Under the pieces are notes generated by a model that was not told where the DNA came from, searched no databases, and saw only the letters and a list, made by a program, of their open reading frames with translations. DNA of 44,887 nt, taken from the sequence record NC_073081.1; one strand, given 5' to 3'. Within the stretch, counting starts at the first letter, position 1. The number at the start of each line of letters is the position of its first letter. This document shows, piece by piece, positions 1 through 44,887 of this stretch. Source of the DNA: Escherichia phage vB_EcoS_Sponge. A program made the translations under genes and the position numbers.

Positions 1-16
1 ATTGGAGAATACTACA

Positions 17-379
17 ATGGCAAAAGCACCACTCTTCACACTTGACCCTAAGCCGACCTTTAAGCTGCAGATTGAGATCCCGCGCCCCGGTGAAAACGAA
101 CCGGGAAAAATGACGTTTACCGTGCGCCACCGCCCGATCGACGAATTTTCGCAGACCATGCAGGATACTGAGCGCAAGTTGTCGGAGTATGACGACAATG
201 ACCCTGACGGCTTTAACGTTATGGTCGAGGCCATAATGCACGTCGCTGAAGGCTGGAATCTGCCAGATGAATTTAACGCGGAGAACGTCCGCCGCCTGGT
301 GGTTAACTACCCTCGAGCGTTCGGTGTGTTCCACACGTCGTACTATCTCGAACTGATGGGATTGCGTGAAAAAAACTAA
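17..379 (+). CDS. tail assembly chaperone (gpG-like), 0-frame product
   Basis: ATG 17 (GGAG at 3-6) to TAA 377-379; acidic ~120-aa protein directly upstream of tape measure gene and, across the window junction, downstream of major tail gene. ORF track start at 2 is an in-frame TTG. Confidence 0.6.
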   Translation: MAKAPLFTLDPKPTFKLQIEIPRPGENEPGKMTFTVRHRPIDEFSQTMQDTERKLSEYDDNDPDGFNVMVEAIMHVAEGWNLPDEFNAENVRRLVVNYPRAFGVFHTSYYLELMGLREKN

Positions 380-693
380 TTGAGGCGGCGCGACGCTTTT
401 ATGGCCCGCCGCCACCCTCCGAAGATTTAGCCGCGAGTTTATGGGGGGCGGCCCCTGAAGACGTTTGCCCCCCGGTTGCACTATGGCCCGACAACGCGAA
501 GGTAGTCGCAGTCTTCACAGATTGCGCCACGCAATGGCGCACCGGATTCGGTGGCGCATACGGCATCGACTACGGCGTACTGGAATGGCTATTTAAGATG
601 CACGGCATCGAAAACGCGCAACGCGCGTTTAAAGATATCAAGCTAATGGAACGCGTTGCGCTGGATGAAATGGCGCGGCAGAACCCCGCATAA
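17..693 (+). CDS. tail assembly chaperone G-T fusion via programmed -1 ribosomal frameshift
   Basis: Slippery heptamer A_AAA_AAC at 370-376 immediately before the 0-frame stop; -1 frame then open 107 codons (KKLIEAARRF...EMARQNPA) to TAA 691-693. Matches the conserved G/G-T arrangement of tailed phages. Confidence 0.55.
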
Positions 694-697
694 CGGA

Positions 698-955
698 GCG
701 GGACAGGCGGGACGTCCCGTTTTGTCCCGCACCTCTAAAACTGCATATTTACTCACCACAATTGCATAAATTAAAAGCGGGACAGGGGTGCTGTCCCGAT
801 CTGTCCCACCCCCAAAATGTGAATGTCTATTCAGTTTTATTGCATAAAGTAAGCGGGACAAAAAGCGGGACAGAATGAGGCGGGACAAAGCGGGACAGCA
901 CCCTGTCCCCGCCAGTGCTGCCGCGGGTTTTAGCCGATCGGGACAGGCGGGACAA
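698..955. repeat. iteron cluster A: at least 7 exact GCGGGACA octamers (698, 777, 853, 865, 880, 890, 948; inverted copy 723-730) interleaved with TGCATAAA boxes
   Basis: Read directly: gcgggaca copies at listed starts, gggacgtccc palindrome 709-718, tgcataaa at 763 and 841; non-coding gap between G-T stop (693) and tape measure start (1077). Confidence 0.8.
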
Positions 956-957
956 AG

Positions 958-1013
958 CCCAGTCTTTCAGACTAGACGGGGGTCAATGGCCCCCCTCGTC
1001 TGAGACTGAATAA
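958..1013. repeat. 56-bp conserved double-hairpin core, copy A (identical to 29166-29221)
   Basis: cccagtctttcagactagacgggggtcaatggcccccctcgtctgagactgaataa; contains agtct-ttc-agact hairpin and a G5/C6 stem hairpin; exact second copy in island B. Confidence 0.85.
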
Positions 1014-1076
1014 GGTTTGTTTTAAATTCGCTGATACAATGACCGACGGCAACTGCATAAAAAGGGGGACTGCATA

Positions 1077-3719
1077 ATGGCAGATCAGGCAGCGGGCATC
1101 ACGCTCAAGGCGGACGTCGCGCAAATTAAAACGGCGAATACTGTGCTGGACACATTTGCGCAGAAATCCGAGAACACAGAACAGAAAGTCAAAAAATTAA
1201 ACGACACCCTCGGCAAGTCGAAAAAGGTCACGGGTGACGCCGCTGGCGGAATGGAAAAGTTAGCGACTGAATCTCAGCGTGCCGCCGACGGCATGACGAA
1301 ACAGGAGCGACTCGCCAGCCGATTAGGCATGTCGACCAAAAACCTGGGATTCGCATCGCGGAACGCCGCATTCCAGTTACAGGATATCGCGGTTACGCTT
1401 GAGATGGGTATGCCGGTGCACCGCGTCATGCTTCAGCAGCTACCACAGCTAACCGGCGCATTTGGCGGACTAGGTAACACGCTGCGTTATGTTGCAGGCT
1501 TCCTCGGCCCCGTAGGGATCGGCCTTGCCGCCGTAACGGCGACGTTAGGCGTGGGTGTTGCAATTACGTCCCGAGCAGAGAACCAGGTAGCGGCGCTTAA
1601 TAAGACGCTGGCACTTTCCGGTAACATTTCCGGCCTGACGGCAAACCAGATCCTGGTGCTGTCCGAGAACGCCGAGCGCATGGGCGGGTCATTTCGCAAG
1701 ACGCGTGACACAATCCAGGCGCTGGCGGCGGCGGGTGTGAAAGCAGGTGGTGACTTCGGCGCATTGGCTAAGGTAGTTAATGACTTTGCGAAGGTGTCCA
1801 GCCAGCCGATCGAGGATGTGGTAGCGGCGGTGGCGAAGCTGTCAACCGACCCCGTTGGCGGACTGCGTGCGCTGGCGGATAAGTATCACGTCGTAAACGA
1901 AGCGCAGATCCAGCAGGTACAGTCGCTCGTTGATGCGGGTCGTGAGACAGACGCAGTTGCGTTGGCTAACAAAACAGCCGCTGCGTCGTTCACCAGCATG
2001 ACCAATGAGATCAAGGCGAACATGGGTACGCTTGAGCGATCTATGAACGTCGTCACATCGGCAGCCAAATCAATGTGGGATGCCATCCTGGATGTGGGCC
2101 GCGCGCAGTCCTCCAATGAATCCGAGATGAAAGCGCGCGAATCACTGCAGCGGCTGACCACGGCTTACTATGCCGAGATGAAAGCGGTAAACGCTGCCGG
2201 TGGGGTAATGCCTGAAGCGCAGAAAGCACGTATTAACATGCTTTACAGCGAACTGGTCGCCCAGGAAAAAGTGGTGGCGTCGCTCACCCTGCGTAACCGT
2301 GCTGAGCGAGACAACGCCCGCGCCGCAGACGAATCCGCAAAGGCGAACGAGGAGGCCAACCGCACTGCCCGTGACCGCGCCGCGTTCGAGAAGGAATACG
2401 CCACCAACGCTAAGAAGCGCGCCGACGAGATCGCCCGCCTCAATTTGCTGAATAAGCGCGGCGTTATTGATGAGAAAGAACTAGCCGAGGCGGTGAAGCA
2501 GGTAAACGAGCGGTACAAAGACCCAGCCCCGAAAAAGGCCGCGGCTGTTCGCGTGGATGCCGGTATGAAAATGCTGGAAGTCGCACGGAGCGAACTGGCC
2601 CAGCTTCGAGAATCCGGCAAGCAGATCGAAGCCAACGCGTCTACGCAGACCCGCACGCAACGCGCTCAAGCGGCCTTAAACAAGCTGATCGCCGACAATG
2701 AGCAGTTAATCGCTGCGAGCAAAGAAAGAGCGCTAACGGCAGCAGAAAAGCAGCAATTAGTCGAGTTCGGGCGCGTGAAGGAAGTCCGCGAGCAGATCGT
2801 CGAAGAAGCCAAATTGCTGGATGCGAAAGAGCAGCAGGTTAAGGCGCACGCGCAGATCGATGCCTTCGTTAAGAACCAGAACGCCGAACTAAAAGCCACC
2901 GCCGCGGGGTATGCGCTTTCCACTCGCGAAGCGGCAAACCTGCGCGAAGAATTGCAGCTAATTGACCGCCTGAAGCGGGTGGGCGCTAACGATACCGATA
3001 TTGATCTGGCGGTGTCTAAGCTGCGCGAAGTGCAGGAAGCACAGACCGGTGCTAACGCCTCGCTATGGGATGGCTTCAGCCGAGGGCTTAAGGATAGCGT
3101 GGATGATATGGGTAACGGCTATACGCAGATGGCGTCACTCACAAAATTCACGTTCGGCGCTATGCAGGACACGATGAACGAGTTTTTCGAGACTGGCAAG
3201 CTGAACGCAAAGGATATGGTTAAGTCCATTCTGAGCGAATTAATCAAGCTGGCTACATCGCAGGCGTTCAAGTCCATCGTTAGCGCTTTCGGTGGCGACG
3301 GCGGCAAAAACGGATTGTTCGGCGCTATCTTCTCCGGCCTCACTAAGAATGCGGACGGCGGAGCGTACGCAGGGGGCAATCTCGCGGCCTATTCGGGGCA
3401 GGTGGTAAGCCAGCCAACCTTTTTCAGTTATGGCGTCCAGGCGTTCGCTAAGGGCGCAGGATTGATGGGCGAGGCTGGTCCAGAGGCCATCATGCCGCTG
3501 AAGCGCGGGCCGGACGGGAAACTGGGCGTTGCCGCGTCTGGCGCAGGCGGTGGTATGGTCGTGACGACTAACGTTTACACGGGGACCGGTAAAACGGATA
3601 CCAGTGTCAGCGGGCCGGATCCCCGTACCGCGCAGGCGTTCGGCAAGCAAATCACCGAGGCGGTGAAGGCCGAGATCGTGAAGGCGACGAAACCGGGTGG
3701 TGTACTTTACAAACGATGA
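1077..3719 (+). CDS. tail tape measure protein
   Basis: 880-aa ORF immediately after the G/G-T chaperone; Ala/coiled-coil rich with hydrophobic segment (GFLGPVGIGLAAVTATLGVGVAI) and Gly-rich C-terminus; AGGGGGA SD before ATG 1077. Confidence 0.85.
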   Translation: MADQAAGITLKADVAQIKTANTVLDTFAQKSENTEQKVKKLNDTLGKSKKVTGDAAGGMEKLATESQRAADGMTKQERLASRLGMSTKNLGFASRNAAFQLQDIAVTLEMGMPVHRVMLQQLPQLTGAFGGLGNTLRYVAGFLGPVGIGLAAVTATLGVGVAITSRAENQVAALNKTLALSGNISGLTANQILVLSENAERMGGSFRKTRDTIQALAAAGVKAGGDFGALAKVVNDFAKVSSQPIEDVVAAVAKLSTDPVGGLRALADKYHVVNEAQIQQVQSLVDAGRETDAVALANKTAAASFTSMTNEIKANMGTLERSMNVVTSAAKSMWDAILDVGRAQSSNESEMKARESLQRLTTAYYAEMKAVNAAGGVMPEAQKARINMLYSELVAQEKVVASLTLRNRAERDNARAADESAKANEEANRTARDRAAFEKEYATNAKKRADEIARLNLLNKRGVIDEKELAEAVKQVNERYKDPAPKKAAAVRVDAGMKMLEVARSELAQLRESGKQIEANASTQTRTQRAQAALNKLIADNEQLIAASKERALTAAEKQQLVEFGRVKEVREQIVEEAKLLDAKEQQVKAHAQIDAFVKNQNAELKATAAGYALSTREAANLREELQLIDRLKRVGANDTDIDLAVSKLREVQEAQTGANASLWDGFSRGLKDSVDDMGNGYTQMASLTKFTFGAMQDTMNEFFETGKLNAKDMVKSILSELIKLATSQAFKSIVSAFGGDGGKNGLFGAIFSGLTKNADGGAYAGGNLAAYSGQVVSQPTFFSYGVQAFAKGAGLMGEAGPEAIMPLKRGPDGKLGVAASGAGGGMVVTTNVYTGTGKTDTSVSGPDPRTAQAFGKQITEAVKAEIVKATKPGGVLYKR

Positions 3720-3753
3720 TAAAATGGCCCTCACTACAACGTGGGGGCTTTTT

Positions 3754-4353
3754 ATGTCACAAGGTACAATCACACTAACGAAAGGAAGTAAGACCGTCAC
3801 GGGCGCGGGAACGGCGTTCCTTAGCGAGATCGGGAAGGTACTCGTATTCGCCCGCATCGACGGCAACGACTACACCGGCAAAATTGCGGCATTCAACTCG
3901 AACACGGTCATTACTCTGAAAGATAACTGGGCTGGGCCAACGAAATCCGGTGCGACATATGAGCTAATCGAAGCACACGACCCGCGATCAAACGAATGGC
4001 CCTATTACTGGCACATGCAATTGCAGGGCGGTGGCGACGTGCAGTTAGCTTTCCGGTCGGAGGAATTGCAATTCGGTAATGGCTACGGACAGAACATCGC
4101 GGACGGCCCGAACGCCGAAACGAAACAGTTCCCCGTGCAATTCGTCGGGCTGACTACGGACAAGTGGTGCAACCCTAAACTGGTTTACAACTTCCTTCGC
4201 GGGCACTTCGTCAAGCCGTTTGTCGTCACCGCGCCGGATGGCGAAACAGGTTTATTCGTGGTCGAGCGTTCGAGCTTGTCGTACACGGACAACGGACACC
4301 TCACGGCAACCGTATCTGCCACCCTTAAGACTGCTATTGGATTCGTAAGATGA
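3754..4353 (+). CDS. minor tail protein (gpM-like position)
   Basis: ORF following tape measure; ATG 3754 preceded by GTGGGGG; an in-frame ATG at 3724 is also possible. Function from synteny only. Confidence 0.45.
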   Translation: MSQGTITLTKGSKTVTGAGTAFLSEIGKVLVFARIDGNDYTGKIAAFNSNTVITLKDNWAGPTKSGATYELIEAHDPRSNEWPYYWHMQLQGGGDVQLAFRSEELQFGNGYGQNIADGPNAETKQFPVQFVGLTTDKWCNPKLVYNFLRGHFVKPFVVTAPDGETGLFVVERSSLSYTDNGHLTATVSATLKTAIGFVR

Positions 4354-5138
4354 ATAAACTTTATCGCGAGGCTACGCGCTTTGACCCATCGGGTCGCGTT
4401 CGCCTGATTCACATTGACGCGCAGGACGTGGAACCAGGCGACGGTGCGATCGGCGCGGGCCATCACTATTTCCACTACTGCTTTATTCCGCACACTGCCG
4501 AGGATATTGCTGCCGCCGGTGGTGACGAGGATAAGCTAAAACCTAAATCAATCTTCTTCGGCGGGCAGGAGTTCGAATTTTGGCCCTTCGATTTGTCCGG
4601 CCTTAACTTCTCCACATCGACGGCGGCAGAACCGCAACTAACAATCGTCGATATTGGCGGCATAATAACCCGGCTGTCGCTGAACCACGACCAGCTACTT
4701 GGCGCGAAGGTTGAGATCATTGATACGTTCGCGAAGTTCCTGGATAACGGGACAGATCCAGACCCGACGCAGAAACGAATTCAGGAGTATTACATCGACT
4801 CCCAGGTGGGCCGAAATCCGGGCAAGCAAATTACCTTCGCACTATCCTCGCCTGCGGATATGGAAGGGCAGGTCGTTCCCCGTCGCCAAATCATGAATAT
4901 GTGCGAGTGGGCGCTCAACGGGAAGTACGCCAGCGGGGACGGGTGCACCTGGAACCTTGCGAAGCCTGGTATAAAGTATTATGACGAGCGAGGTAATGAA
5001 GTCATCGCGATGAACATGGACCGATGCGGCGGCTGTTTGTCAGACTGTTATCTTCGATTTGGGCAAGGGCTTGCGGACCCTAAAGCGGCGGTGCTGGACT
5101 TCGGCGGCTTTCCGGGGTCCAGATTAATTAAGGGGTAG
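4350..5138 (+). CDS. minor tail protein L-like
   Basis: ATGA overlap with upstream gene; 262 aa with Cys-rich C-terminus (CEW...GCTW...DRCGGCLSDC) as in lambda gpL; synteny H-M-L-K-I-J. Confidence 0.6.
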   Translation: MNKLYREATRFDPSGRVRLIHIDAQDVEPGDGAIGAGHHYFHYCFIPHTAEDIAAAGGDEDKLKPKSIFFGGQEFEFWPFDLSGLNFSTSTAAEPQLTIVDIGGIITRLSLNHDQLLGAKVEIIDTFAKFLDNGTDPDPTQKRIQEYYIDSQVGRNPGKQITFALSSPADMEGQVVPRRQIMNMCEWALNGKYASGDGCTWNLAKPGIKYYDERGNEVIAMNMDRCGGCLSDCYLRFGQGLADPKAAVLDFGGFPGSRLIKG

Positions 5139-5140
5139 TT

Positions 5141-5881
5141 ATGTTAACGAAAAAGGTTAAAAGCGATATCGCCGCACACGTCGCGGCGTGTCTGCCGGAA
5201 GAAGCCTGTGGCCTGGTTGTCATGGTGGGTCGTAAGCAAGTGTTCGTCCCATGTCTGAACGTATTCGAAGACCCGACCGGCGTGCGCTCCCGCAAAGACG
5301 CTTTTACGATTAGTGATATGGCCTGGATGGATGCCGAGGATATGGGCGACGTCGTGCGCGTAGTCCACTCACACCCGGGTCAGCGCGAGTTAACCCCCTC
5401 ACTGGGCGACGTTAACGGATGCAACGGCAGCGGCGTAGTGTGGACCATCACTAACGAATATGGCGACTTTATTGAGATTGACCCGGAAGACCCGCCGCTG
5501 GTAGGCCGCCGATTTGTTCTCGGAATTACGGATTGTTACGGCCTCGTCATGGACTGGCACAAAAAGCAGGGAGTAAATTTGCCAGACTTCCGCGTGCCGT
5601 ACAACTGGTGGGAGACCGGGGAGAACCTGTACATGGATAACTGGTACGGTGCAGGCTTCAGGGAATGCGAGGAGAATACGCCTGGGGCGATGGTCATCAT
5701 GCAGATTAGCGCGCCAGTGCCTAACCACGCCGGGATATTCCTTCCGGGCAACCAACTCCTACACCATATCTACGGCAGTCTGTCGAGCGTGATACCCTTC
5801 CGGTCAGGATTTTTCCGGGACAATGTGGTTAAATGGGTACGTCATAAAGACCTACCGGGGAATATAACAGAATGGCAATGA
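5141..5881 (+). CDS. tail assembly protein K-like (MPN/JAB + NlpC/P60 domains)
   Basis: JAMM-like motif HSHPG...SLGD and NlpC/P60-like Cys/His (DCYGLV ... NHAGIF); position before I and J. Confidence 0.7.
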   Translation: MLTKKVKSDIAAHVAACLPEEACGLVVMVGRKQVFVPCLNVFEDPTGVRSRKDAFTISDMAWMDAEDMGDVVRVVHSHPGQRELTPSLGDVNGCNGSGVVWTITNEYGDFIEIDPEDPPLVGRRFVLGITDCYGLVMDWHKKQGVNLPDFRVPYNWWETGENLYMDNWYGAGFRECEENTPGAMVIMQISAPVPNHAGIFLPGNQLLHHIYGSLSSVIPFRSGFFRDNVVKWVRHKDLPGNITEWQ

Positions 5882-6489
5882 CCACATTTAAATTATACGG
5901 CGTTTTAGGACGTCGATTCGGTAAAGTGCATAAGCTGGACTGCTTCACTCCGGGCGAGGGTATCACCGGCCTGTGCGTGAAGTTACCCGGCTTACAGGAC
6001 TTTCTAATGTCGGCCCACCTGGACAATATGATGTTCAAGGTGCGCAAAGGCGACCACACGATGACCGGCTATGATGAGCTGGGCGAGTTCCACGGCAACC
6101 GCGTCGTTACCATCGCTCCGGTTATGACGGGCGCAAAAAGAGGGTTGGGACAATTGCTGGCGGGTGTCGCGATCGTAGTGGCGTCGTTCTATACGGGCGG
6201 ACTTGCTACTGCCGCTTTCGGGGCTTCGGCTGCAACCGCTGCCGCTATCGGGACGGCGACGTTTTCGTTCGGGATGTCGATGGCGCTGGGTGGCGTTATG
6301 CAATTGCTGTCGCCACAACCGAAAGGATTGCAGACAAGGCAGGACGTGGATAACAAAGCGTCGTACGCGTTCGGCGGGCCAGTGAATACAACAGCGCAAG
6401 GCACGGCGCTTGGTGTATTATGGGGCGAGCGTGAGATCGGCGGCGCTATTATTTCAGCCGGAATAGTAACCGAGGACTTGAACGAATGA
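5872..6489 (+). CDS. tail assembly protein I-like
   Basis: 205-aa ORF overlapping K end and J start (ATGA at 6486); Gly/Ala-rich hydrophobic C-terminus; synteny. Confidence 0.55.
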   Translation: MAMTTFKLYGVLGRRFGKVHKLDCFTPGEGITGLCVKLPGLQDFLMSAHLDNMMFKVRKGDHTMTGYDELGEFHGNRVVTIAPVMTGAKRGLGQLLAGVAIVVASFYTGGLATAAFGASAATAAAIGTATFSFGMSMALGGVMQLLSPQPKGLQTRQDVDNKASYAFGGPVNTTAQGTALGVLWGEREIGGAIISAGIVTEDLNE

Positions 6490-9400
6490 CGATTATCTAC
6501 GACGTCACAGGGCATAAAGGCGGCGGCGGCAAACAGCACACCCCACAGGAGACGCCAGACAGCCTGCATTCGCTGGCTAAAATCCGCATCTTGCTTGCGC
6601 TGGGGGAAGGGGAATTCGAAAGTATTACCAGCGCCAGCGAATTGCGGCAGCGTGTTTACTTGGATGGAACGCCGATCCAGAACGCTGACCTGTCCGAAAA
6701 CTTCCCTGGCGCGCGTGTGGAGTTCCGCCCTGGCACACAGCACCAGGATGTGATCCACGGATTTTCAGCGGTGGAAAGTGAGCAATCTGTCGGCGTAAAA
6801 CTGGAAAACGGCACGCCGTGGGTGCGCCAGATTAACGATACCAGTCTGGACGCTGTTCGCATTCGCATCGGCATTCCAGCCCTGTACACTAACGAAGATA
6901 ATGGCGACCTGGTGGGCGGGCGCATCGACTATAAGATAGTTGTGTATACGGATAACGCCGACCCGCGTGAGTTCAGATTCGCCGCCGTTGGTAAAACAAT
7001 GTCGCTATATGAGCGCGACCACCGCATCGAATTACCTCCGAACGTTAACACCGGCTGGCGCGTGGAGGTGCACCGCATAACGGCAGACTCCACATCGGCG
7101 AAAGTGGTTAATGATATCCGGGTGCAGTCCATCACTGAGATTATTGACGCCCGCCTGCGTTACCCGCTAACCGCGCTGTTGTTTGTGGAGTTCGACGCCA
7201 AAGCGTTCCAGAACATCCCGCGCGTGTCCATCAAGTGCAAAGGCCGCAAAGTTCTAATACCGAACAACTACGACCCGATTAACCATACCTATTCCGGGGA
7301 CTGGGACGGCACGTTTAAACGCGCATGGACGGATAACCCTGCGTGGCACTGGTACGATATTTGTATTACTGAGCGCTTCGGCCTCGGTCGGCGTATCAAA
7401 CCGCAAATGTTAAACCGGTACGCGCTCTACCAGATTTCGCAGCGCTGCGATCAGTTGGTCAGCGACGGCAACGGTGGTCGAGAAATCCGCTTTAAGAATG
7501 ATATGTACATCCAGTCGCAGACAGACGCCTGGACCGTGCTTAAGGATTTGGCTGCCATCTTTGCTGGGATGACCTGGTGGGGCAACCAGATGTTGAATAT
7601 CGTCAGTGACCAACCGGTCGCAGCAGTGTCGCACACTATCACCAACGCCTCGGTAATTGATGGGCGATTCGACTACGCATCTGGTAGCCAGAAAACGCGC
7701 TATTCCACATTCGCGGTAGCATACGGCAATCCGAAAAACCACTATGAAGATGCTATCGCAACGGGGCAACGTGTCGAACTGGTACGCCGCCATAAGATTA
7801 ACCGTCTTGATATTACGGCGATCGGCTGTACGCGTGAATCTGAAGCGCAACGCCGCGGGCACTGGGCGCTAATTTCCAACCAGCTTGACCAGCAAGTTAG
7901 CTTTAAAGTTGGCATGGAAGGGTTATTCTTTATTCCAGGTAGCGTAGTCGCGATCGCGGATACAAACATTTCTGGCGGTTTTGAGACGCGCGGCGGTCGG
8001 CTGTTGTCGGACCCCGGAACGCGTACCGTGCTGAACACGGACAGCGAAATCACATTCCGCCCTGGCGATAAGTTCCTGGTGCGCACCGATAGCGGTAATG
8101 TGGAGACTCGCGAGATCGCCAGCGTCAACGGCAACAAGGTAACGCTAAAAACCGCACTGGACGCCAACCCTATTCCTGACCAGCCGTTTTGCGTTGACGG
8201 GGATGATATCCAGTTGCAAAAATTCCGCATCACCGATCTGGAATATGACGACTCTACGAGCACTTTCTCGGTGCGCGGGATTGAATATAACGATAGCAAA
8301 TATGATGCCGTTGATAATGGCGCGCGCCTAGACCCGGGCATCTTTACACAAGTGCCGGACGGTGTAATGAAGGGGCCGGAATCCGTGACTATAACTCCGT
8401 CGCAGATTTCATCGCAAGGCCAGCTAATCACCAACGTGGATATTGTTTTCCCGCCGGTGAAAGATGCCGTGGTGTATGAAATCCAGTGGAGGCGTACTAG
8501 CCTGCAGAATATGGAAATCCAGTGGGGTAACGACTGGGTGAATATCCCGCGCACGGCGTCGAATGGGGCGCACATCCCCAACGTGTTCTCCGGTAACTAC
8601 CAGGCACGCGTCCGCGCGATCGGTATGGGTGAAATCTCGTCCCCGTGGGTGTCGTCACCCATCACGCCGATCGAAGGTCGCCTCGGTGGGCTTAATGCGC
8701 CAATCATCACCAACGCGATTTCAGGTTTGCACCAGATCCTATGGAAGTGGAACCACAACAACGCCGCGACGGATATCTCCTACACAGAGCTTGAAGTGCG
8801 CAAGACGGGCGAAACGGAATGGAAATTCCTGTCCAACGTCCCATACCCTGGGGCAGAGTATGCGCAAACGTCGCTGGAGTTCGGGATTTACCAGCAGTTG
8901 CGCGCCCGTGTGGTGGATAAAATCGGCAACCGGTCGGACTGGTCGGCCCCGTTTGAAGGGCAGGTGAGTGACAAAGTTGACGAGTACATGAAGGGGCTTG
9001 AGGACGAGTTCTTGACTTCCGAGGATGGTAAACGCTTCCAGGAAGCAATCAACACGATCCCGCAGGGTATTTACGAGGCGATGCTCACCGACGCGCAGCA
9101 ATTGTTCAACGCCCGCGCCGAGTACAAGGGGATTTATGCGGAAATCTCGGTCGCGTATAACGTGGCGGCGGACGCCCACAAGGCGGTCGCTCAACTGGAG
9201 ACGTTGATCGGCACGCGACTTGATGACGCGGAAGCTGCGATCCACACGTTGCAGACCGCGCAGAGCACACAGGAACAAGCGTTCGCCCAGTATCAGCAAA
9301 CTGTTGCCGCTAAGTTCGGGGAACAGGAAGCCGCCATCCAGCAGGTACAAACGGCAACCGCAGACGTGGCGGGAGCGCTGGCGGAATATAAGACCCAGGT

Positions 9401-9905
9401 CGCGACACAGTTCGGTCAGCAGTCCGCCGCTATCGAGCAGAAGATGACGTCCTCGTTTAACCACTCTGGTGGTAGCGCCACGTATAGCCTTAAGGCGGGC
9501 GTGACGTATAACGGGACTTACTATGATGCGGGTATGCAGCTTTCCGTTGTGACGTCTGGCAACGCGGTTAAATCGCGTATTGCGTTCAAGGCGGACCAGT
9601 TCTACATCATGCACCCATCTAATGGGTCGCTTTCGTCCGCGTTTATTGTTGACGGTGGTCAGGTGTACATCGACACCGCCCGCATCAAGAATGCGTCCAT
9701 TAACTTTGCGCAGATAACGGACACGTTGCAGTCCAACAACTACGACGGCAGTACTCGAGGATGGCGCTTAGGTAAGGATGGAACGTTTATCAACCTGGGG
9801 ACTGGAAGCGGTGGTGGTACAAAGCAGACCAACACCAACTACAGCGTTAAAGACGCGAACGGTGTTTTACGCGTGCAAATTGGCGAGCTTACGGGTCGCT
9901 GGTAG
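6486..9905 (+). CDS. central tail fibre / host specificity protein J-like
   Basis: 1139-aa ORF; N-terminus HKGGGGKQHTPQETPDSLHSLAKIRILLALGEGEF resembles the gpJ N-terminus; follows K and I genes; terminator downstream. Confidence 0.85.
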   Translation: MTIIYDVTGHKGGGGKQHTPQETPDSLHSLAKIRILLALGEGEFESITSASELRQRVYLDGTPIQNADLSENFPGARVEFRPGTQHQDVIHGFSAVESEQSVGVKLENGTPWVRQINDTSLDAVRIRIGIPALYTNEDNGDLVGGRIDYKIVVYTDNADPREFRFAAVGKTMSLYERDHRIELPPNVNTGWRVEVHRITADSTSAKVVNDIRVQSITEIIDARLRYPLTALLFVEFDAKAFQNIPRVSIKCKGRKVLIPNNYDPINHTYSGDWDGTFKRAWTDNPAWHWYDICITERFGLGRRIKPQMLNRYALYQISQRCDQLVSDGNGGREIRFKNDMYIQSQTDAWTVLKDLAAIFAGMTWWGNQMLNIVSDQPVAAVSHTITNASVIDGRFDYASGSQKTRYSTFAVAYGNPKNHYEDAIATGQRVELVRRHKINRLDITAIGCTRESEAQRRGHWALISNQLDQQVSFKVGMEGLFFIPGSVVAIADTNISGGFETRGGRLLSDPGTRTVLNTDSEITFRPGDKFLVRTDSGNVETREIASVNGNKVTLKTALDANPIPDQPFCVDGDDIQLQKFRITDLEYDDSTSTFSVRGIEYNDSKYDAVDNGARLDPGIFTQVPDGVMKGPESVTITPSQISSQGQLITNVDIVFPPVKDAVVYEIQWRRTSLQNMEIQWGNDWVNIPRTASNGAHIPNVFSGNYQARVRAIGMGEISSPWVSSPITPIEGRLGGLNAPIITNAISGLHQILWKWNHNNAATDISYTELEVRKTGETEWKFLSNVPYPGAEYAQTSLEFGIYQQLRARVVDKIGNRSDWSAPFEGQVSDKVDEYMKGLEDEFLTSEDGKRFQEAINTIPQGIYEAMLTDAQQLFNARAEYKGIYAEISVAYNVAADAHKAVAQLETLIGTRLDDAEAAIHTLQTAQSTQEQAFAQYQQTVAAKFGEQEAAIQQVQTATADVAGALAEYKTQVATQFGQQSAAIEQKMTSSFNHSGGSATYSLKAGVTYNGTYYDAGMQLSVVTSGNAVKSRIAFKADQFYIMHPSNGSLSSAFIVDGGQVYIDTARIKNASINFAQITDTLQSNNYDGSTRGWRLGKDGTFINLGTGSGGGTKQTNTNYSVKDANGVLRVQIGELTGRW

Positions 9906-9908
9906 TAT

Positions 9909-9927
9909 GGGGGCTTCGGCCCCTTTT
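9909..9927 (+). terminator. intrinsic terminator after J gene
   Basis: ggggc-ttcg-gcccc hairpin followed by TTTT directly after TAG 9903-9905. Confidence 0.6.
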
Positions 9928-9940
9928 AACGAGGTTATTT

Positions 9941-10243
9941 ATGGCATTCGGTATCGCAACGTGGGACGCGCAAGGACGCCCAAACAACTACGGCATTAAA
10001 CCGGTAAGCGTGATCGGAAGGATTCATCTTGCGGAAGGACAAAAATCAGGCGCATGGTCATTCCCTGTACCGGCGGGGATGAAGGTCGGATACGTGGTCG
10101 CACTGGATAAAGGCGCGGTCGGGCCAGGACGCAGAATAACCGCCAGCGGGAACACTATCACTGTTTCCGCGGCAAGTGCGGTGGGTGGCGGGGTTTACTC
10201 CGCATCTGAATGTGACGTTATTGTTTTTGTGGAGCGAGCATAA
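9941..10243 (+). CDS. hypothetical protein (tail-associated region)
   Basis: 100-aa ORF, ATG 9941 with GAGG SD; no recognisable motif. Confidence 0.45.
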   Translation: MAFGIATWDAQGRPNNYGIKPVSVIGRIHLAEGQKSGAWSFPVPAGMKVGYVVALDKGAVGPGRRITASGNTITVSAASAVGGGVYSASECDVIVFVERA

Positions 10244-10917
10244 TGGCTAATTACGGCGCGTTGATTGACTTACCAAACGGCAACCCGTTTATCACGCCAG
10301 AATCGACGCCGTTTTGTCTATTCCGCCGTGTGGTTGTTGGGTCTTCGGCTAACGGCACTGCGCAGTCGGCGGCTGCCGATATTAATTTGGGCGGTGACTA
10401 CCCTGCAATAGCGTTTGTGAAAACTACGCACACCACCCAGCCGACCGTCGTAGGGTCTTCTCGCGTTGGTAATGTGGTGAAGGTGAGCGCCAGCAATCCA
10501 TTCGGGCAAGGCTTCACGATGACGGCTTACATCTTTGCCATATTCCCACAGACCCTTCCGCGGTGGGGCTTCGCTATTTGGGATAAGACGGGGAAGCTAG
10601 TGCTTACTAATGAGAGTCGCGTACTAAGCGATTTAGTTACCGTCGGATCGCCAGGCGCTAACGGGGGGATTAACATTGACCAGACGCTAAATGGCAGCTA
10701 CGCCGTCGCTCCAGGCATATTGGGGTCTACGCTGATCCGGTTTTTTGTGCAGGGCCAGCCGCAAGTAATATCGGTAACGGCGTACACGGGGGCCAGATTT
10801 GATGGGTCACGAACGCGTATATCGGCAGCGTCGTCGGGGAACGCCACGGGGGATGTGGTGGGGTATACTAACAACGGCAACGCGATTATGGCGATTAACA
10901 CGGCCAATTATGATTGA
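10243..10917 (+). CDS. hypothetical protein (tail-associated region)
   Basis: 224-aa ORF, TAATG overlap with upstream gene; Gly/Ser/Thr-rich, no recognisable catalytic motif. Confidence 0.45.
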   Translation: MANYGALIDLPNGNPFITPESTPFCLFRRVVVGSSANGTAQSAAADINLGGDYPAIAFVKTTHTTQPTVVGSSRVGNVVKVSASNPFGQGFTMTAYIFAIFPQTLPRWGFAIWDKTGKLVLTNESRVLSDLVTVGSPGANGGINIDQTLNGSYAVAPGILGSTLIRFFVQGQPQVISVTAYTGARFDGSRTRISAASSGNATGDVVGYTNNGNAIMAINTANYD

Positions 10918-10920
10918 AGA

Positions 10921-10943
10921 AAGCCCCGAAAGGGGCTTATTTG
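10921..10943. terminator. bidirectional hairpin terminator between convergent genes
   Basis: aagcccc-gaaa-ggggctt stem-loop followed by TTATTT on + strand; stop of the minus lipoprotein gene lies in the 3-prime arm. Confidence 0.5.
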
Positions 10944-11155
10944 CAGGTTGTGCTTTTGAAATGGTCTACAGACACGTACTGGAAGTTGAACGGGTACCCA
11001 GCCCGGAGCATTTTGTGCCCGCTAACGTCTGCAACCCCAAACACCGGGACGGAATACTCCATACCACTATTCATATATGTCGCGTCGCAGATTTTAGACG
11101 GCATACCTGCACAACCAGACAGAAGAACCGCACAAATCATAATTAAAGTTTTCAT
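10937..11155 (-). CDS. small lipoprotein, candidate receptor-blocking superinfection-exclusion protein (Llp/Cor-like by position)
   Basis: 72-aa ORF on the opposite strand inside the tail module; signal peptide with lipobox LLSGC; strong SD (AGGAG) before ATG 11155. Confidence 0.5.
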   Translation of the reverse strand: MKTLIMICAVLLSGCAGMPSKICDATYMNSGMEYSVPVFGVADVSGHKMLRAGYPFNFQYVSVDHFKSTTCK

Positions 11156-11234
11156 GTTATCATCTCCTATATTTGGTTGAGTTTAGTATTACACCGCTCA
11201 ACCGGGATTGCAACCAATTTATGAGGATTCAGCT

Positions 11235-13319
11235 ATGGCAGCGGGTACACTATCCGTAACGAATAACAGCAAGGCGGTTGTCGGGGTAGGCACGACGTTT
11301 ACCGCGTTTAAAGCTGGCGACTTCTTAACGCTGGTGGTAGGACAAGTACCCTACACCGTAGCGATTGCGTCCATTGAAAGCAACACTGCTCTTACTCTGG
11401 TGCTGCCGTTCGACGGCCCAACGGCGACCGGCCTTGCGTGGGACGGCGTTAAGCGCGATACCATGTCGCTGGCAACGATGGGCGTAACGGTCCAGGCGCA
11501 GAAAGCATTACGCTTGATGATCGCAGATGAAAACAACTGGCGTGCAATCTTCGGCGACGCTGAAGAAATCACGGTAACGCTACCGAACGGGCAAGTTATG
11601 CAGGGCATGTCGTGGGGATATTTGTCCTCCTTGCTGAAGGAAGTAGACCCCGTTGAGATGCGCAACCTTCAACAACAGGCCGAGACGGCGAAAAACCAAG
11701 CTGTTACCGCTAAGGGGCAGGCAGAATCGGCGCGCGACGCAGCTAATACGGCGAAGACTGGGGCGGAGACGGCACGCGACCAGGCTAACAATGCGAAGAC
11801 CGACGCGCAGACCGCAAAAGGCCAGGCCGAATCCGCGCGCGACGCCGCTAACACTGCGAAGACCGGGGCGGAGAATGCCCGCAACCAGGCACAAGGCTAT
11901 CGTGACGAGGCTGAAGGCTTTAAAAACCAGATTAACCCTTCGCAGTTTATGCAGAAGTCGCAAAACCTGAATGACGTTGCCGATAAAGCGAAGGCCCGCA
12001 CTAACCTGGCGTTAAATCGTTTCAACCAGCCGCGCGCCGATTTAACCGAGGTGTACTCTAACGACGACCGTACGGGGTACAAGCTGATTGTAAAAGATAA
12101 CGGCGACTGGGGTGCGATGAAACACGATGGTAGCGCGAATATGGCGCTAAGCATCGGTTTTGGTGGTACTGGCGGCAAGACCGGGGCTGAAGCACGTGCG
12201 TCGCTGAACGTATTTAAACGTGACCGAACATCACTAGGAGAGAGAGATCTGGATACTATCGACGGCAGCGGCGACGGTCCAGGGGTGTATTTCCAGGCGT
12301 CGTCAGCCGCGGCAACGTTAGCGCGCCACTACCCGGAAGCGACAGCGGGGATGCTGGAGGTATTCCAGCACGGGGCAAATGGTGAGTCGGGGGCTATCCA
12401 GCGCTACACGCCGTTTACGATCTTAGCTATTGCGCCGGAAGGCAGCCAGGAATATGCGCGCGCGGGAAAAGGCACATTCTATGTGCGGTCGAAAAACGGT
12501 AACGCCCCTAAATGGTCGCCGTGGTTGCCGTTTCAGACTGGTCTTTATGGTGGCGTTGTCAGTTATCCGGGTACGCAGGAGCGCTCAAGCTGGACGGATT
12601 ATGTCAACGTACTCGCACAACAACCAAGCAGCATGGGGACGTATAACATTCGTTCAGTAGGTTGGGTGAATGCCATCTCATCCCGACACCGTAACGGCAT
12701 CGGCGATGGCCGCAATTACGGTGTTGTTTTTGAGGATGGGCAAATGGCGGCTACCCACTACAAAAACGTAACAGTAAGAAAACAGGTAGCTGGTAACTGG
12801 ATTAACCCCGTCACGTTATGGCATACAGGAAACACCACGGTTGACAGCAACGGCTTTGTGAAGCGCGCATCCCCAATCGTGAAGGTGTTCGGGACCGGTG
12901 ATTTCGAGACTAACGACGAAAGCGAAGGATGCAAGGTCGAGAAAGTAGGCGTAGGAGAGTATCTCATCACCGGATGTATGGCGCTTAACGCTGATCTGGC
13001 CTGGGGTGGCGTGCGTGGCGGTATTGAGGTGCCGAGGGATATTAACGGTCAGCCTATTTTGTGGGTGGATTATGAAGTCAACGCAGACGGTAGTCTTCTG
13101 CTTAAGACGTTCCATCGTGAACATCACGACGCGCCGGTGTTCGCACGTAATACGGTGCCGGGTTACTCAAACGGCGACCCTATTGATATTCCTAACGATG
13201 TTTTTGTGTCAGTGCGTGTGGACATGCCAGAAGATTCGATTTACAACGTACGGGAGCGTGAGATGCGAGCGATTGCTGAGGTTGAGTTAGCAACGGGGGG
13301 TAAGGTGACCGAAGAGTGA
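11235..13319 (+). CDS. tail fibre protein
   Basis: 694 aa from ATG 11235 (GAGGA SD); track start 11208 is TTG. Contains Ala/Lys/Gln-rich coiled-coil repeats (GQAESARDAANTAKTGAE x2) typical of fibre shafts. Confidence 0.7.
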   Translation: MAAGTLSVTNNSKAVVGVGTTFTAFKAGDFLTLVVGQVPYTVAIASIESNTALTLVLPFDGPTATGLAWDGVKRDTMSLATMGVTVQAQKALRLMIADENNWRAIFGDAEEITVTLPNGQVMQGMSWGYLSSLLKEVDPVEMRNLQQQAETAKNQAVTAKGQAESARDAANTAKTGAETARDQANNAKTDAQTAKGQAESARDAANTAKTGAENARNQAQGYRDEAEGFKNQINPSQFMQKSQNLNDVADKAKARTNLALNRFNQPRADLTEVYSNDDRTGYKLIVKDNGDWGAMKHDGSANMALSIGFGGTGGKTGAEARASLNVFKRDRTSLGERDLDTIDGSGDGPGVYFQASSAAATLARHYPEATAGMLEVFQHGANGESGAIQRYTPFTILAIAPEGSQEYARAGKGTFYVRSKNGNAPKWSPWLPFQTGLYGGVVSYPGTQERSSWTDYVNVLAQQPSSMGTYNIRSVGWVNAISSRHRNGIGDGRNYGVVFEDGQMAATHYKNVTVRKQVAGNWINPVTLWHTGNTTVDSNGFVKRASPIVKVFGTGDFETNDESEGCKVEKVGVGEYLITGCMALNADLAWGGVRGGIEVPRDINGQPILWVDYEVNADGSLLLKTFHREHHDAPVFARNTVPGYSNGDPIDIPNDVFVSVRVDMPEDSIYNVREREMRAIAEVELATGGKVTEE

Positions 13320-13324
13320 AAGAA

Positions 13325-13348
13325 AGGGGCCGTGCGGCCCCTTTTTTT
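13325..13348. terminator. bidirectional intrinsic terminator between fibre gene and leftward operon
   Basis: aggggccg-tgc-ggcccct hairpin followed by T7 on + strand; convergent gene ends on both sides. Confidence 0.7.
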
Positions 13349-13922
13349 AGTTTGAGTTTTCCCAGTCCATTTTTCGCCGCACCAGCGGGCTTTCGTAATA
13401 TTCCTTACCGTCCACTTCCACCAAAGGCCAATCGTTCACGATCACGAATGGCTCCGCAATATCCTCGATCACGCCGCGCGCGCTATGTTGCCAGAACGAC
13501 ACCCCCACCAGAATAACACCGGCAACTCGACGAGTGAGATACTCGCGAGCGCAACGCGCCTCTACCAGTCCGCGACGGATGCCGCTGGTGGCTTTGACCT
13601 CATATGTCCATACGGCATCAATCATGTGTTCTTTGTAGTCGGGGCCGGACTTAACCTTGCGCTTGCCGACCATGATAATATCGCCGCGGTCGATAGTGTT
13701 AGCGCTAAACAGGCCAGTACGCATTAGCAAACCTTGTGGAATACAGCTACGCCCTCCCGCCTGCCCTTCGAGGTACATGCCTGCAAACATCTCGCCCAGC
13801 ACACCGACAAGACGGCTTTGCTTGCACGCGTCAGACTTGTATCGCCACTGGTCAAACTCGATGCTTGCTATCATTGCCGCCAGGTGGAATTGTTTACCCG
13901 ATATTTCATATTCGCCGTACAT
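13347..13922 (-). CDS. hypothetical protein with PD-(D/E)XK-like motif (putative nuclease)
   Basis: 191-aa ORF; segment SGPDYKEHMIDAVWTYEVK fits PD...(D/E)xK spacing; GAGGG SD. Confidence 0.4.
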   Translation of the reverse strand: MYGEYEISGKQFHLAAMIASIEFDQWRYKSDACKQSRLVGVLGEMFAGMYLEGQAGGRSCIPQGLLMRTGLFSANTIDRGDIIMVGKRKVKSGPDYKEHMIDAVWTYEVKATSGIRRGLVEARCAREYLTRRVAGVILVGVSFWQHSARGVIEDIAEPFVIVNDWPLVEVDGKEYYESPLVRRKMDWENSN

Positions 13923-13964
13923 TGTGTTGCCCTCATTGATGCGGGCCGAAGCCCGCGATTAGAG

Positions 13965-14486
13965 TTATTTAAGTGCGCCAGTCACCAGTGTTTTTTCCAT
14001 GTTACGGAAGTCTTCCGGCGTCAAGAGGATTTTAGATCCGTCTTCGCCGGTGAGTACGACCATAGGCTGTACGTCCTGATCTGCGATGCCAAAATTAGCG
14101 GCTTTAACCGTCTTGCCCTCAGATGAAGAAGGATGCCACGTCCCAGCGGAGGCGATGGGCCAACCTTTTAGGCTGTCGAATTGTGCTGCCGTTGTGTCGA
14201 TCTGAATCTCATCATGCACGGTCATGTAAGACTCGCCCAGCAGGGCGGCATACGCTACCAGGTCAACGATGTTATCTTCCTGGTGCTTACGGTGCTGGCG
14301 CACCAGCTTCAGGCAGATCAGGAAGGTCCAGGCTTCTTGCTCGGTAAGATCGCGCCCGGTAAGCGCGTTAAACACGGCGGCTACCTGTTTAGCGCTGCGT
14401 TCTTCTTTCGCGTTGTCATAGCCGTTTTCTTTCCCGCGCTGTTCCATAGTGGTGGCGGCGTTTTTGCAGTATTCGTATGCTTTCAT
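13965..14486 (-). CDS. hypothetical protein
   Basis: 173-aa ORF with AAGGA SD; no confident motif. Confidence 0.45.
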   Translation of the reverse strand: MKAYEYCKNAATTMEQRGKENGYDNAKEERSAKQVAAVFNALTGRDLTEQEAWTFLICLKLVRQHRKHQEDNIVDLVAYAALLGESYMTVHDEIQIDTTAAQFDSLKGWPIASAGTWHPSSSEGKTVKAANFGIADQDVQPMVVLTGEDGSKILLTPEDFRNMEKTLVTGALK

Positions 14487-14550
14487 GATGTTTTCCTTTT
14501 TAGTGGGAGGCGGTATTGCCTCCCGATGTGGTTAAGATACTGCAACCAAC

Positions 14551-15021
14551 CTATTGGTTGCGAGTGAATTTTGCAACGTTTATTGCGTAAATTTTCGGGA
14601 CTAAATCGCCGCACGCCCGACGAATTGCCGCGATGTTCTTCGGACAGTCTTCAATGATGACCAGTTCCGATACGTCCGCATAGCAGACCATTTTGAACAC
14701 AGCGCACGCCTTAAACTCTGGCGGCGGGGTGTCGTCCAGCATGTGGCGCATGAACAACCGGCCTCTAGGGAATACTTCCAATTGCTCGGCTGTGGTGCCC
14801 CGGCATTCTCGCTGCCGGTTGGTCAGGTACGCGATCTCGAAGCCTTGCTCTTTGTACATGGTCAGCAGCGGCAGCATATCCATGTTCAGATCTTCGCGTA
14901 CGTGCGCTCTGTGCCACTTCGCCCAAAAGGTGGATTTAGTTTTTATTCCCGGCACCAGGTCGGCGCGCGCATCGCTTGAACCGTTAATGACGCCATCCAA
15001 ATCACAAATCAGTAGTTTCAT
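14551..15021 (-). CDS. HAD-superfamily phosphatase (polynucleotide 3-prime-phosphatase / nucleotidase-like)
   Basis: N-terminal DxDGV motif (LICDLDGVI) characteristic of HAD hydrolases; GAGGA SD before ATG 15021. Confidence 0.6.
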   Translation of the reverse strand: MKLLICDLDGVINGSSDARADLVPGIKTKSTFWAKWHRAHVREDLNMDMLPLLTMYKEQGFEIAYLTNRQRECRGTTAEQLEVFPRGRLFMRHMLDDTPPPEFKACAVFKMVCYADVSELVIIEDCPKNIAAIRRACGDLVPKIYAINVAKFTRNQ

Positions 15022-15242
15022 TTTAATTCCTCAACCAAATCCGAACGAACAACTCTGGCGGAAAACTTGTTACACACAAGATGCCAATTTGCGGTTATGA
15101 CAAGCCAGCCGGTAAGGTCCAGACCCAGGATATATTCCGGACGTGACACTCGCTTCACACGATCGCGGCGTGGGTCGATGTTATAGTCTCTTTGCATTCG
15201 GTCTACTACCGCAGGGTCGCGGTCAACGATTAAGATATTCAA
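15018..15242 (-). CDS. hypothetical small protein (TTG start)
   Basis: 74-aa ORF; only TTG start at 15242, preceded by AAGGAG; overlaps the 3-prime end of the Dam gene by 20 nt. Confidence 0.3.
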   Translation of the reverse strand: MNILIVDRDPAVVDRMQRDYNIDPRRDRVKRVSRPEYILGLDLTGWLVITANWHLVCNKFSARVVRSDLVEELK

Positions 15243-15708
15243 GGAGTTCTCCTTCGCTCATTATTTCAATTTGTGCGCTGCCGATGGGTGGCGCTTCGTC
15301 AAAGATTATCAATTGCTGGCACTTGTTATTGCTAGGCCCGACTTCGCCGGTGACGGCGTGTATAAATCTAATCCGCCAGTCCAGAAGAATTATCAGGTTT
15401 GCAGTCTTCCGGGCCAGCTTCGCCCACTTCGTCGACGTGTCCTGATTCAGTAGCATGACAGTCCGGCGTCCGTGCGCTGCACACTCGACCCACGGCAGCG
15501 GATCGGAATACGGCGGATTGCACCACTTCCACCCTTTCAACTCTGACCAGTCCACATCAAGCGCGCTGTGCTCTGCCGTGAAGTAACGCGGTAGCAGATG
15601 GTTGGCGTCGCTTGCCGCCATATCGTAACGGAATCGGAACTTACGGCGCAGCGGTTTGAATAAAGCTGGCGGCGTGCGCCAGCTATCTTTTTGCTCACTC
15701 TTCTGCAT
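15223..15708 (-). CDS. DNA N6-adenine methyltransferase (phage Dam-like)
   Basis: WRTPPALF near N-terminus and catalytic NPPY motif (WKWCNPPYSD); 161 aa as typical for phage-type Dam. Confidence 0.8.
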   Translation of the reverse strand: MQKSEQKDSWRTPPALFKPLRRKFRFRYDMAASDANHLLPRYFTAEHSALDVDWSELKGWKWCNPPYSDPLPWVECAAHGRRTVMLLNQDTSTKWAKLARKTANLIILLDWRIRFIHAVTGEVGPSNNKCQQLIIFDEAPPIGSAQIEIMSEGELLEYLNR

Positions 15709-16159
15709 GACCTGGATCTATCGCGTATAAAGGGACTTTATTGCCGGTTTTCATAACGCGCTGGACGCGCTTTGACTCCTCGGCGCTCATTGGGCGCATA
15801 TCAGTGCTATAACCACCGTTTGATGTGTGCCGCCACGCTATCAGCACCAGATCTTTCCGGTCGATCTTAGACTGGCGGCCCTTCGGTCGCACGTACGCCT
15901 CGGCCCGTTTGCAATGCTCGCGCAGACATTCGGCAGTGATGCGGTTTAGCGCGACGGTGGTTGTGTACCCAGTGCGCTGCATAATACCCATCAACTCATA
16001 CAGCAGTTCGAAGCGCTCCTCTAATTCCTTGCGCGCCTTCTCCTCGCCTTCATAGCTCGCCAGGTAGGTGTCCGCCAGCGCGTTCGCGCGTTCGGCCTGT
16101 TCGCGGGCTTCGAGGCATTGCGCGGCCCAGTAATTTTTCTCTTCTTGTAAAATTTTCAT
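15695..16159 (-). CDS. hypothetical protein
   Basis: 154-aa ORF, GGAG SD, overlaps Dam start by 14 nt; predicted coiled coil at N-terminus. Confidence 0.45.
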   Translation of the reverse strand: MKILQEEKNYWAAQCLEAREQAERANALADTYLASYEGEEKARKELEERFELLYELMGIMQRTGYTTTVALNRITAECLREHCKRAEAYVRPKGRQSKIDRKDLVLIAWRHTSNGGYSTDMRPMSAEESKRVQRVMKTGNKVPLYAIDPGHAEE

Positions 16160-16402
16160 TTATTTAATCTCCGTAGTGCGGATTTCCTTGCGAGGAATAA
16201 ATTTGCCGTCTTTCTCGACCCAGCAAGTTCCGTAACGCCATTGGGTATTACGACCTGTTTGCTCGGCATATACGGTCTTGCATTCGTAGCGTTCCGTGTA
16301 GTAAATAGCCGCGGTAGGTACGAAAATACAAACGGCAAACATGAGGGTGAGTATCACCCAAAATCGAAGGTCGCCGTCGTAGTCGAAAAATAATGATCTC
16401 AT
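16160..16402 (-). CDS. small membrane protein
   Basis: 80-aa ORF with one hydrophobic segment (WVILTLMFAVCIFVPTAAIYY); stop abuts next start. Confidence 0.4.
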   Translation of the reverse strand: MRSLFFDYDGDLRFWVILTLMFAVCIFVPTAAIYYTERYECKTVYAEQTGRNTQWRYGTCWVEKDGKFIPRKEIRTTEIK

Positions 16403-16483
16403 TGTGTCGTCTCCGGGTATTAAAAAGGGCGTCCAAACCGGACACCCTCAATATAATGCAACCAATATGATTATGCAACCAAT

Positions 16484-16807
16484 TTACGCATAAAAGTTCG
16501 GGTCGCGTGCAACGTCTACCAGGTAAAGGTTGCTTATGCGGTTGCCGTAGTGCCCTGGAGTGCGCTGGCGGCACACAACGGCGAAGCCTGGAGGGATTGT
16601 ATTGCCCGTCTCAATAATCCACGCCACGCGTGCGCCGGACAGCGTCTTGCCGTTGCATTCGATACGTGTTCCGCCATCGGCAGTGTTGATGTTGCCAATT
16701 TTGCAGCCGGTGGATTTCAGGCGAATTACGCCGGTTTTGCTGTCGTAGGTGAATAGCTGGTTAGTCATTGCGACCGAAAAGTCGATGGCTTCGAATGAAG
16801 TATTCAT
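16484..16807 (-). CDS. HNH-type endonuclease-like protein (possibly degenerate)
   Basis: N-terminal F.YDSKTG.I.LK and C-terminal GNRISNLYLV resemble HNH_3-type homing endonucleases; the canonical His is not evident. Confidence 0.4.
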   Translation of the reverse strand: MNTSFEAIDFSVAMTNQLFTYDSKTGVIRLKSTGCKIGNINTADGGTRIECNGKTLSGARVAWIIETGNTIPPGFAVVCRQRTPGHYGNRISNLYLVDVARDPNFYA

Positions 16808-17499
16808 TTTAAATTTTCCTCGTTAACCGCTATCGCGAAGCCGCGCGGAGTGAGCGACCGGATTAATTTTGTGCGGGCTGATTTGCCTCCGAGGCGACTA
16901 TACTGCTTCGAGTACCCTTTTTCAACGAAAACAGGTCTCTTCTCGGGCATACGGAAGCCGTTGCCGGTCCATAAGCAGGTCAGCTTCGGATATGAGTCGC
17001 GGGCGTTGATGTATTCAGGGAACAACGGATGTACGTCATCCTCCGGCAGATATCCCCCATACTCCCACGGGTCGAACGAGTGATCAGGCTTGCGCCACTG
17101 GGTGGAAAGCACACTGCGCGGATTCTCAATCATATATGGCACTTCGAAGAAGTCACCCAGGTAAGCGGCGATCTTCGCGGTGCGCACCGCCTTAAGCTGA
17201 AAGGCTGGGTCTTTTGCACGCTTGCGCGGGAAAGCTGGAGCGCCGCTCACCGCCAGATCCGTGCACGGAGGGAACGCATAGATGATATCTGGCGTACCAA
17301 AATCGCCATTCATCGCGCGGTCCACGAAGTCCAGATCGATAAACTCATTGCGATACCGGATTCCGCGACCATAGATACGATAGTCAAGGTAAGACCCGTG
17401 ATCGGCTTCGGAGTAGTTAAAGCAATAACACTTATGCCCCATCTCGGCAGCACGCTCAATCATCAAACCGCTGCCGTCAAACAATGACCAGATTATCAT
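16804..17499 (-). CDS. compact DNA (cytosine-5)-methyltransferase-like protein
   Basis: Motif I-like LFDGSG, motif IV-like Pro-Cys (AFPPCTDLAVSG), motif VI-like ENP, C-terminal GFAIAV; only 231 aa; ATGA overlap with helicase stop. Confidence 0.55.
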   Translation of the reverse strand: MIIWSLFDGSGLMIERAAEMGHKCYCFNYSEADHGSYLDYRIYGRGIRYRNEFIDLDFVDRAMNGDFGTPDIIYAFPPCTDLAVSGAPAFPRKRAKDPAFQLKAVRTAKIAAYLGDFFEVPYMIENPRSVLSTQWRKPDHSFDPWEYGGYLPEDDVHPLFPEYINARDSYPKLTCLWTGNGFRMPEKRPVFVEKGYSKQYSRLGGKSARTKLIRSLTPRGFAIAVNEENLK

Positions 17500-18920
17500 T
17501 TGCGCGCCTTTTTAGCTTTCATGTATTCCATCAAGTCGTCTTGAATATCTCGCTTGCTGTCGCGACGCTCGGCGACCAATTCGTCCAGTGTCCCGCGCGC
17601 CTGGATAATGTAGACGAATACCGGTCGAGGGTGTCCGGCCTGCATCTGGCGAACCGGCCCGATACGTTCAACGATCTGCGAAAAGTGCTCAAAGTTCCAG
17701 GTATCGGAGAAGATTGCCAGGTGATGTCCGCCGTCCTGCAAGTTAAGGCCGTGGCCTGCCGATGCCGGGTGTGCAAACATGATGGGGATCTCGCCCCTGT
17801 TCCACGCTTCCATATCCTTATTGCCCTGCTTACCCTTACCCAACGCGACGCCGTGCGGAAATTTCTTCTTAAGACGTGCCAGGTCATGCTTATACTGATA
17901 CGCAACGAGCAACGGCGCGCCGTTCAACTCCTCCACGATACTTTCCAGCGCGTCCAGCTTCGCGTCGTGAATCTTCACCCACTCGTCGGTCCGTTCGCCG
18001 TCTTCATCCACCTTATACACAGCGCCGGAAGCAAGCTGAAGGCACTTAATTGTCTTCGACGCAGCGTTCGCCGCTTCCACTGTTCCGCTTTCCAGTTCGG
18101 CAAATAGCTCGCTTTCAAACTGGTCGTAAATCTTGCGGGCTTTCTTCGGCAGATCCACAACAACCGGCGTATATATTGGCTTGTCACATCCGAAGTATTC
18201 AGCCGCGTCAACGGTGAGGGATACATCAGACAGGCGTTGTTGTATTTCTTTCTCGGAGTTCTTTAGCGGGGCGTGCTGCATAGTGAAGCTGCCAGGCTTA
18301 ACCGGCTTGCTAATGAACCAGCGATCGGTAAATGCCTTATAACTACTGCCGAGTCGTTCGCCACCGTCGACAAACCACGTCTGACCCCATAAGTCTTTCA
18401 GCCCGTTTGGCGCTGGTGTGCCGGTCAGATTAATCCAGCGCTTGACGTGCTTATGTGCGATCGCCGCCAGTGCGCGTGCGCGCTTACTACCCTGCTTACT
18501 GCGGTAGCCTTTCAGCTTAGTGGATTCATCGGCAACAACGACCGTAAAGGGCCACGCATCGCCGTAATAGTCAACCAGCCACTCAACCACATCGTAGTTA
18601 ACACAAACCACGTTAGCGTCGCTCTCAAGCGCTGCAATACGGTCCTTCTCCGGCCCGGTGCCGTCTACGACCAGCAGGGATGAGAACCGCCATTTCTCCT
18701 GTTCCGGGGGCCAGGTGCCGGATGCAACGCGCAGCGGGGCCAGCACCAGTACGCGGTCCTCCTGGTTCGACAGGATGCCAGTCTGGAACATTTTATTCAG
18801 CGCCCACATTGTCGCGCCGGTTTTACCGGATCCCATTGTCGCCCATATATTACATCGCTTATGCTTGAGGATGAACGCGGTTATCAACTTCTGATATTCG
18901 CGGCGTCGGAATCTTGCCAT
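17496..18920 (-). CDS. SNF2/DEAD-like superfamily 2 helicase
   Basis: Walker A MGSGKTG, DEXH-like VVADESTKLK, C-terminal helicase region; start ATG 18920 (track start 19010 overlaps upstream gene). Confidence 0.8.
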   Translation of the reverse strand: MARFRRREYQKLITAFILKHKRCNIWATMGSGKTGATMWALNKMFQTGILSNQEDRVLVLAPLRVASGTWPPEQEKWRFSSLLVVDGTGPEKDRIAALESDANVVCVNYDVVEWLVDYYGDAWPFTVVVADESTKLKGYRSKQGSKRARALAAIAHKHVKRWINLTGTPAPNGLKDLWGQTWFVDGGERLGSSYKAFTDRWFISKPVKPGSFTMQHAPLKNSEKEIQQRLSDVSLTVDAAEYFGCDKPIYTPVVVDLPKKARKIYDQFESELFAELESGTVEAANAASKTIKCLQLASGAVYKVDEDGERTDEWVKIHDAKLDALESIVEELNGAPLLVAYQYKHDLARLKKKFPHGVALGKGKQGNKDMEAWNRGEIPIMFAHPASAGHGLNLQDGGHHLAIFSDTWNFEHFSQIVERIGPVRQMQAGHPRPVFVYIIQARGTLDELVAERRDSKRDIQDDLMEYMKAKKARK

Positions 18921-18924
18921 GTCT

Positions 18925-19149
18925 TTATTCCGCCTTTTTCCAGACTTCAGTTTCACTACCCCAGTTCCTCTTTGTGGCGTCGTAGTTGGTGGCGTGTCCG
19001 ACGTGGACACCGGTAGCCCGGAAGCTCTTAAATTTTTGCCAGCACACCGTCAACGGCAGCGGATCATTCATGCCTGCGATAAACCATACGCGATCGCCTG
19101 GTTTGCATTCGCCCAGCTTGGTGAGTCGGTAATGTTCTTTCATCGTCAT
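18925..19149 (-). CDS. hypothetical protein
   Basis: 74 aa from ATG 19149 with GGGAG SD immediately after a terminator-like hairpin; longer track ORF (to 19356) overlaps the upstream gene. Confidence 0.4.
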   Translation of the reverse strand: MTMKEHYRLTKLGECKPGDRVWFIAGMNDPLPLTVCWQKFKSFRATGVHVGHATNYDATKRNWGSETEVWKKAE

Positions 19150-19156
19150 GTCTCCC

Positions 19157-19179
19157 AAAAATGGCGGGACAAGCCCGCC
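19157..19179 (-). terminator. intra-operon hairpin terminator/attenuator
   Basis: On the minus strand: ggcggg-cttgt-cccgcc followed by AUUUUU, directly followed by SD and start of the next gene. Confidence 0.5.
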
Positions 19180-19186
19180 ATATTGA

Positions 19187-19360
19187 TTATTCTTGTTCTG
19201 CACGATAGCGGCGCTGCCGTTCGCGCTCTTTCTTATTGCGGCACGATTTGCACTCGGCCCGATGCCCGTCCGGGCTGCGCGCAGTCTTACCGGTGTATTT
19301 GTGGAACTGGGACAGCGGCTTGATGCAGCCGCAATTACTACAACGTTTTTCTTCAATCAT
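19187..19360 (-). CDS. small Cys4 zinc-ribbon protein
   Basis: 57 aa from ATG 19360 (GAGGA SD); CxxC...CxxC pattern (CSNCGC ... CKSC); basic C-terminus. Confidence 0.4.
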   Translation of the reverse strand: MIEEKRCSNCGCIKPLSQFHKYTGKTARSPDGHRAECKSCRNKKERERQRRYRAEQE

Positions 19361-19400
19361 TTCTAAAATCCTCGATAGTGCCAACCTGCACACTATACCG

Positions 19401-19679
19401 CTACGCGACCAATTCAGCAACCAATAAATCGCAGTCGGCTATGTTGTCGATAACACGAACGTCCGCACCGCGGCGGGCCATTCGCTCATGTTCACGTACC
19501 TGGTGCGGCTTCGGTTTTCCTCCGGGGCGCTTCACTTCGACGAACACTATTTTGCCGTTGATGATAATAATCAGGTCGGGCGCACCCGCGCGCCCCTCCC
19601 ATGCCAGTTTTCGGCAGAATCCGCCAACATCTTTCACCCGTCTCATCAGGTGGCTTTGAATCTTGCCTTCTGGAGTCAT
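19401..19679 (-). CDS. VRR-NUC domain nuclease
   Basis: 92 aa; PD-(D/E)XK signature APDLIIII...VFVEVKRPGGKP typical of VRR-NUC; start ATG overlaps polymerase stop (TAATG). Confidence 0.6.
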   Translation of the reverse strand: MTPEGKIQSHLMRRVKDVGGFCRKLAWEGRAGAPDLIIIINGKIVFVEVKRPGGKPKPHQVREHERMARRGADVRVIDNIADCDLLVAELVA

Positions 19680-21970
19680 TACTTCCTGTACCTGTACATA
19701 ATGTCGCCTTCGGCGGCAAGGGGGAAGCCTTTCGCCCATATAGGCAGGTCGCACATCAGCGCGCAAAGCTCCTCGGTCGTGTAGTCGTCGGTGTCCGGCA
19801 CTTCGGTGATCAATTCATCATGCACCGATAGAACGATTTCATAGCCCGCAGCTTCAACGCCAGGCATGGACCATGCGAGAATATCGCGGCACAACGCCTG
19901 TACGATGTTCTCCGTCAGTTTGCCGCCGTAGGTGTACTGGAACCCCCACTGGCGCGTCGTCTGATTCTCGCCCTGATATTTAATGCGGGTGCTGGTGCGC
20001 TTCTTGCCGGTGTCTTCGTCAATCTCGGTCGTGACCGACAGCGCGATGCCGGGGTAACTCATGATGCGCCCCGACGGCAACTCAATTTTCAACCACCACC
20101 CCGCGGCGTTCGGGTCGTCGCGCTCCTCGTCAAAGGTTGGGTCGTGCTTCGCCTTCGTACGGACAATCTTGAGCGCTTTTCTACCGTCCGGGCGAACGGT
20201 AGCGCCAGCCCAGTATGCTTTGCCCGGATTGCGTATTGCACACAACACCGCGTCCTCAAGCTCGGCCCAAAAGGCTACCGTCTTCGGGTGCGCCTCTCGC
20301 CACATGCGTTTAATCGCATCACACGTAAGCCATACGTTTTTCGGCAGTATGTAAGTCGGGCGCTCGTCCTTCTTGCCCGGCTTCGGCGGTCGCTTCGCTT
20401 CGTTAATGCGGGCGTACTCATAACCCCGTTTAGCCGCTGCCCAAATGTGATCGGGGAATGTGCCCTTCATTACGTCCGCCATCGCGTAAAGGTCGAGGCC
20501 CAGGTTTTTAGCGAACTGCAAGAACGCCGCGACGCCGCCACCATAGCCCAGCCCCAATTCGCACGCCTTACCGATCTGGCGTAAGTCCTTGCGGTTAGCT
20601 TTAATGTAGTCCGGGTCCAGGCCGAACATCTTACCGGCAGTCTCACAATAGATATCGCGACCGGCCTTAAACACCATTAGCGCGGTTTTCTCGCCAGCGA
20701 TCCAGGCGAGGCCACGCCCTTCCACGTTGGAATAGTCCGCTACGACAAACTTCTTACCCTTAGCCGGAATGATGCACCCGCGAACGGTCGAGGCGGTCAG
20801 CTTAGATATGTCATACGCCCAGTGTGCGGTCCCGCGTAACAGGGAGTTGATGCCGTTGGTGAGCATGTGCGACCGGACCCAAAACGAGACGTCGCTCTCG
20901 CCTTCGCGGCGCTTAATCTTCCCTTCGTGGTCGTCGCTATACTCGCCGCGTGCCAGGTTTTGAGGCTGGAAGCCTTTACCGGCCCAGCGTAGCGTGCGCT
21001 TTGCACCACCATACTGAAGACACCCACGGCGTCTACCATCGGCAGACAGACCATTAACGAGCGGATTGTACTTAGTCGATGCCGTTGATGACGCGCCGAG
21101 GCGCATTTCGATAAGCGCTTTGCCTTCGTCGGGGAAGTCCGGGTCTTCAAGCAAGTCGTTAAGTGTGGATTTCTGCGCGTTGTGGATCGTGAACGCCGGG
21201 GCGATATCACGCAGGATTGGCAGGAAGTCATTGCCTGTCAGTTTACCGCCAAATCGCTCCCAGGCTTCTTCCTTCAATTCTTCCTTATGCGCCTGCACCG
21301 CTTTGATCGCGGCGTTCGCCAGTTCAACGTCCACATAGAAGCCGCGGTCGTTGATCAACTGGTCGATAAGCAGGATTTCATCTTCCTTCGGAGTATTACC
21401 CCAGTCCGGTATGCGCCAGTAGACTTCACGCATTGCGATAATATCCAGCGCGGCATAGCGCAGAAATTTGGCCCATTCTTCCGGGTGAGTCTCGCGGGTG
21501 TATCGGCGGATTTTGTAGGTCTTAGGGGTGGGCTTACAGAATCGTTTAATCAGCGCCTTGCCTGCCTTATCCTTCGCGTGCTCTGCGTCAACGCCCAGCA
21601 CCTGGCACTGCATATCGAGGCTACCGGGCAGCGCGTGGCGAAAGGCCATAATCATGGTGTCTTCGATCTGGCTTACCGGCAGGTCGATTCCCCACTTCTC
21701 ACGGATAACCAAGCGGTCAAACAGGAGGCCGTTAGCCATCACGATTTTTGCTTTCTTGCGGGATACCTGACGGAGCGCCTTGCGCAGTTCCCGCGGCATT
21801 GTTGGGGATTCAGTGGCATCCCATGTCTGCACGCGGCCCTCGTCGATGGCGTATGTGCAAATCATAATCTCGGTGGTTGGGTGCTCTGCGTAGGCGTACG
21901 CCCCTACTTTCTTCAGGTCAACCCCGCTGAATGTCTCGGTGTCGAGAAACAGGCGTTCGAAGTCTTTCAT
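19679..21970 (-). CDS. family A DNA polymerase with 3-prime-5-prime exonuclease domain
   Basis: Exo I LFLDTET; Pol A motif A VADYSNVEGRG, motif B RQIGKACELGLGYGGG, motif C SVHDELI; 763 aa. Confidence 0.9.
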   Translation of the reverse strand: MKDFERLFLDTETFSGVDLKKVGAYAYAEHPTTEIMICTYAIDEGRVQTWDATESPTMPRELRKALRQVSRKKAKIVMANGLLFDRLVIREKWGIDLPVSQIEDTMIMAFRHALPGSLDMQCQVLGVDAEHAKDKAGKALIKRFCKPTPKTYKIRRYTRETHPEEWAKFLRYAALDIIAMREVYWRIPDWGNTPKEDEILLIDQLINDRGFYVDVELANAAIKAVQAHKEELKEEAWERFGGKLTGNDFLPILRDIAPAFTIHNAQKSTLNDLLEDPDFPDEGKALIEMRLGASSTASTKYNPLVNGLSADGRRRGCLQYGGAKRTLRWAGKGFQPQNLARGEYSDDHEGKIKRREGESDVSFWVRSHMLTNGINSLLRGTAHWAYDISKLTASTVRGCIIPAKGKKFVVADYSNVEGRGLAWIAGEKTALMVFKAGRDIYCETAGKMFGLDPDYIKANRKDLRQIGKACELGLGYGGGVAAFLQFAKNLGLDLYAMADVMKGTFPDHIWAAAKRGYEYARINEAKRPPKPGKKDERPTYILPKNVWLTCDAIKRMWREAHPKTVAFWAELEDAVLCAIRNPGKAYWAGATVRPDGRKALKIVRTKAKHDPTFDEERDDPNAAGWWLKIELPSGRIMSYPGIALSVTTEIDEDTGKKRTSTRIKYQGENQTTRQWGFQYTYGGKLTENIVQALCRDILAWSMPGVEAAGYEIVLSVHDELITEVPDTDDYTTEELCALMCDLPIWAKGFPLAAEGDIMYRYRK

Positions 21971-22137
21971 TGCTTAATCCTCACTACGGCGTCGGCGCTG
22001 CCGATCATGGAGAAGATACCGTCGGAAAGGGTTATCTCCTCGCCGTTGTTGCGAATCTCGGCAACGGTGAAATATTCCCCCAGTAGCTTGGACCATACTC
22101 GCATTCCGACTTTTACTTCGCTGGCTTTAATGCGCAT
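21967..22137 (-). CDS. small hypothetical protein
   Basis: 56-aa ORF (MRIKASEVKVGMRVW...), AGGA SD, stop overlaps polymerase start (ATGA). Below the 60-aa track cut-off. Confidence 0.35.
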   Translation of the reverse strand: MRIKASEVKVGMRVWSKLLGEYFTVAEIRNNGEEITLSDGIFSMIGSADAVVRIKQ

Positions 22138-22196
22138 TTTTCATTGTCCTATTAAAAAAGCCCGCATTAAGCGGGCTTGAATAGTGGGCTTTGCCC

Positions 22197-22979
22197 TTAA
22201 CGGCGGCGACGTTTACGTGGTGCTTCGTCTTCGTCGTCGTCCTCATCTTCGTCATCGCGTGGCTTACGACGTTTACGAGGTTTCTCATCTTCATCTTCGT
22301 CGTCGTCATCGCGGCGCTTGGATTTTTTGGACTTGCGCGGCTTGTCGTCTTCGTCATCGTCATCACGACGTTTTGACTTTTTGGACTTGCGCGGGCTTTC
22401 ATCTTCGTCATCGTCGCCCAGGTCTTCGTCTGAGCAAGAAGACCCGCCACCGCCGAAGGCTTCGCCGTCATCGCGGAAGCGCAGACCCAAAAGACCAGCA
22501 CCGAGTCCCTTGCCGTTGGTATTGTTCCACGCCCAAATATCCAGGGACACATTGCAATAACAACCGGAGTAGATCTCCTGGCCTTCGATCTCGTCGCCTT
22601 CTACGGTCAGACCTTGTTCCGTCTGCTTCTCGCCGAGTGACGTTTGAATGATCGGCTGTTTGAACGATTTGGCGTTGATGTACAACATGCCTTCGAATTC
22701 TTCGGTTACTTCGTCGCGCTCGTCACCGTCGCGAACTGCGCATTCCTTAGAATCCTGGGCGTAGTGGCGGTCCATCCACTTATCAGCATTCTTCTCGGAT
22801 TTCAGCTTGTCGGTGAGCACTGCGCGCGCTGCCGCTTCCACTTTGTCCACCTGCGGATCTTCTTTATCAAGGAGAATCACTGCACGGTATGCCGGTTTTT
22901 GTCCATCCTGTTTAGGGGTATCACGTTCCCAAATTTTAAGGAAACATACGCGCACATTTTTCAGGTTGACTTTAGCCAT
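22197..22979 (-). CDS. DUF2815-like single-strand DNA-binding protein with charged low-complexity C-terminal tail
   Basis: N-terminus MAKVNLKNVRVCF typical of DUF2815; ATG 22979 with GAGGA SD; C-terminal DDDDED/PRKSKKSKRR repeats encoded by a tandem ~54-bp DNA repeat (about 22325-22420). Confidence 0.55.
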   Translation of the reverse strand: MAKVNLKNVRVCFLKIWERDTPKQDGQKPAYRAVILLDKEDPQVDKVEAAARAVLTDKLKSEKNADKWMDRHYAQDSKECAVRDGDERDEVTEEFEGMLYINAKSFKQPIIQTSLGEKQTEQGLTVEGDEIEGQEIYSGCYCNVSLDIWAWNNTNGKGLGAGLLGLRFRDDGEAFGGGGSSCSDEDLGDDDEDESPRKSKKSKRRDDDDEDDKPRKSKKSKRRDDDDEDEDEKPRKRRKPRDDEDEDDDEDEAPRKRRRR

Positions 22980-23069
22980 TTTCCAATTCCTCATTTTCAC
23001 ATGTATCGGGGTTATTATGAGCCACCCCGTTCGGCTTGGTTGCTAATCTACTTGGTTGCGCCTAAGCGG

Positions 23070-23312
23070 TCAAGCACTTTTATTAAAAAGATTTCTGGTC
23101 ACGTAGTTGGTAGCGTTCTCGACCCAGCTTAACGGCGGTCGGTCGATGTTCTTCTCCACCCAGTCGACGGCAGCGTCACTATATCCGTCGTCAAGCCAGC
23201 GGGTCGGATGGCGAATCATCCAGGCTACCATTAACACGCCTTGCACGCAATGCAGGATAAAGCCCAGCGCGCCGAGCAAAAACATCAATAAGATCGCAAA
23301 TACTTTATTCAT
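23070..23312 (-). CDS. small membrane protein
   Basis: 80-aa ORF with two hydrophobic segments; overlaps exonuclease stop. Confidence 0.4.
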   Translation of the reverse strand: MNKVFAILLMFLLGALGFILHCVQGVLMVAWMIRHPTRWLDDGYSDAAVDWVEKNIDRPPLSWVENATNYVTRNLFNKSA

Positions 23313-24735
23313 TGCTTAAGTCCTCGTCAGTAGCTTCCGACCACGCAGGGCGCGGGTCGTCGATCGGTGCTAACACCGGTTTGGCGGGTGCGCGCGTGAT
23401 TTTAGCACACAGCTTCGCCCACACTTTCGGTTTTTCGTCCTTCAGTACCTTCTCGGCATCGGTCGGGCTGAGCAATGTTTCTTTGTACATCACATCGCGC
23501 TTGATCCGGGCCTTCGTGAAGATTTCAATCACTTCGCTCTCGTCCGCCCACTTACGGATCCCTTCCTTACCGGCAACCATCTTGAGGCCCAGCGATTCGC
23601 CATCGCCCGCCATGACCGCCTTGAATACCGCGGACTCGATAGCCTTGATGTGCTGGCGCATCGCATCAAGGCCTTCATAAGCCTTGCGCAGTTCCGCCGC
23701 GCTCATAGCGCCGGGGGCCGCTTCTTTCTTACCACGCTTCGCACGTCGGGCCGCCTTCCGGGCTTCGCGGGCCATATTGCGGTCGTGATTGGCGCATTCT
23801 TCCTCGGTCGCCACGCTCACGTCGTCGCCCAGGTCTTCGTCGGTTGCCGTTGGCGGTGTCATCGTGTCGATTGCGGCCTTCGCCCGGACGCTGCACTGGT
23901 CCGCAAATCTGCACCACTGGCACGCATCAACGCTGGGCCGGAAGTCTGCGCGGGTGAGTCCCTTCTTGCCTCGGGAATACGCCTCCAGTGCGGCAATAGC
24001 GCGCTTGGATGCAAACTTCGCGAATATCTCCAGCGCTTCTACCGAAATATCCCACTCCGACGCCCCGCCGCAATACGGCTGGAAGATAACCAGGCGAACG
24101 GTCGTAATGTCGTACATAGTTTGCAGCTTGCGTAGCAGGCCGAGCGCGTACAACATAAGCTGTTTGTTTTCTTTCGCCTCGACCTTATGCCGCCCAGTCT
24201 TCAGGTCGCCAACAATCAGCATGTACGTGCCGTCGGTCTTCTTCATTACCATGACCATATCGGCAGTACCGAACGTTTTAATCCTGTTGCCGTCGATCTC
24301 GAAGCCTGAATGAAGGACGCGGGTCAGGTCGGCGCGCATCTCAAGCTGAACAAACTCCGCCACTTCAAGGAGCGGTCGCCAGTGGTCGATGTATGCATCG
24401 CACTGTTTCACCATATCGTCGTTGACCAGTACGCCGCCTTTCGGTGCTTTTGGGTGGGCCTTTACCGGTCCCTTGCCTTCGTTCTCGACGTAACATCCTT
24501 TATACGTCTTCGCAGTTATTTTCTTCTCACCGGCGATAATGCGGTTTAGCACGACTTCAGATACGGTGTGCATACTCGTACCGTTAATCGCGGCTTGCCC
24601 GGATTCGTTCGGGATATCTTTTTCGACCACCAGGGCGGCAGGGCAACCCATCCATTTTTTAGCACCGGATGGTCCGAGTAATGAATGTTCCGTATTGCTA
24701 CCGGATTGCGTTTTACGTTTTGGTTTAATCGCCAT
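23305..24735 (-). CDS. Cas4/RecB-like PD-(D/E)XK exonuclease (DUF2800-like)
   Basis: GDLKTG, QLMLYALGL (QxxxY) and Cys cluster CQWCRFADQC characteristic of RecB-family/Cas4-like nucleases; 476 aa. Confidence 0.65.
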   Translation of the reverse strand: MAIKPKRKTQSGSNTEHSLLGPSGAKKWMGCPAALVVEKDIPNESGQAAINGTSMHTVSEVVLNRIIAGEKKITAKTYKGCYVENEGKGPVKAHPKAPKGGVLVNDDMVKQCDAYIDHWRPLLEVAEFVQLEMRADLTRVLHSGFEIDGNRIKTFGTADMVMVMKKTDGTYMLIVGDLKTGRHKVEAKENKQLMLYALGLLRKLQTMYDITTVRLVIFQPYCGGASEWDISVEALEIFAKFASKRAIAALEAYSRGKKGLTRADFRPSVDACQWCRFADQCSVRAKAAIDTMTPPTATDEDLGDDVSVATEEECANHDRNMAREARKAARRAKRGKKEAAPGAMSAAELRKAYEGLDAMRQHIKAIESAVFKAVMAGDGESLGLKMVAGKEGIRKWADESEVIEIFTKARIKRDVMYKETLLSPTDAEKVLKDEKPKVWAKLCAKITRAPAKPVLAPIDDPRPAWSEATDEDLSNE

Positions 24736-24923
24736 TATTCCACCCTTGAAAACTGAGCTATATAATAATCGTGTTTAACATTTGCCTTCTTCGCTGCTTC
24801 GTTCATGGTTGAAGCAAGTTCGCTGGCTTGCGTCCAGCAGCTAACCCAGTTCTGATTCATAACGATTTCGGGTTGCTCATCGCCGGTAATACGGCAGCGA
24901 AATAAAACAAAGAATGTAGCCAT
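24735..24923 (-). CDS. hypothetical small protein
   Basis: 62-aa ORF, GGGAG SD, stop overlaps exonuclease start. Confidence 0.35.
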   Translation of the reverse strand: MATFFVLFRCRITGDEQPEIVMNQNWVSCWTQASELASTMNEAAKKANVKHDYYIAQFSRVE

Positions 24924-25175
24924 TTATTTTGTCTCCCAGCGGTCAATTGTTTTTGCTTCTGATGCAACGGCGAATCGAACATATTCCAGGTTGGAATCCG
25001 CCCAAATATAAAAGTCGGGATTAGTAAAGGTGGTGCGCTTAATTTGCGCGGGGGTGTTGCGGCGTTTATCAATTACGGCAACGCGCGATTGAAAGCTGCC
25101 GATGCGTTCGAATAGCCAATAATATGGGCGCTGGTCGCGGGAATCCACCGCCTCGATTAGCGTGAAGCGTGCCAT
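24924..25175 (-). CDS. hypothetical protein
   Basis: 83-aa ORF; GAGGA SD placed directly after a terminator hairpin. Confidence 0.4.
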   Translation of the reverse strand: MARFTLIEAVDSRDQRPYYWLFERIGSFQSRVAVIDKRRNTPAQIKRTTFTNPDFYIWADSNLEYVRFAVASEAKTIDRWETK

Positions 25176-25188
25176 TGTCTCGTCCTCT

Positions 25189-25215
25189 AAAAATAGGCCC
25201 GCAGATTAGCGGGCC
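25189..25215 (-). terminator. intra-operon hairpin terminator/attenuator
   Basis: Minus strand: ggcccgc-taatct-gcgggcc followed by UAUUUUU, then SD and ATG of next gene. Confidence 0.5.
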
Positions 25216-25223
25216 GGATAATA

Positions 25224-25349
25224 TTAATCTTCACCGCCGAGTTGTATATAAACCTCGTCCGGGTCGTCGCCTCTTTCTTCGCAGAAGGCGGTGAATGCCG
25301 CCCAATTTTCCGCTATGAAATCGAGCATGATTCTCATTTCATAGTCCAT
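25224..25349 (-). CDS. hypothetical small protein (41 aa)
   Basis: ATG 25349 to TAA 25224 (MDYEMRIMLDFIAENWAAFTAFCEERGDDPDEVYIQLGGED); not in the ORF track (under 60 aa). Confidence 0.25.
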   Translation of the reverse strand: MDYEMRIMLDFIAENWAAFTAFCEERGDDPDEVYIQLGGED

Positions 25350-25353
25350 GATA

Positions 25354-25866
25354 TTAATCTTCCAGTTCGAAATAAGTTTCGACGATTTCTTTTAGCTCTT
25401 TGTGGAAGTCTTCGACGTCGTCATCTTCCAGCTTAGCGATTGATTTGATCTCGAACGATTCCAGCAGGTCGTCGAATTCGTCGTTCGCATCGTCGTCGTC
25501 ACCACCGGCAATAATCGCGGCATACTGTTTGATCTCGTCGCGCATCTCTGCCAGCGGATCGGCATCTTTCTTGCCTTTGCCTTTTGCCGGTGCTTTTTTA
25601 GACTTAGCCGGTTTTTCGTCTTCGGCATCGTCGTCATCTTCTACGACTTCTTTTTTAGCCTTACCTTTCGCCGGTGCTTTTTTAGATTTAGCCGGTTTTT
25701 CGTCTTCAGCTTCATCGTCGTCATCTTCGACAACTTCTTTTTTGGCCTTAGACGGCTTCTTATCTTCCTGTTTACCAACGGCAGCGCCAACGGCTTCATA
25801 ATGCTTTGCAATGGTTTCCAGTGCTACTACTCCGCGAGTGATCAGGTTTACGATTTGCTCAAACAT
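25354..25866 (-). CDS. first leftward early gene: acidic/lysine-rich tandem-repeat protein
   Basis: ATG 25866 with GGAGAT SD; 29-aa unit KKEVVEDDDDEAEDEKPAKSKKAPAKGKA repeated twice (87-bp DNA repeat about 25571-25744); strongly acidic C-terminus. Confidence 0.55.
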   Translation of the reverse strand: MFEQIVNLITRGVVALETIAKHYEAVGAAVGKQEDKKPSKAKKEVVEDDDDEAEDEKPAKSKKAPAKGKAKKEVVEDDDDAEDEKPAKSKKAPAKGKGKKDADPLAEMRDEIKQYAAIIAGGDDDDANDEFDDLLESFEIKSIAKLEDDDVEDFHKELKEIVETYFELED

Positions 25867-26089
25867 GGTATATCTCCGATTGGTTAAGTTTAGGTGTCGG
25901 CAGTTAACTTCGTCGGTGGCCTTAACATATTGCCAGGTTACGCGTTCTCCCGTTCGGGTAGTGGACCTGGTTATATAATCACGGTTGGGAATCCTGACAC
26001 TTCGATCCGGCCCCTGCGTTGCCCCTCTCCAGTTTGCGTCCTGCATCCTGTCTCTCCAGTTTGCGATAGATTGGTTGTCGACGGAGTGA

Positions 26090-26119
26090 ATGATAGATTG
26101 GTTGCAGGATGGGTGTCAA
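26090..26119 (-). promoter_or_regulatory. putative sigma70-type leftward early promoter
   Basis: On minus strand: -35 TTGACA (26119-26114), 18-bp spacer, -10 TATCAT (26095-26090); GCAACCAAT motif copy lies in the spacer. Confidence 0.45.
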
Positions 26120-26130
26120 CAACTAATTTC

Positions 26131-26164
26131 AAAAAAAAGCGCCGAGGCAAAATGCAACGGCGCT
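26131..26164 (-). terminator. minus-strand intrinsic terminator with no upstream gene (possible end of a short RNA)
   Basis: Stem agcgccg/cggcgct (26138-44 / 26158-64) followed on minus strand by U8 (plus A-run 26131-38). Confidence 0.5.
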
Positions 26165-26234
26165 AACCAATAAGAGACAATGAGACGGGAATTATTATTA
26201 CACGCGTGCGCGCCCGTTTCAATATCCAAAGGAT

Positions 26235-26263
26235 TTGACACCTTGTGGTTTTAGGTGTAGTTT
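26235..26263 (+). promoter_or_regulatory. putative sigma70-type rightward early promoter
   Basis: -35 TTGACA at 26235-26240 (perfect consensus), 17-bp spacer, weak -10 TAGTTT at 26258-26263; 32 bp upstream of ATG 26295. Confidence 0.4.
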
Positions 26264-26294
26264 CATTGGTCATTAACCAACAGGAGACTGAATT

Positions 26295-26624
26295 ATGAAT
26301 ATCAAAGAAGCAATTGAAGTGTTATCTAATGCAATCCGCGGCGAAGCGGGTAAATCCTGGTATTACACAAATGCGGTGGATACTCTGTTATTTGAAGTGT
26401 CCAGATTATCGCGTGCTGAGAAGGAGCTTACCGCGAAGCTGGAATTGCTCAACGGCACGGCAGCAAGCAAGCTGCAAAAACACAATGAAGAAATGGAAGA
26501 ATACAAAAAACAGGTTATCCGTCTACGTGAGGAAGGTAAATCCTGGGCGATGATTGCCGAGTTGACCGGAATTAATCAGAGCACAGTGCGCTCCTGGGTA
26601 CGCAATAATAAAACTTCTAAGTAA
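26295..26624 (+). CDS. early helix-turn-helix DNA-binding protein
   Basis: 109-aa ORF, AGGAG SD; C-terminal HTH-like segment KSWAMIAELTGINQSTVRSWV; coiled-coil N-terminus. Confidence 0.5.
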   Translation: MNIKEAIEVLSNAIRGEAGKSWYYTNAVDTLLFEVSRLSRAEKELTAKLELLNGTAASKLQKHNEEMEEYKKQVIRLREEGKSWAMIAELTGINQSTVRSWVRNNKTSK

Positions 26625-26634
26625 GGCCACGGCA

Positions 26635-28899
26635 ATGAGCTTAATTAAATTCGCTGTAACAAGACCCGCTAAAAAAGGCGAAAAAGCCAGGGCGGAAAAC
26701 TTCCAGATGACGACCGATGAATTTTTCGAATTTATCAAAGATGCGAAAGAGATATCGTCTGTGCATATCAACAAGACGGAAGATAAAGCCGAGTATGCGC
26801 GCCGCAAGCGTAAGGCCGATGGCATCGTAGCGTATACCAGTGACGGCTTACGCCGCAAGACCAGTGCGGTGGACCGCTCGATCCTGTTCTTCGATATTGA
26901 CCGTACCGACACCCGCACCCTACGCCGCTGCCGTAAGGCTTTCATCGACGCGGGGCTGGAGCACGTATTTCACACCACAACCGGCGACCGCCACCCGCTG
27001 AAAGGCGGCACGCGTTGCGCTCGATTCCTGGTACTCACGGACAAGCCTGTACCGGCTGAAGACCTGGGCCGTGTCCAGTATGCGCTATTACACCAACTTG
27101 GTCTGTCAGATGTGGACTTCGACGATTGCACGAAAGACACAAACCGCCTGATGTACCTGCCACACCAGCAGTCTGTTATTAAGTGCCACTACGGCAAGCG
27201 TGCCCGCGTCCGTCGTCTGCTTCGCCTGGCTGATAAGTTGGGCGTGGAGAAGGAGGAAGTACGCCGCGAGCTTACCCAGGGCGACGACGCAGTGGCAGAC
27301 GGCATTCTGGACTGGTGCTTCCAGGCAGGATTCGAGGCGTTATCTTCCGGTCGCGGTTATGAAGTGCCGTGCCCGAACGAACATCTGCACAGCGGCGAAG
27401 GGTCGACGGCTATCATGGTCAAGGATGGCGAGATCCGTTTCAAGTGTATGCACACCGGCAACGAGTGTTGCTCGGAACTGAACAGACACCAGCACCTGGC
27501 GCTACGTCTTATCGGGATCCCGGACCACCTGAACGTCGAGCCGCACAACATGTCACGTAAGCAAATCGCCGCCATCCTTCCGGGACTGGACGATGAGGAA
27601 GTGGAATCGTGCTATGAACATATCGTTGATGCGGTCGGAGACGGCGACGAGTACGGCGTGTGTACTGATGCAGACCTGGACAACGAGCCGGTCGCACTGT
27701 TCAGTAAGCACGACCCGATCATCGAAGGCCTGGTCAACTTCAAATCGACCTGGTATCTCGCCGGTGAGTCGAACATTGGCAAGTCGTTCTACGTGCTGGG
27801 CCAGATGGCGTCAGTATCTGCCGGTATTCCGTTTGGCGGGGCGAAGGTCGTCCAGTGCCACAACTTCTATTTCGATGCGGAAGGTGGCGAAGCCTCCAAC
27901 CAGCGTAAGGAAGCACTGCAGATCAAATATGAGCACGACCTGGACAAGCTGCACATTATCGATCTGCAATCACGCGGCTGGGATATCACCAGCAAATCCG
28001 GCTTGCGTGAAGTTATCAGCTTCATCAACCGCACCGCTAACGGCGAGCCGGTTGGCCTGGTGGCGTTCGACTCACTCAACCAGACTGTTGCGCTGCGGTC
28101 CGCCGATGCAAAACCGTTCGACGAGAACAACGCCAGCGATATGGGCGAAGTGGTCAAAGCGCTGAAGGCCATTGCGGAAAATACAGGCGGCAGTGCGGGC
28201 GTCATCCACCACCCGGCGAAAGGTTCAAACGGCAGCAGATCTCCCCGCGGGTCCGGCGCGCTGCATGGTGCTGTCGATTCTGCGTTCTTCCTGGAACAGC
28301 CGGACGACAACCAGCCCGGACAATTGAACCTGTATCATGAGAAGTCACGTAATGGCATCAAGCAAGCGCCGCGCGGATTCGTCCTGCTCAAGTGCAAGGT
28401 TAAGGTGGATCTCCGCAAGTCCGAAGCGTTCGAAGCCCACCAGTCCACCAGCACCGGGCCGGACTTCGGTGATGTGGTTGCCGGTTGGGACGTCAAGCCG
28501 ATCGCATCCACGCCACGCGACGAGACTCTTTACCTCGTACCTGTCGCCCTTGCACCGTTCGCCATCGAACAGGCGAAGGCCGCGGGCAAGGCCGCAGTTA
28601 AGGAAGAGAACTCCGCAGGACCGCGCAACGAAAAAGAGAAAGTGCTTTATGCGGCACTGGAAAAACTGATGGAAGATAACCCGGACCATACCGGATTCAG
28701 TAAATCGGCAATTGTCCGCCAGGCTGGGCTTGCGAAAGGTGGCACATCGACGAAGGCAATTGACGATATGGTGGAGCGCGGCGTGCTAGGTTTTTATACA
28801 GATCCGCATACCGGGGCCATCTATGGGTCGTCGAATATCGTCATAAAAACGAATATACCCATCACGCTTTCGGCGACCGATGACGACCTTAAAGATTAA
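26635..28899 (+). CDS. primase-helicase-like replication initiator (Zn-binding motif + P-loop NTPase + C-terminal DNA-binding-like region)
   Basis: Cys/His cluster CPNEHLH...KCMHTGNECC; Walker A GESNIGKSF; Walker B-like GLVAFDSLN; HTH-like C-terminal segment FSKSAIVRQAGLAKGG; 754 aa. Confidence 0.65.
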   Translation: MSLIKFAVTRPAKKGEKARAENFQMTTDEFFEFIKDAKEISSVHINKTEDKAEYARRKRKADGIVAYTSDGLRRKTSAVDRSILFFDIDRTDTRTLRRCRKAFIDAGLEHVFHTTTGDRHPLKGGTRCARFLVLTDKPVPAEDLGRVQYALLHQLGLSDVDFDDCTKDTNRLMYLPHQQSVIKCHYGKRARVRRLLRLADKLGVEKEEVRRELTQGDDAVADGILDWCFQAGFEALSSGRGYEVPCPNEHLHSGEGSTAIMVKDGEIRFKCMHTGNECCSELNRHQHLALRLIGIPDHLNVEPHNMSRKQIAAILPGLDDEEVESCYEHIVDAVGDGDEYGVCTDADLDNEPVALFSKHDPIIEGLVNFKSTWYLAGESNIGKSFYVLGQMASVSAGIPFGGAKVVQCHNFYFDAEGGEASNQRKEALQIKYEHDLDKLHIIDLQSRGWDITSKSGLREVISFINRTANGEPVGLVAFDSLNQTVALRSADAKPFDENNASDMGEVVKALKAIAENTGGSAGVIHHPAKGSNGSRSPRGSGALHGAVDSAFFLEQPDDNQPGQLNLYHEKSRNGIKQAPRGFVLLKCKVKVDLRKSEAFEAHQSTSTGPDFGDVVAGWDVKPIASTPRDETLYLVPVALAPFAIEQAKAAGKAAVKEENSAGPRNEKEKVLYAALEKLMEDNPDHTGFSKSAIVRQAGLAKGGTSTKAIDDMVERGVLGFYTDPHTGAIYGSSNIVIKTNIPITLSATDDDLKD

Positions 28900-29009
28900 A
28901 TTTTGCGCGCATTGGTTGCCGATATGTGGATTCCCATATCGCTAAAAGACTAAATTTTGCGCGCATTGGTTGCCATTTTGAGTGTTTTTATCCAGTCGCA
29001 TTGGTTGCC
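28897..29009. repeat. three direct repeats containing GCGCATTGGTTGCC (two as 24-bp units TAAATTTTGCGCGCATTGGTTGCC)
   Basis: Units at 28897-28920 and 28951-28974 plus shorter copy 28998-29009; palindrome gatatg-N8-catatc at 28921-28940. Confidence 0.8.
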
Positions 29010-29060
29010 GTGTAGTGTAAATATATTGAATAGTTATGCAGATTTCGTGCATAAACCAAA

Positions 29061-29161
29061 CGGGACAGAAAGCGGGACAAACACGAGGCGGGACAAAGCG
29101 GGACAGCACTCCAGTCCCGCCCCGGATGGCGCGGCTTCCGGAGGAGCGGGACAGCGGGACA
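29061..29161. repeat. iteron cluster B: 5 exact GCGGGACA octamers (29072, 29088, 29098, 29146, 29154) plus partial/inverted copies
   Basis: Read directly; preceded by a TGCATAAA box at 29048-29055; lies in a ~535-bp non-coding region after the primase-helicase gene. Confidence 0.8.
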
Positions 29162-29165
29162 GCAC

Positions 29166-29221
29166 CCCAGTCTTTCAGACTAGACGGGGGTCAATGGCCC
29201 CCCTCGTCTGAGACTGAATAA
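29166..29221. repeat. 56-bp conserved double-hairpin core, copy B (identical to 958-1013)
   Basis: Exact match of cccagtctttcagactagacgggggtcaatggcccccctcgtctgagactgaataa. Confidence 0.85.
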
Positions 29222-29433
29222 AATCCGGAGATTGCAAAATACACGGCAGCATGATGCGAAGTGCGGCCGACGACGAACTAGGCAACCAATGCAGGTTGTA
29301 TTATGCTGAGTGAAAAATGCGGTTTGCAGTCACAGCAGATAGCGATCAACTTTTTCATGCGCGTGATTAATATTGGTTGCACCCACCCAGGCACCCTGCT
29401 ATATTGGTTGCACACCAACATGAGGACAGAACA

Positions 29434-29760
29434 ATGAAAGCGATTATCTGGAATTACGCAATGGCGATGGCGAAGGCACAAGAAGCGGCGGAGTTCGCCG
29501 GTGAAGGAGCGGAAGCGGTCGAAAGACTATCGGCAGCGTGGTCCGTTGTTCGCGTCACGCAGCAGGCCATCGCCTGTATGCTGGAGCGCCGCTTCGACAC
29601 GATGGCGGAGATCCAGCCGTTGGCGAACGCAATCCAGGACTACGCGCTTGCATTTGCCCGTGAGCGCCTGGCGTATCGCTTCGGGGTCGGTGAGACGGCA
29701 GCGACAAACATCGCCCGGATTAAAGCCCAGCGCGAACTATTCGCCCAGCTTGCGAAATAA
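29434..29760 (+). CDS. hypothetical protein
   Basis: 108 aa from ATG 29434 (GAGGA SD); track start 29377 is TTG inside the repeat region. Confidence 0.45.
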   Translation: MKAIIWNYAMAMAKAQEAAEFAGEGAEAVERLSAAWSVVRVTQQAIACMLERRFDTMAEIQPLANAIQDYALAFARERLAYRFGVGETAATNIARIKAQRELFAQLAK

Positions 29761-29769
29761 GGGGCCAAA

Positions 29770-30039
29770 ATGGACCGCAGACGAGCTAAACAGCTTTCGT
29801 GGCATATTCCACTGCATTGCATACGAATATTGGCTAAGAATGCGATTGAGGGTGATTCTGTGTTCTGGAGCTATCGCGACGATGTGAAGCCACTAACGCA
29901 GACTCGCTATCTGCACCAGTTCGCCAGGGAGCACGGATTCGCCGTCAAAACATCCTTGCAACCAATTGGCATCCGTATTACATTACGCCGGAAGCCCGCC
30001 GTTGAGCGGGTAGGCAAACACTGGAGACTGAGCAAATGA
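29770..30039 (+). CDS. hypothetical protein
   Basis: 89-aa ORF; contains an internal GCAACCAAT copy (29958-29966). Confidence 0.4.
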   Translation: MDRRRAKQLSWHIPLHCIRILAKNAIEGDSVFWSYRDDVKPLTQTRYLHQFAREHGFAVKTSLQPIGIRITLRRKPAVERVGKHWRLSK

Positions 30040-30179
30040 CACCAGCACTAATGGCGGGATTCTCGCAGAAGTTTATTTCTGTTGATGCCTGCATAGCAGA
30101 TTATGAGATGGACGGCATCGCTACTGTATGCGATGGCGACACGAAAACTGCCGATGAGATTGAGGAGACAGAGCAATGA
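30036..30179 (+). CDS. hypothetical small protein (47 aa)
   Basis: ATGA-coupled to flanking genes on both sides; acidic; under track cut-off. Confidence 0.3.
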   Translation: MTPALMAGFSQKFISVDACIADYEMDGIATVCDGDTKTADEIEETEQ

Positions 30180-30733
30180 AATTACTATTCCGCCGCAAAT
30201 CGGACGGGCGCATTCTTAAGCCGATACAGACCCTGGACGCATACGTGCGCCTACAACAACCGGCAAACAAAAAAGTATTCCGCGCGCCAACAAGCACGCT
30301 GCCGCAGTTCTTCACGGTACACGCCCACGATATCGAGCGCGGAGATGTGCTGCGTGATATTCGCGACGGCAGTATGTGGATCGTCGAGTATGTCGGGCTT
30401 CATGGCCTGCGTATGCAATCCCGCAAGGATGGCGTAGCCGGTATGACTTACTTCGGCCTCGTAAATTACGAGCGAGTGGGTCGCAAATACTGCCTTCGTG
30501 ACCGCCAGCCGCATGAGCGCGTTGAGTTCCGCAAGTCACAGCCAGCCTACGCAACCTACGACTCCCACCAGGTGCAGGCGAGGATGAAACGCGCCGCGCA
30601 CGAAATCGTCAATCGCTTTGATGCCGTGACGAATGCGCAACGCCATGCGCAGGAATACGGCGTCGGATTCATCCGGGTGGAACAAGACGGCAGCATGAAA
30701 GCCATCGACCCGCGCTCGGTGATTCTGAAATGA
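30176..30733 (+). CDS. hypothetical protein
   Basis: 185-aa ORF, translationally coupled (ATGA) at both ends. Confidence 0.45.
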   Translation: MKLLFRRKSDGRILKPIQTLDAYVRLQQPANKKVFRAPTSTLPQFFTVHAHDIERGDVLRDIRDGSMWIVEYVGLHGLRMQSRKDGVAGMTYFGLVNYERVGRKYCLRDRQPHERVEFRKSQPAYATYDSHQVQARMKRAAHEIVNRFDAVTNAQRHAQEYGVGFIRVEQDGSMKAIDPRSVILK

Positions 30734-30876
30734 GCGCGTCTATCCGTGATATGCTGATGCATAACCGCTTTGAGGTAGGCGGTCGGGTATTTCGCAATTA
30801 CTTCGTGGCGCGTGCATGGGCGCGCCATATTGGCAAACCGGAAGGGGCAATTCGATGTTATACGTCTTCGCGGTAG
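30730..30876 (+). CDS. hypothetical small protein (48 aa)
   Basis: ATG 30730 overlapping upstream stop; basic protein. Confidence 0.3.
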   Translation: MSASIRDMLMHNRFEVGGRVFRNYFVARAWARHIGKPEGAIRCYTSSR

Positions 30877-30956
30877 TATGTGGCGGTAGTCTGGCGGCCC
30901 TGGTGCTGTTGGCGTCGGTTATTAGTCTGGTTAAATACCTATGGGGCAGATTATGA
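30855..30956 (+). CDS. small hydrophobic membrane peptide (33 aa)
   Basis: MLYVFAVVCGGSLAALVLLASVISLVKYLWGRL; GAAGGGG SD; overlaps neighbours. Confidence 0.25.
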   Translation: MLYVFAVVCGGSLAALVLLASVISLVKYLWGRL

Positions 30957-31240
30957 TTCATGATGTGATTTATTGGTTTGGTTTGATCTGCGGGCTGTGC
31001 CTGCTTACCGCGGTGCTGGTGGGCGTCCTGATGTTCGTAGTATGGCCCGCCGTGGAGGCCGCCAGCATTACCCGCATGACGTTCGAGATCTACAAGCGCC
31101 GTGGAATAACGGAGCACCCGACCAGGCTTCGTATGTGGTGGCTATGGTACCGGGATATGATAGGCGGTCGAACATTCGAAGCCGTCAGATCGGGAGGATG
31201 GGAGTGGAAAGGCGTCGGCAAGTGGTCCATTTTCGATTAA
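30953..31240 (+). CDS. membrane protein (2 predicted TM segments)
   Basis: 95 aa from ATG 30953; hydrophobic segments WFGLICGLCLLTAVLVGVLMFVVW. Confidence 0.4.
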   Translation: MIHDVIYWFGLICGLCLLTAVLVGVLMFVVWPAVEAASITRMTFEIYKRRGITEHPTRLRMWWLWYRDMIGGRTFEAVRSGGWEWKGVGKWSIFD

Positions 31241-31257
31241 TTATGCAAGCGTGATAT

Positions 31258-31292
31258 AGTCCCAGTGAGATAAAACTTACTGGGACTTTTTT
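31258..31292 (+). terminator. strong hairpin + T6 immediately upstream of holin start codon
   Basis: Stem agtcccagt/actgggact (31258-66 / 31279-87), 12-nt loop, T-run to 31292; ATG at 31293 with no SD. Confidence 0.55.
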
Positions 31293-31583
31293 ATGGATAA
31301 GCTAAACGAGTGGTTATTCGCCCTTGCGTGTCTTGCTGGCGGCTTCGTAGGCGCACGCATTCATGGCGAGGCAACGAAAGGGCCGTTGAACTTCGTTTTA
31401 TATGTCGTAGTTGGCTTCCTGTGTGCCATATTTGGCGCACCGGCTATTGCCGAGTGGGCTGGTTTGTCGGGGGAGCGCACTGTCGCCGGTTTGGGCTTCG
31501 TAACCGCAATCTTCTGGATGCCAATCGCCGACCGGATCAGGGAGACTATTGCGTCGTTCCGACTTCCGGGGGGTGCAAAATGA
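31293..31583 (+). CDS. holin-like membrane protein (3 predicted TM segments)
   Basis: 96 aa, three hydrophobic segments and charged C-terminus; directly upstream of endolysin. Confidence 0.55.
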   Translation: MDKLNEWLFALACLAGGFVGARIHGEATKGPLNFVLYVVVGFLCAIFGAPAIAEWAGLSGERTVAGLGFVTAIFWMPIADRIRETIASFRLPGGAK

Positions 31584-31825
31584 TTATCTCCGTCCTGTTG
31601 TTTGTTATCATCGGGGCTTCGTCCCTGTTTAACGTGTATGCGCCGTCCGTCCGGGATGGCATTTTCGGTCGGGTGCTGTATCTGTTAACGGCAATGGTCT
31701 GTATTATCGGATTGCTGCAAACAGGCGACGTATCGGATACCACCTGGACCGCGTTAATCTGGCTGTTTGCATTGCGCACCCTGCGTAATGCTGTTTTGAA
31801 TGGGGTAAAACATGCGATTCAGTGA
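31580..31825 (+). CDS. second holin/antiholin-like membrane protein
   Basis: 81 aa, ATGA-coupled to the holin gene; hydrophobic segments; overlaps endolysin start. Confidence 0.45.
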   Translation: MIISVLLFVIIGASSLFNVYAPSVRDGIFGRVLYLLTAMVCIIGLLQTGDVSDTTWTALIWLFALRTLRNAVLNGVKHAIQ

Positions 31826-32303
31826 CAACGGTCTACGATTTACGGCAGCATGGGAGGCTTTCAGCCCGGTGCCGTATTTCGCGACCAAGAAAGAGCAGGC
31901 CCGCGGCCTGTACACCTGGGGCTATGGTCACACCGGAACTAACCCGCCACGAAGCATTACCCGTGCAGAAGCGCTGGAACTGCTCAAGCGAGATGTGGCG
32001 TATGCCGAGGACTGGGTGAACAAATACGCACATCCGAGCATTAACCAGGCGCAATTCGACGCGCTGGTGGACCTGGTAATCAATGCCGGTCCTGGTCCGA
32101 TCGTACCGGATGACGTCGCGAATGATTTCGATGATGCGGTGCGACTGGGCGACTGGGCGAAGGTACGAGCTACTCTGCCGCAGTTCCGCAAGCAAGGTGG
32201 CGAAGTGCTTAAGGGTCTGGTGCGCCGTGCAATCGGCAGGCAAGCGCTATTCGATGGTAAGCAGTGGGACGTTGCCGAGCGAATCGGGCGTAACGCAGCA
32301 TAA
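31812..32303 (+). CDS. endolysin, GH24 phage lysozyme family
   Basis: Conserved pattern NGL..L...EAF....Y....GLYTWGYGHTG and NQAQFDALVDLVINAG with C-terminal RRAIGRQALF, as in P22/T4-type lysozymes. Confidence 0.8.
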   Translation: MRFSDNGLRFTAAWEAFSPVPYFATKKEQARGLYTWGYGHTGTNPPRSITRAEALELLKRDVAYAEDWVNKYAHPSINQAQFDALVDLVINAGPGPIVPDDVANDFDDAVRLGDWAKVRATLPQFRKQGGEVLKGLVRRAIGRQALFDGKQWDVAERIGRNAA

Positions 32304-32319
32304 TACGAGGTAACACAGT

Positions 32320-32487
32320 ATGTTAAAAAGCATTCTTGATCATAACGCTGACGCGCTCGCCGCGCTGGCTAAAACCGAAGACCCTGGCGCACGCGCTATC
32401 ATCGCGGACTCTATCAACCACGCTGGGGTCTTCGATGCGAAGCTGCCAAGCCCGCCACCGCCGGAAGAACCCGGCCCCGCAGCGTAA
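32320..32487 (+). CDS. hypothetical small protein (55 aa)
   Basis: ATG 32320 to TAA 32485-32487; Pro-rich C-terminus; followed by terminator; under track cut-off. Confidence 0.3.
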   Translation: MLKSILDHNADALAALAKTEDPGARAIIADSINHAGVFDAKLPSPPPPEEPGPAA

Positions 32488-32494
32488 ACAATCA

Positions 32495-32518
32495 AGCCCG
32501 GATAATACCGGGCTTTTT
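32495..32518 (+). terminator. intrinsic terminator after lysis cassette
   Basis: agcccgg-ataata-ccgggct followed by TTTTT. Confidence 0.7.
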
Positions 32519-32582
32519 ATTGCTTGACTCGCAACCAACATAGACGCCATACTGCAACCAACCAATGAGAGGAGTAATCAAG

Positions 32583-32663
32583 ATGGCACGTAAAGATATT
32601 TGGGTATTAGCGATCTGGACCACCGCGGCTTTTATCGGTATGGTTATTTGCGAATTGCTATAA
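32583..32663 (+). CDS. 26-aa hydrophobic peptide
   Basis: MARKDIWVLAIWTTAAFIGMVICELL; strong SD AGGAG 8 nt upstream; two GCAACCAA motif copies just upstream. Confidence 0.35.
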   Translation: MARKDIWVLAIWTTAAFIGMVICELL

Positions 32664-32724
32664 CCCGCCGCAATATGGACCGTGGTATATTGTCCTCGGT
32701 CCCATAATCAGGAAGTGGATTAAT

Positions 32725-33867
32725 ATGCACCCGCAAACTAAAATCACCGACGAGCAATTGATCGCCGAGTTGCAATCCGGCACTACCGCGAAAGAGATTG
32801 CGAAGAAGTACGGTCTTTCCCTACGAAATGTCTACATGCGCAAAGCCCGCCTGTCGAAGAAAGGTATTGGTCATGGTAACGATGCCGTAATCCGTAAGCG
32901 CGTTGCCGATGGCTTCGGCGTTAAGCGCGTATCCGCCCTGGTGCGCGGCAATGGCGAAGAGGTCATGTCGTGGGTTATCACTGAGCAGGACAAGGAGCGC
33001 CAGCTTGAAGCCATGCGCGCTGTTGTCGAGGGCATGAACAGCGAAATCACACCGGCAGCACCAGTAAGCGCCCCGCCAGTCCCGATCCAGGCGCTCGACC
33101 TACTCAACCTATACACTGTGTCAGACTTCCACCTGGGCATGTTGGCCTGGGGCGAGGAGACTGGCGAAGACTGGGATATGGCGATTGCCGAAGACCTGTT
33201 CTACCGCTGGTTTGTCGAAGCCTTCGCACGCGCACCGGACGCAGGCACTGCCGTAATTAATATCCTCGGAGATATGGCCCACTTTGACAGCCTTGACGCC
33301 GTCACACCGGCAAGTGGTCACGTACTGGACGCGGATACCCGCTACCAGAAACTGGTCCGCTACATGATCCGCATGGTGCGCAACGTGGTAGACCTGGCGC
33401 TGCAAAAACACCACAAAGTCAAACTGCTAATCGTCCAGGGTAATCATGACGAGTCAGGCATGATTTGGCTTGCTGAGATGTTCAATACCCTGTATGAGAA
33501 CGAGCCACGCGTCGATGTGGACACGTCCCCGGACGTCTACAAAATGGTGCAGCACGGTAAGACCACGCTATTTTTCCACCACGGACACAAAGCGCGATTC
33601 GATGTTATCGAGCAGGTTATGATCGCTAAATTTAGACAGGCATTCGGGTCGAGCGAATACAGCTACGCGCACGTAGGCCATTTGCACCACCAGAAGATTG
33701 TTGAATCCCGCAACATGATTGTTGAACAGCACAGGACGCTCGCAGCGAAAGACGCCTACGCCAGTCGTGGCGGATGGATGTCCGGTCGCAGCGCAAACGT
33801 CATCACCTATAGCGCCAACTACGGCGAAGTAGCGCGCTTAACCATTAGCCCGGAAATGTTGAAATGA
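32725..33867 (+). CDS. HTH domain fused to calcineurin-like metallophosphoesterase (Mre11/SbcD-type motifs)
   Basis: N-terminal HTH-like TAKEIAKKYGLSLRNVYMRK; phosphoesterase motifs DFH, GDMAHFD, GNHD, HHGH, GHLH in canonical order; 380 aa. Confidence 0.6.
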   Translation: MHPQTKITDEQLIAELQSGTTAKEIAKKYGLSLRNVYMRKARLSKKGIGHGNDAVIRKRVADGFGVKRVSALVRGNGEEVMSWVITEQDKERQLEAMRAVVEGMNSEITPAAPVSAPPVPIQALDLLNLYTVSDFHLGMLAWGEETGEDWDMAIAEDLFYRWFVEAFARAPDAGTAVINILGDMAHFDSLDAVTPASGHVLDADTRYQKLVRYMIRMVRNVVDLALQKHHKVKLLIVQGNHDESGMIWLAEMFNTLYENEPRVDVDTSPDVYKMVQHGKTTLFFHHGHKARFDVIEQVMIAKFRQAFGSSEYSYAHVGHLHHQKIVESRNMIVEQHRTLAAKDAYASRGGWMSGRSANVITYSANYGEVARLTISPEMLK

Positions 33868-34076
33868 TCAGACAAGTATTCATGAGCACGCAGGCCACCC
33901 GCCTGAAAGAACTACGCAAACAACTCGAAGGCTTGCGCCGATTTGAACGAACGGCAGCGGCAGTCGGAATGTCGATGGACGAGAGGATCGAAATACTGTC
34001 GCAAATACGCTACACAGAAGGCGCGATAAGAGAAGTACAAAGCATGTTAACCCGATACTACGGGCGCGACGTTTAA
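33864..34076 (+). CDS. hypothetical small protein
   Basis: 70-aa ORF, ATGA-coupled to upstream gene; predicted coiled coil. Confidence 0.4.
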   Translation: MIRQVFMSTQATRLKELRKQLEGLRRFERTAAAVGMSMDERIEILSQIRYTEGAIREVQSMLTRYYGRDV

Positions 34077-34094
34077 ACCGCATAGCCTGCCGAT

Positions 34095-34123
34095 TTGGTG
34101 GGCTTTTTTGTGCCTGTTATAAT
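34095..34123 (+). promoter_or_regulatory. putative extended -10 promoter upstream of terminase genes
   Basis: TGtTATAAT (34115-34123) with TTGgtg 17 bp upstream (34095-34100). Confidence 0.3.
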
Positions 34124-34193
34124 CCCACTTAGATGGCAGGGCCGTCTCCTATGTTGCCGATGGTCGGCGCATATGAACAAAAGGGCTTATATT

Positions 34194-34745
34194 ATGGCAG
34201 AAATCAAAGTTAAGGGCCGACGCGCCAAACTGGACGGACGAGTAGCAGTAACCCCGCGCCGTAAACCAGGCGAGCAAACAGAGCATACCAATCTCGGACC
34301 TGAAATCGAGTACGGAAAGCGCCGTAAAGGCGGCAAATGTGGACGACCTACTGACTACCGATCCGTTTACTGCGACCAGCTTCGCCGCTATTTTGCCGAC
34401 GCCGACGCCTGGCAGGTCAACTACTCCGATAAAGGCGCTGCGCAAGTAATCCCTCGCAACAAAATGCCAACCTTCGGTCGATTTGCCGCGGAAATCGGTG
34501 TGGGCGTCGCTTGCCTGTATCGCTGGGCGCGCGCACATGAGGAGTTCGCCGAGGCGATGGCGGACGCGATGGAGTTGCAGAAAACCTTCCTGATGGAAGC
34601 TGGCGGCGTGACCATCGCGGCGGGCTTCGCGACCTTCCTGCTTAAAGCCAACCACGGCGTCCGCGACGATATCCAACTGGATGACGACGAAGATGATAAC
34701 GGCGATGTTGTTGTCGAACCTACCGGCAAAGGCCAGGGCGAATAA
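34194..34745 (+). CDS. terminase small subunit
   Basis: 183 aa immediately upstream of and TAATG-coupled to large terminase; basic N-terminus, HTH-like segment (GRFAAEIGVGVACLYRWARAHEEF), acidic C-terminus. Confidence 0.6.
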   Translation: MAEIKVKGRRAKLDGRVAVTPRRKPGEQTEHTNLGPEIEYGKRRKGGKCGRPTDYRSVYCDQLRRYFADADAWQVNYSDKGAAQVIPRNKMPTFGRFAAEIGVGVACLYRWARAHEEFAEAMADAMELQKTFLMEAGGVTIAAGFATFLLKANHGVRDDIQLDDDEDDNGDVVVEPTGKGQGE

Positions 34746-36130
34746 TGCGTAACTATGCGGCAGAACACCGCGCACTGGAACGCGCGATCGCAAAGCGCAA
34801 CAGACCACCACGCCCGACACGCGTTGCGCAGGCGGTGCGTCTTTACCAGCCTGATTGCCTACCGCACCAGGTTGAACTACTGCGGGACACGAAGACTAAA
34901 ATCCTCGGCCTGTGCTCTGGCTTCGGCGGCGGCAAGTCATGGGTCGCAGCCCGTAAGGTAATCCAGCTTTTAACCCTGAACCCTGGTCATGATGGCATCG
35001 TTACAGAGCCGACTATTCCACTCCTGGTTAAGATCATGTACCCGGAATTGGAAAAGGCTTTCGACGAGGCTGGCTTCCGGTGGAAGTTCAACAAGCAGGA
35101 CAAGATCTATAGCGTTCTGGTGAAAGGCAAATGGACTCGCGTTATCTGTGAGTCGATGGAGAACTATACCCGCCTGATCGGGGTTAACGCCGCGTGGATT
35201 GTTGCCGATGAGTTCGACACCACGAAGCAAGACGTCGCAATGGCGGCATACCACAAATTGCTAGGTCGTCTGCGTGCGGGCGTGGTCCGTCAGTTTGTCA
35301 TTGTATCCACGCCGGAAGGCTTCCGGGCAATGTATCAAATTTTCGAGGTGGAGAAGGATAGCCAGAAACGTTTGATCCGGGCGAAGACCACCGACAACCA
35401 CCATTTACCGGCAGACTTTATCGACACGCTGCGCAGTCAGTACCCGGCCAACCTGATTGATGCGTACCTGAACGGCCTGTTTGTTAACCTTACGTCGGGC
35501 GCGGTGTACAAGATGTTCAACCGCGAGGAGAACGCCAGCACCGAAGAAGTGCAGCCGGACGACACGCTGATTATCGGTATGGACTTTAACGTCACTAAAA
35601 TGGCGGCGGTCGTATACGTCCGACGGCAGCGAATCACAGAGAACAAGGAGTTCCGCGACGAGATTCACGCGGTGGATGAATTTGTGGACCTGTTCGACAC
35701 CCCGGCTATGATTGCGGCGATCGAGGAGCGCTACCCCGATCATTGTGCCGCCGGTCGTGTTGTCGTCTACCCGGATAGCAGCGGCAAATCCCGCAAGACG
35801 GTCAACGCGTCGTCGTCCGATATCGCGCAACTGGAAGATGCGGGCTTCAATGTGGAATATGACAGCGTTAACCCACCTGTGAAAGACCGATTGATCGCGA
35901 TGAATACGATGATGTGCAACTCGAAGGGCGTGCGCCAGTATTTTGTCAACCTGGATAAATGCCCTACACTAGCGAAATGTCTGGAACAGCAGGTTTACGA
36001 CCTGAAGAAAGGCGAGCCGGATAAAACTGCCGGTGTAGACCACATGAACGATGCCGCGGGCTACCCTATTGCGCACTTGTTCCCTGTGATTCGTCCGATC
36101 GCCGTTGTTCCAACCGTAGACTTCTACTAA
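34745..36130 (+). CDS. terminase large subunit
   Basis: Walker A GFGGGKS, Walker B WIVADEFD, C-terminal nuclease-like acidic residues; 461 aa; followed by portal gene. Confidence 0.85.
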   Translation: MRNYAAEHRALERAIAKRNRPPRPTRVAQAVRLYQPDCLPHQVELLRDTKTKILGLCSGFGGGKSWVAARKVIQLLTLNPGHDGIVTEPTIPLLVKIMYPELEKAFDEAGFRWKFNKQDKIYSVLVKGKWTRVICESMENYTRLIGVNAAWIVADEFDTTKQDVAMAAYHKLLGRLRAGVVRQFVIVSTPEGFRAMYQIFEVEKDSQKRLIRAKTTDNHHLPADFIDTLRSQYPANLIDAYLNGLFVNLTSGAVYKMFNREENASTEEVQPDDTLIIGMDFNVTKMAAVVYVRRQRITENKEFRDEIHAVDEFVDLFDTPAMIAAIEERYPDHCAAGRVVVYPDSSGKSRKTVNASSSDIAQLEDAGFNVEYDSVNPPVKDRLIAMNTMMCNSKGVRQYFVNLDKCPTLAKCLEQQVYDLKKGEPDKTAGVDHMNDAAGYPIAHLFPVIRPIAVVPTVDFY

Positions 36131-36141
36131 GGAAACCAACC

Positions 36142-37662
36142 ATGACCGTTAACGTTGACAACCAGCACCCGCTCTATGCGCGCATCTCGCCAGAGTGGAA
36201 AATGATCCGTGATTGTGTAGCAGGGGAGCGCGCCGTGAAGGCGTGCGGCCCCTTGTACCTGCCGCATCCAGCAAGCGGCGACACCACCGACCCGAAATCA
36301 CGGGCACGCTATAAGGCATATAAGCAACGTGCTGTCTTCCTGAACGCCACCGCCCGCACACTGAATGCACTATTAGGCGTGGCCTTCGCCAAGCCTGTGA
36401 GTATGGACCTTTCCGGGGCAATGGCTGACCTGATTGATGACGTAGACGGCAGCGGGATGCCACTGGCGCAACTCCTGCGCGGCGCTATGTCGGAAGTGCT
36501 GCAATCGGGCCGCGCTGGCTTTATGGTGGACTACGACCGCCAGGCTAACTTTGATGAACTGGGTAACGTAGTGCCGCAGACAGCCGCTGAAATGGCGACA
36601 CACCGCCCGCTTATCCGCTTGTACACGGCAGAACAGATCATCAACTGGCGGCAGACCCACGGTATTGACACGCTAATCGTGCTGAAGGAGACGGACGAAA
36701 TCAGCACCGAAGACCCGGACGACTTCGCAAACCACGAAGTAACGATCTGGACCGAGCTTCGCATGATTGCAGGTAAGGCCCACGCCCGCCGCTGGTTTTA
36801 CAACGCTGACACGTCCGAGGTGCAGATGGACTTGCCGCGAGGCTTCACCCGCACCGACCTTGTACCATTGGTGGATGCCTCCGGTAATGCGCTAACTCAA
36901 CTGCCATTTTGCTGGTGTGGCGCGGTGGACAACAACGCGACACCGGACGCCGCACCGCTGGCGGATATTGCGTCCATCAACATTAAGCACTACAACGCCG
37001 AAGCGGACGTCGCCGAGATTGCGCACATCGTGGGGCAACCTACCCTCATTGCGACTGGTCTTACCCAATCATGGGCGGACAAGAACCTGAAAGGCGGCAT
37101 CGCGCTCGGGGCAACTAAGGGCGTTATCCTGGGCCAGAACATGGACGCCAAACTGCTTCAGGCGGAGGAGCGCAACTTGTCTGTTGCCCTATGTGAGCGC
37201 CGAGAATTGCAAATGGCTAAACTGGGCGCGGCCCTGGTCGAGAAGGGGACCGCACCTAAGACGGCAACCGAGGCGGCCTATGATGCACAGACTGATAACA
37301 GTATCCTGTCACTGATTGCCGGTAACGTCGAGAAGGCTTTCAACCGTGCGCTGCAAATCGTCAAGCTGTTCACGGGCGACACCGCAGATCAACGCGTAAC
37401 GCTGAATAAGTTCTACACCGAAATCACGGTTGACGCACAGCTTATGACCGCAATGATGGCGGGTGTGCAGACTGGTACGGTCCGTCTGGCGGACTTTATC
37501 AAGTGGATGATGGCCCAGGGCGTTATTGATGACTCGCAAACCGTCGAGCAGGTGGAAGACGAACTGCGAAATCAGAATCCATTGCCTCAAATGTCCCCGG
37601 ATGCGGTAGAATCGACCGAAGAAGCCCCGGACGAGGTAGCGGACAATGGCGAAGACAATTAA
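36142..37662 (+). CDS. portal protein
   Basis: 506-aa ORF directly after large terminase; acidic C-terminus; synteny. Confidence 0.75.
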   Translation: MTVNVDNQHPLYARISPEWKMIRDCVAGERAVKACGPLYLPHPASGDTTDPKSRARYKAYKQRAVFLNATARTLNALLGVAFAKPVSMDLSGAMADLIDDVDGSGMPLAQLLRGAMSEVLQSGRAGFMVDYDRQANFDELGNVVPQTAAEMATHRPLIRLYTAEQIINWRQTHGIDTLIVLKETDEISTEDPDDFANHEVTIWTELRMIAGKAHARRWFYNADTSEVQMDLPRGFTRTDLVPLVDASGNALTQLPFCWCGAVDNNATPDAAPLADIASINIKHYNAEADVAEIAHIVGQPTLIATGLTQSWADKNLKGGIALGATKGVILGQNMDAKLLQAEERNLSVALCERRELQMAKLGAALVEKGTAPKTATEAAYDAQTDNSILSLIAGNVEKAFNRALQIVKLFTGDTADQRVTLNKFYTEITVDAQLMTAMMAGVQTGTVRLADFIKWMMAQGVIDDSQTVEQVEDELRNQNPLPQMSPDAVESTEEAPDEVADNGEDN

Positions 37663-38749
37663 TCAATATATGGCGGATCGAATGATCCGCCGTCACATCT
37701 TCACCCAGCGCCTGAGTAATGACCAGGCGCGGAGGGTGTTGGCTATGTGGGAGAAGTTCCGGCCCACGTTACTGGGTAAGCTGACCGAGTTACTTGATGG
37801 TAAAAAGTCCATGAACAACAAGGCACTTACCACTCTGTTAACGCAACTCGACAAGACCGTCAAAACGGAACTGCGCACCGAGTTTAAGGCGTTGGCTGAA
37901 AGCCTTCAGGAGTTCGCCGACACCGAGGCCGATTATCTCGCCGACACATTAACGGCAGCGATCCAGCCGGTGGTCGCCGTACCGGCGGTCGAGGTGGTTG
38001 GCGTAGTGACCGGTGCGCAGATCGCAGCGACGGCAATGAAAAACCCGTTCCAGGGTAATACGATGATGCAATGGCCTGACTCACTTTCTGAGTGGACCAG
38101 GACGCAGATCGGTAATCAGGTGCGGGCGGGATTCATCCAGGGCAAGCCAACGATGGAAATTATCGCGGACGTGAGGCGCTCGCTAGGCGGTCGTAGTGCG
38201 CAAGCCATCTCAAGCGTTGTTAAGTCCGCAGTAAACCACTATGCGGCGACTGCCCGCGAACTAATGGTAAAAGCAAATGACGATATTCTCGAGGGTCGCC
38301 AATGGTTATCTACATTGGACACACATACTTCTCCCATGTGCCAGCTACGCGATCGCCTGTTTTATCCGGTTGATGTTACTCCCGACACCAAAGGAAAGCG
38401 CGGCGGGAAAGTGGTGGCTGGATCACAATATGGCGCTGGTCCTGGCAAGCTGCATTATTGCTGCCGTTCGACGGAGACGTGGAAAGTCAAAGGTATGGAA
38501 GATTGGCCCAGTGGTAAGCGTCCGGCACTGAAGGCTGACGCAGGCAGATTGCTGAGCGAGCAGGTAGACGCGCAGACTGATTTCTTCTCATGGGTGCAGC
38601 GCCAGCCGCGCCATATCCTGGAGGAGTTATATGGAGTGCAACGCGCCGACCAGATTATGCGCGGCGTGAAAGTGCCGAAGATGTTTACCGATTCTGGCGA
38701 ACTGATGACTATTGCGCAGCTTAAAAACCGGGGGTTATGGCGTGATTAA
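37646..38749 (+). CDS. head morphogenesis / minor head protein
   Basis: 367-aa ORF overlapping portal end; position (portal to minor head to scaffold to capsid). Confidence 0.5.
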   Translation: MAKTINQYMADRMIRRHIFTQRLSNDQARRVLAMWEKFRPTLLGKLTELLDGKKSMNNKALTTLLTQLDKTVKTELRTEFKALAESLQEFADTEADYLADTLTAAIQPVVAVPAVEVVGVVTGAQIAATAMKNPFQGNTMMQWPDSLSEWTRTQIGNQVRAGFIQGKPTMEIIADVRRSLGGRSAQAISSVVKSAVNHYAATARELMVKANDDILEGRQWLSTLDTHTSPMCQLRDRLFYPVDVTPDTKGKRGGKVVAGSQYGAGPGKLHYCCRSTETWKVKGMEDWPSGKRPALKADAGRLLSEQVDAQTDFFSWVQRQPRHILEELYGVQRADQIMRGVKVPKMFTDSGELMTIAQLKNRGLWRD

Positions 38750-39071
38750 ATATGCAGCAATCGGACTGGTTATCGGTCTGGTGGTAGGATTCTGGCTAGG
38801 TGACTCCTATCGTGCTGGCGTAGTGGCGGAGGCGGCGCAAGAAGCGCAAGCCGAAGCCCAACGGCAGCAAACTAAAGTTATTGAGCGCTCCGTGCAGGCC
38901 GAACAAGCCCGCGACGTAGAATACCGGACTATAACGAAAGAGGTTGTTAAATATGTTACGCGCCCTAACCGCCCTGATTGTAGTTTTGATGCTGAGCGCG
39001 TGCGGATCAAGCAACGTGCCGTTGATGCCGCTAACGGAGTCGGCACTGCGTCCGCCGTGCAAGTTCGATAG
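38742..39071 (+). CDS. i-spanin (Rz-like)
   Basis: N-terminal TM segment IKYAAIGLVIGLVVGFWLG followed by charged coiled coil (AQEAQAEAQRQQ); GTG 38742 start assumed (TTG 38712 also in frame). Confidence 0.5.
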   Translation: MIKYAAIGLVIGLVVGFWLGDSYRAGVVAEAAQEAQAEAQRQQTKVIERSVQAEQARDVEYRTITKEVVKYVTRPNRPDCSFDAERVRIKQRAVDAANGVGTASAVQVR

Positions 39072-39183
39072 CCCGTCCGCAGACCCCGACGAGGATTTGA
39101 TGATTGACGTGAAAAATATGGAATGTGGGGCGAAGCTAAGGGCGCAGGTGCTGGAGTTGCAGCAAATAATTAAGGGGCCGTAA
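38953..39183 (+). CDS. o-spanin (Rz1-like lipoprotein), overlapping i-spanin in +1 frame
   Basis: Signal peptide with lipobox LSAC, Pro-rich mature region; starts inside the i-spanin gene and extends beyond it. Confidence 0.5.
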   Translation: MLRALTALIVVLMLSACGSSNVPLMPLTESALRPPCKFDSPSADPDEDLMIDVKNMECGAKLRAQVLELQQIIKGP

Positions 39184-39194
39184 TGGCCCCTTTT
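39174..39194. terminator. bidirectional intrinsic terminator
   Basis: ggggcc-gtaat-ggcccc followed by TTTT on + strand; convergent minus gene ends at 39197. Confidence 0.65.
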
Positions 39195-39196
39195 CG

Positions 39197-39961
39197 TTAG
39201 CGCGGAATGCCGCAAATCTCGTTAAGTGTTTTCACGTCCAGCGCCACTGCCGTGGATTTTGGCTTGTCCGGGTACGGGATGAATTGCTCGACTTCAGGCC
39301 ATGCCTTAATAAGCTTCTTGTCAGTATTGTGCAGGTCCAGTACACCGGTAACGGTGAGTTTGAACGCATCATACTTCGCGCGCAACTCGCGACGGGCCTT
39401 GTCGTTGCGGTCCAGGCGCTTACAGAAGTCATGATCTGCAGGGTAGTCTACGCGACCGCGAGGGAGATATATCGGCAGCGCTTTCCCGTCCTCGTCCACT
39501 TCGCACACTGACGCGAGCATAACTGCCTCGAACCCAGGAACGATATCGCCGAGATCAGGCGCTAGCTTATTCATATATTTCTCTTCCCAGTACCCGCGAT
39601 GTATGCGGTATTGGCGACCGTCGCCGCTCAATGACAAGGTGCGAACATTGCCGCCTGCGTTGATTTCAAAGGTTGCGTTATAGACGCTGCCGATACCCTT
39701 CGGGCGGTCGGAGTTATAACTATACGTCGCCTTGTTGGTGTATACGCTGACGCCGTACATCTGCGACTGGTCATCGCGGATTAACAGGATATGCTCGCGG
39801 AGCGCTGCGAACGTGCGAATGCCTTCCGGCATACAGTCCAGCGTGATTGCGTACGCCAGGTCGCGAGAGTCCATCATGATTGTTTTGGCTTCGGTAGCGA
39901 TTTCGTGGTCGCGCAGGATGTTAGCCAGAATCTGGTTTTTAATGTCTTTTGTCAGTCTCAT
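39197..39961 (-). CDS. hypothetical protein encoded antisense within the head module (moron-like)
   Basis: 254 aa from ATG 39961 (GAGGA SD); lone minus-strand gene between spanins and scaffold, own terminator; no recognisable motif. Confidence 0.5.
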   Translation of the reverse strand: MRLTKDIKNQILANILRDHEIATEAKTIMMDSRDLAYAITLDCMPEGIRTFAALREHILLIRDDQSQMYGVSVYTNKATYSYNSDRPKGIGSVYNATFEINAGGNVRTLSLSGDGRQYRIHRGYWEEKYMNKLAPDLGDIVPGFEAVMLASVCEVDEDGKALPIYLPRGRVDYPADHDFCKRLDRNDKARRELRAKYDAFKLTVTGVLDLHNTDKKLIKAWPEVEQFIPYPDKPKSTAVALDVKTLNEICGIPR

Positions 39962-40110
39962 TTTTGTGTCCTCGTTGTTGGTGTGCAACCAATATAGTGC
40001 AACCAATACGCGGATTGCAAGCGAATTTTGCGATTATTTTTATCGCTGATAATATTAGAAGCGTGAAGTCGAGCGGGTGGCCTGCTCTGCCACAATCCCA
40101 GGGGGATAGC

Positions 40111-40815
40111 ATGAAACTTACTAAAGCAGAATATGACGCGTTGCCGGAAGGTATGAAGGCGCTTTTTGTTGCCGATGGCGACGGGTATAAATCAACGTTC
40201 ATGACCGCAGAAGAAGTACAGGCGGAAATCAAGGGTCTGAAAGAAAACAACGCGAAGCTGGTGAGCGAGAAGAAAGCAGAAGCCGAACGCCGCGCCGAAG
40301 CTGAGCGCCTTGCGAAAGAGAAAGAGGAAGCCGCCGCGCGCAAAAATGGCGACCTCGAAGCGATCGATAAGTCCTGGAAGGATAAGTTTGCGAAACACGA
40401 AGCAGATACATCGGGAAAAATCGAAGCCTACCGCAAGCAGATCCACGACCTAACCATCGGCAGCGCTGCCAAAGACCTGGCATCGAAGCTATTCGGTAAG
40501 AATGCTGGCATCATGCAACGCCACGTAATGGACCGCCTGACGCTGGAAGACGGCGAAGATGGCAGCTTGAAAGTGCGTGTCTTGCAGGATGGCAAACCGT
40601 CCGCGCTGACTATGGAAGAGCTTGAAAAAGAGTTCCGTAATAACGCCGATTTTGCATCCGTCCTGGCAGGCACGCCAGCCGGTGGCGCGCCTAGCAAACC
40701 GACGCAGGTTGTCGAAGATGTGAAGTCGAAAATCACTATGGGCCACAGCTTCGGTATCACTGACCTTACGAAACAGGCAGGTGAAATCATCGCTAAGATG
40801 GGCGACGACGAGTAA
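40111..40815 (+). CDS. scaffolding protein
   Basis: 234 aa, highly charged, Ala/Glu/Lys coiled coil (AEAERRAEAERLAKEKEEAAARK); immediately upstream of major capsid gene; GGGGGA SD. Confidence 0.6.
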   Translation: MKLTKAEYDALPEGMKALFVADGDGYKSTFMTAEEVQAEIKGLKENNAKLVSEKKAEAERRAEAERLAKEKEEAAARKNGDLEAIDKSWKDKFAKHEADTSGKIEAYRKQIHDLTIGSAAKDLASKLFGKNAGIMQRHVMDRLTLEDGEDGSLKVRVLQDGKPSALTMEELEKEFRNNADFASVLAGTPAGGAPSKPTQVVEDVKSKITMGHSFGITDLTKQAGEIIAKMGDDE

Positions 40816-40820
40816 GCAGA

Positions 40821-40844
40821 TTGCCCGCGAAAGCGGGCAATTTT
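40821..40844 (+). terminator. hairpin attenuator between scaffold and capsid genes
   Basis: ttgcccgc-gaaa-gcgggcaa followed by TTTT. Confidence 0.5.
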
Positions 40845-40912
40845 GCGAGCGCGTAAATCTAAGGTAACATTAACGTCACTGGGCGAATGCTCACAACTCA
40901 AAGGATTTCGAT

Positions 40913-42013
40913 ATGTCTTTAACAGTGTTCCAGCGTAAACTCGTTACCGCGGTTACGCAAATGATCCCCGACAACCTGAACGTTTTCAACGCCGCCGCCA
41001 ATGGCGCTGTTGTTCTCGGTACTGGTGAAGTGCTGAAGGACGTTATTGAGAAAATGTCCGTAGGCTTGATCGCCAACCTCGTTACCGACCGTAACGCCTA
41101 CGCCCCTGTCGGCACTCCGGCAACCGCGAAAGTTCTGGCGCGTATGCTGACCAACTCGGTTAACCTTTCCGCAAAAGTGGGTCCGGTAGCAATCACTAAG
41201 GCTATGATGGCTAAGATCGAAACCAACGTTAACAGCGTTGCGGCTGAGATTGCGGCACAGGCTACTCAAGCGATTATGCTGCACTACCTGAAAGCTGGTA
41301 TCGGCGCAAGTAAAGCGGCGATCGAAAGCAACGCAGCGGCAAAATACACCCAACCGGCGCGCGTTGACGGCGTTGGCGGTCGTACCTTCCCGACCCTGGC
41401 AGACTTCCCGCTGGCGGCTTCTAAGTTTGGCGATCAGGCGTCTTTGATTAAGTCCTGGTTTATGGACGGCGTTACCTGGGCAAACTTCATTGCGTACCAG
41501 GCACTCCCTTCCGCTGAACAGGTATTCGCAATTGGCGATCTACAGGTAATGGGTGATGGCCTGGGCCGTCGATTCATTATCTCCGATGCCGCTGCCGATG
41601 CTATGGGCGCTGGTAACATGCTGGGTCTGGTTCCTGGCGCGGTTGCAGTTACCACCAACGGCCTCGATATGCTGGCGCAGGAGAAAGGCGGTAACGAGAA
41701 CATCGAACGCTGGTGGCAGGGCGAGTTCGACTTCAACGTGGCCGTTAAAGGCTACCGACTGAAGGCGTCCGCTCGTACCCCGATCGAAGGTGTGCGCTCG
41801 TTCAAACTGGACGATATTACCACTTCCGCTAACTGGGAACTGGACCAGGGCCAGGTAGACAACGCACCGGCAACCGTGCAGGACGTTGGCGCTGTGGGTG
41901 ATGGCGATACTAAAGGCCGTCGTAAGACCCAGGCCGCACAGGCAGTGCCTACCCGTCACATCAAGGAAACGGCTGGCGTACTGGTTACGCTGACTGCGAC
42001 TACCGCGTCTTAA
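40913..42013 (+). CDS. major capsid protein
   Basis: 366-aa ORF after scaffold, AAGGA SD, strong terminator downstream; typical size and position. Confidence 0.7.
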   Translation: MSLTVFQRKLVTAVTQMIPDNLNVFNAAANGAVVLGTGEVLKDVIEKMSVGLIANLVTDRNAYAPVGTPATAKVLARMLTNSVNLSAKVGPVAITKAMMAKIETNVNSVAAEIAAQATQAIMLHYLKAGIGASKAAIESNAAAKYTQPARVDGVGGRTFPTLADFPLAASKFGDQASLIKSWFMDGVTWANFIAYQALPSAEQVFAIGDLQVMGDGLGRRFIISDAAADAMGAGNMLGLVPGAVAVTTNGLDMLAQEKGGNENIERWWQGEFDFNVAVKGYRLKASARTPIEGVRSFKLDDITTSANWELDQGQVDNAPATVQDVGAVGDGDTKGRRKTQAAQAVPTRHIKETAGVLVTLTATTAS

Positions 42014-42032
42014 CGGGCGCAAATCCCAAAGG

Positions 42033-42056
42033 GGCGGGCTTATGCCCGCCTTTTTT
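42033..42056 (+). terminator. strong intrinsic terminator after major capsid gene
   Basis: ggcgggc-ttat-gcccgcc followed by T6. Confidence 0.75.
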
Positions 42057-42071
42057 ATAGGAGTGAATACA

Positions 42072-42572
42072 ATGTATGGTGACCCGCAAACCTTTATTGA
42101 TTATGCCGCTGCGCGAGGCGTTGAAGTCACGCTGAGCGATGCAACGCGACACCTTACCGTCGCTAATGACTTCCTTAACGGCATCAACTGGATCGGAGAA
42201 CCCGCAGACCAGACTGGCATCGACGCATGGCCCCGCATCAATTACCAATCGGACGGTAAGCCGGTGCGCGACACGCTCACTGAAGTTGTGGCAGTAGTGC
42301 CTGCAGGGCAGATCGTAGATTTTGCATCAATCCCCATTGCCGTCGAGCAAGCCGTTTACAGGTTGGCGATGTTGGTGGCGGACGAGGTCGATATTTCTCC
42401 TGTTGGCAGTGGTAAGGAGACTATCCGTGAAACTGTCGGCCCGATCACGATGGAATATGACCCTGCGACGATTGGTAGCGGTGTCTCGTTCCCGTGGTGG
42501 GATGGCTTGCTGGGCCACTGGATTGGCTTAGACGGCAACGCAGCGGGTAATTTTGATGTATTCCGGGGGTAA
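42072..42572 (+). CDS. head-tail connector / neck protein (hypothetical)
   Basis: 166 aa from ATG 42072 (AGGAG SD); position between capsid and tail genes. Confidence 0.45.
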   Translation: MYGDPQTFIDYAAARGVEVTLSDATRHLTVANDFLNGINWIGEPADQTGIDAWPRINYQSDGKPVRDTLTEVVAVVPAGQIVDFASIPIAVEQAVYRLAMLVADEVDISPVGSGKETIRETVGPITMEYDPATIGSGVSFPWWDGLLGHWIGLDGNAAGNFDVFRG

Positions 42573-42676
42573 TATGAATCCTGCATTACTGGCGGCTATT
42601 ATCGCCGCAAATACTAAACGCCAACCAGAACCGGAGCCAGCACCAGAACCAGAACCACCGGTACAGGAGGATGATA

Positions 42677-43030
42677 ATGGCGGGCTTTAATTACGCAGGA
42701 TTAAAGCGGAAAGTGAATCCGCTGATTAAAAAGTTCGGCATGACCGTTACGGTTACGCGTCCTGGGTCGGTTGACCGCGTAGACGGCGACGAAGTGATAA
42801 TCCCGCCAACGTCGTTCGACGTCATCGGTCTTCGAGAGGAGTACAAGCCGAGCGAGATCGACGGGACGCGTATCGTTGCCGGTGATGTGAAGTTTTTGTG
42901 TCAGGCCGTCAAGCAGGTAAAGGTCGGGGATTTGGTTAGCCTGAACAATACAGACTACCGGGTTATCAATCCCAACCCCCTGCAACCGGCGGGCCAGACC
43001 ATGCTGTTTCAACTACAGCTAAGGGGCTAA
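42677..43030 (+). CDS. head-tail joining protein (hypothetical)
   Basis: 117 aa from ATG 42677, 7 nt after AGGAGG; synteny only. Confidence 0.45.
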   Translation: MAGFNYAGLKRKVNPLIKKFGMTVTVTRPGSVDRVDGDEVIIPPTSFDVIGLREEYKPSEIDGTRIVAGDVKFLCQAVKQVKVGDLVSLNNTDYRVINPNPLQPAGQTMLFQLQLRG

Positions 43031-43031
43031 C

Positions 43032-43625
43032 GTGGCTGAAGTCTACTCGTTCGCCGCCACTATTGCTACGTGGGTGGATAAGACGAAGGAGAACAACGAC
43101 AAGGCGGTGCGGGCGTACGGTATGCAAATACTCGGACGCCTGATCGAGATCTCCCCAGTGGGCGACCCCCGCCGGTGGAAAATTAACAGGGCTTACGCGC
43201 TCGCCCGCCAGCACGCAAACAAGGTGAACGCCGCACAGCGTCGCAAGAATGGCGGCAAACTGAAGCGTGGACAGAAGAAGCACGCAAGTGTGCTGGTATC
43301 ATTCAAGACTAAAAACGGCAACGTCACGTTCCGCCAGCGTGGCTGGGCTGCGAAGAATTACACCGGCGGACGCTTCCGGGGAAACTGGCAGGTTACGTTC
43401 GACCGCCCGGCTGTTGGCGCTATTGACCGCGTGGACAAGGCCGGAACGGCAACATTAGCCGCTGGGCGTGAAGTGTTAGCGCACTATGATTCGAGTGAAT
43501 ACGGGTCGATCTGGTTTACTAACAACGTGCCATACGCGCAGCGACTTGAGTATGGCTGGAGTAAACAAGCGCCAGCGGGGATTGTTCGCGTCGTAGCGGC
43601 AGAAATTAATTCGAAGGTGAAATAA
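43032..43625 (+). CDS. neck / tail completion protein (hypothetical)
   Basis: 197-aa ORF with GTG start after AAGGGG; synteny only. Confidence 0.45.
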   Translation: MAEVYSFAATIATWVDKTKENNDKAVRAYGMQILGRLIEISPVGDPRRWKINRAYALARQHANKVNAAQRRKNGGKLKRGQKKHASVLVSFKTKNGNVTFRQRGWAAKNYTGGRFRGNWQVTFDRPAVGAIDRVDKAGTATLAAGREVLAHYDSSEYGSIWFTNNVPYAQRLEYGWSKQAPAGIVRVVAAEINSKVK

Positions 43626-44047
43626 TGAGCAATACCGCAATCCGCAAAGCGCTTAACAGCGTGGTTGAAGAGTTATCGGCAAGCCTGAGCACAAGCCAGC
43701 GTCCGATTAGGGTTAACTGGGAGAACGTGAGCGGCGACCACGCAAACGGCAGCGGTGTCTACCTGGAGCCGTACCTGCTACCGGCCCCGACCCAGTTTGT
43801 GGGCTTACAGCAGAAGGGTCGGATCTATGCTGGCGTATATCAGGCTGCCGTGGTGTTTCCCGCAGGAACTGGAACACAGTACGCGAGCGAACTGGCGGAC
43901 GCCATCGCTACGTCTGATAAGTGGCTGGCGGTGAAGATTTCCGGTGCGTCATTTCAGCTTCAGGACGCGCCATACACCAGTTCAGTGATTGAAGACGTTG
44001 ATCGCGCCCGCATCGTGGTTACAGTACCCTACACCTGTTGCGCCTGA
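43625..44047 (+). CDS. tail terminator-like protein (hypothetical)
   Basis: 140-aa ORF TAATG-coupled to upstream gene; immediately before major tail gene. Confidence 0.45.
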   Translation: MSNTAIRKALNSVVEELSASLSTSQRPIRVNWENVSGDHANGSGVYLEPYLLPAPTQFVGLQQKGRIYAGVYQAAVVFPAGTGTQYASELADAIATSDKWLAVKISGASFQLQDAPYTSSVIEDVDRARIVVTVPYTCCA

Positions 44048-44108
44048 TTTGGCGCTATTCTGCGCGTGCTGTATCATTAAACCGTATATCTAAACAGGAG
44101 CGTTCATT

Positions 44109-44834
44109 ATGGGTTATCAACTTCCTAACGGGTCTAGCGTCCAGATTGGGTCCGTACTGGGCAACGGCATCGCTGTTACGGCAGCTACCAACGCCGCCGC
44201 GTCGATCTCCGACCTTACGCAAGGTTGCGTAATTACCTGCGCGGAGTCTCACGGTCTGGCTGTTGGCGACGTTGTTATGTTCACTAAAACCCCGTGGGTC
44301 CGTGCGCTGAACCGCGCGTTCATCGTTGGTAAAGTATCGAGGAACGACGTTACACTGGCGCGCTTCGATACTCAAGACGCCACCAAATACCCGACCGGTG
44401 CTTTCGGCGTAGGCACACCAGGCGAGGTGGTGAAGGTGTCGAGCTTTATCGACTTCCCGTATATCACTAACGTTGCTGTGTCGGGTGGCGATCAGCAGAC
44501 GACTACCTTCCAGCCGTTGCAGGTGAATACCGCGATCAGTCTGAATACCACGAAAAACCCGTTGGTCCAGACCTACACTTTCACCCACGACGAAGAAGAC
44601 CCGATCCGCCCGATTCTGGAAGACCTGGACGACACACAGAAAACCACTGTGATTAAGTTCACTAACCCGGCAGCGGCAAGCGGCAAAGGTGAGATCCGCA
44701 TTTACCCGGCTAAGGTGTCTTTCCAGAAGATTCCATCGGCTGAAGTAAACAACGTGGAGACGGTGGAGTCCACTCTGACCATGCAATCCGATATGGTTAT
44801 TTACCGTAAGGACCTGGTTGAAGCGCTGTCGTAA
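44109..44834 (+). CDS. major tail protein
   Basis: 241-aa ORF with AGGAG SD, followed by strong terminator; lies just upstream, across the window junction, of the G/G-T chaperone and tape measure genes. Confidence 0.65.
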   Translation: MGYQLPNGSSVQIGSVLGNGIAVTAATNAAASISDLTQGCVITCAESHGLAVGDVVMFTKTPWVRALNRAFIVGKVSRNDVTLARFDTQDATKYPTGAFGVGTPGEVVKVSSFIDFPYITNVAVSGGDQQTTTFQPLQVNTAISLNTTKNPLVQTYTFTHDEEDPIRPILEDLDDTQKTTVIKFTNPAAASGKGEIRIYPAKVSFQKIPSAEVNNVETVESTLTMQSDMVIYRKDLVEALS

Positions 44835-44864
44835 TTTGGTCGCTTAAATAGCGGGTGTTAATAT

Positions 44865-44887
44865 GGGGCCAGTACGGCCCCTTTTTT
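44865..44887 (+). terminator. intrinsic terminator after major tail gene
   Basis: ggggcc-agtac-ggcccc followed by T6 at window end. Confidence 0.7.

Follow-up and report, generated by a model that had tools for sequence, protein, structure and literature searches.

Genomic context and organisation of the island

The window analysed here, 44,887 nt long, is a complete Dhillonvirus genome in which an intergenic island, hereafter island A, separates the tail assembly chaperone from the tape measure gene (Table 1). Chaperone G (2-379) matches Pfam Phage_TAC_4 (E=4e-23) and T is its -1 frameshift extension, with the slip site A AAA AAC at 370-376 and a frame that remains open until the TAA at 690-692; in the annotations of SO-1 and HK578 the T part is given as an ORF of its own. 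As G-T ends at 692 and the tape measure gene starts at 1077, positions 693-1076 are non-coding, in line with the initial annotation, and no reading frame is conserved between phages because of 1-nt indels. All the sequence elements that had been described in this stretch were found where the initial annotation had placed them.

The octamer GCGGGACA occurs 16 times in the window against 1.96 +/- 1.43 expected, a count that none of 100 shuffles reached. Island A holds 8/16 of these octamers, and the earlier count of seven exact copies plus an inverted one was reproduced, with seven on the + strand (698, 777, 853, 865, 880, 890, 947) and one on the - strand (723). Altogether 13/16 octamers lie inside islands A and B, the latter being described below, and the other three are single and scattered. 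The shorter core GGGAC is found at 14 sites in island A, in the order >><<, ><<, >>>>< >>, leaving out a GGGAC at 1066 that belongs to the ribosome-binding stretch. The four boxes noted previously are the AT-rich TGCATAA heptamers at 763, 841, 1054 and 1071, a motif present 14 times in the window against 5.7 expected, and the palindrome is CGGGACGTCCCG at 708-719, located inside iteron set 1 and followed by TTTTG.

Comparison between phages showed that the TGCATA boxes of spacer 1 are kept while the sequence between them is variable, and that iteron set 2 has in other phages the >><< form seen in set 1. Spacer 2 is flanked by << on its left and >>>> on its right, with the iterons pointing away from it, and is a candidate DNA-unwinding region. 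The run of four direct iterons that follows is invariant between phages, in island A as in island B, and in some phages GCGGGAC/GTCCCGC stands in the place of the dyad at 890-930.

Table 1. Coordinates of islands A and B, their parts and the neighbouring genes within the 44,887-nt window
Feature	Coordinates	Strand	Basis or remark
Tail assembly chaperone G + T, upstream boundary of island A	2..692	+	Pfam Phage_TAC_4, sequence reading
Island A, non-coding, putative origin-type iteron island	693..1076	+	Sequence, conservation in ~150/157 Dhillonvirus records
Iteron set 1, two direct + two inverted (>> <<)	698..730	.	GCGGGACA G GCGGGAC/GTCCCG TTT TGTCCCGC
AT-rich spacer 1, TGCATA boxes 741-746 + 763-769	733..775	.	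72% AT vs 45.5% genome
Iteron set 2 (> <<), GCGGGACAGGGGTGCTGTCCCGATCTGTCCCAC	777..808	.	Motif count
AT-rich spacer 2, TGCATAA at 841-847, homologous to 29019-29060	812..852	.	73% AT
Four direct GCGGGACA iterons	853..897	+	Start-to-start spacing 12, 15, 10 bp
GGGACAG-CAC-CCTGTCCC dyad + GC hairpin CCCGC..GCGGG, then TTTT	890..930	.	Inverted iteron at 904-909
Two more direct CGGGACA iterons, directly before core palindrome	939..954	+	Motif count
56-bp core, imperfect GC-rich palindrome CAGTCT..AGACGGGGG-loop-CCCCC..CGTCT..AGACTG, then AATAA	958..1013	.	= 29166-29221
TGATACAAT, matches extended -10 consensus (TGnTAnAAT)	1032..1040	+	37 nt upstream of tape measure ATG
Shine-Dalgarno AAAGGGGGA of tape measure gene	1060-1068	+	Sequence reading
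Tape measure protein gene, downstream boundary of island A	1077..3719	+	ORF, ATG at 1077
Helicase-primase, 754 aa	26635..28899	+	Pfam AAA_25 E=2e-19; PHROG 'replicative helicase-primase'
Island B module	29019..29221	+	Homology to A, motif counts
Island B AT-rich TGCATA box	29019-29060		74% AT
Island B four direct iterons	29061-29105		
Island B inverted iteron copy	29114		
Island B two direct iterons	29147-29161		
Island B core palindrome	29166-29221		

A homologous module downstream of the helicase-primase gene

Arrays of GCGGGACA are found at two places only in the genome, 698-954 and 29061-29161. The second array belongs to island B, which contains 5 GCGGGACA octamers (29072-29161) and 7 GGGAC sites ordered >>>>< >>, and whose module begins 120 bp past the stop codon of the helicase-primase gene. 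Island A lies 16.7 kb downstream of island B and about 17 kb from the helicase-primase gene. The initial annotation had claimed that the two islands share a 56-bp core and a repeat unit. Both are indeed identical, the core at 958-1013 and 29166-29221 and the unit, 25 bp long, at 877-901 and 29085-29109, yet the similarity reaches further than these, over about 200 bp at 80% identity (819-1016 vs 29019-29224). The common module begins at spacer 2 and follows one order in both islands: AT-rich box, four direct iterons, inverted copy, two iterons and GC-rich palindrome. Island A has the more complete architecture, with opposed iteron sets on both sides of two AT-rich spacers (>><<, 72% AT, ><<, 73% AT, >>>>), whereas in island B the AT-rich box is present on just one side and only one copy is inverted.

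Between phages, the iterons and palindrome arms are invariant and the spacers and loop vary. Among 17 variants of the core palindrome both arms were invariant, the loop and bulge varied freely and no covariation was detected; one compensatory change, A:T to G:C, was seen in a divergent lineage. As the arms otherwise never vary, these data speak neither for nor against a structure.

The observation of repeat regions is itself not new. The 2009 record of the sister species Sodalis phage SO-1 (GenBank GQ502199) carries the same element and annotates regions A (11214-11597, gp16/tape measure) and B (40178-40657, after helicase/primase) as mutually similar repeats of direct, inverted and palindromic type, in the form of an annotation alone and with no link drawn to arrays in other phages. 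Our searches of the literature on the motif, on Dhillonvirus intergenic, transcriptome and origin work, and on SO-1 and HK578 returned no description of the islands, and the Avs2/Ksap1 paper concerns a different locus.

Conservation in Dhillonviruses and absence from sister phages

Islands A and B are both kept in about 150/157 Dhillonvirus records, and each Dhillonvirus lineage examined has the pair, even one whose helicase-primase is only 69% identical. A search with the core in IMG/VR Dhillonvirus contigs recovered two copies in 13/15, the two exceptions being a copy located at a contig end and a divergent core. Sister phages lack the island, T and the tape measure gene being directly adjacent in Pectobacterium phage Amona, Enterobacter phage ATCEA23 and the related IMG/VR contigs L172 and L173. 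The earlier statement that this junction is normally gap-free is thus borne out, and the island is an insert at a junction that is continuous elsewhere.

Could the insert be a recent mobile one? The initial annotation had offered this, with no conserved counterpart, as an outcome that would overturn it, and the conservation in about 150/157 records and in the divergent lineage rules it out. Moreover, no match to the island was found in 5,426 complete E. coli genomes, and the core occurs in Dhillonvirus contigs only, always at the two known positions. The absence of copies in host genomes and at other phage positions argues that it is not an actively moving element; the copies in many contexts expected of a mobile element, MITE-like or host-derived, were not found.

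A functionless duplication, selfish or accidental, in which a copy of the origin is tolerated at a permissive intergenic site, would suit the fact that sister phages manage without the island, as well as the nature of this junction, which in related phages accepts foreign insertions. Yet practically every Dhillonvirus genome, that of the divergent lineage included, has kept the island, and its iterons, TGCATA boxes and palindrome arms are preserved while the spacers drift, which is a signature of purifying selection on the motifs; the lack of copies in E. coli genomes and elsewhere in the phage points the same way. We therefore hold a functionless duplication to be extremely unlikely.

Similar arrays at primase-helicase genes of unrelated phages

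Dense CGGGAC arrays are present in many unrelated viral contigs of IMG/VR. Defining an array locus by at least 6 CGGGAC per 250 bp, we obtained 33 loci outside Dhillonvirus. In 27/33 the array is placed strictly at the 3' side of the candidate initiator gene, between -194 and +108 bp from the 3' end of an AAA_25 primase-helicase homolog, against only 6/58 loci without an array that have an AAA_25 primase-helicase gene; 4 of the remaining 6 arrays adjoin other primase/SF3-type replication genes. Direct repeats, a GC palindrome and inverted repeats form a layout common to these arrays. It follows that the term iteron, used in the initial annotation, is apt, as arrays of a short motif abut primase-helicase genes in many unrelated phages. 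Within the window itself, island A does not occupy this position, being located between tail genes, and island B does so loosely.

The helicase-primase is the only protein of the window with homologs in more than 4 array-bearing loci. The CGGGAC motif is found also 3' of replication genes without an AAA_25 domain, which makes the identity of the binding domain uncertain. In Rhizobium phage 16-3, which has the same layout, 15 CGTGACA/TGTCACG sites and a GC palindrome occupy the 360 bp that follow gene p101, and the protein is 77-90% identical to that of a CGGGACA-using relative in most of the primase and helicase parts, with the C-terminal 130 aa only 31-43% identical. No second array was found in phage 16-3; an extra array is hence no general requirement of a system with this origin type.

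Transcription signals and RNA folding

The position of island A inside the tail operon raises the question of transcriptional punctuation, by which a terminator or attenuator followed by a promoter would set the level of the tape measure and tail-tip proteins apart from that of the major tail and chaperone proteins, the module in island B doing the same at the early/late boundary. Several features fit such a role. The CGGGACGTCCCG hairpin with its TTTTG comes right after the T stop codon, and the equivalent site is annotated in HK578 as a rho-independent terminator; a further hairpin, likewise with a T-run, is present at 906-930; and TGATACAAT is invariant in 12 aligned sequences and in 5 further-aligned island-A sequences. 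In related phages a strong terminator follows T and genes of the opposite strand are inserted at this junction, so that the operon is naturally broken there, and predicted folding of the island region is well below that of shuffled controls (z = -5.0 and -6.6). Nevertheless, a two-hexamer promoter and terminator scan called nothing on the + strand in either island (A scanned as 300-1400), so that CGGGACGTCCCG with TTTTG (708-724) and TGATACAAT (1032-1040) were recognised by eye only, and the core palindrome is without a T-run. In the divergent lineage L168, TGATACAAT is replaced by other sequence while iterons and palindrome are kept. Punctuation also explains neither the need for 14 copies nor the occurrence of the same 7-8-mer arrays at primase-helicase genes of unrelated phages. 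As the main function of the island it appears rather unlikely, and it could be a secondary, coexisting role.

The same strong folding might reflect a structured RNA in the late transcript, such as an antitermination, processing or stabilising element or a protein sponge made of GGA-containing repeats, with one copy opening the late operon (B) and one inside it (A). Both copies are oriented like the + strand late unit, the stems of the hairpin are constant and its loop tolerates variation, and one compensatory pair change is on record. However, both strands fold equally strongly, as expected of DNA palindromes, and no Rfam 15 family matches at the gathering score; at E <= 1 there were sub-threshold matches only, to miRNA-precursor hairpins and one antisense-RNA family. 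Where such arrays occur in other phages, they accompany the 3' end of a primase-helicase gene irrespective of the sequence downstream, and the irregular spacing and mixed orientation of the 7-8-mer are typical of protein-binding DNA sites. An RNA element is for these reasons very improbable. Other candidates, namely a CsrA-type GGA sponge, T7-type primase sites (GTC inside TGTCCCG), a pac site and a CRP site, were set aside as they had no flanking or positional support.

The helicase-primase as candidate initiator

The helicase-primase is a candidate for the initiator that binds the iterons. It consists of an N-terminal region with a DxD motif of archaeo-eukaryotic primase type (FFDIDR), a Cys/His cluster, a helicase domain of the AAA_25 (RepA-like) class and, at the C-terminus, a putative winged helix (about aa 666-737, nt 28630-28845). 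For aa 624-754 the AF2 model gives a pLDDT of 85-89 over a unit of three helices and two strands (H-H-H-strand-strand), and the best Foldseek matches of this model in the PDB are all winged-helix proteins (MarR/MepR-DNA, ScpB, ORC, Rio2), although weak (best E 4.7e-3, TM 0.35-0.43). A sequence search and a profile search of the PDB returned no matches, and alignment of the Dhillonvirus domain with the W..FY...KKAFxRA tail of array-bearing AAA_25 proteins gave an hhalign probability of 1%. With these searches empty or non-significant, synteny and fold prediction are what designates the helicase-primase as the putative binder.

We had expected its closest homologs, of the Jersey-like and Kagunavirus groups, to bear arrays as well, and none does: no CGGGAC array was found 3' of the gene in the Jersey-like phage (43% identity), Kagunavirus (34%) or a metagenomic relative (46%), which speaks against the origin model. 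The neighbouring HTH protein (26295-26624, Sigma70_r4/HTH_23) was considered as an iteron binder too; it has zero homologs in array-bearing loci, which makes it the less likely binder, and it is a candidate for the separate ATTGGTTGC motif. Mutants of HK578 that escape the OLD defence have been mapped to the helicase-primase and the promoter of its operon, and were read by the authors as affecting replication initiation (bioRxiv 10.64898/2026.07.10.737580).

Comparison with known origins

The nearest parallel is offered by the pri-rep-ori systems of SaPIs. SaPI Rep binds, by a C-terminal winged helix, 6-12 short iterons immediately downstream of rep, and in SaPI origins the iterons form two oppositely oriented sets with an AT-rich region between them (PMC9371898). 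As in SaPI Rep1, Rep2 and PriRep5, where the initiator is itself a helicase and is sometimes fused to a primase, we see here a helicase-primase fusion with a predicted winged helix, 7-14 sites of 7-8 bp and opposed sets flanking AT spacers. Binding and melting are predicted here. In contrast to SaPIs, the helicase is of the AAA_25/RepA-like class, without sequence relation to SaPI Reps, the module includes a conserved GC-rich palindrome, and a second full array is located 16.7 kb off within a structural operon.

In P4 alpha, primase, helicase and a C-terminal winged-helix origin-binding domain are likewise joined in one polypeptide (PMC4234260, citing Ziegelin & Lanka 1995, Yeo et al. 2002). 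Unlike our protein, alpha has a Toprim primase and an SF3 helicase and recognises another iteron sequence, and we found no sequence homology between the two. P4 carries one octamer iteron (TGTTCACC) at two loci, ori and crr (the cis replication region). The distance between crr and ori is 4.5 kb, within a small replicon, whereas the second array here lies within the tail operon.

Pedre et al. are said to have described in 1994 two far-apart origin regions in SPP1. The two origins of this virulent siphovirus, oriL and oriR, are bound by the same initiator and one of them belongs to the late region, much like the arrangement proposed here; neither its repeats nor its proteins are related to ours, and the initiator G38P is a separate origin-binding protein with the helicase G40P loaded by G39P. 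Theta replication of SPP1 depends on oriL (PMC5737612).

The core palindrome has possible counterparts elsewhere. ORF904 of pRN1 combines a prim-pol and a helicase, and its stem-loop origin just 3' of the gene is functional when displaced (PMC4234260), which provides a precedent for a relocated origin. RSF1010 RepA is the founding member of the AAA_25-type helicases, and in that plasmid the primase starts on hairpin-forming inverted repeats (PMC8567376). By analogy, the 56-bp palindrome could play a role like that of the pRN1 and RSF1010 hairpins. Both systems differ from the present one, pRN1 in having no iterons and an SF3 helicase, and RSF1010 oriV, with its RepA helicase, RepB' primase and ssiA/ssiB hairpins, in having a separate iteron-binding RepC and 20-bp iterons.

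Proposed role of island A

On balance, we read island A as a duplicate of the iteron array of replication-origin type that the phage carries in island B. The kind of element is known, and its location is unusual. Judged by its sequence, it is most likely a second replication origin or a helper (cis) site. The layout of self-loading initiator helicases such as SaPI Rep and P4 alpha makes island B the canonical position for an origin. Iteron origins of this type comprise at least 6 copies of a motif of 5-8 bp, far above chance, and the islands hold 8 octamers and 14 GGGAC sites (A) and 5 and 7 (B); the same iteron stands at two distant loci of one replicon, as in P4 and SPP1. On the other hand, the proposal is weakened by the first iteron of island B, which does not abut the gene but lies 162 bp after the stop codon, and by its one inverted copy. 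GC skew gave no origin signal; it tracks the direction of transcription, switching at about 13.3 and 26 kb.

The helicase-primase may act as a self-loading initiator, like SaPI Rep/PriRep and P4 alpha, whose C-terminal winged helix would bind the iterons. Oligomers formed on the oppositely oriented iteron sets could then melt the adjacent AT-rich spacer and/or extrude the palindrome, after which the helicase would load and the fused primase would start synthesis. Island B would be the primary origin, and island A either a further origin or a partner acting in cis, in the manner of P4 crr or SPP1 oriR. The T/tape-measure junction would represent a permissive break in the tail operon of this clade, and since the insert brings the promoter-like TGATACAAT and keeps the ribosome-binding site of the tape measure gene, expression of the tail genes would be preserved.

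The initial annotation had predicted that whatever binds island B acts inside the tail operon as well, as a cis replication element, a transcriptional roadblock or a packaging-related site. The presence there of a second B-type array is upheld, and as the same motif abuts primase-helicase genes in unrelated phages, the cis replication element is the best supported of the three. For a packaging site no evidence was found, the distance to the terminase genes being about 5 kb for B and 10 kb for A, and the data speak neither for nor against the roadblock.

A wider version of the roadblock idea is that island A binds the initiator without firing, and so serves as an iteron sink that titrates it, as a handcuffing partner of island B, or as a barrier to RNA polymerase or forks. 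Iteron arrays outside the origin, such as P1 incA and F incC, regulate initiation in iteron plasmids, and likewise in R6K. Island A has the same motif as B with more sites (14 vs 7), and all its direct repeats are co-oriented with transcription, both of which would suit such a function. Yet negative control of copy number would be of little benefit to a virulent phage, phage 16-3 has no second array, and island A bears the full origin module with AT-rich box and palindrome rather than binding sites alone. A purely sequestering or blocking role is thus improbable, and the second origin or helper site remains our preferred reading.

A broader generalisation can be put forward tentatively, and with more doubt than confidence: GCG(G/T)GACA arrays with a GC-rich palindrome may constitute a widespread origin type, with the Dhillonviruses as virulent phages having two such origins, the second and architecturally more complete one in the tail operon. 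This type would go with primase-helicases whose N-termini are of Prim-Pol, PriCT or Toprim type and whose helicases are AAA_25 or SF3; the phages concerned infect hosts as different as those of the E. coli Dhillonviruses and Sinorhizobium phage 16-3, and we found no description of it in the literature searched.

Implications for Dhillonvirus replication and defence

Dhillonviruses are common E. coli phages of the BASEL and other collections, used in work on defence systems and therapy, and the literature searched contains no mapped origin for them. If our reading is true, it gives a sequence-defined prediction of where and how their replication starts. It would also mean that the same 383 bp must accommodate both the initiation of replication and late transcription, a second origin in the late structural operon being a compact system in which the two processes share DNA.

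OLD and Lamassu are reported to sense origin hairpins, and two iteron islands that each bear a palindrome would be obvious candidate triggers for these systems. Finally, dense GCG(G/T)GACA arrays at the 3' ends of primase-helicase genes could serve as a rule for annotating the origins of many uncultured phages.

Structure of the two islands

The vB_EcoS_Sponge record is a complete Dhillonvirus genome (HK578/SSL-2009a/SO-1 group, virulent E. coli siphoviruses) with the gene order of SSL-2009a, and phiEco273 is 99% identical to it over the region of interest. The plus-strand unit that starts at about 29434 runs over the ends of the record into the tail genes; island B, directly 3′ of the helicase-primase gene, lies at the head of this long unit and island A within it. 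GC skew was uninformative on the origin.

Every element that the initial annotation had listed for island A is present. The octamer GCGGGACA occurs 16 times in the window against 1.96 expected, a count that no shuffle reached, with eight copies within 694–1076 and five within 29072–29161. TGCATAA is found at 763, 841, 1054 and 1071, the palindrome CGGGACGTCCCG at 708–719, and both the unit at 877–901 and the 56-bp core recur identically in island B (29085–29109 and 29166–29221, respectively). The shared core and unit thus stand, but the homology is larger than had been described, covering about 200 bp at 80% identity (819–1016 versus 29019–29224), with two additional upstream units in island A. 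Its non-coding nature also holds: the T frame, opened by the slip site and open through 378–692, ends before the tape measure start, and one-base indels separate the phages. In public records T appears as a separate small ORF or is not annotated.

Coordinates of the features discussed (>, GGGAC core on the plus strand; <, on the minus strand)
Feature	Position	Strand	Remark
Tail genes	1–13319	+	
Chaperone G	2–379	+	Pfam Phage_TAC_4
Canonical −1 frameshift heptamer A AAA AAC	370–376	+	at end of chaperone G gene
Island A iterons >><<	698–730		
Island A AT-rich spacer	733–775		72% AT
Island A iterons ><<	777–808		
Island A AT-rich spacer	812–852		73% AT
Island A iterons >>>>	853–897		
Island A inverted iteron <	904		GC hairpin next
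Island A iterons >>	939–954		after GC hairpin
Island A 56-bp palindrome	958–1013		
Island A TGATACAAT	1032–1040		then Shine-Dalgarno, ATG 1077
Tape measure ORF	start 1077	+	
Replication and nucleotide-metabolism genes	13347–26046	−	
Small HTH protein and 754-aa helicase-primase	26295–28899	+	
Island B AT-rich region	29019–29060		74% AT; then >>>>, <, GC hairpin, >>, palindrome as in island A
Small genes, lysis, terminase, head, proximal tail genes	~29434 to window end	+	
ATTGGTTGC(C)	26070–26105; 28911–29008; 29372–29411; 14542–14561; 23035–23059		
ATTGGTTGC(C)	29282–29290; 16458–16483; 32531–32566; 39985–40007; 11210–11218	−	
Arrays at replication genes without AAA_25 (IMG/VR contigs)	L057 8918–9171; L103 4350–4586; L058 5225–5452; L126 2288–2394		
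Phage 16-3 array, GCGTGACA/TGTCACG and palindrome CCCCCACACTCCTTTAGGAGTGGGGG	NC_011103 56245–56611 (L137 2745–3110)		after p101 (primase/helicase)

The AT-rich boxes, in a genome of 45.5% AT, carry TGCATA/TATGCA half-sites. When distinct island sequences were aligned, the iterons, TGCATA boxes and both palindrome arms were essentially invariant, and the spacers and palindrome loop varied freely (loops include TCAATGG, TCAGCGG, GTATTGT and TCTGGCA). Formal pair counting in 17 core variants found no covariation in the palindrome, an uninformative result at 99.6% pairing; one compensatory change (AGAC...GTCT to GGAC...GTCC) is seen in a divergent lineage. Island A also holds a 34-nt long-range inverted repeat, 777–810/879–912, 79% complementary, and so is predicted to form one long hairpin whichever strand is folded. 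Sub-threshold Rfam matches to plant and animal miRNA precursors were rejected as artefacts of this repeat.

Distribution of the islands

About 150 of the 157 matching phage records contain the insert, and those records without it that were examined are partial or have the match reaching the record end. Within IMG/VR the core 22-mer is restricted to Dhillonvirus contigs, normally twice per genome, and both islands are kept in a lineage with 69% helicase-primase and 74% major-tail identity. Island A had no match among 5,426 complete E. coli genomes. The gap-free T/tape measure arrangement that had been called normal is indeed found in the sister phages Pectobacterium phage Amona and Enterobacter phage ATCEA23, and in IMG/VR relatives with 40–44% major-tail identity. 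At this junction, a 60% relative carries a terminator together with opposite-strand ORFs, and the 74% lineage an additional opposite-strand gene adjoining island A; the junction is thus a permissive insertion point in the clade.

In the wider clade, the junction is an insertion hot spot, as seen in the IMG/VR contigs L168 (4470–4990) and L171 (4440–5060): in one lineage a strong terminator is followed by a minus-strand gene of about 120 aa and island A, and in the other a terminator and two minus-strand ORFs occur without an array. In the GenBank record of Sodalis phage SO-1, two repeat regions that resemble each other have carried the labels “region A” and “region B” since 2009, so the bare observation of paired regions is not new; we found no paper discussing such a pair. 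With 88.6 kb and five matching places, PQ843332 resembles a dimeric Dhillonvirus assembly. “Acinetobacter phage NJ01” and a Campylobacter-labelled record are Dhillonviruses by sequence, which makes their host labels doubtful.

CGGGAC arrays in unrelated phages

Scanning IMG/VR with two adjacent iterons, CGGGACARARCGGGAC, matched many unrelated contigs besides Dhillonviruses, and 33 non-Dhillonvirus loci carry dense arrays (6–14 CGGGAC per 250 bp). Their recurrent layout is several direct CGGGACA at 9–12 bp spacing, a GC-rich palindrome and inverted TGTCCCG. Of the 33 arrays, 27 lie within −194 to +108 bp of the 3′ end of a gene for a homolog of the Dhillonvirus helicase-primase (BLASTP with the window protein, E 1e-5 to 1e-12, plus HMM search); among array-free loci, only 6 of 58 have such a homolog. 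The array-linked homologs have the AAA_25 helicase domain in common and differ in their primase modules (Prim-Pol, PriCT_2, Zn-ribbon plus Toprim). Four of the remaining arrays adjoin the 3′ end of other replication genes, encoding Zn-ribbon/Toprim primase types, Prim-Pol with D5_N and DUF5906, and one product without a Pfam match; since arrays also follow genes without AAA_25, the iteron spans different helicase classes. Among the window proteins, only the helicase-primase has homologs recurring across array-bearing loci, and its HTH neighbour has none there. No description of the CGGGACA motif family was found in the literature searched.

Yet another gene context is seen in L119 (1–1543), a 37-kb viral contig, where an eight-copy array is next to a homolog 41% identical to window gene 32725–33867 (380 aa), for which SSL-2009a and PHROG give “DNA repair exonuclease” and SO-1 “putative transcriptional regulator”.

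A cultured phage with such an array is Rhizobium phage 16-3, which has fifteen CGTGACA/TGTCACG sites and a GC palindrome throughout the 360 bp 3′ of gene p101, with only scattered copies elsewhere in the genome. This stretch, without annotation in its record, has the CGGGACA-array layout with a one-base motif change and is a likely origin of this classic temperate phage. Compared with a CGGGACA-using protein, p101 is 68% identical overall and 77–90% in most primase/helicase parts, yet only 31–43% in the last 130 residues; a C-terminus that determines iteron specificity would give this pattern, seen here in a single comparison.

A putative replication role

SaPI Rep, sometimes fused to a primase, binds 6–12 short iterons directly downstream of rep through its C-terminal winged helix, and these iterons flank an AT-rich region as two sets of opposite orientation (PMC9371898); P4 alpha works similarly according to the summary in PMC4234260. 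In pRN1, a stem-loop just downstream of the prim-pol/helicase gene serves as the origin and is functional when displaced. Because the architecture of self-loading initiator helicases such as SaPI Rep and P4 alpha matches the helicase-primase and iteron arrangement, island B would be the canonical origin and island A a second origin-type array. The helicase-primase would bind the iterons, melt the DNA, load as helicase and prime synthesis. The element is read as an iteron origin of a known kind, that of an initiator primase-helicase, whose second copy, island A, is unusually placed. Island A has a more complete origin signature than island B, its AT-rich spacers being flanked on either side by opposed iteron sets, and as a cis-acting replication element it would be comparable to P4 crr and SPP1 oriR. 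We lean, with some reserve, towards a second origin or cis-acting replication element, and among the roles initially proposed the “second cis replication element” is somewhat favoured as the best supported; a packaging site is unsupported. We rate lower the possibilities that island A is an RNA element, an iteron sink or roadblock, or a functionless duplication.

An AlphaFold2 model of helicase-primase residues 624–754 has pLDDT 85–89 over a helix-helix-helix-wing unit, and only winged-helix proteins are among its best PDB matches, with weak statistics (best E 4.7e-3). Profile comparison found no link between the Dhillonvirus C-terminus and the W..FY...KKAFxRA tail of other array-bearing proteins, and the motif also follows non-AAA_25 genes; the C-terminus is thus at most a candidate iteron binder. 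The nearest helicase-primase homologs, in Jersey-like phages (43%), Kagunavirus (34%) and a metagenomic phage (46%), lack CGGGAC arrays, so the Dhillonvirus lineage seems to have acquired the CGGGACA module at both sites; in the metagenomic relative, GTTGGCAGC-type repeats follow the gene instead. The origin reading is useful and testable for specialists, though not astonishing.

Transcription signals and a second motif

Island A lies in transcribed territory. Directly 3′ of the T stop codon is a small hairpin with a T-run, an annotated terminator in HK578, and TGATACAAT is a conserved extended −10-like element 37 nt upstream of the tape measure start, not retained in the divergent lineage; a promoter/terminator scan called neither. 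A terminator/promoter element would let the tail operon tolerate the insert, and for this reason probably coexists with the replication role, yet it leaves the linkage of the motif to primase-helicase genes unexplained.

A second dispersed motif, ATTGGTTGC(C), has 27 matches at ≤1 mismatch against 12.3 expected, mostly paired and in intergenic regions. Both copies at 29376–29410 overlap a promoter-like pair, TTGCAC-17-TATATT, immediately 5′ of the first gene that follows island B. The motif probably serves as operator for a phage regulator, and the HTH protein (26295–26624) is a candidate for the latter. In L168 the motif flanks an inserted gene, and L136, the contig of the 46% relative, has GTTGGCAGC repeats in the equivalent region.

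Follow-up and report, generated by a model that had tools for sequence, protein, structure and literature searches.

We analyzed the 44,887 nucleotides deposited for Escherichia phage vB_EcoS_Sponge (NC_073081.1; this whole stretch is referred to below as the window) around a small gene that lies on the strand opposite to its tail genes. In megablast searches, the region of this gene, cor, and the first 25 kb of the window both fall in the genus Dhillonvirus (HK578/SO1-like coliphages), and the window is probably one complete, circularly permuted genome of this genus. The best match of the 25-kb query is Escherichia phage EC115, with 93.7% identity over 95%. This is just below the 95% identity that is the usual line between phage species, and the phage may thus be a distinct Dhillonvirus species. 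No integrase is annotated in EC115, and Dhillonviruses therefore appear to be virulent. The genes and signals of the locus are the following:

6486..9905, plus strand: gpJ-like central tail fibre or tail tip protein, 1139 aa (ORF; annotated J in EC115)
9941..10243, plus strand: 100-aa protein, homolog of N15 gp22, phi80 gp22 and T1 ST32 (annotated "outer membrane protein")
10243..10917, plus strand: 224-aa protein, homolog of N15 gp23, phi80 gp23 and T1 ST31 (annotated "membrane associated protein")
10921..10938, no strand assigned: GC-rich hairpin AAGCCCC-GAAA-GGGGCTT, probable bidirectional intrinsic terminator (folding, conservation)
10937..11155, minus strand: cor, 72-aa precursor of a Cor superinfection-exclusion lipoprotein (ORF, PHROG 1119, NF047972, BLASTP, dN/dS)
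11111..11155, minus strand: predicted lipoprotein signal peptide (codons 1–14) and lipid-modified Cys15 (pattern check)
11164..11168, minus strand: Shine-Dalgarno sequence AGGAG, 8 nt upstream of the cor ATG (read from the sequence)
11185..11213, minus strand: candidate sigma-70 promoter of cor, TTGCAA, 17-nt spacer, (TGt)AATACT (read from the sequence)
11235..13319, plus strand: lateral tail-fibre gene with a probable start at ATG 11235, MAAGTLSV... (ORF; annotation of EC115 and JLBYU60)

Gene order and signals around cor

The order gpJ, 100-aa gene, 224-aa gene, cor is that of phage phi80 (gp21-gp22-gp23-cor) and of phage T1 (ST33-ST32-ST31-cor). The 100-aa protein shares 70% identity with its phi80 counterpart and 54% with that of T1; for the 224-aa protein, the values are 57% and 54%, respectively. 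No NCBIfam model matches either protein, and both are reported to have no structural homologs (PMC13164509). A receptor-binding or accessory role for the two proteins is suggested by the literature. On the other side of cor, the computed ORF of the tail-fibre gene begins at TTG 11208; annotated relatives and a GAGGA ribosome-binding site point to ATG 11235. Similarity to most relatives drops or ends near position 11683 within this gene, as would be expected where a lateral tail fibre enters its variable distal portion.

The preliminary description of this DNA had placed a 72-aa gene on the opposite strand between tail genes, and the ORF listing bears this out. Read on the minus strand, its 72 codons run from an ATG to a TAA and encode MKTLIMICAVLLSGCAGMPSKICDATYMNSGMEYSVPVFGVADVSGHKMLRAGYPFNFQYVSVDHFKSTTCK. 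Two ORFs of 88 and 115 aa on the plus strand overlap cor. The N-terminus of the product fits a PS51257-type lipoprotein pattern (IMICAVLLSGC), with Lys2 in the n-region, an uncharged hydrophobic core, and the lipobox LLSG|Cys15. The lipobox LLSGC noted from the letters thus held up, and its G14 and C15 are invariant across the 68 homologs aligned here. The mature protein is predicted to comprise 58 aa beginning at Cys15. The residue at position +2 is Ala, with no Asp. Under the E. coli +2 sorting rule, Ala at this position predicts an outer-membrane destination, and Cor is accordingly predicted to be sorted to the outer membrane.

The Shine-Dalgarno sequence and the start codon of cor are invariant in the four phages compared. 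The candidate promoter upstream is kept in these four phages as well; it agrees with the consensus at 8 of 12 positions, which places it under the threshold of the consensus scan, and as a weak consensus match it is proposed here from the sequence alone. A 7-bp inverted repeat, GGTTGAG-N15-CTCAACC (11175–11203), is located in the spacer separating cor from the tail-fibre gene, where it overlaps the candidate −10 element of cor. With the single substitutions present in JLBYU60 and Gluttony, the repeat can still pair only through G-U wobble, and this on the cor strand. We considered this repeat as a regulatory RNA and dropped it, its folding energy being no better than that of shuffled sequences (z of −0.3 to −0.8).

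The 224-aa gene and cor converge, and 19 nt separate their stop codons. The hairpin at 10921–10938, with its 7-bp stem and 4-nt loop, takes up this gap and reaches into the stop codon of cor. A strict consensus scan for promoters and terminators called neither this hairpin nor a convincing cor promoter; the hairpin was therefore folded separately and its conservation checked. It folds with −12.4 to −14 kcal/mol (z of −2.5 on the plus strand and −3.6 on the minus strand), and the gap that contains it is 100% identical across four related phages. Its T-tracts are imperfect (TTTCTTC on the minus strand, TTATTT on the plus strand), which explains why it was missed by the scan. T1 has an annotated terminator at the equivalent position. 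Termination in both directions is plausible on these grounds. The label of a bidirectional terminator is thus a reasonable, if tentative, one for this hairpin, which borders only the 3' side of cor.

Family membership and predicted fold of the cor product

The product of cor matches the PHROGs family phrog_1119, "Cor superinfection exclusion protein", over its full length (E = 1.2e-28). It also matches the NCBIfam equivalog NF047972, "phage exclusion lipoprotein Cor", with 64.1 bits against a curated cut-off of 31 (HMM E = 9e-18), residues 2–71 aligning to positions 2–76 of the 78 in the model. The preliminary description had proposed a comparison with Cor sequences, and BLASTP gave 51% identity to T1 Cor (ST30, YP_003915.1; E = 2e-23) and 42% identity to phi80 Cor (E = 9e-21). 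No Pfam-A family was found for the 72-aa ORF in a Pfam search, which is no evidence against cor being a gene.

A search with the single sequence reached just six close relatives, owing to the word index, and we built a homolog profile from the Cor sequences of the window, Gluttony, phi80, and T1. The profile search returned 153 Cor homologs, of which 120 are listed. Among the matches listed, nearly all of the named homologs are called "cor protein" or "phage exclusion lipoprotein Cor", and their sources are coliphages and apparent prophages of enterobacteria. When 68 homologs were aligned, G14, C15, C23, G53, P55, and C71 proved invariant, and A52 and F56 were conserved in at least 90% of the sequences. 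The (R)AGYPF motif is conserved as well, and T1, phi80, Gluttony, and the window all carry it as RAGYPF.

Against three orthologs, the dN/dS of cor is 0.03–0.17 at a dS of 0.3–0.8, and the frame is thus under purifying selection. The protein is 97% identical to the Cor of EC115. In dozens of Dhillonvirus genomes, EC115, Gluttony, and JLBYU60 among them, the antisense ortholog already carries the annotation "super-infection exclusion protein, cor". [quoted passage not shown]

An AlphaFold2 model computed from the 68-sequence alignment has a mean pLDDT of 83.7, with blocks above 90 from residue 21 onward, and predicts a five-stranded beta structure in which the mature domain is confident. When the model was compared with the PDB using Foldseek, the best match of low rmsd was chain B of 8A60, that is, T5 Llp in a crystal structure on the periplasmic side of FhuA (TM 0.50/0.57 for query/target, rmsd 2.8 Å, 51 columns, 25% identity). 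This match falls short of statistical significance (E = 0.089), and small beta domains of the Tudor type reach scores comparable to that of Llp. Such Tudor/chromo-like small beta barrels dominate the Foldseek PDB list at an rmsd of about 6.5 Å and were set aside as generic matches between small beta domains. The Cor profile searched against PDB sequences gave a weak match to the same chain, 8a60_B (E = 0.018), over residues 1–44, which are partly signal peptide. In a library of viral structures (BFVD), the top match is the Cor of Dhillonvirus CEC_Kaz_2018, which is 96% identical; next come small proteins from two T5-like phages, DT571/2 (uncharacterized) and slur09 (annotated "Lipoprotein"). 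A published AF3 comparison gave a TM of 0.69 to Llp for a T1-like Cor (PMC13164509), and two reports conclude that Cor has the fold, and probably the mechanism, of Llp (PMC13164509; bioRxiv 10.64898/2026.03.26.714494). In our model, the mature domain may have a fold like that of T5 Llp.

Taken with the position of cor in its cassette, the NF047972 and PHROG 1119 matches, the identity to the T1 and phi80 proteins, and the possibly Llp-like predicted fold support the earlier reading of the gene as a receptor-blocking lipoprotein of Cor/Llp type. That reading is right and not novel, because Dhillonvirus genomes routinely carry the orthologous gene under the name Cor. The gene is an ordinary cor, as annotated in FhuA-dependent Dhillonviruses, and the connection of the Cor cassette with FhuA is already in the literature.

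FhuA as the predicted target and other readings

Membership in the Cor family does not by itself fix the target, because some Cor/Llp-like proteins go with BtuB. In some Tempevirinae and T5-like phages, indeed, such proteins are associated with BtuB and not with FhuA (PMC13164509). The identification of the receptor therefore draws on the neighboring genes. Allelic variants of the locus downstream of gpJ have been matched to the terminal receptor in Drexlerviridae, Dhillonvirus, Nonagvirus, and Seuratvirus (Maffei et al., PMC8594841). According to the paper on KanT1, those Drexlerviridae and Dhillonvirus phages in the BASEL collection that target FhuA carry the full Cor cassette of three genes (PMC13164509). 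JLBYU60 is a Dhillonvirus whose dependence on FhuA was established experimentally (PMC10373560). Its 100-aa protein is identical to that of the window at 99 of 100 residues, and its 224-aa protein at 223 of 224; the last 467 aa of gpJ, its C-terminal part, are 97% identical to those of JLBYU60 J. From this near-identity of the cassette (99–100%) and of the J C-terminus to a FhuA-dependent phage, and from the literature that links the cassette to FhuA, we infer that the phage uses FhuA and that its Cor targets FhuA.

For Cor of phi80, N15, and HK022, inactivation of FhuA functions and exclusion of FhuA-dependent phages are reported (Uc-Mass 2004 and others). For mEp167 Cor, inactivation of FhuA was likewise shown experimentally, and Arguijo-Hernandez 2018 reports that Cor requires other outer-membrane proteins. 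Judged by homology and context, the Cor of the window very probably switches off the outer-membrane receptor FhuA.

The core of the mature domain is a site of divergence within the locus. Across cor codons 16–60 (positions 10976–11110), nucleotide identity is 89% to EC115 and 80% to JLBYU60, with a dS of 0.46–0.78; across the adjacent 100-aa and 224-aa genes (9941–10917), it is 98–99%, with a dS of 0.04–0.09. This pattern hints at one of two histories: a recent sweep or exchange of the receptor-binding genes among these phages, or independent recombination of cor alleles. It is possible, if rather unlikely in our judgment, that cor alleles have been exchanged or diversified apart from the receptor-binding genes. 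Cor variants of Dhillonviruses might then differ in the FhuA variants or the competing phages that they exclude, or might use a partner beyond FhuA alone.

We considered it improbable that this Cor-family lipoprotein blocks an outer-membrane receptor other than FhuA, such as BtuB or another TonB-dependent transporter. Cor/Llp-like lipoproteins are indeed carried by BtuB-using Tempevirinae and T5-like phages (PMC13164509), and several receptors are used across the genus Dhillonvirus, namely FhuA, LptD, LamB, and BtuB. However, the allele linked to FhuA is the full cassette of three genes (100 aa, 224 aa, cor), the proteins of which are 99–100% identical to those of JLBYU60 and homologous to those of T1 and phi80, whereas the BtuB-linked variants do not have the 100-aa gene or have neither of the two upstream genes (PMC13164509).

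It is still harder to credit that the gene encodes an o-spanin lipoprotein, or another accessory protein of lysis or of the envelope, instead of an exclusion factor. Judged by its sequence, the product does resemble o-spanins in being small, in having extra cysteines, and in its apparent nature as an outer-membrane lipoprotein. However, no spanin family was matched in Pfam, PHROGs, or NCBIfam, and the strong matches were to Cor models only. Moreover, cor belongs to the tail module, and about 20 kb separate it from the lysis genes (the lysin of EC115, the closest relative, is at 42685–43176), and the ORF listing holds no i-spanin partner gene overlapping it. The o-spanin reading was thus rejected on location and family matches. 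That cor is a chance or non-functional reading frame, antisense within a spacer between tail genes, as its shortness (72 aa), the missing Pfam match, and the overlapping plus-strand ORFs of 88 and 115 aa might suggest, has a negligible probability given its full-length HMM matches (E = 1e-28 and 9e-18), its conserved Shine-Dalgarno sequence and start codon, its substitution pattern (dN/dS of 0.03–0.17 at a dS of 0.3–0.8), and its confident predicted fold, and it was rejected on the HMM scores and the substitution pattern.

Proposed mechanism and comparison with known systems

The best explanation, which we hold with high confidence, is that the gene is the cor of a virulent Dhillonvirus coliphage and encodes an exclusion lipoprotein that inactivates FhuA. 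We infer FhuA as the target, and likewise where Cor binds, when it is expressed, and from which promoter. The gene would form a separate small transcription unit on the opposite strand, ending at the hairpin that it has in common with the convergent receptor-binding cassette. In the infected cell, the 72-aa precursor would be exported, and Cor would reside as a lipoprotein in the inner leaflet of the outer membrane, where its beta-rich domain of 58 aa would bind FhuA from the periplasmic side. FhuA, the terminal receptor of the phage itself, would thereby be made non-functional for phage adsorption and DNA entry. By analogy with T5 Llp, the action of Cor would probably be allosteric; a recent report states that the molecular mechanism of Cor is unresolved (bioRxiv 10.64898/2026.03.26.714494). 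Superinfecting phages that depend on FhuA, such as T1, T5, phi80, and relatives of the phage itself, would be excluded. As in T1 and T5, the progeny would presumably be spared from loss on receptor in the debris of lysed cells, and the infected cell would be protected.

The cor, 100-aa, and 224-aa genes together predict FhuA as the terminal receptor and the exclusion of T1, T5, phi80-type, and sibling phages. This prediction would be useful for the design of phage cocktails, in which phages with FhuA as their common receptor would hinder each other. Beyond a correct annotation, the meaning of the result is small: a receptor-related function is assigned to one small Dhillonvirus gene. Structural work could be directed at any Cor allele, and that of Sponge has no special claim.

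Among the known systems, Rtp45 of phage Rtp (PDB 9RPS chain D) is also a small lipoprotein, encoded in small siphophages beside a receptor-binding gene downstream of gpJ, and it binds the periplasmic face of its receptor (PMC12685063). It is however directed at LptD, the receptor being LptDE, and has no meaningful sequence similarity to the Cor of the window (E = 0.78, in the signal peptide only). As is predicted for the Cor of the window, T5 Llp is a small lipoprotein of the outer membrane that blocks FhuA from the periplasmic side, and its gene, too, lies antisense beside the receptor-binding gene of a virulent siphophage. The two differ in that identity in the structural alignment is about 25% and sequence similarity by itself is not significant. 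Furthermore, Llp is paired with pb5 (oad), an unrelated receptor-binding protein, whereas the neighbors of cor in the window are gp22/gp23-like genes.

The Cor proteins of phi80, N15, HK022, and mEp167 belong to the cassette J-gp22-gp23-cor, and the product of the window passes the NCBIfam equivalog for Cor. In phi80, cor and the tail genes share one strand, and cor expression comes from the prophage (lysogenic conversion), whereas cor of the window is antisense; phi80 Cor also has a 3-residue insertion after the lipobox. T1 Cor differs in that T1 belongs to Drexlerviridae/Tunavirus and the window to Dhillonvirus, in that about half of the residues are different, and in that the next gene downstream is a recombination gene in T1 and the lateral tail fibre in the window. 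The likeness to T1 nevertheless extends from the protein to the locus. The two products are 51% identical over their full length and share the position of the lipobox, the two cysteines of the mature domain, and the RAGYPF motif. In T1, as in the window, cor follows J, ST32, and ST31 or their counterparts, is antisense to them, and is separated from the convergent genes by a terminator, annotated in T1 and probable in the window, in the genome of a virulent siphophage that depends on FhuA or is predicted to do so.

Follow-up and report, generated by a model that had tools for sequence, protein, structure and literature searches.

We propose that a nine-base word scattered through the genome of Escherichia phage vB_EcoS_Sponge, GCAACCAA(T/C), is probably a compact asymmetric operator, a predicted binding site that lies in most of the phage's sigma-70-type promoter cores and beside one iteron origin. 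The phage is a Dhillonvirus (an HK578-like virulent siphophage) that infects E. coli, and the window analyzed here is the whole stretch of 44,887 nucleotides.

Exhaustive search of the window finds exactly 15 perfect copies of GCAACCAAT, starting at 11210, 14553, 16458, 16475, 19417, 26097, 28911, 28965, 29000, 29282, 29372, 29403, 29958, 39985, and 39999. This is the most over-represented 9-mer of the window: composition alone predicts 0.30 copies, and dinucleotide-preserving shuffles of the window average 0.58, with at most 5 in any one. A first-pass annotation had counted at least 15 exact copies against a chance expectation of about 0.3, and its coordinates are all correct. It had also claimed that the motif is concentrated in intergenic DNA. 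Using a gene map transferred from phage Over9000, we find that non-coding DNA, which makes up 6.8% of the window, wholly contains 12 of the 15 copies (binomial P = 3.6e-12). The remaining three are 29958, within gene 29770..30039 and earlier given as the single coding copy; 19417, in the final codons of a resolvase-like gene; and 14553, across the stop codon of 14551..15021. The four near-copies reported previously (14542, 26070, 32531, and 32554) are all present with one mismatch apiece, and our analysis adds further near-copies at gene boundaries, at 19405 (GCGACCAAT) and at 23035 and 23051 (GCAACCAAG).

The positions flanking 45 perfect sites are nearly information-free, so the site is the 9-mer itself; the element can equally be written as the 8-mer core GCAACCAA followed by T, C, or G in falling order of frequency. 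TTGGT-N5-ACCAA is formed by only three sites, and the flanks of the 45 perfect sites hold no general partner half-site. In the minus-strand gene block, copies 23035-26097 are in the sense orientation and copies 14542-19417 are antisense, and the plus-strand gene block likewise carries copies in both orientations. No Rfam family reached its gathering score anywhere in the window when covariance models were searched, and no published description of the motif was found in the literature.

Within sigma-70-type promoters, the sites occupy the spacer, the -35, the -10/+1 region, or the leader, in both orientations, and two classes can be distinguished. In class I promoters the -35 is TTGAC and forward copies lie in the spacer or directly past the -10; among 72 sites from Dhillonvirus-like lineages, TTGAC stands 14, 7, or 5 nt upstream of 18. 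In class II promoters the -35 is a TTGCNN contributed by the reversed copy ATTGGTTGCNN, and the -10 follows it after exactly 17 bp; usually there is another copy, which lies within the spacer or covers the -10/+1. TAnnnT is found exactly 17 bp past TTGCNN in 10 of the 72 sites, against about 1 at other spacings, and the same geometry recurs in 5 of 33 sites from Edwardsiella phage eiAU-183 and Klebsiella phage VLCpiS11a. Across the 72-site set, -10-like hexamers accumulate immediately after the site, and four intergenic matches to the promoter consensus coincide with motif sites. Outside the origin region, the sites are:

11210..11218, plus strand: perfect copy in the 79-bp divergent gap between a 72-aa minus-strand gene (10937..11155) and the tail-fibre gene (11235..13319).
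14542..14561: palindrome GCAACCAAcctaTTGGTTGC, near-copy 14542 (plus) with perfect copy 14553 (minus).
16450..16483, minus strand: class II promoter-like unit ATTGGTTGCAT-N15-TATATT with perfect copies 16458 and 16475 (written on the plus strand).
19392..19425, minus strand: class II unit ATTGGTTGCTG-N15-TATAGT with perfect copy 19417 and near-copy 19405.
23035..23073, minus strand: class I promoter TTGACC-17-TAGATT upstream of the ssDNA-binding protein gene.
26070..26119, minus strand: leftward early promoter TTGACA-18-TATCAT, whose spacer contains perfect copy 26097 at a distance of one base from the -10.
26266..26280, plus strand: degenerate palindromic version TTGGTCATTAACCAA, just past the rightward early promoter, in the leader of a helix-turn-helix (HTH) gene.
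29958..29966, plus strand: perfect copy within the coding sequence of 29770..30039.
32524..32562, plus strand: class I promoter TTGACT-18-CATACT, after a terminator.
39978..40020, minus strand: promoter-like TTGCAA-18-TATATT for the minus-strand Nmad5 gene 39197..39961.

Many of these arrangements recur in related lineages. Read on the minus strand, the 11210 copy gives ATTGGTTGCAA-N17-AATACT, as it does in HK578. In the 16450..16483 unit the first copy supplies a TTGCAT -35 and the second sits in the spacer, a layout shared by L005, L007, and L024; the 19392..19425 unit, within the final codons of the resolvase-like gene 19401..19679, retains its copy pair and 17-bp spacing in L003, L005, L007, L023, and L024. 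The promoter at 23035..23073 has GCAACCAAG at the end of its spacer (23051) and after its -10 (23035), and the equivalent site is a perfect GCAACCAAT in L005 and L007. At the leftward early promoter, where near-copy 26070 (ACAACCAAT) is located in the leader of 25354..26046, divergent lineages fill the spacer with two abutting copies; their equivalent of 26266..26280 is a perfect GCAACCAAT 9 nt after TATATT. The coding copy 29958..29966 is 100% conserved versus 80% for its flanks in 15 related loci. Copies of GCAACCAAC stand beside the -35 (32531) and right behind the -10 (32554) of the 32524..32562 promoter, which is predicted to drive a 26-aa ORF, a nuclease gene, and the packaging genes and is conserved in L003, L005, L023, L024, and L026. 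In the 39978..40020 unit, perfect copies 39985 and 39999 (plus-strand notation) lie in the spacer and over the -10, and 39978-39992 makes TTGGTGTGCAACCAA. The palindrome at 14542..14561 lies upstream of 13965..14486 and extends across the stop codon of 14551..15021, with no clear promoter attached. The pairing of copies, this palindrome, the adjoining -10-like hexamers, and the mixed orientation relative to genes had all been described in the first-pass annotation, and we see each of them.

A second concentration of sites surrounds a putative replication origin:

28909..29009, minus strand: three direct 12-mer origin-type copies GCATTGGTTGCC (perfect 9-mers 28911, 28965, and 29000), downstream of the primase-helicase gene.
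29061..29161, plus strand: six (G)CGGGACA iterons, the putative replication origin, bracketed by origin-type copies.
29281..29292, plus strand: fourth origin-type 12-mer GGCAACCAATGC, inverted relative to the three copies left of the iterons.
29372..29411, plus strand: class II promoter ATTGGTTGCAC-N15-TATATT upstream of 29434..29760.

In the last of these, perfect copy 29372 gives the -35 and perfect copy 29403 overlaps the -10 and start site; an equivalent promoter with 17-bp spacing is found in L003, L005, L023, L025, and L026. No -10 lies at promoter distance from origin-type copies 28911, 28965, and 29000, and these three join 29282, 29958, and the 14542-14561 palindrome as sites with no recognizable promoter. 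That origin-type copies lack promoters argues for a binding protein and not RNA polymerase alone. With their varied positions and both orientations within promoters, the sites fit the earlier suggestion of operators overlapping promoters better than a fixed promoter element. Nor is the motif borne out as the origin iteron itself: it is dispersed genome-wide and invariant across lineages, and it is a separate, lineage-specific repeat that behaves like an iteron, being GCGGGACA in both the window and L005 but of the GGTGCCA type in L003 and L007, whereas the flanking GCAACCAAT copies are constant. A second iteron cluster (699-954) has zero motif copies.

Conservation in related phages had been put forward as a check on the motif, and its sites prove to be syntenic across lineages while their flanks have diverged, and 22 loci taken together give an identity of 95% at motif positions and 88% in the flanks. 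The motif ranks first among 9-mers in Over9000, in HK578 (13 copies), in 14 IMG/VR Dhillonvirus loci, and in seven metagenomic lineages that are about 72% identical in DNA. The core GCAACCAA also has 23 copies in eiAU-183, versus 1.3 expected, and 13 copies in VLCpiS11a; in both phages most of them are intergenic and the promoter architecture is the same; in Serratia phage Tsm2 it is enriched as well, with 12 copies that are mostly coding. The motif is absent from the close relatives K1H (E. coli), PhiSTP2, and LSPA1 (both Salmonella).

Based on the placement of the sites, we propose that one sequence-specific DNA-binding factor would control nearly every transcription unit of the phage, either by competing with host RNA polymerase or by repositioning it. 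At class I promoters the bound factor would block RNA polymerase, giving repression or temporal shut-off, and at class II promoters it would block or else substitute for -35 recognition; the sign of regulation is judged here from site position only. The factor would bind single 9-bp sites, since pairs are spaced anywhere between 9 and 54 bp apart and the sites lack a general palindromic partner.

Which protein might read these sites? The best phage-encoded candidate here, which we put forward tentatively, is the 109-aa HTH protein encoded by 26295..26624 on the plus strand, the first gene of the rightward early operon. This protein has a variable N-terminus, a long helix, and a C-terminal HTH (residues 80-104) that is invariant despite very different N-termini. 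Its own leader carries a motif site in most lineages, and in all seven divergent lineages its promoter has a perfect site 9 nt after the -10. The HTH resembles sigma-70 region 4.2, HTH_23, and LuxR-type HTHs, with matches to Sigma70_r4_2 (E = 8e-7) and ECF sigma models that are below the cut-offs of those models. The first-pass annotation had named this protein as a possible binder, and it does contain a genuine HTH and is a reasonable candidate; however, its homologues are confined to Dhillonvirus-like phages, and the motif is equally enriched in eiAU-183 and VLCpiS11a, which like Tsm2 have none. In HK578 the putative recognition helix carries substitutions and the HTH-gene leader has no site, yet 13 copies are kept. 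The second binder named earlier, 32725..33867, is rejected; its profile is that of the calcineurin-like metallophosphoesterase / DNA-repair-exonuclease family and not of an HTH regulator. Scans of 20 window proteins against Pfam and PHROG gave no match to the MotA or AsiA families.

About as probable as the HTH protein is a host protein conserved across Enterobacterales, for which unrelated phage genera would have independently kept or acquired sites in promoters and near the origin. The 8-mer core ranks first or close to first among the words of E. coli, Edwardsiella, and Klebsiella phages whose replication proteins are only about 45% identical, and no phage protein whose phyletic pattern tracks the motif survives testing. 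For instance, among ten related genomes the PF05869 methyltransferase is present in 4/4 with the motif and 0/6 without, and Nmad5 in 3/4 and 0/6, but both are encoded by a VLCpiS11a-like contig that has 0 copies in 20.7 kb and whose Nmad5 is 89% identical to the VLCpiS11a protein. Plasmid and phage origins pair their own iterons with host DnaA or IHF sites, and here the iterons change by lineage while the flanking GCAACCAAT stays constant. Against a host protein, no E. coli factor is known to have such a site, nor is the motif known to match the consensus of DnaA, IHF, Fis, or sigma-54 promoter elements. The box TTGGT-N3-ACCAA of the GntR-type host regulators PdhR and FadR has 0 matches in the window, where the three palindromic versions have N5. 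The motif-less phages K1H, PhiSTP2, and LSPA1 grow on the same or related hosts, which is compatible with a host factor but lends it no positive support.

It is unlikely that the motif instead belongs to the core promoter itself, as an extended or alternative -35 box for an RNA polymerase modified by a phage factor. By analogy with sigma appropriation, the sigma-region-4-like HTH protein would then stand in for region 4 of sigma-70 at class II promoters. The exact 17-bp distance from TTGCNN to a good -10 (10/72 and 5/33 sites) and the sub-threshold sigma scores of the HTH protein speak for this model, as does the conservation of the 9-mer far beyond the needs of a -35 hexamer. However, the majority of sites are off the -35, lying in either orientation in spacers, over the -10/start site, in leaders, or at the origin without a -10, and class I promoters already have a canonical TTGAC -35. 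What resembles sigma is only a generic HTH of roughly 40 residues, which matches the HTHs of transposases, LuxR, and resolvases as well, and eiAU-183 and VLCpiS11a have class II promoters without such a protein.

We regard as distinctly improbable a primary role in replication, in which the sites would be auxiliary origin elements serving the primase-helicase as initiator, or else a factor that loads the helicase, and the promoter copies would be secondary. All motif-bearing phages have their densest cluster at the 3' end of the primase-helicase gene or downstream of it: this phage has six copies within 530 bp, eiAU-183 has nine, VLCpiS11a has three, and Tsm2 has four that lie inside the 3' end of its gene. 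The iterons are also bracketed by a separate 12-mer subclass, whose copies on the two sides are inverted. The second iteron cluster nevertheless has no copy, and the majority of copies are in promoters distant from both clusters. Dhillonvirus and eiAU-183, which share the motif, differ strongly in the winged-helix-like C-terminal region of the primase-helicase, and this region is no more similar among motif-bearing than among motif-less phages. Finally, an epigenetic signal tied to the PF05869-type N6-adenine methyltransferase (15223..15708) is scarcely credible despite the 4/4 versus 0/6 distribution of that gene, given that the metagenomic contig encoding it (57% identity) has no copies even in its early and origin regions, that methylation alone leaves the intergenic concentration and fixed promoter geometry unexplained, and that characterized members of the family methylate GATC, which is not part of the motif.

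The proposed operator can be compared with several known systems. The 17-bp asymmetric operators of the phage P1 C1 repressor are scattered genome-wide, mostly over promoters and some in direct or inverted pairs, so that one protein controls many operons. The sites described here are similarly short, asymmetric, dispersed, mostly over promoters, and in part paired; however, C1 keeps the temperate phage P1 in lysogeny, whereas the present site is 9 bp long, belongs to a virulent phage, and extends to genera without a homologue of the candidate regulator. The stoperators of mycobacteriophage L5, bound by gp71, are short and asymmetric, number in the dozens, and lie in short intergenic spaces with one copy over an early promoter, features that our motif shares. 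L5 stoperators all point the same way with respect to transcription and affect elongation, unlike the present sites, which take both orientations and sit in promoter cores with fixed geometry. At T4 middle promoters, used through AsiA sigma appropriation, a MotA box, always the same distance upstream of the -10, takes the place of the -35. Class II promoters are alike in having a phage-specific box at a fixed distance from a good -10 and no consensus -35, and, as in the T4 scheme, a second class (TTGAC-type) could be shut off simultaneously. The box described here differs in keeping a usable TTGC -35 core and in occurring in spacers, in leaders, and by the origin in both orientations. Of the 72 sites, 10 have the fixed 17-bp geometry and most lie at other positions. 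DnaA acts both at origins and as a transcription factor, and a constant 9-bp asymmetric box that flanks lineage-specific iterons and recurs in promoters resembles host-factor boxes at iteron origins, although its sequence is not known to match the consensus of a DnaA box or an IHF site, and one of the two iteron clusters goes without it. Lambda-type Cro/CI operators, which bind a dimer and are grouped at divergent early promoters beside the gene of their regulator, have a two-fold symmetry that is missing here; sites lie beside the HTH gene in the leftward early promoter, and in divergent lineages the rightward one, but most are elsewhere in the genome.

A broader model, on balance doubtful, is that this 8-9-bp box is common to three or more genera of virulent siphophages that infect enterobacteria (Dhillonvirus, Eiauvirus, and VLCpiS11a-like Guernseyvirinae) and is read by an uncharacterized host protein or by converged non-homologous phage proteins. 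The factor would shut off TTGAC-type early promoters and take over -35 recognition at the second class, and in Dhillonviruses the sigma-region-4-like HTH protein would be the -35 reader. If this is true, the shared box would be a transcription-takeover code that spans genera.

The 9-mer GCAACCAAT is the most over-represented 9-mer of the window, with 15 perfect copies compared with a mean of 0.58 and a maximum of 5 in dinucleotide-preserving shuffles. The first-pass annotation had located these 15 copies and named four near-copies; all are present, each perfect copy at its reported position, and we find further one-mismatch copies at gene boundaries at 19405, 23035 and 23051. The intergenic concentration that it described also holds: 12 of the 15 perfect copies lie wholly between genes in a window that is 6.8% non-coding (binomial P = 3.6e-12), and 9 of the 22 intergenic gaps of at least 30 bp carry at least one copy. 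An alignment of 45 perfect sites, taken from the window and from three divergent relatives, shows almost no information outside the nine motif bases, the sole flank preferences being "not A" on the 5' side and a weak T on the 3' side. This makes the element a compact, asymmetric 9-mer. Paired copies are 9 to 54 bp apart with no favored phase, and a palindromic partner (TTGGT-N5-ACCAA) occurs at only three sites (26266, 29404 and 39978). Given this variable spacing and the scarcity of palindromic partners, recognition is probably of single sites.

The window sequence is a circularly permuted genome of a Dhillonvirus, a group of virulent siphophages of about 44-45 kb that rank among the most often isolated E. 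coli phages. Using megablast with two large pieces of the window against a phage collection, we matched more than 150 Dhillonvirus Escherichia phages at 90-96% identity over near full length, including HK578, SSL-2009a, Over9000, jat, welsh and EC115. The Dhillonvirus records matched in the collection number 177, members of the BASEL collection among them. The following gene map was transferred from phage Over9000 using tblastn:

Up to 13.3 kb, plus strand: tail genes
13.3 to 26.0 kb, minus strand: replication, recombination and methylase gene block
Beyond 26.0 kb, plus strand: small HTH protein, primase-helicase, small unknown proteins, lysis, metallophosphoesterase nuclease, terminase, head and tail
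39197..39961, minus strand: Nmad5, a single reversed gene within the head module

The motif is kept in related phages. It is the top 9-mer in Over9000 and HK578 (13 copies each), in nearly all Dhillonvirus loci of IMG/VR, and in seven metagenomic lineages that were retrieved through the HTH protein and share about 72% identity with the window across the 56-73% of DNA that aligns. In the divergent lineages the sites are syntenic, lying at the same gene boundaries within intergenic sequence that has changed. Over 22 loci, aggregate identity is 95% at motif positions versus 88% in the flanks (40 bases on each side), and conservation is poor only for the near-copy at 26070. Even the copy inside a gene, at 29958, shows no variation in 15 loci, where its flanks are 80% identical. 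We regard it as beyond reasonable doubt that the motif is functional.

Many of the sites sit in predicted promoters, of which we distinguish two classes. In class I, the -35 is a canonical TTGAC(N), and forward copies lie within the spacer or right after the -10. There are three in the window, all of which were also detected by a consensus promoter scan:

26119..26090, minus strand: class I promoter, TTGACA-cccatcct-GCAACCAAT-c-TATCAT
23073..23045, minus strand: class I promoter, TTGACC-N8-GCAACCAAG-TAGATT-a-GCAACCAAG
32524..32553, plus strand: class I promoter, TTGACT-c-GCAACCAAC-N8-CATACT-GCAACCAAC

In the divergent lineages, two abutting copies fill the entire spacer of the leftward early promoter (TTGAC-GCAACCAAC-GCAACCAAT-c-TAnnAT), and the rightward early promoter has a perfect motif 9 nt past the -10, within the HTH-gene leader. 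In promoters of class II, a TTGCNN -35-like hexamer is provided by the reversed copy ATTGGTTGCNN itself, with a good -10 exactly 17 bp on, and a second copy is usually found in the spacer or over the -10/start site:

29372-29405, plus strand: class II promoter, TTGCAC-17-TATATT
19425..19392, minus strand: class II promoter, TTGCTG-17-TATAGT
16483..16450, minus strand: class II promoter, TTGCAT-17-TATATT

The 17-bp spacing is kept at the equivalent promoters of six relatives (L003, L005, L007, L023, L025 and L026) and the spacer sequence differs; exact spacing retained through such sequence turnover points, in itself, to constraint. Across 72 sites from five lineages, which are related by descent and do not give independent counts, 10 sites have TAnnnT at spacer 17 (background, about 1 per offset), 18 sites have TTGAC 14, 7 or 5 nt upstream, and -10-like hexamers are concentrated at offsets +8 to +10.

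Other elements lie close to these promoters. The class II promoter at 16450-16483 has a terminator-like hairpin, GGGTGTCC...GGACGCCC plus a T-run (16415-16450, minus strand), right after its -10, an arrangement kept in relatives L005, L007 and L024; a transcript from this promoter would open with the hairpin and a U-tract, which could serve as an attenuator or a 5' stabilizer. Right after the motif-bearing promoter at 32524, and ahead of the nuclease gene, comes an unannotated hydrophobic ORF of 26 codons (MARKDIWVLAIWTTAAFIGMVICELL; 32584-32664, plus strand) with a good ribosome-binding site. Another element (26125-26222, minus strand) lies between the two early promoters and consists of a promoter-like TTGAAA-17-AATAAT with an upstream TG (26222..26194) and, about 30 nt further on, a strong terminator hairpin (fold z = -2.8) that ends in a U8 tail; it would yield a transcript of about 60 nt. 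Every divergent lineage keeps the 5' part of this putative transcript (GUCUCAUUGUCUC), which includes AUUGGUUAGC, a relative of the motif with one insertion; the element has no Rfam match.

The first-pass annotation favored operators that possibly overlap promoters; an operator within promoters is the best supported reading, and on balance we consider it the probable one. The 9-mer is conserved far beyond what a -35 hexamer would need, and it occurs in both orientations, at the -35, in the spacer, over the -10/+1 and in the leader, and also outside promoters, all of which fits a sequence-specific binding protein acting at promoters. A location inside the spacer, or across the -10 and the start site, is typically seen where repression works by occlusion. 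In class II, the motif covers bases that sigma region 4 would contact, so a bound factor would have to compete with sigma or replace it. Whether regulation is positive or negative, and when each promoter class is active, can only be inferred, and we found no description of the timing of Dhillonvirus gene expression in the open-access literature. A role at the RNA level is unlikely because copies next to ribosome-binding sites face both ways; no known RNA family was found in the window.

A third context is a 534-bp non-coding stretch 3' of the primase-helicase gene, where four copies of the 12-mer GCATTGGTTGCC bracket a set of iterons:

28909, 28963 and 28998: three direct GCATTGGTTGCC 12-mers, left of the iterons
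29061-29161: six (G)CGGGACA iterons
29281: one inverted GCATTGGTTGCC 12-mer, on the other side of the iterons

All four origin-type copies lack a -10 at promoter distance. The flanking GCAACCAAT copies are constant, but the iteron sequence depends on the lineage and is of the GGTGCCA type in relatives L003 and L007. In total the window contains 21 copies of (G)CGGGACA versus 6.2 expected, and a second cluster of 10 copies (699-954) occupies a 383-bp non-coding gap before the tape-measure gene. The two clusters look like two origins, or an origin and a cis-acting replication region.

Further repeats were noted in this analysis. A 33-bp unit, CT(T/A)AAAGA(T/C)TAAATTTTGCGCGCATTGGTTGCC, is repeated at a distance of 54 bp at 28888-28974; its sub-motif GCAAAATT / AATTTTGC also adjoins motif copies elsewhere (14565 and 40020), and in Klebsiella phage VLCpiS11a AAAATTTTGC ranks with the top 10-mers. 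The unit or its sub-motif may be a second regulatory element. Separately, the window phage and all nine related genomes examined (L043-L047 and L168-L171), with or without the GCAACCAA motif, show a 10- to 15-fold excess of ACGGCAGC / CGCTGCCG and related 8-9-mers; the copies fall within genes and in all three frames, and 21 of the 28 in the window are on the plus strand.

We found no description of the motif, or of promoters or transcriptional control in Dhillonvirus, HK578 or eiAU, in the open-access literature. As dispersed asymmetric operators, the C1 operators of P1 and the stoperators of L5, both temperate phages, are closest in their working: like the motif, these sites are short, non-palindromic, present in many copies, mostly intergenic and overlapping promoters. 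However, L5 stoperators have a fixed orientation relative to transcription whereas the motif has none, and the motif, unlike both systems, belongs to virulent phages and has no identified repressor. The class II layout resembles the MotA-box middle promoters of T4, but most copies of the motif are at other positions. The origin context recalls host-factor boxes that flank iterons.

Reaching outward through the primase-helicase, we found the 8-mer core GCAACCAA(C) strongly enriched in three phages of other genera or hosts. Edwardsiella phage eiAU-183 has GCAACCAA as its top 8-mer, with 23 copies versus 1.3 expected; of the 20 copies listed, at least 14 are intergenic, nine lie past the primase-helicase gene, and there are class II promoters of the same form (TTGGTTGCAT-N15-TATAGT). 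Klebsiella phage VLCpiS11a has 13 copies, 10 of them intergenic. Serratia phage Tsm2 has 12, mostly coding, with two pairs in the 3' end of the primase-helicase gene; its coding copies come as close pairs (9373/9386, 9464/9487 and 20593/20614). Enrichment is absent in six relatives: phiEap-2, Hafnia TS33, K1H, LSPA1, PhiSTP2 and Pantoea AH01. A scan of IMG/VR for three clustered GCAACCAA copies returned mostly unrelated tandem coding repeats and was uninformative, and searches there for more distant relatives by primase-helicase or HTH protein gave only Dhillonvirus-like contigs.

As to what binds the motif, the first-pass annotation had pointed to two HTH proteins. The 109-aa product of 26295..26624 (plus strand) is a genuine HTH protein, and its gene is the first of the rightward early operon, beside two motif-bearing promoters. 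Residues 65-105 match HTH_23, Sigma70_r4_2 and HTH_28, and ECF sigma models weakly. An AF2 model (pLDDT 87) has a 57-residue helix followed by a helix-turn-helix that superimposes on those of LuxR, resolvases and IS transposases, with no full-length match; sequence and fold searches of the PDB gave generic tri-helical HTH matches only. A comparison of 14 family members shows an N-terminal half that can hardly be aligned and nearly invariant residues 47-104. E. coli Dhillonviruses that are otherwise 90-98% identical carry two alleles about 77% identical, and the HK578 protein has a third, longer N-terminus. Several results weigh against this protein. The family is restricted to Dhillonvirus-like phages (24 clusters among 5.8 billion proteins; 153 phage records), and HK578 retains the motif despite putative recognition-helix substitutions and loss of the site in its own HTH-gene leader. 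The motif core also persists in phages without a homologue: profile searches with all heuristic filters off found none in eiAU-183, VLCpiS11a or Tsm2, where the position of the gene is held by an unrelated XRE/Cro-type protein. The HTH protein is a genuine candidate but one of several possible binders, and less likely than not to be the right one.

At BLAST sensitivity, no phage protein accounts for the distribution of the motif. The binder could then be a host protein that Enterobacterales have conserved, it could be a set of non-homologous phage regulators acting on the same inherited sites, or it could be a factor too small or too fast-evolving to be detected. A host factor would account both for the invariance of the sites across genera and for the layout of a constant box next to variable iterons. 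However, the motif is not known to match any host-factor consensus sequence, and the PdhR/GntR box (TTGGT-N3-ACCAA), which shares a half-site with it, fails because the required N3 spacing is absent from the window.

Other phage candidates were rejected. Phyletic profiling of the window genes over four motif-bearing and six motif-less genomes singled out the PF05869 N6-adenine methyltransferase (4/4 versus 0/6) and Nmad5 (3/4 versus 0/6), and no other window gene fitted the pattern. A VLCpiS11a-like metagenomic contig encodes both Nmad5 (89% identity) and the methyltransferase (57%) and has zero copies of GCAACCAA in 20.7 kb spanning the early, origin and replication regions, which breaks both profiles and led us to reject the two genes. 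An AF2 model of Nmad5 (pLDDT 70) had no fold match in the PDB, and an Nmad5 deletion has been published as viable (PMC11846954). For the primase-helicase, the variable C-terminal domain shows no conservation that follows the presence of the motif. The XRE/Cro-like proteins at the HTH-gene position of eiAU-183, VLCpiS11a, Tsm2, PhiSTP2 and AH01 have recognition helices that differ in all five and fail to separate motif-bearing from motif-less phages; queries with eiAU-183 and VLCpiS11a ORFs found no further candidate. Lastly, the second proposed HTH protein (32725..33867, plus strand), labeled "HTH domain protein" in some database records, is no HTH regulator but belongs with the metallophosphoesterases/DNA-repair exonucleases (PHROG 704, E = 4e-161); its whole length is matched by calcineurin-like phosphoesterase families and by the DNA-repair exonuclease PHROG.

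For the Dhillonviruses, the motif provides a predicted map of about ten regulated promoters in two classes, together with a candidate regulator and a putative origin. The unexpected part is that the same box occurs in genera without the candidate regulator. Its persistence there suggests either an unrecognized host factor used by several phage groups or replacement of the regulator with the operator network kept. Either alternative, if true, would interest those who study phage regulation or engineer Dhillonviruses for therapy.

Follow-up and report, generated by a model that had tools for sequence, protein, structure and literature searches.

A conserved pair of orphan DNA methyltransferases and a degenerate HNH-like protein beside the replication genes of the Dhillonvirus Escherichia phage vB_EcoS_Sponge

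Background

The closest characterised homologue of the small C5-cytosine methyltransferase discussed here is the Dcm enzyme of phage KarlJaspers, strain K42 (Bas06; Drexlerviridae, Hanrivervirus), which is the trigger of the retron Ec86 (Eco1). Its gene, like that of Escherichia phage vB_EcoS_Sponge, is an orphan in a virulent E. coli siphophage. K42 Dcm raises the level of 5-methylcytosine (5mC) on the msDNA of Ec86, as seen by LC-MS, and the enzyme alone, supplied from a plasmid, is enough for methylation (bioRxiv 10.1101/2023.08.16.553469). The defence that it triggers needs the ordinary Dcm site CCTGG and is abolished when this site is mutated in the msDNA (bioRxiv 10.1101/2023.08.16.553469). 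The inactive form of K42 Dcm is a quadruple mutant affecting C82, E128, K175 and K176.

Adenine methylation is represented among phages by the Dam family PF05869/TIGR01712, to which the Dam enzymes of T1, HP1 and VT2-Sa presumably belong, and the Dam protein of TLS carries the PF05869 label in the record of phage KP36. The DNA of TLS, a T1-like phage, is methylated at GATC (PMC11447400). The pairing of the two activities also has precedents, as the Dam gene adjoins or is near a C5 methylase in Edwardsiella phage eiAU-183, in KarlJaspers and in KP36.

The locus and its relatives

Phage vB_EcoS_Sponge (NC_073081.1; the window is the whole stretch of 44,887 nucleotides that was analysed) is an E. 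coli siphophage of the Dhillonvirus (HK578-like) group. Its genome is 92-95% identical to some 160 GenBank phages; about as many phage records match the region, and the best-matching ones are collinear with it, with 91-95% nucleotide identity. An earlier note made from the sequence alone had described a Dam-like gene, an HNH-like gene and a small C5-methylase-like gene here; these three ORFs are exact to the base and all lie on the minus strand, and the methylase motifs named at the time (NPPY, FxGxG, PC and ENP) are all found on translation.

The cluster is flanked by genes for an SNF2 helicase and a DNA polymerase and by a kinase/phosphatase-like gene, with overlaps of 4 bp at the junctions of the helicase and Dcm-like genes and of the Dcm-like and HNH-like genes. 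Because the genes share one strand and these junctions overlap, the arrangement is consistent with a single operon comprising the methylase genes, the SNF2 helicase and PolA, and the module appears to be expressed together with the replication genes, in support of the proposal that the methylases sit inside a replication operon. No clear internal signal emerges from scans of the region, in which promoter counts are at chance level and terminator-like hairpins show a modest excess only.

All three genes, the two methylases and the nuclease-like one, are conserved and have been annotated before in the roughly 160 related phages, so that they are already known: many of the GenBank relatives label a Dam-type methylase, a Dcm-type or C5 methylase and an HNH or homing endonuclease here, while the same ORFs are hypothetical in others. 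The methylase and HNH-like genes also stay together as a module in relatives that share only 55% identity in the HNH-like protein. Since the genes are annotated in so many relatives and a relative of the small C5 methylase has been shown to make 5mC, the methylase finding is real but ordinary and does not amount to a new kind of system. As the best explanation of the locus we favour, at a probability of about 80%, a conserved DNA-modification module in which two orphan methylases would guard the replicated DNA, accompanied by a degenerate HNH relic.

The Dam-type adenine methyltransferase

The gene at 15223-15708 (minus strand) encodes a minimal phage Dam-type N6-adenine methyltransferase of 161 aa, with the NPPY motif at residues 64-67 (15508-15519) and a DMAAS motif at residues 29-33 (15610-15624) on translation. 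It matches PF05869 over model positions 5-151 of 169 with E=8.4e-36 and 123.6 bits, against a curated cut-off of 28.1, and phrog_111 at 2e-55, while its score of 87.6 bits against TIGR01712 is under the equivalog cut-off of 97.05. The NPPY motif and the orphan status are common to this protein and the phage Dam family. The Dam of eiAU-183 is 45% identical to it, the T1-like KarlJaspers protein (233 aa) only 30%. GATC is its assumed target.

A compact C5-methyltransferase

The gene at 16804-17499 (minus strand) encodes a protein of 231 aa in which motifs I, IV and VI of C5-cytosine methyltransferases can be placed. Motif I, the SAM-binding loop, is FDGSG (residues 7-11; 17467-17481), of which G9, S10 and G11 are invariant in 38 close homologues; motif IV is PPC (residues 77-79; 17263-17271) with Cys79 as the nucleophile; and motif VI is ENP (residues 125-127; 17119-17127) with Glu125 as the catalytic residue, the Glu of this motif being the one that protonates N3 in C5 enzymes. 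Across 79 diverse members with a mean column identity of 28%, C79, E125 and P127 never vary, and N126 is conserved in at least 90%. The counterparts of PPC in the alignments are FPCQ in E. coli Dcm and PPCQ in DNMT2, and that of ENP is LENV in E. coli Dcm. The canonical QxRxR of motif VIII is absent; a conserved RDSYPK (R167, D168, Y170, K172), as far beyond motif VI as expected, is a candidate equivalent.

Sequence databases do not readily recover this relationship. The 231-aa protein has no match to PF00145 at E<=1, only six of the 79 family members match that model (best E=0.0039), and searches of Pfam, NCBIfam and PDB sequences with the protein and with profiles of 38 and 79 sequences give no significant methyltransferase match. 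The only PDB sequence matches of the family are the kinase ToxD, a chance hit, and DNMT2 at E=1. An hhalign comparison of the family profile with E. coli Dcm reaches a probability of 2%, and motifs IV and VI are aligned correctly nonetheless. In searches with the predicted structure (pLDDT 90.9), DNA C5-methyltransferases alone make up the best matches and align over 175-188 residues, whereas generic Rossmann methyltransferases align over about 120-135. The model thus has the catalytic-domain fold of the C5-methyltransferase superfamily, and together with the motifs it allows the gene to be assigned with confidence, on predicted structure and sequence, to a compact Dcm-like C5-methyltransferase, although Pfam and NCBIfam miss it.

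The earlier suspicion that the enzyme might be non-canonical is borne out at the sequence level by the lack of a PF00145 match, while the idea that it is unusual or uncharacterised is not supported: it matches phrog_757 at 5e-82, has more than 2,870 homologous clusters at 90% identity, and belongs to a compact family that is present in 1,510 phage records and includes a homologue with 5mC activity. Members mostly have 210-260 aa; ten longer ones (284-453 aa), with the extra sequence N-terminal in most and C-terminal in some, were scanned for fusion domains and gave no Pfam match. Many records of relatives name the protein a DNA methyltransferase, be it Dcm-type, C5 or generic, while others have it as hypothetical, and in 144 of the approximately 160 matching phage records its identity is 95% or more. 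In eiAU-183, by contrast, a different C5 enzyme of the PF00145 type takes its place.

KarlJaspers Dcm, also a member of phrog_757, has 236 aa, the same motifs and 54% full-length identity to the Sponge enzyme, and the catalytic C82, E128 and K175 of K42 correspond to C79, E125 and K172; K176 is replaced by Leu173, at a position that is variable in the Dhillonvirus clade. Formation of 5mC has been shown for this homologue and would extend to the Sponge enzyme by analogy. A protein with the C5-methyltransferase-like fold could in principle serve another end, such as the use of carboxy-SAM to make 5-carboxymethylcytosine, the methylation of RNA as by DNMT2, or none if inactive. The Asn at the position in question for such a reading is, however, also present in the KarlJaspers/K42 enzyme, whose 5mC product was identified by LC-MS with a 5mC standard, whereas a catalytic mutant fails to make it. 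With the nucleophile Cys and the motif VI Glu invariant in the family and DNA enzymes as the top structural matches, we hold this alternative to be highly improbable. Nor do profile searches place the 231-aa protein in any non-methyltransferase family, an outcome that had been named beforehand as a test of its identity.

The variable loop and the target site

Canonical C5-methyltransferases (PF00145) include E. coli Dcm, M.HhaI, M.HaeIII and the catalytic domain of DNMT3A/3B, and the bacterial ones devote about 80 aa or more to the target-recognition domain. With 327 aa in M.HhaI and 472 aa in E. coli Dcm, canonical enzymes are about 100-240 residues longer than the Sponge protein, which differs from those of PF00145 in RDSYPK, its non-canonical candidate for motif VIII, and in a specificity element of only about 24 aa. 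Between motifs VIII and IX the target-recognition domain is present as a miniature only, and the small size remarked on at the outset is borne out: the domain is almost gone, and some 24 aa of hypervariable loop stand in its stead. This loop, a putative miniature target-recognition element, covers residues 180-203 (16891-16962, minus strand) and reads NGFRMPEKRPVFVEKGYSKQYSRL. Across the 79 family members the segment has 20-45 aa, 24 of them in Sponge, and cannot be aligned, while both flanks are conserved. Identity to KarlJaspers is accordingly uneven, with 100 of 179 residues upstream, 4 of 24 in the loop and 22 of 28 downstream, and the loop type is “GYSKQ” in Sponge as opposed to “DNPGW” in KarlJaspers.

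By analogy with K42 the best guess for the target of the compact enzyme is CCWGG, a site that is not safely transferable because the two loops share so few residues. The window shows no avoidance of GATC (170 sites) or CCWGG (157 sites), but both are methylated by laboratory E. coli hosts in any case. With these sites already under the protection of the host's own Dam and Dcm, the lack of avoidance can neither separate host from phage enzymes nor assign specificity. By comparison, the depletion of AAGCTT, CCCGGG, GGTACC, GTCGAC and CTGCAG in the window ranges from 2- to 16-fold.

The variability of the loop also invites a bolder reading, in which these ~24 residues alone would set the specificity of a naturally modular, minimal C5 scaffold, the site read by the “GYSKQ” type would be other than CCWGG, and the HNH-like protein might be a domesticated endonuclease that partners the methylation module in DNA targeting or regulation. 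We regard this as speculative and quite unlikely. In any case, the hypervariable mini-loop family offers a handy system for studying how a C5-methyltransferase may read DNA with almost no recognition domain.

The HNH-like protein

Between the methylase genes, at 16484-16807 (minus strand), lies the gene for a degenerate I-HmuI/HNH_3-like protein of 107 aa, whose motif region FAVVCRQRTPGHYGNRISNLYLVD covers residues 75-98 (16514-16585). In VVCRQRTPGHYGNRISNL the canonical Asp-His of HNH_3 is replaced by Cys79-Arg80, which confirms the remark that the ORF lacks the canonical catalytic His. The homologue of eiAU-183 (41% identity) has the same Cys-Arg replacement (VRCIDGGIGHY), and one homologue has Leu-Arg.

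Many GenBank records call this protein a homing endonuclease, which would make it a functional, selfish mobile entrant to the operon. That label has a basis in the match to phrog_99 “HNH endonuclease” (4e-16), in the homing endonuclease I-HmuI being the best structural match of the model, in the retained Asn residues of the HNH motif (N89 and N93) and in a conserved His86, which lies in Gly-His-Tyr seven residues beyond where the catalytic His should be. The His86 loop of the model, however, has a pLDDT below 50, the Asp-His is lost here and in eiAU-183 alike, and the Pfam HNH_3 score of 13 bits is far under the threshold of 24.8. At 107 aa, as against 174 aa for I-HmuI, the protein also lacks the C-terminal DNA-binding domains. 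Its distribution is likewise at odds with a mobile element: while I-HmuI/HNH_3 homing endonucleases are sporadic, this protein is at least 80% covered in 160 of 160 matching phage records (the same count as in the whole-region search), is more than 90% identical in 152 of them and at least 95% in 103, and its gene keeps its position among the matches listed, all of which is as expected of a fixed core gene. A profile search meant to reach from this family to HNH proteins with intact motifs yielded no more than 12 clusters. A functional homing endonuclease is therefore very unlikely, and the sequence marks the protein as what is left of an I-HmuI/HNH_3-type endonuclease, truncated and catalytically degenerate, whose gene has become part of the fixed core.

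Such a relic is most likely non-nucleolytic and possibly DNA-binding. In eiAU-183 the homologue is still found in the methyltransferase cluster despite the non-orthologous C5 enzyme there, and it is from this retention that the bolder reading above derives its partner role. A requirement for methylation is disfavoured, given that K42 Dcm suffices alone. The neighbourhood of the KarlJaspers dcm gene differs in having no HNH-like neighbour, and the two ORFs that flank it have no HNH match in Pfam.

A proposed role in the protection of phage DNA

The claim that the methylases have no partner restriction gene stands as far as annotation goes. Profile searches with the neighbouring ORFs give no match to a restriction enzyme family, and the complete genome of GeorgBuechner, a 94%-identical relative, has no annotated restriction endonuclease. 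Two orphan enzymes that both depend on S-adenosylmethionine would methylate newly replicated phage DNA, probably at GATC and at a short Dcm-like site, CCWGG if the analogy with the K42 homologue holds. Progeny DNA would then be shielded from restriction enzymes that cut these sites when unmethylated, regardless of how the host methylates its own DNA. An anti-restriction role is plausible, and such phage methylases have a known cost, as retron defences sense them, Ec86/Eco1 responding to Dcm and Sen2 to Dam.

Data from the BASEL collection bear on this role in part. Dhillonvirus phages proved comparatively sensitive to the restriction systems tested, which were of types I and II, and in the related Drexlerviridae there is no simple link of methyltransferase genes with restriction resistance (PMC8594841). 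As the systems tested recognise other sites, this sensitivity neither supports nor refutes an anti-restriction role, and it implies that any protection by the methylases would be narrow. A search of the literature found no methylome or biochemical data on any Dhillonvirus enzyme, and one for data on retron Eco1 and the Dhillonvirus phages of BASEL found nothing specific.

The same observations leave some room for active methyltransferases with a mainly phage-internal role, be it escape from MutH-directed nicking through full GATC methylation of rapidly replicated DNA, the marking of DNA for packaging or replication control, or the tuning of gene expression. Such a role would fit the comparative restriction sensitivity, the embedding of the genes in the replication operon with translational coupling to it, and usual hosts that already have Dam and Dcm. 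Against it, this analysis identified no regulatory element that depends on GATC or CCWGG, the pairing of Dam with a C5 enzyme recurs in unrelated phage groups, also with non-orthologous C5 enzymes, which fits the evasion of defence, and a hypervariable specificity loop would be expected from an arms race over target sites. We consider an internal role fairly unlikely and prefer the protection of replicated DNA.

Consequences for hosts and annotation

Should the Sponge enzyme methylate CCWGG as that of K42 appears to do, the retron Ec86/Eco1 should sense the phage. This would bear on the choice of hosts for production or therapy, for example BL21, which carries Ec86.

The main value of the analysis lies in correction and annotation, as the neighbour labels “homing endonuclease” and “DNA ligase” are unsupported. 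The latter is attached in PHROGs and in some GenBank records to a conserved ORF of 154 aa (15695-16159, minus strand), which matches phrog_10530 at 2.7e-96 and has no Pfam or NCBIfam family; the record of one relative itself states “Possible DNA ligase but no evidence”. Beside it, at 16160-16402 (minus strand), is an ORF of 80 aa with a hydrophobic stretch, which matches phrog_18961 at 5e-51 and has no Pfam family. No ORF is called at the position of the 80-aa ORF in the 55-60% diverged relatives L005 and L006, and where the 154-aa ORF sits diverged relatives have an ORF of 150 aa, matched by position alone.

Genome context and orphan status

The replication operon of this phage contains two intact orphan methyltransferase genes, both from known families. 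About 160 GenBank phage genomes match the 4.1-kb segment that contains these genes as well as the window's first 25 kb, most of them at 91-95% identity with >80% of the query covered. With few exceptions they are Escherichia or Shigella phages belonging to the genus Dhillonvirus (e.g. AV129, GeorgBuechner/Bas16, EC115 and bob), which makes the window an essentially complete Dhillonvirus (HK578-like) siphophage genome. The ORFs named in an earlier note were all recovered on the minus strand at the coordinates it had given. PolA (19679-21970) and the SNF2 helicase (17496-19010) precede the compact C5-type ORF of 231 aa (16804-17499), the HNH-like ORF of 107 aa (16484-16807), an ORF of 80 aa that contains a hydrophobic stretch and lies inside the replication/modification operon (16160-16402), an ORF of 154 aa located between the methyltransferase genes (15695-16159), the Dam-like ORF of 161 aa (15223-15708) and a 74-aa ORF (15018-15242), with 4-bp overlaps at the helicase/231-aa and 231-aa/107-aa junctions. 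The motifs were confirmed on translation: the 161-aa protein has NPPY and DMAAS, the 231-aa protein has FDGSG, PPC and ENP, and the motif region of the 107-aa protein reads FAVVCRQRTPGHYGNRISNLYLVD.

The claim that a partner restriction gene is missing is fair, since the complete annotation of GeorgBuechner, a 94%-identical phage, lists no restriction endonuclease. Records of relatives carry the labels "Dam-like N6-adenine methyltransferase", "Dcm-like C5 cytosine methyltransferase" and "putative homing endonuclease"; the methyltransferase feature is already annotated, the compact family already characterised experimentally, and the feature as such already known. The earlier interpretation holds in part, namely for the orphan enzymes, the compact C5 type, the minimal recognition element and the degenerate HNH-like gene.

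PHROGs (phrog_10530) names the 154-aa ORF "DNA ligase", and "putative DNA ligase" appears in some GenBank records. Neither Pfam nor NCBIfam gave a match for it, one GenBank record comments "no evidence", and the name seems to be an annotation error passed on from record to record. In two 55-60% diverged relatives (L005 and L006) that otherwise keep the gene order, no ORF is called at the position of the 80-aa ORF.

A compact family of phage C5-methyltransferases

By sequence, the 231-aa protein was not detected against Pfam, NCBIfam or PDB, and profiles of 38 and of 79 family sequences did no better than the single sequence. It matches phrog_757 ("DNA methyltransferase") at 5e-82, and its AlphaFold2 model, built with 38 homologues, is confident (pLDDT 90.9, pTM 0.89), with DNMT3A/3B catalytic domains ranking first in Foldseek (E ~1e-6). 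Among 79 diverse members with a mean column identity of 28%, C79, E125 and P127 are invariant and F76, P77 and N126 are conserved to at least 90%. The family comprises >2,870 90%-identity clusters (2,005 50%-identity clusters at E<=0.001), and tblastn found matches in 1,510 of 50,697 phage records, spanning Dhillonvirus, T1-like Drexlerviridae including TLS, Klebsiella Webervirus, large (135-170 kb) E. coli phages, Salmonella phage 7-11, and Vibrio and Campylobacter phages. As lengths are consistently 210-260 aa, compactness is a family trait and not a truncation. Some members of 326-453 aa (P0246, P0260, P0269 and P0180) carry N-terminal extensions of 75-200 residues without a Pfam match; such fusions might give the compact methyltransferase core extra DNA recognition or regulation.

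The experimental anchor is phage KarlJaspers. The product of the 711-bp "Dcm-like" gene of KarlJaspers Bas06 shares 54% full-length identity with the window protein, and KarlJaspers C82, E128 and K175 align with C79, E125 and K172, so the window protein belongs to the experimentally characterised compact Dcm family. In strain K42, the 711-bp dcm gene was disrupted in 4/4 mutants escaping the retron Ec86; K42 Dcm expressed alone was toxic only with Ec86 present, and LC-MS showed that it increased 5mC in msDNA; the C82A/E128A/K175A/K176A mutant had no activity, and altering CCTGG in the msDNA stem abolished defence (bioRxiv 10.1101/2023.08.16.553469). 5mC formation is demonstrated by these published data for this homologue.

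Recognition segment and target sites

The earlier note saw little room for a target-recognition domain, and this structural intuition was right: the segment aa 180-203, between the conserved strand "...YPKxTCLWTG" and the conserved C-terminal "LGGKSxxTKxIRSLTPRGFAxAV", is small and hypervariable in sequence and length (20-45 aa in 79 members). KarlJaspers and the window agree at 4/24 positions within it, compared with 100/179 upstream and 22/28 downstream. Its position and behaviour are those expected of a target-recognition element, although the elements of M.HhaI and E. coli Dcm are much larger. Because this recognition-like segment is hypervariable, the CCWGG dependence of K42 cannot simply be transferred to the Dhillonvirus allele.

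The window shows no avoidance of CCWGG (157 sites) or GATC (170 sites), which is only circumstantial, with host Dcm as a confounder; against Markov expectation over the whole window, neither these two nor CCGG is depleted. Among 6-bp palindromes, strong depletion relative to a maximal-order Markov model was found for AAGCTT (1 observed, 16.5 expected), CCCGGG (2, 8.1), GGTACC (2, 7.2), GTCGAC (6, 18.2) and CTGCAG (6, 13.7), and CTAG is depleted as well (19, 50), which suggests restriction-site avoidance alongside methylation.

In the case of Klebsiella phage KP36, gp74 (230 aa; L008 17553-18245) is 44% identical to the compact protein. KP36 DNA is fully EcoRII-resistant, with host Dcm as a confounder; the 2013 report attributed the resistance to the host and described KP36 as having no cytosine methyltransferase (PMC3620542). 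The phage enzyme is an alternative explanation that was overlooked.

The Dam-like enzyme and the role of methylation

The 161-aa protein matches PF05869 (phage Dam; E=8e-36, model positions 5-151 of 169) and phrog_111 (2e-55), scoring slightly below the TIGR01712 equivalog threshold. Its size is normal for the family, as the PF05869 model itself has 169 positions. Its identity to Dam of Edwardsiella phage eiAU-183 is 45%, and to the T1-like KarlJaspers Dam 30%. From its family it would be expected to target GATC, which fits the GATC methylation of DNA from the T1-like phage TLS (PMC11447400).

Phage DNA would be methylated by both enzymes as it replicates, with GATC and a short Dcm-type site as the probable targets. 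This could protect it from restriction enzymes cutting those sites, whatever the host methylation. The cost would be exposure to retrons sensing phage Dcm (Ec86/Eco1) and Dam (Sen2) (PMC12640716). In BASEL phenotyping, Dhillonvirus phages were comparatively sensitive to EcoKI, EcoRI, EcoRV and type III systems, and methyltransferase genes bore no simple relation to restriction resistance in related Drexlerviridae (PMC8594841). Therefore, any protection is narrow, and phage-internal roles of the methyltransferases are a live alternative.

The HNH-like gene and conservation of the module

The 107-aa protein matches phrog_99 (HNH endonuclease; 4e-16), but Pfam HNH_3 only at E=0.08. In place of the canonical "(V)DH(I)DG...NNRxxNL" motif this protein has VVCRQRTPGHYGNRISNL; its eiAU-183 homologue has VRCIDGGIGHYAQRWTNL, which identifies Cys79 as the occupant of the catalytic His position and bears out the earlier remark that no catalytic His is obvious. 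Another His, H86, lies in a conserved Gly-His-Tyr within a loop modelled at pLDDT <50. With 107 aa against the 174 aa of I-HmuI, the protein lacks the C-terminal DNA-binding domains; it is best read as a degenerate, probably non-nucleolytic derivative. The family is tiny, with 12 clusters among 5.8 billion proteins, all from Dhillonvirus-like or Edwardsiella eiAU-like phages. A mobile homing endonuclease is ruled against by the presence of the gene in 160/160 matching phage records (most >90% identical) and by its constant position adjoining the Dcm-like gene among the matches listed; this distribution is what a fixed core gene shows.

Where identity of the HNH-like protein falls to 55%, in metagenomic relatives, the gene order is still PolA ... 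SNF2 helicase, 231-aa, 109-aa HNH-like, 150-aa, Dam, 76-aa and PNK-like. In eiAU-183 (L004 3860-5882), the helicase is followed by a 151-aa HNH-like homologue that likewise lacks the catalytic His, a 330-aa PF00145-type C5-methyltransferase with no detectable sequence similarity to the compact enzyme, and a PF05869 Dam. Together these arrangements show an old methylation module whose C5 component was swapped non-orthologously while the HNH-like gene was retained. This retention could hint at a functional link with the module, but inherited synteny explains it equally well, and K42 Dcm works alone.

Upstream lies a 121-aa VRR-NUC nuclease-like ORF (19401-19766, minus strand; by sequence inspection only), and downstream lie a HAD/PNK-like (polynucleotide-kinase-phosphatase-like) ORF (14551-15021, minus strand; phrog_415) and, on the same strand within 13965-15021, a DUF6378 protein. 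All three genes are ordinary for this phage group.

Follow-up and report, generated by a model that had tools for sequence, protein, structure and literature searches.

The window, that is, the whole 44,887-nucleotide stretch of Escherichia phage vB_EcoS_Sponge analysed here (NC_073081.1), is a complete Dhillonvirus (HK578-like) genome. Its replication module contains a gene encoding an SSB (single-stranded DNA-binding protein), in the gene order DUF2800 exonuclease, small ORF, SSB, 56-residue ORF and family-A polymerase (19679-21970; Table 1). Relatives with as little as 30% identity share this module, and the exonuclease–SSB gene pair is kept in every relative examined. The longest SSB ORF spans 22197-23000 on the minus strand and yields a 267-residue translation. 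We favour the ATG at 22979 as the likely start, giving 260 residues, because it is the sole candidate with a correctly spaced Shine–Dalgarno box (a GAGGA 9 nt upstream); GTG at 23000 or ATG at 22994, neither with a well-spaced box, is a less likely start. Downstream of the gene, a terminator-like hairpin of 8 pairs, 6 of them G-C, is followed by TTTTAATAGG, and the record of phage WF5505 annotates a terminator at the equivalent site.

Table 1. Features of the SSB gene, its charged tail and related genes in the window.
Feature	Position	Strand	Evidence or remark
Replicative helicase-primase	26635..28899	+	PHROG 3228, Pfam AAA_25
DUF2800 / PD-(D/E)XK exonuclease	23305..24735	-	Pfam PF10926 at 1.4e-65
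SSB gene, 260 aa + stop	22197..22979	-	ORF listing, PF10991, PHROG 112, PDB sequence matches, GAGGA box
OB-fold core, residues 1-176	22452..22979	-	AlphaFold2 and Foldseek
Gly/Ser hinge GGGSSC, residues 177-182	22434..22451	-	pLDDT <50 from residue 177
Acidic segment SDEDLGDDDEDE, residues 183-194	22398..22433	-	contains [ST]D[DE]DL short motif
Basic block 1 SPRKSKKSKRR, residues 195-205	22365..22397	-	
Acidic block 2 DDDDEDD, residues 206-212	22344..22364	-	
Basic block 2 KPRKSKKSKRR, residues 213-223	22311..22343	-	
Acidic block 3 DDDDEDEDE, residues 224-232	22284..22310	-	
Basic block 3 KPRKRRKPR, residues 233-241	22257..22283	-	
Acidic block 4 DDEDEDDDEDE, residues 242-252	22224..22256	-	
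Terminal basic block APRKRRRR, residues 253-260	22200..22223	-	
Tandem DNA repeat (TRF)	22290..22415	.	period 54, 2.3 copies, 85% matches, score 187
Intrinsic-terminator-like hairpin then T run	22158..22178	-	19 nt past SSB stop

Residues 10-200 of the 267-residue translation match Pfam PF10991 (E 4.4e-31; 108.3 bits, the cut-off being 26). The protein also matches PHROG 112, 'Gp2.5-like ssDNA binding and annealing protein' (1.4e-57), and the PDB sequences 4klk, 4jg2 and 5odj. AlphaFold2 models residues 1-170 with a pLDDT of 90-98, and a Foldseek search of the PDB with this core returned 4klk (E 6.8e-12), Enc34 ORF6 (5odl; E 9e-12, target-normalised TM 0.70) and T7 gp2.5 (1je5; E 3e-6). In an alignment of 66 sequences, the aromatic residues Y137 and F168, candidates for stacking on ssDNA bases, never vary, and the further candidates W68 and F175 hardly do. 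The DUF2815 identity given in the original prediction is thus supported by Pfam, PHROG 112, PDB matches and Foldseek alike. The homology searches and the structural model together show an OB-fold SSB of the Enc34/T7 gp2.5 type, which is predicted to bind ssDNA. Enc34 ORF6 (PF10991/DUF2815; 5ODJ, 5ODK, 5ODL) shares with the Sponge protein the Pfam family, the predicted OB-fold core, an unstructured C-terminal segment with an acidic stretch right after the core, and a place in a replication module next to a DUF2800 nuclease and family-A polymerase. The two cores are only about 22% identical. T7 gp2.5 belongs to the same fold class and likewise has a disordered, net-negative tail, at an identity of about 11-13%.

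SSBs are usually described as an OB-fold followed by an acidic tail, the extreme tip of which recruits partners. In the Sponge SSB, residues 177-260 (84 residues) form a glycine hinge, an acidic SDEDLGDDDEDE segment and four modules, each an acidic run, any residue, a proline and a basic run, the last one ending in APRKRRRR. The final 81 residues read SSCSDEDLGDDDEDE followed by the alternating blocks in the order of Table 1. Residues 177-260 have a pLDDT of 44-52 and no secondary structure in the AlphaFold2 model, and are predicted to be disordered. Of the tail residues, 79% are charged, with a net charge of -8. The charge-segregation measure of the tail is 0.454, compared to 0.094 +/- 0.036 in shuffles of the same residues (none of 5000 as high), and its kappa is approximately 0.61. 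The C-terminal 84 residues are hence shown to be an intrinsically disordered, strongly charge-segregated polyampholyte. The alternating charged tail that had been noticed in the letters is upheld, but the boundaries had to be corrected: the charged part begins at about 22433 and not at 22420, and 22197-22199 is the stop codon.

Two traits of a canonical SSB tail, disorder and net negative charge, are present in the Sponge protein. The canonical acidic/hydrophobic extreme C-terminus is absent, and the Arg-rich APRKRRRR stands in its place. An acidic/hydrophobic motif lies internally, as SDEDL (residues 183-187), and aligns with a family-wide D-[DE]-F-[DE]-D-L motif; the first acidic segment probably replaces the canonical acidic tip. 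The tail of T7 gp2.5, in contrast, comprises 26 residues, is wholly acidic and ends in phenylalanine, and that of Enc34 ORF6 is short and purely acidic, with D or E at 16 of the last 29 residues (PMC5686142), whereas the 84-residue Sponge tail has four basic blocks and a basic end. The fold is kept, the acidic/hydrophobic motif sits at the base of the tail, and a poly-arginine end follows up to four modules. We regard the Sponge tail as the ordinary acidic SSB tail in an unusual variant, and not as a new kind of system. Searching the literature for DUF2815, Enc34 and SSB tails of alternating acidic and basic blocks, we came upon no account of such a tail.

The tail is encoded by one of the two TRF arrays that score at least 80 in the whole window. 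A tandem repeat had been placed at 22325-22420, which captures the two most similar copies; in the protein register, four modules of 51, 54, 54 and 57 bp span 22200-22415. The first acidic stretch lies outside this repeat and is a separately conserved motif common to the exonuclease. In-frame repeats of charge blocks that vary in copy number, as in the SSB, also occur in the phrog_3127 protein (25354-26046).

Copy number was compared among related phages, and the predicted length variation was found: isolated relatives carry one, two, three or four modules, each ending in its basic block, and they differ by in-frame deletions. Outside the Dhillonviruses, relatives have up to 8 or more modules. 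Basic block 1 is missing from phages GeorgBuechner and welsh, one of the two PRKSKKSKRR blocks from HK578, Sloth and L005, and basic block 3 from JL1 and SECphi4; in about 20% of the GenBank records sampled, the length falls short by roughly a module or more. Every copy-number variant retains the first acidic segment, even phage welsh with its one module. The APRKRRRR end is identical in the 17 in-frame Dhillonvirus tails aligned and in SECphi18, and SECphi4 ends in KPRKRRRR. Because welsh was isolated as a plaque-former with its single module, the internal modules are not essential, three of four being dispensable for plaques. Loss of the tail without a phenotype, one of the outcomes that the original prediction named as a refutation, can therefore in part be said of the internal modules; it does not extend to the first acidic segment and the Arg-rich end, which are always kept.

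We considered whether the tail might be a by-product of something other than a protein feature, namely an assembly artefact, a DNA element (origin, iterons) or an overlapping gene. ORFs in other frames are present at 22127-22552 (-) and 22184-22651 (+), and in two GenBank records the tail is read in a different frame. The ORFs are expected by-products, because GAN, AAR and CGN codons are stop-free in several frames. The two records, 22664B1 and Ioannina, contain small indels, and in both the canonical frame remains open and conserved through to APRKRRRR*. Their frameshifts are probably small sequence errors, so neither record is evidence that the tail is dispensable; we rejected them as natural tail-less mutants since the downstream canonical frame is intact. 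As a practical matter, the repeat leads to misannotated, frameshifted database entries. Natural indels in the tail are all in frame. Synonymous divergence is not reduced in the tail (dS 0.45, core 0.38) and amino-acid change in the SSB frame is strongly suppressed, with a dN/dS of 0.097 compared to 0.047 in the core; on these grounds we rejected an overlapping gene or DNA element at the repeat, and the values indicate that the tail is under purifying selection. The same architecture recurs in 153 independent GenBank phage records and in independent metagenome contigs, so the Sponge repeat is not an assembly artefact, and the assembly error that had been offered as a possible refutation is contradicted. 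We regard the by-product reading as largely refuted already and extremely improbable.

To place the tail in its family, we used the SSB core alone as the survey query, so that the tail could not bias the result. Among the best 150 of 1716 core matches, 144 are complete family representatives, and 128 of these (89%) contain no basic block, in agreement with the earlier view that the tail is atypical for an SSB. The remaining 11% with alternating tails is an approximate frequency because the survey covers the best 150 of the 1716 matches. Across the 144 representatives, the median tail is 26 residues long and acidic with a hydrophobic last residue, and most have ends such as DDDIPF, DDLI or DDLV. 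Alternating tails reach down to about 30% core identity and are spread over two or more large clades and some ten small ones. Such tails, a minority in the SSB family, turn up in several of its clades and are not unique to Sponge. Distant relatives with alternating tails retain an acidic tip after the modules (DDDDVA, EDDEIPF). A word-indexed homologue search, which returned nearly all alternating tails, was set aside as biased by shared DDDED-type words. In viral contigs, a single-protein scan confirmed 8 loci, with low-complexity patterns overmatching, and an alignment-based scan succeeded. The Amorphus orientalis homologue P0096 has no gene context on record.

The modules obey simple rules across the family. 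Net tail charge is about -9 with basic blocks versus about -8 without, despite a 2.7-fold greater length, and a fit across tails gives acid = 1.17 x basic + 5.9 (r = 0.94); single modules are shown to be roughly charge-neutral. Polarity is strict: [DE]xP[KR] occurs 295 times, the two reversed patterns 23 times and once, counted by motif because a per-block count over-splits blocks that contain serine, and it stands ahead of every basic block in 10 Dhillonvirus tails. Core charge has a median of -4 in proteins with basic blocks versus +2 in those without, a link that is not phylogenetically independent because it comes largely from two big clades.

These rules bear on the possibility that the internal modules are a passive spacer, filler made by slippage between two elements that matter, SDEDL and the Arg-rich end, with loosely constrained spacing. 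Such filler would accommodate the range of one to four modules among viable isolates, the finding that any module may be the missing one, the shortened records described above, and the combination of invariant tail ends with a variable middle. It is hard to square with a tail dN/dS of 0.10 despite a dS of 0.45, with the polarity kept in distant clades, and with the balance between acidic and basic residues. Moreover, the alternating tail was gained repeatedly within the family. The composition of filler would be expected to drift. We consider a passive spacer somewhat unlikely.

The SDEDL-type motif recurs in other replication proteins. Among window ORFs of at least 60 residues, [ST]D[DE]DL is present only in the SSB, twice in the exonuclease (internally as TATDEDLGDD and at the extreme C-terminus as EATDEDLSNE*) and in the helicase-primase, which ends in SATDDDLKD*. 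The relative L021 has the same motif distribution, with a helicase-primase homologue ending in VASDEDLNS*. In 16 lineages below 60% core identity, cognate SSB and exonuclease motifs scored 416, compared to 325.6 +/- 19.5 for shuffled pairings, and none of 200,000 permutations scored as high. The first acidic motif of the SSB is thus shown to covary with the C-terminal end of the DUF2800 exonuclease encoded nearby, and this covariation yields a docking hypothesis that can be tested for the widespread DUF2800-DUF2815-PolA module. A parallel exists in phage T7, where, according to work from the Richardson laboratory, the SSB and the helicase-primase reportedly have acidic tails of a similar kind, which dock on the polymerase; these shared tails correspond to the SDEDL-type motif common to the Sponge SSB, exonuclease and helicase-primase.

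In our preferred reading, to which we assign a probability of roughly one half, the tail would be a multivalent electrostatic element, gating the DNA groove and favouring cooperative binding or the binding of partners. The SDEDL motif would take over the job of the canonical acidic tip, either docking on a replisome partner or filling the SSB's own DNA groove. The groove-filling role is proposed by analogy: it has been described for T7 gp2.5, and is visible in the Enc34 ORF6 crystal, in which the tail occupies the groove of a neighbour; without its acidic tail, Enc34 ORF6 binds dsDNA (PMC5686142). The exonuclease, and in the Sponge clade also the helicase-primase, may share the SDEDL docking site. 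The acidic and basic modules would behave like multivalent electrostatic 'velcro'. While the SSB is free, they could pair within the chain, keeping the tail compact and gating the groove; when it is on ssDNA, the basic blocks may touch the DNA or the acidic blocks of neighbouring SSBs. The outcome would be cooperative coating, a high local concentration and, jointly with the exonuclease, assistance in strand annealing. The number of modules would tune the strength of the effect and would not act as an on/off switch.

Parts of this mechanism have counterparts in other SSBs. In T4 gp32, cooperativity is the task of a basic KRKST 'LAST' motif, and an acidic C-domain serves to bind partners and to mask the protein itself (PMC12424627). 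The RKSKKSKRR sequence of the Sponge tail resembles the gp32 pattern (Lys/Arg)3(Ser/Thr)2, a likeness at the level of pattern and not of homology. In gp32, the basic N-terminal and the acidic elements occur once each at opposite ends of the protein, whereas in the Sponge SSB they alternate up to four times in one tail. The electrostatic analogy is loose because the cooperativity of gp32 shows no salt dependence (PMC12424627). The E. coli SSB also has a disordered region next to an acidic docking motif, its DDDIPF tip, and some PF10991 relatives carry a tip of this type, in contrast to the Dhillonvirus SSBs, which lack a terminal acidic tip. The E. coli linker controls condensation and tunes cooperativity (PMC12143593), but it is Gly/Gln/Pro-rich and nearly uncharged, compared to 79% charged residues in the Sponge tail. 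The charge pattern also has a counterpart in an unrelated protein. The C-terminal domain of Caulobacter RNase E is a blocky polyampholyte disordered region that drives condensates, and the Sponge tail resembles it in its disordered, highly segregated alternating charge blocks, a likeness of charge pattern alone.

The basic blocks could alternatively form a second nucleic-acid-binding arm, in which PR(K/R)-rich, histone-H1/SPKK-like blocks hold a second strand or duplex, mainly for annealing and recombination jointly with the DUF2800 exonuclease, and the acidic blocks do no more than mask them until they are needed. The first basic block reads SPRK, the PHROG 112 annotation names a binding and annealing protein, and the exonuclease–SSB pair is kept in every relative examined. 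The more acidic cores of proteins whose tails have basic blocks and the dsDNA binding unmasked by removal of the Enc34 tail are also consistent with such an arm. However, the tail stays net negative (-3 to -12), most family members have the same exonuclease partner yet no basic block, and the observations fit protein contact as well as DNA contact. We judge a second arm to be unlikely.

Returning to the electrostatic reading, a wider version of it appears improbable: an electrostatic assembly code for the replication module of this small siphophage, in which the repeats of the SSB and the phrog_3127 protein and the motif shared by at least three replication proteins would together form a hub for replication and recombination that is multivalent and condensate-like. 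If so, repeat number would set the material properties of the hub, and the SSB would have swapped its acidic tip for a basic one. With this tail, nature offers a case in which to test how the charge pattern of a disordered tail influences SSB cooperativity, discrimination between ss and ds DNA, and hand-off to partners, and natural alleles of one to four modules are already available in E. coli phages that can be cultured (welsh, HK578, SECphi4, SECphi18 and the Bas collection).

The SSB of the Dhillonvirus SECphi4, a close relative of the Sponge protein with three modules, binds the msdDNA of Retron-Eco8 and triggers the system (PMC13402713; bioRxiv 10.1101/2022.08.27.505566). This raises the idea of counter-defence, in which the tail would be a DNA mimic or decoy, or would alter sensing by defence systems that respond to SSBs (Retron-Eco8, Hachiman, AbpAB), and its copy number would reflect an arms race. 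The SSBs of both SECphi4 and SECphi18, which are Dhillonviruses, trigger Retron-Eco8 (bioRxiv 10.1101/2022.08.27.505566), and loci under conflict typically vary in repeat number. We nevertheless find counter-defence very unlikely, as the listed escape mutations of SECphi4 and SECphi18 are either T56P, in the core, or upstream of the gene, and none falls in the tail.

Our analyses show that the SSB carries a selected, disordered charge-block tail, built from a family-wide acidic hydrophobic motif at its base, tunable near-neutral polar modules and an invariant Arg-rich end. According to the ORF listing, the protein lies in an ORF at 22197-23000 (minus strand); we assign it 260 aa because a correctly spaced GAGGA precedes the ATG at 22979 and the literature uses the equivalent start for the SECphi4 orthologue (bioRxiv 10.1101/2022.08.27.505566). 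The SSB belongs to Pfam PF10991 (Enc34_ssDNA-bd, formerly DUF2815; 108 bits, cut-off 26) and to the T7-type SSB fold class. It matches PHROG 112 ('Gp2.5-like ssDNA binding and annealing protein') and the solved structures 4klk, 4jg2 and 5odj (Enc34 ORF6), and Foldseek groups its core with 4klk, Enc34 ORF6 and T7 gp2.5. In an AlphaFold2 model based on a 66-sequence alignment, pLDDT is 90-98 at residues 1-170; the disorder check suggested for the tail gave values of 44-52 without secondary structure at residues 177-260.

The tail reads GGGSSC / SDEDLGDDDEDE / SPRKSKKSKRR / DDDDEDD / KPRKSKKSKRR / DDDDEDEDE / KPRKRRKPR / DDEDEDDDEDE / APRKRRRR. The original observation of a charged tail with a tandem repeat held, its coordinates needing small corrections: of the last 81 residues, 79% carry a charge, and 0 of 5,000 same-residue shuffles reached the observed charge segregation (approximate kappa 0.61). 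The added length is nearly neutral. Tails that contain basic blocks have 2.7 times the length of plain ones at a median net charge of -9 versus -8, residue counts follow acid = 1.17 x basic + 5.9 (r = 0.94), and net tail charge among Dhillonviruses runs from -3 to -12. The modules also have a strict polarity: the acid-to-basic junction [DE]-x-Pro-[KR] occurs 295 times in 130 tails, against 23 and 1 for the reversed patterns, and in ten Dhillonvirus tails all basic blocks follow such a junction. Possibly, acid-then-base order would favour a helix and the junction proline keeps the tail disordered. Cores of proteins with basic-block tails are more acidic (median net charge -4 versus +2; Mann-Whitney p ~1e-30, a comparison that two clades dominate and that ignores kinship).

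Features of the SSB tail, the replication module and the second repeat
Feature	Coordinates	Strand	Remarks
Family-A DNA polymerase	19679-21970	-	Last in module order
56-aa ORF, phrog_10102	21967-22137	-	Between SSB and polymerase
Strong terminator-like hairpin	22158-22178	-	AAGCCCGC-TTAAT-GCGGGCTT, then T run; 19 nt past SSB stop codon, ahead of 56-aa ORF and polymerase
SSB	22197-22979	-	Replication module
Four modules in protein register	22200-22415		51-57 bp each
TRF repeat in SSB tail	22290-22415		54 bp, 2.3 copies, 85% matches
First acidic segment, motif at CSDEDLGDD	22398-22433	-	SSB tail start
Alternative-frame or antisense ORF	22127-22552	-	141 aa
Alternative-frame or antisense ORF	22184-22651	+	155 aa
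80-aa ORF	between exonuclease and SSB	-	Replication module
DUF2800/PD-(D/E)XK exonuclease	23305-24735	-	First in module order; internal TATDEDLGDD, extreme C-terminus EATDEDLSNE*
ORF of phrog_3127 protein	25354-26046	-	No assigned function
Repeat in phrog_3127 ORF	25565-25750	-	84 bp, 2.2 copies, TRF score 273
Helicase-primase	26635-28899	+	Extreme C-terminus SATDDDLKD*

By megablast, 153 GenBank phage records match 21900-23100 at 80-99% identity, nearly all of them members of the genus Dhillonvirus that infect Escherichia or Shigella (HK578, JL1, SSL-2009a, SECphi18, Bas collection). Because these records measure ~44-45 kb each, the 44.9-kb window is in essence a complete Dhillonvirus genome. 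Two matches 95-97% identical to this E. coli Dhillonvirus, OQ221563 'Acinetobacter phage NJ01' (H2/H43) and MG065648 'Campylobacter phage A144' (H19), likely owe their labels to contamination or host mislabelling. The hairpin separating the SSB gene from the 56-aa ORF and the polymerase suggests that the SSB transcript level is set apart from that of the polymerase; the WF5505 record has a terminator annotated at the equivalent site. The 56-aa ORF is the 'SECphi4 56aa protein of unknown function', a gene that is mutated, itself or in its upstream region, in defence-escaper phages (bioRxiv 10.1101/2022.08.27.505566 supplement).

The repeat had been expected to vary in length, and it does: relatives carry one to four basic blocks, and every module deletion is in frame and falls at module boundaries. 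Four blocks occur in the window, SECphi18, KarlBarth, Haito, WF5505, rolling and several IMG/VR contigs; three in HK578, JL1, SECphi4, GeorgBuechner, Sloth and LM40P1, where the missing module differs from phage to phage; two in IMG/VR contig L005 and protein cluster P0003; and one in phage welsh (a single deposited assembly), with a protein of 202 aa ending ...SDEDLDNDDEDEAPRKRRRR. Of 58 GenBank records sampled at even spacing, 46 have the window's length, 11 are shorter by 49-73 nt and one by 175 nt. None of the copy-number variants compared has lost either the first acidic segment or the APRKRRRR end.

Across nine Dhillonvirus genes with four modules each, the tail amino-acid sequence is under purifying selection, because dN/dS is 0.097 (core, 0.047) with synonymous divergence similar to that of the core (0.45 and 0.38). 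In the same genes, no extra constraint was found at synonymous tail sites, which is evidence against a gene overlapping the tail, an origin or another DNA-level element. An artefact or a DNA-level element is a scarcely credible explanation of the repeat, the latter given the similar synonymous divergence of tail and core. The two long alternative-frame or antisense ORFs across the tail were rejected as genes: lacking synonymous constraint, they are explained as an expected side effect of runs of GAN, AAR and CGN codons. The deposited SSBs of vB_EcoS-22664B1 (MZ234008, L012) and Ioannina (OQ589852, L013) have a frameshift inside the tail or immediately ahead of it (...AMTKMKHRARLRS... and ...AVHIALTTTW...). 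These are probably small sequence errors and misannotations, since the downstream canonical frame is open and conserved up to APRKRRRR* in both. Cluster representatives P0005 and P0009 have similarly frameshifted tails.

A word-indexed homologue search returned almost only alternating tails. Because such a search favours proteins with common DDDED-type words, the family survey was redone with the core alone (residues 1-177 against 1.84 billion representatives). Among 144 complete representatives in the best 150 of 1,716 core matches, 128 (89%) have tails without a basic block, six have one block and ten have two or more; the tail, already thought atypical for an SSB, is so even inside its own family. 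The median tail in this best-150 set is 26 aa long and acidic, mostly with a hydrophobic last residue (DDDIPF, DDLI, DDLV), and solved relatives are described with plain acidic tails (PMC5686142). The alternating tail is not a one-off within the family: on a rough neighbour-joining tree of 258 cores it marks one 89-tip clade (Dhillonviruses and other enterobacterial-type phages), one 24-tip clade and ~10 small groups, with a parsimony minimum of nine tail-type changes. Relatives whose cores are ~30% identical, some of them labelled as proteins of Amorphus orientalis and Paraburkholderia aspalathi, have up to eight or more modules and keep an acidic hydrophobic tip (DDDDVA, DDDDDI, EDDEIPF). 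In such relatives the modules sit between core and canonical tip; in the Dhillonvirus clade the canonical tip is gone and the C-terminus basic. The main rival explanation, that the internal modules only space two functional ends apart and are tolerated as such, is supported by the single module of phage welsh. We consider it possible but rather doubtful, as it fits poorly with the low tail dN/dS, with the strict polarity of the junctions and with the repeated gain of alternating tails.

The first acidic segment is a separate motif, common to SSB, exonuclease and helicase-primase. Across the window's ORFs of 60 aa or longer, [ST]D[DE]DL has just four occurrences, all in these proteins (table). 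A comparison of the window with loci L021, L008, L023-L025 and L026-L105 shows this form in the window's clade, most relatives having D[DE]F[DE]D[LI] instead. In the phage at locus L021, whose SSB is 46% identical, the SSB has RANDDDLDDD, and the helicase-primase, the exonuclease and a small ORF after the SSB end in VASDEDLNS*, QASDDDLE* and TATDEDLE*. In more distant phages, the SSB motif and the exonuclease C-terminus change together: after the core, AEDDFDDDLDD is paired with AADDFADDLED*, SKFKDFGEDDEDE with ERFTDFSDEDE*, KPTDFSDLGD with AQPTDFQPVN*, and VNDVFDDIS with AADFFTDIT*. For 16 lineages at <60% core identity, comparing the first 24 SSB tail residues with the last 18 exonuclease residues gave a cognate total of 416 versus 325.6 +/- 19.5 when shuffled (0 of 200,000 permutations reached the cognate score); in a six-locus test, cognate pairing was the single best of 720 permutations. 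This covariation is good evidence that SSB and exonuclease present the same ligand to one site, either on a common partner or in the SSB's own groove. In T7, gp2.5 and gp4 have similar acidic tails that dock on the polymerase. The C-terminal tail of crystallised Enc34 SSB packs on neighbouring molecules, and the end that can be traced is inserted into a groove (PMC5686142). At exonuclease residues ~305-350, after the internal TATDEDLGDD comes first an acidic stretch, then a basic block (VSVATEEEC...REARKAARRAKRGKK); this insertion, absent from the L021 homologue, looks like a miniature SSB tail module.

We favour a composite reading, at a probability of roughly one half, in which SDEDL docking and self-masking is combined with multivalent module pairing tuned by module number. 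The SDEDL motif would serve as the docking and self-masking element, a role normally held by the tip. The modules would supply multivalent acid-base pairing, within the chain in the free protein and, on ssDNA, with adjacent SSB molecules or the DNA itself. The outcome would be greater cooperativity, a higher local concentration and an aid to annealing alongside the exonuclease, with module number tuning the effect and not switching it on or off. That the basic blocks act mainly as a second DNA-binding arm seems unlikely to us. A counter-defence role of the tail is very improbable: each listed Retron-Eco8 escape mutation of SECphi4 and SECphi18 is either the core substitution T56P or located upstream of the gene (bioRxiv 10.1101/2022.08.27.505566), and triggering does not require the T7 tail (PMC13402713).

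Partial precedents for the composite reading are T4 gp32, in which a basic KRKST element and an acidic domain occur together (PMC12424627), E. coli SSB, whose linker controls condensation (PMC12143593), and Enc34, whose acidic tail gives ss/ds discrimination (PMC5686142). Unlike the textbook SSB, the window SSB lacks an acidic hydrophobic extreme C-terminus and keeps the motif internally. We found no description of the alternating tail in the literature searched on Enc34, DUF2815 and alternating acidic/basic SSB tails; the one paper with a model of the SECphi4 protein left out 'flexible C-terminal residues' (bioRxiv 10.1101/2022.08.27.505566). Natural alleles in culturable coliphages make the tail easy to test.

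Only one other TRF array in the genome scores at least 80: the in-frame charge-block tandem repeat of the phrog_3127 protein, with the repeat peptide KKEVVEDDDDEAEDEKPAKSKKAPAKGKA, then DDDDANDEFDDLLESF. Its copy number varies among Dhillonviruses, with match spans of 517-538, 601-616 and 628-637 nt for a 607-nt query.

What the first reader, a model, noticed from the sequence alone, without database searches (positions are those of the whole stretch)
25354..25866. First leftward early gene encodes an acidic/lysine-rich tandem-repeat protein (candidate DNA mimic or nucleic-acid chaperone)
It sits directly downstream of the predicted early promoter. The product has a 29-aa unit repeated twice (87-bp DNA repeat about 25571-25744) alternating Lys-rich and Asp/Glu-rich blocks, and an acidic C-terminus. 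First early genes of virulent phages often encode anti-restriction or host-takeover proteins, some of which are acidic DNA mimics.
Basis: inference. Interest (0 to 1): 0.5.

Follow-up and report, generated by a model that had tools for sequence, protein, structure and literature searches.

The report
Variable-linker protein of phage replication operon
The repeat is real, but it is only a length-variable, charge-striped spacer between two conserved ends of an uncharacterised protein that hundreds of enterobacterial phages keep at the head of their DNA-replication genes, and nothing tested ties it to any known DNA mimic.

Summary
The window is a Dhillonvirus (E. coli siphophage). The gene at 25354-25866 (-) is real. 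It encodes 170 aa and is under strong purifying selection. It carries an 87/84-bp tandem repeat encoding two 29/28-aa units of alternating acidic and Lys-rich blocks.

The repeat is not the conserved part. Among relatives the linker carries 0, 1 or 2 units. The conserved parts are an N-terminal amphipathic helix and a very acidic C-terminal three-helix bundle.

The family (phrog_3127 / VOG1545, the '13.88 kDa late protein') occurs in about 630 phage records. It always sits at the head of the operon DUF2800 nuclease, gp2.5-like SSB, PolA, SNF2, next to the primase-helicase. No member has a known function.

No sequence or fold match to Ocr, ArdA, Gam, gp5.9 or any PDB entry was found.

My best reading (about 0.4) is an anchor-tether-acidic-dock accessory of the replication/recombination module. 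It may work with the SSB, whose tail is also a charge-striped repeat. A DNA-mimic nuclease inhibitor remains possible (about 0.2).

In passing I found an ultra-conserved structured element in the 5' leader and a small-RNA candidate upstream. Interest is modest.

The parts
25354..25866 (-). CDS of the 170-aa protein (stop codon 25354-25356). Member of phrog_3127 / VOG1545, the '13.88 kDa late protein' family.
   Evidence: phrog_3127, E 1.3e-53, full length; VOG1545; pN/pS 0.08-0.14.
25792..25866 (-). N-terminal amphipathic helix, aa 1-25 (MFEQIVNLITRGVVALETIAKHYEA). This is the most widely conserved module of the family. Proposed role: anchor or oligomerisation element.
   Evidence: AF2 predicts a helix at 2-25 with pLDDT 52-60, not confidently docked on the C domain. 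L8, R11, V13, A15, E17 and A20 are nearly invariant. Residues 1-25 of distant member P0109 match Jerseyvirus and Kagunavirus records at up to 92% identity.
25558..25791 (-). Disordered, net-neutral, charge-striped linker, aa 26-103. Its length varies between relatives.
   Evidence: pLDDT about 40. Charge blockiness z = 5.7 against shuffles, net charge per residue -0.01. Linker length among Dhillonvirus-type homologues is 27-91 aa and bimodal.
25654..25740 (-). Repeat unit 1 (aa 43-71, 29 aa).
25570..25653 (-). Repeat unit 2 (aa 72-99, 28 aa).
25357..25557 (-). C-terminal acidic three-helix bundle, aa 104-170 (25 D/E, 6 K/R). Proposed electrostatic docking module.
   Evidence: AF2 helices 104-121, 125-137 and 151-166 at pLDDT 80-93. 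Invariant core and acidic loop residues. The profile finds only 39 clusters at 50% identity among 1.84 billion proteins, and the domain is C-terminal in every full-length hit.
26090..26119 (-). Sigma-70-type promoter TTGACA-18-TATCAT that drives the leftward operon.
   Evidence: 11 of 12 matches. Conserved in 17 loci.
25867..26089 (-). 5' leader of the gene. It contains the ultra-conserved 165-nt element at 25888-26052 and a 27-nt insertion unique to this window (26053-26079).
25224..25349 (-). Closely spaced downstream ORF of 41 aa, acidic, phrog_15754. It is followed by an intrinsic-terminator-like hairpin at 25196-25215 (-).
22197..22979 (-). gp2.5/Enc34-like SSB of the same operon. Its C-terminal tail is also a charge-striped tandem repeat ending in a basic tip (PRKRRRR). 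Proposed partner of the acidic domain.
   Evidence: (22290-22415, period 54). The start at MAKVNLK is inferred from the SECphi18 SSB sequence.

Best explanation
The gene encodes a conserved, lineage-specific accessory protein of the phage DNA replication/recombination module. It is built as anchor, tether and dock.

Shown:
- The gene is real and under strong purifying selection.
- The protein has three parts: a conserved N-terminal amphipathic helix, a disordered net-neutral linker striped with acidic and Lys/Arg-rich blocks, and a conserved, very acidic C-terminal three-helix bundle.
- The 84/87-bp tandem repeat is simply how this phage's linker reached two units. Relatives carry 0, 1 or 2 units and always stay in frame.
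- In every locus examined across several genera the gene heads the operon DUF2800 (Cas4-like) exonuclease, gp2.5-like SSB, PolA, SNF2 helicase, next to the primase-helicase gene.

Inferred:
- The N-helix anchors or oligomerises the protein.
- The flexible striped tether sets reach and provides weak multivalent electrostatic contacts.
- The acidic bundle docks onto a basic surface. The most attractive partner is the co-encoded SSB. Unusually for a gp2.5-type SSB, its tail is itself a striped acidic/basic repeat, and in all but one of the complete tails examined it ends in a basic tip.
- The protein would then help assemble or concentrate the replisome/recombination machinery on phage DNA.
For: Synteny: 10 of 10 distant loci keep the order primase-helicase | target, DUF2800 nuclease, SSB, PolA, SNF2. 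The target C domain is 50-61% identical in the eight most distant loci, against 42-67% for the enzymes in the same loci. The small neighbouring ORFs gave no match in those loci, though they may be too short to detect at E 1e-5. The position is the same in metagenomic relatives and in Jerseyvirus skrot and phage TO17.

Breadth: about 630 phage records match distant member P0109. That is close to the number of enterobacterial phage records carrying the DUF2800 nuclease.

Constraint: pN/pS is 0.14 for the N helix and 0.08 for the C domain over 23 distinct CDS.

Architecture: AF2 models, alignments, and the profile search in which the domain is C-terminal in small proteins, a few of which carry 2-3 matched stretches.

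Linker: blocky and close to net neutral in most of 30 family members, with z of 3-6, although the linker sequence itself is not conserved. Length is bimodal, 45-62 and 71-91 aa, with rare cases of 27-36.

SSB tail: also a striped acidic/basic tail in all relatives examined, and also variable in length.

A sigma-70-like site precedes the homologue in two distant relatives.
Against: There is no direct evidence for any partner or activity. No multimer prediction or experiment was possible.

The N helix is modelled with low confidence (pLDDT 52-60).

The DUF2800-SSB-PolA module also exists in many phages (Streptococcus, Paenibacillus, Achromobacter, Rhodobacter and others) in which this family is not detectable by sequence. 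The protein is therefore not a universal replisome part. Positional look-alikes in LuckyBarnes and nyaak_TL1 could not be shown to be homologous (hhalign probability 0.4%).

Linker length and SSB tail length are not significantly correlated (rho 0.48, p 0.07, not corrected for phylogeny).

No escape mutations mapped to this gene in the one defence-escape data set checked. That says nothing either way.
Confidence: 0.4

Rival explanations
1. DNA-mimic inhibitor of a host nuclease. The acidic C-terminal bundle, possibly oligomerised through the N helix, would occupy the DNA-binding site of RecBCD, or less likely of a type I R-M enzyme. That would protect the injected and replicating linear DNA.
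For: The C domain has 25 acidic and 6 basic residues in 67 aa. The gene is the first one behind a strong host-type promoter. It lies upstream of the phage exonuclease, as lambda gam precedes bet and exo and as T7 gene 5.9 precedes gene 6 (established knowledge of those phages, used only as an analogy). OLD, which is triggered by RecBCD inhibitors, robustly defends against Dhillonvirus, so these phages may carry an unidentified RecBCD inhibitor.
Against: No sequence or fold similarity to Ocr, ArdA, Gam, gp5.9, Abc2 or any solved structure was found. Known mimics lack Lys-rich tracts, whereas here the basic blocks are a conserved family trait. The gene behaves as a core replication-module gene, not a variable anti-defence cassette. 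The BASEL papers describe Dhillonvirus phages as less resistant to type I and II R-M than Queuovirinae and as moderately sensitive to the tested RM systems. Other small acidic ORFs, such as the 41-aa ORF at 25224-25349, are equally good candidates for a RecBCD inhibitor.
Confidence: 0.2
2. Non-specific nucleic-acid binder or chaperone. The Lys/Ala/Pro-rich blocks (KPAKSKKAPAKGK, and RGRP/TRGK-type motifs in relatives) would bind DNA or RNA as histone H1, AlgP or mycobacterial HupB tails do. The acidic blocks would modulate that binding.
For: The basic blocks resemble H1-like KAPK repeats. Some relatives carry KRGRPAK, an AT-hook-like core. Basic blocks are present throughout the family.
Against: The linker is net neutral and the whole protein is strongly acidic (-21), which disfavours stable nucleic-acid binding. 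The basic repeat can be almost absent in natural variants such as P0098 and P0083. The conserved modules are the helix and the acidic bundle. There is no match to any nucleic-acid-binding family.
Confidence: 0.1
3. Host-takeover factor that targets host transcription or another host hub. An early, abundant acidic protein would bind RNA polymerase, H-NS or a similar host protein, as T7 gp2, T7 gp5.5 or T4 AsiA do.
For: Promoter-proximal position. An intrinsic-terminator-like hairpin after the next small ORF would make a short, highly expressed unit. The N helix is extremely conserved across phages of different enterobacterial hosts, which would fit a conserved host target.
Against: Strict linkage to the replication operon. 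Structural matches to T4 gp33 and RNAP-bound chains are far from significant (E > 1). The terminator is not seen after the homologue in two distant relatives.
Confidence: 0.08

Closest known systems
phrog_3127 / pVOG VOG1545, annotated '13.88 kDa late protein' (name inherited from Salmonella phage MB78, UniProt Q9T1Z8) or 'hypothetical protein'
   Same: Full-length HMM match (E 1.3e-53). Same three-part architecture. Same position before the DUF2800 nuclease in Dhillonvirus, Jerseyvirus, Kagunavirus and relatives.
   Different: Nothing differs: this protein is a member. The family has no characterised function, and no paper in the searchable library addresses it.
Phage DNA-mimic nuclease inhibitors (T7 Ocr, ArdA, lambda Gam, T7 gp5.9)
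   Same: Strongly acidic folded domain, early expression inferred, and a gene position upstream of the phage exonuclease as for gam and 5.9.
   Different: No sequence or fold relation was found. The protein carries conserved Lys/Arg-rich tracts and a long disordered tether that mimics lack. It is a core gene co-inherited with replication genes. Dhillonvirus phages are not notably restriction-resistant.
Acidic C-terminal tails of phage replisome proteins (T7 gp2.5 and gp4, T4 gp32)
   Same: An acidic module on a flexible tether, in a replication operon, plausibly used for electrostatic docking between replisome parts.
   Different: Here the acidic module is a separate folded three-helix domain on its own polypeptide. 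The SSB tail of this lineage usually ends basic rather than acidic. No interaction has been demonstrated.
Nucleophosmin (NPM1)-type multivalent scaffolds: oligomerisation module, IDR with alternating acidic and basic tracts, then a C-terminal three-helix bundle
   Same: The same order of modules and the same charge-striped IDR. The only PDB sequence hit of that kind is nucleoplasmin, and it is non-significant and driven by composition.
   Different: Analogy only, with no homology. The N module here is a single helix whose oligomeric state is unknown. The C bundle is acidic rather than nucleic-acid binding. No evidence for condensates exists.

Membership tests
phrog_3127 / VOG1545 ('13.88 kDa late protein' family) | Significant full-length profile match | tested here: met
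   phrog_3127, E 1.3e-53, residues 1-170 on profile positions 1-178 of 178. The welsh orthologue is annotated VOG1545, as is skrot gp61.
phrog_3127 / VOG1545 ('13.88 kDa late protein' family) | N-helix, charged linker, C-terminal helical domain; gene at the head of the nuclease-SSB-PolA operon | tested here: met
Ocr / ArdA anti-restriction DNA mimics | Sequence membership (Pfam Ocr and ArdA models) | tested here: not met
   Pfam scan at E <= 0.1 returns only BUD22 and DUF6669 at E about 0.05. Across 31 family members no recurrent family appears.
Ocr / ArdA anti-restriction DNA mimics | Fold resembling a solved DNA mimic | tested here: not met
Ocr / ArdA anti-restriction DNA mimics | Protection of unmodified phage or DNA from type I R-M | not testable with these tools
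   Indirect only. The BASEL papers describe Dhillonvirus as less resistant to type I and II R-M than Queuovirinae and as moderately sensitive.
RecBCD inhibitors (lambda Gam, T7 gp5.9, P22 Abc2) | Sequence or fold similarity to a known inhibitor | tested here: not met
RecBCD inhibitors (lambda Gam, T7 gp5.9, P22 Abc2) | Binding to and inhibition of RecBCD; activation of OLD or retron Ec48 | not testable with these tools
   Only circumstantial: OLD defends against Dhillonvirus.
Histone H1 / AlgP / HupB-type Lys-Ala-Pro repeat DNA binders | Net-basic KAP-rich repeat region that is conserved | tested here: not met
   Linker net charge per residue is -0.01. Repeat copy number is 0-2 among close relatives. 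The whole protein has pI 4.5.
Rho_N / SAP / HeH helix-extended-helix domains (a lead from memory for the C domain) | Profile similarity to the E. coli Rho N-terminal HeH motif | tested here: not met
   hhalign probability 0.1%. No Rho_N, SAP or HeH hit in Pfam for any of 31 members.
Dhillonvirus anti-Tmn (ORF35) and Ksap1 | Identity with the published proteins | tested here: not met
   Anti-Tmn has a C-terminal beta-sheet and is present in only some Dhillonviruses (PMC11846954). Ksap1 is a 74-aa protein between methyltransferase and phosphatase genes.

The most novel reading that the evidence does not exclude
The protein is a multivalent electrostatic scaffold with an NPM1-like layout. Its N helix would oligomerise. 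Its striped tether and acidic bundle would co-condense with the equally striped, basic-tipped tail of the phage SSB on single-stranded DNA. The result would be a membrane-less replication/recombination compartment in a small siphovirus. Repeat copy number in both proteins would tune the material properties of that compartment.
Probability: 0.1. Interest if true: 0.7.

Novelty: new variant of a known kind. Interest (0 to 1): 0.35.

Why it matters
About 600 sequenced enterobacterial siphoviruses, including Dhillonvirus, Jerseyvirus and Kagunavirus phages widely used in therapy and in defence-system research, keep this gene at the head of their replication operon. No function is known for it.

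If it is a replisome or recombination adaptor, it would be a missing component of a very common T7-like replication module (Cas4-like nuclease, gp2.5-like SSB, PolA). It would also explain why the SSB of this lineage has an inverted, basic-tipped tail.

If instead it is a nuclease-blocking mimic, it would be a new inhibitor family and a candidate trigger for RecBCD-guarding defences such as OLD.

Either way, the practical lesson is that the eye-catching repeat is a polymorphic spacer. The parts to test are the helix and the acidic bundle.

Tried and rejected
- Pfam, NCBIfam and PADLOC scans of the protein, and Pfam on 31 family members, gave nothing significant or recurrent.
- PDB sequence searches with the single sequence and with the C-domain profile gave a best E of 0.25-0.9.
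- BFVD returned only uncharacterised phage proteins.
- The idea that the C domain is a Rho_N/SAP-like HeH motif was rejected by hhalign.
- An EF-hand-like reading of the GDxDD loops does not fit the EF-hand register. This was by inspection only.
- Homology to positional look-alikes in Brevibacterium phage LuckyBarnes and Achromobacter phage nyaak_TL1 was not established.
- Identity with the published Dhillonvirus proteins anti-Tmn and Ksap1 was rejected.
- No escape mutation in this gene appears in the Stokar-Avihail supplement.
- Literature searches for phrog_3127, '13.88 kDa late protein' and MB78 found no functional study. One broad search was uninformative.
- The 13/14-nt 'iterons' seen in the leader are not iterons. 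They are one 27-nt insertion private to this window.
- The 230-aa long ORF was rejected as the real product.
- The correlation between linker length and SSB tail length was not significant.
- The search for related loci with the full-family alignment failed for lack of conserved stretches.

Full report
WHAT THE WINDOW IS. The 1.8 kb around the finding matches 173 phage records at 80-99% identity. Nearly all are Escherichia or Shigella phages of the genus Dhillonvirus, which are virulent siphoviruses of 43-46 kb. In those records the gene is always 'hypothetical protein'. Phage welsh even annotates a repeat_region inside it and assigns it to pVOG VOG1545.

THE OBSERVATION. The mechanical ORF is 25354..26046 (-), 230 aa. 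The conserved start is ATG 25866 (MFEQIVN..., GGAG upstream). Every distant homologue begins at the equivalent Met. The in-frame upstream extension is destroyed by a 1-nt deletion in L007 and a 2-nt insertion in L009 and L017. The product is therefore 170 aa.

Tandem Repeats Finder reports 25565-25750, period 84, 2.2 copies, 87% matches, score 273. At protein level the two units are aa 43-71 and 72-99, KEVVEDDDD(E)AEDEKPAKSKKAPAKGK[A/G]K. The protein has 51 D+E and 30 K+R, with pI 4.5. The last 67 residues hold 25 acidic and 6 basic residues. Local charge segregation in the linker exceeds all 500 shuffles (z 5.7).

A near-consensus promoter, TTGACA-18-TATCAT, sits at 26119..26090 (-) and is conserved in 17 loci. 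The gene is the first ORF behind it, after a leader of about 225 nt.

ANATOMY. Alignments of close and distant homologues and two AlphaFold2 models show three parts.
- An N-terminal amphipathic helix, aa 1-25, with pLDDT 52-60. It is not confidently packed on the rest of the protein.
- A disordered linker, aa 26-103, with pLDDT about 40.
- A C-terminal three-helix bundle, aa 104-170, with pLDDT 80-93. Its hydrophobic core is invariant and its loops are acidic (GGDDDDANDEFDDLL, KLEDDDVEDF).

The repeat lies wholly in the linker. Among 97 Dhillonvirus-type cluster representatives the linker is 27-91 aa long. The distribution is bimodal, 45-62 and 71-91 aa, with rare cases of 27-36 aa. This corresponds to one, two or no units, and the frame is always kept (examples P0098, P0083, P0075, P0032). 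The repeat is therefore a copy-number polymorphism of a spacer.

What is conserved family-wide is the character of the linker. It is close to net neutral, yet its charges are segregated into blocks. In most of 30 diverse members the z score is 3-6 against shuffles, although the sequences themselves cannot be aligned.

The two end modules are under strong purifying selection. pN/pS is 0.14 for the helix and 0.08 for the bundle over 23 distinct coding sequences.

FAMILY AND CONTEXT. The protein is a full-length member of phrog_3127, function unknown (E 1.3e-53). It matches nothing significant in Pfam, NCBIfam or PADLOC.

A profile of the C domain, searched against 1.84 billion representative proteins, finds only 39 clusters. 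Nearly all are small proteins, at most 212 aa, with the domain at the C-terminus. A few show two or three matched stretches, and no fusion to a long protein was seen.

tblastn with the distant member P0109 hits 630 phage records, including Salmonella Jerseyvirus, Kagunavirus, Dhillonvirus and Edwardsiella, Klebsiella and Serratia phages. There the product is often called '13.88 kDa late protein', a name inherited from Salmonella phage MB78. The N helix alone matches at up to 92% identity.

In all 10 distant loci examined the order is primase-helicase (divergent) | target, DUF2800 nuclease, gp2.5/Enc34-like SSB, PolA, SNF2 helicase. Jerseyvirus skrot and phage TO17 show the same arrangement.

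The target diverges at the same rate as the enzymes. In the eight most distant loci the C domain is 50-61% identical, against 42-67% for the replication proteins. The small ORFs next to it gave no match there.

The nuclease occurs in 1032 phage records. About 600 are enterobacterial, roughly the same set that has the target. The Gram-positive and other members of the module lack a detectable homologue. Proteins with a similar layout sit at the same place in Brevibacterium phage LuckyBarnes and Achromobacter phage nyaak_TL1, but homology could not be shown.

IS IT A DNA MIMIC? By sequence and by fold it belongs to no known mimic or chaperone family. The charge density of the C domain is mimic-like. 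The family-wide Lys/Arg-rich blocks, the long tether and the core-gene behaviour are not.

The BASEL studies describe Dhillonvirus phages as less resistant to type I and II R-M than Queuovirinae and as moderately sensitive to the tested RM systems. All of these phages carry this gene (for example P0054 of TheodorHerzl). That argues against an Ocr-like role.

It is not the published Dhillonvirus anti-Tmn protein or Ksap1. It was not hit in the escape-mutant supplement I could search.

One lead keeps a nuclease-inhibitor reading alive. OLD is activated by the RecBCD inhibitors Gam and gp5.9, and it robustly protects against Dhillonvirus. In addition, gam in lambda and gene 5.9 in T7 lie just upstream of the phage exonuclease, as this gene does. 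That last point is established knowledge of those phages and is used here only as an analogy.

MOST LIKELY MECHANISM. I commit, at about 0.4, to an anchor-tether-dock accessory of the replication/recombination module.

A supporting oddity is the SSB of the same operon. Its C-terminal tail is also a tandem-repeated stripe of acidic and basic blocks...DDDEDESPRKSKKSKRRDDDDEDDKPRKSKKSKRR...EAPRKRRRR. That is unlike the purely acidic tail of T7 gp2.5. The striped tail is conserved in distant relatives and in Jerseyvirus, and in most of them it ends in a basic tip. Its length also varies between Dhillonviruses.

An acidic folded domain on a flexible tether is a natural dock for such a tail. This step is inference only. 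Linker and tail lengths do not correlate significantly.

The rivals are a RecBCD or R-M-blocking mimic (0.2), a nucleic-acid binder or chaperone acting through the Lys-rich blocks (0.1), and a host-takeover factor (0.08).

NOVELTY AND INTEREST. The sequence family is already catalogued and is present in hundreds of GenBank records as a hypothetical protein. Its architecture, its strict linkage to the replication operon and the polymorphic nature of the repeat appear not to have been described in the literature I could search.

It is a moderately interesting conserved unknown, not a striking anomaly. I score interest at 0.35. The most novel reading not excluded is an NPM1-like electrostatic scaffold that co-condenses with the SSB (probability about 0.1).

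SIDE OBSERVATIONS.

Leader element. The 5' leader contains a 165-nt element (25888-26052, -). It is 98% identical over its first 140 nt between this window and L004, a relative whose flanking genes are only 68-74% identical at the nucleotide level. It is replaced by unrelated short sequence in four Dhillonvirus loci. It has one clearly compensatory pair, 25968/25935: A-U in 12 sequences, U-A in 3 and C-G in 2. Another pair alternates G-C and G-U on the sense strand. It has no Rfam match, and the whole-window tRNA scan found none. It occurs only in Dhillonvirus-sized contigs. A single-sequence fold of the 223-nt leader (25867-26089) that contains it is not unusually stable (z +1.3).

Small-RNA candidate. 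Upstream, a conserved promoter-like site (26222..26194) followed by a strong terminator hairpin would give a small RNA of about 57 nt (z -3.2). Its single-stranded 5' part is complementary to the Shine-Dalgarno regions of both divergent first genes. The 14-mer has 3 matches in the window against 0.07 expected.

Motif. The motif AACCAAY is enriched 2.5-fold in the window, and many copies form tight groups, including a run of five in the intergenic region next to this gene. These sites may therefore be operators for a DNA-binding protein rather than RNA pairing sites.

Noticed in passing
window 25888-26052 (-), in the 5' leader of the gene: A 165-nt element that is almost invariant in 17 distinct copies. 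It is 98% identical over 140 nt to the copy in L004, whose flanking genes are only 68-74% identical. It is absent as a block from L014, L015, L016 and L019. One compensatory pair (25968/25935: A-U x12, U-A x3, C-G x2) and one G-C/G-U pair sit in a multi-stem RNAalifold consensus. It has no Rfam hit, and the whole-window tRNA scan found none. It occurs only in Dhillonvirus-size contigs. It is a candidate structured leader RNA or mobile cassette.
   Followed up: partly
window 26131-26222 (-): A promoter-like site, TTGAAA-17-AATAAT with a TG extension, followed by a strong intrinsic terminator. This predicts a small RNA of about 57 nt, conserved in all 17 loci. Its unpaired 5' segment, UCUCUUAUUGGUUA (26177-26164), is complementary to the Shine-Dalgarno regions of both divergent first genes (25873-25886 and 26274-26287). 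The 14-mer occurs 3 times in the window against 0.07 expected.
   Followed up: partly
whole window; groups at 25879-26281, 28911-29409, 14544-14559, 16460-16483, 32533-32566, 39987-40007: The heptamer AACCAAY occurs 27 times against 10.6 +/- 3.4 expected, and many copies fall in tight groups, including five in the intergenic region next to this gene. It is a candidate operator or promoter element, perhaps for the sigma-70-region-4-like HTH protein at 26295-26624.
   Followed up: no
window 22197-22979 (-), tandem repeat at 22290-22415: The gp2.5/Enc34-like SSB has a C-terminal tail of alternating acidic and basic blocks built from a 54-bp tandem repeat, and it ends PRKRRRR. A striped, usually basic-tipped tail is conserved in distant relatives and in Jerseyvirus. 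Tail length varies from 23 to 82 aa among Dhillonviruses.
   Followed up: partly
window 26053-26079: A 27-nt insertion found only in this window. It duplicates CAACCAATCTATC and GCAAACTGGAGAG, producing the apparent 13- and 14-nt direct repeats. It also places a GGAG in front of ATG 26046, the start of the non-conserved 230-aa long ORF.
   Followed up: partly
window 25224-25349 (-) and 25196-25215 (-): A 41-aa acidic ORF (phrog_15754) starts 4 nt after the target's stop codon. It is followed by a GC-rich intrinsic-terminator-like hairpin. The two genes may form a short, highly expressed unit. The small ORF is itself a candidate gp5.9-like inhibitor.
   Followed up: no
window 26295-26624 (+): This 109-aa protein has a C-terminal HTH (HTH_23 and Sigma70_r4_2). 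Public records annotate it inconsistently as 'transposase' or 'DNA recombination nuclease inhibitor gamma'. The Gam label has no support in the Pfam and PHROG scans.
   Followed up: no
P0123, P0124, P0131 (metagenomic family members): Some family members (208-212 aa) show two or three matched stretches of the C-terminal domain after the same N helix and linker. Multivalency of the acidic module can therefore be increased within one chain.
   Followed up: no
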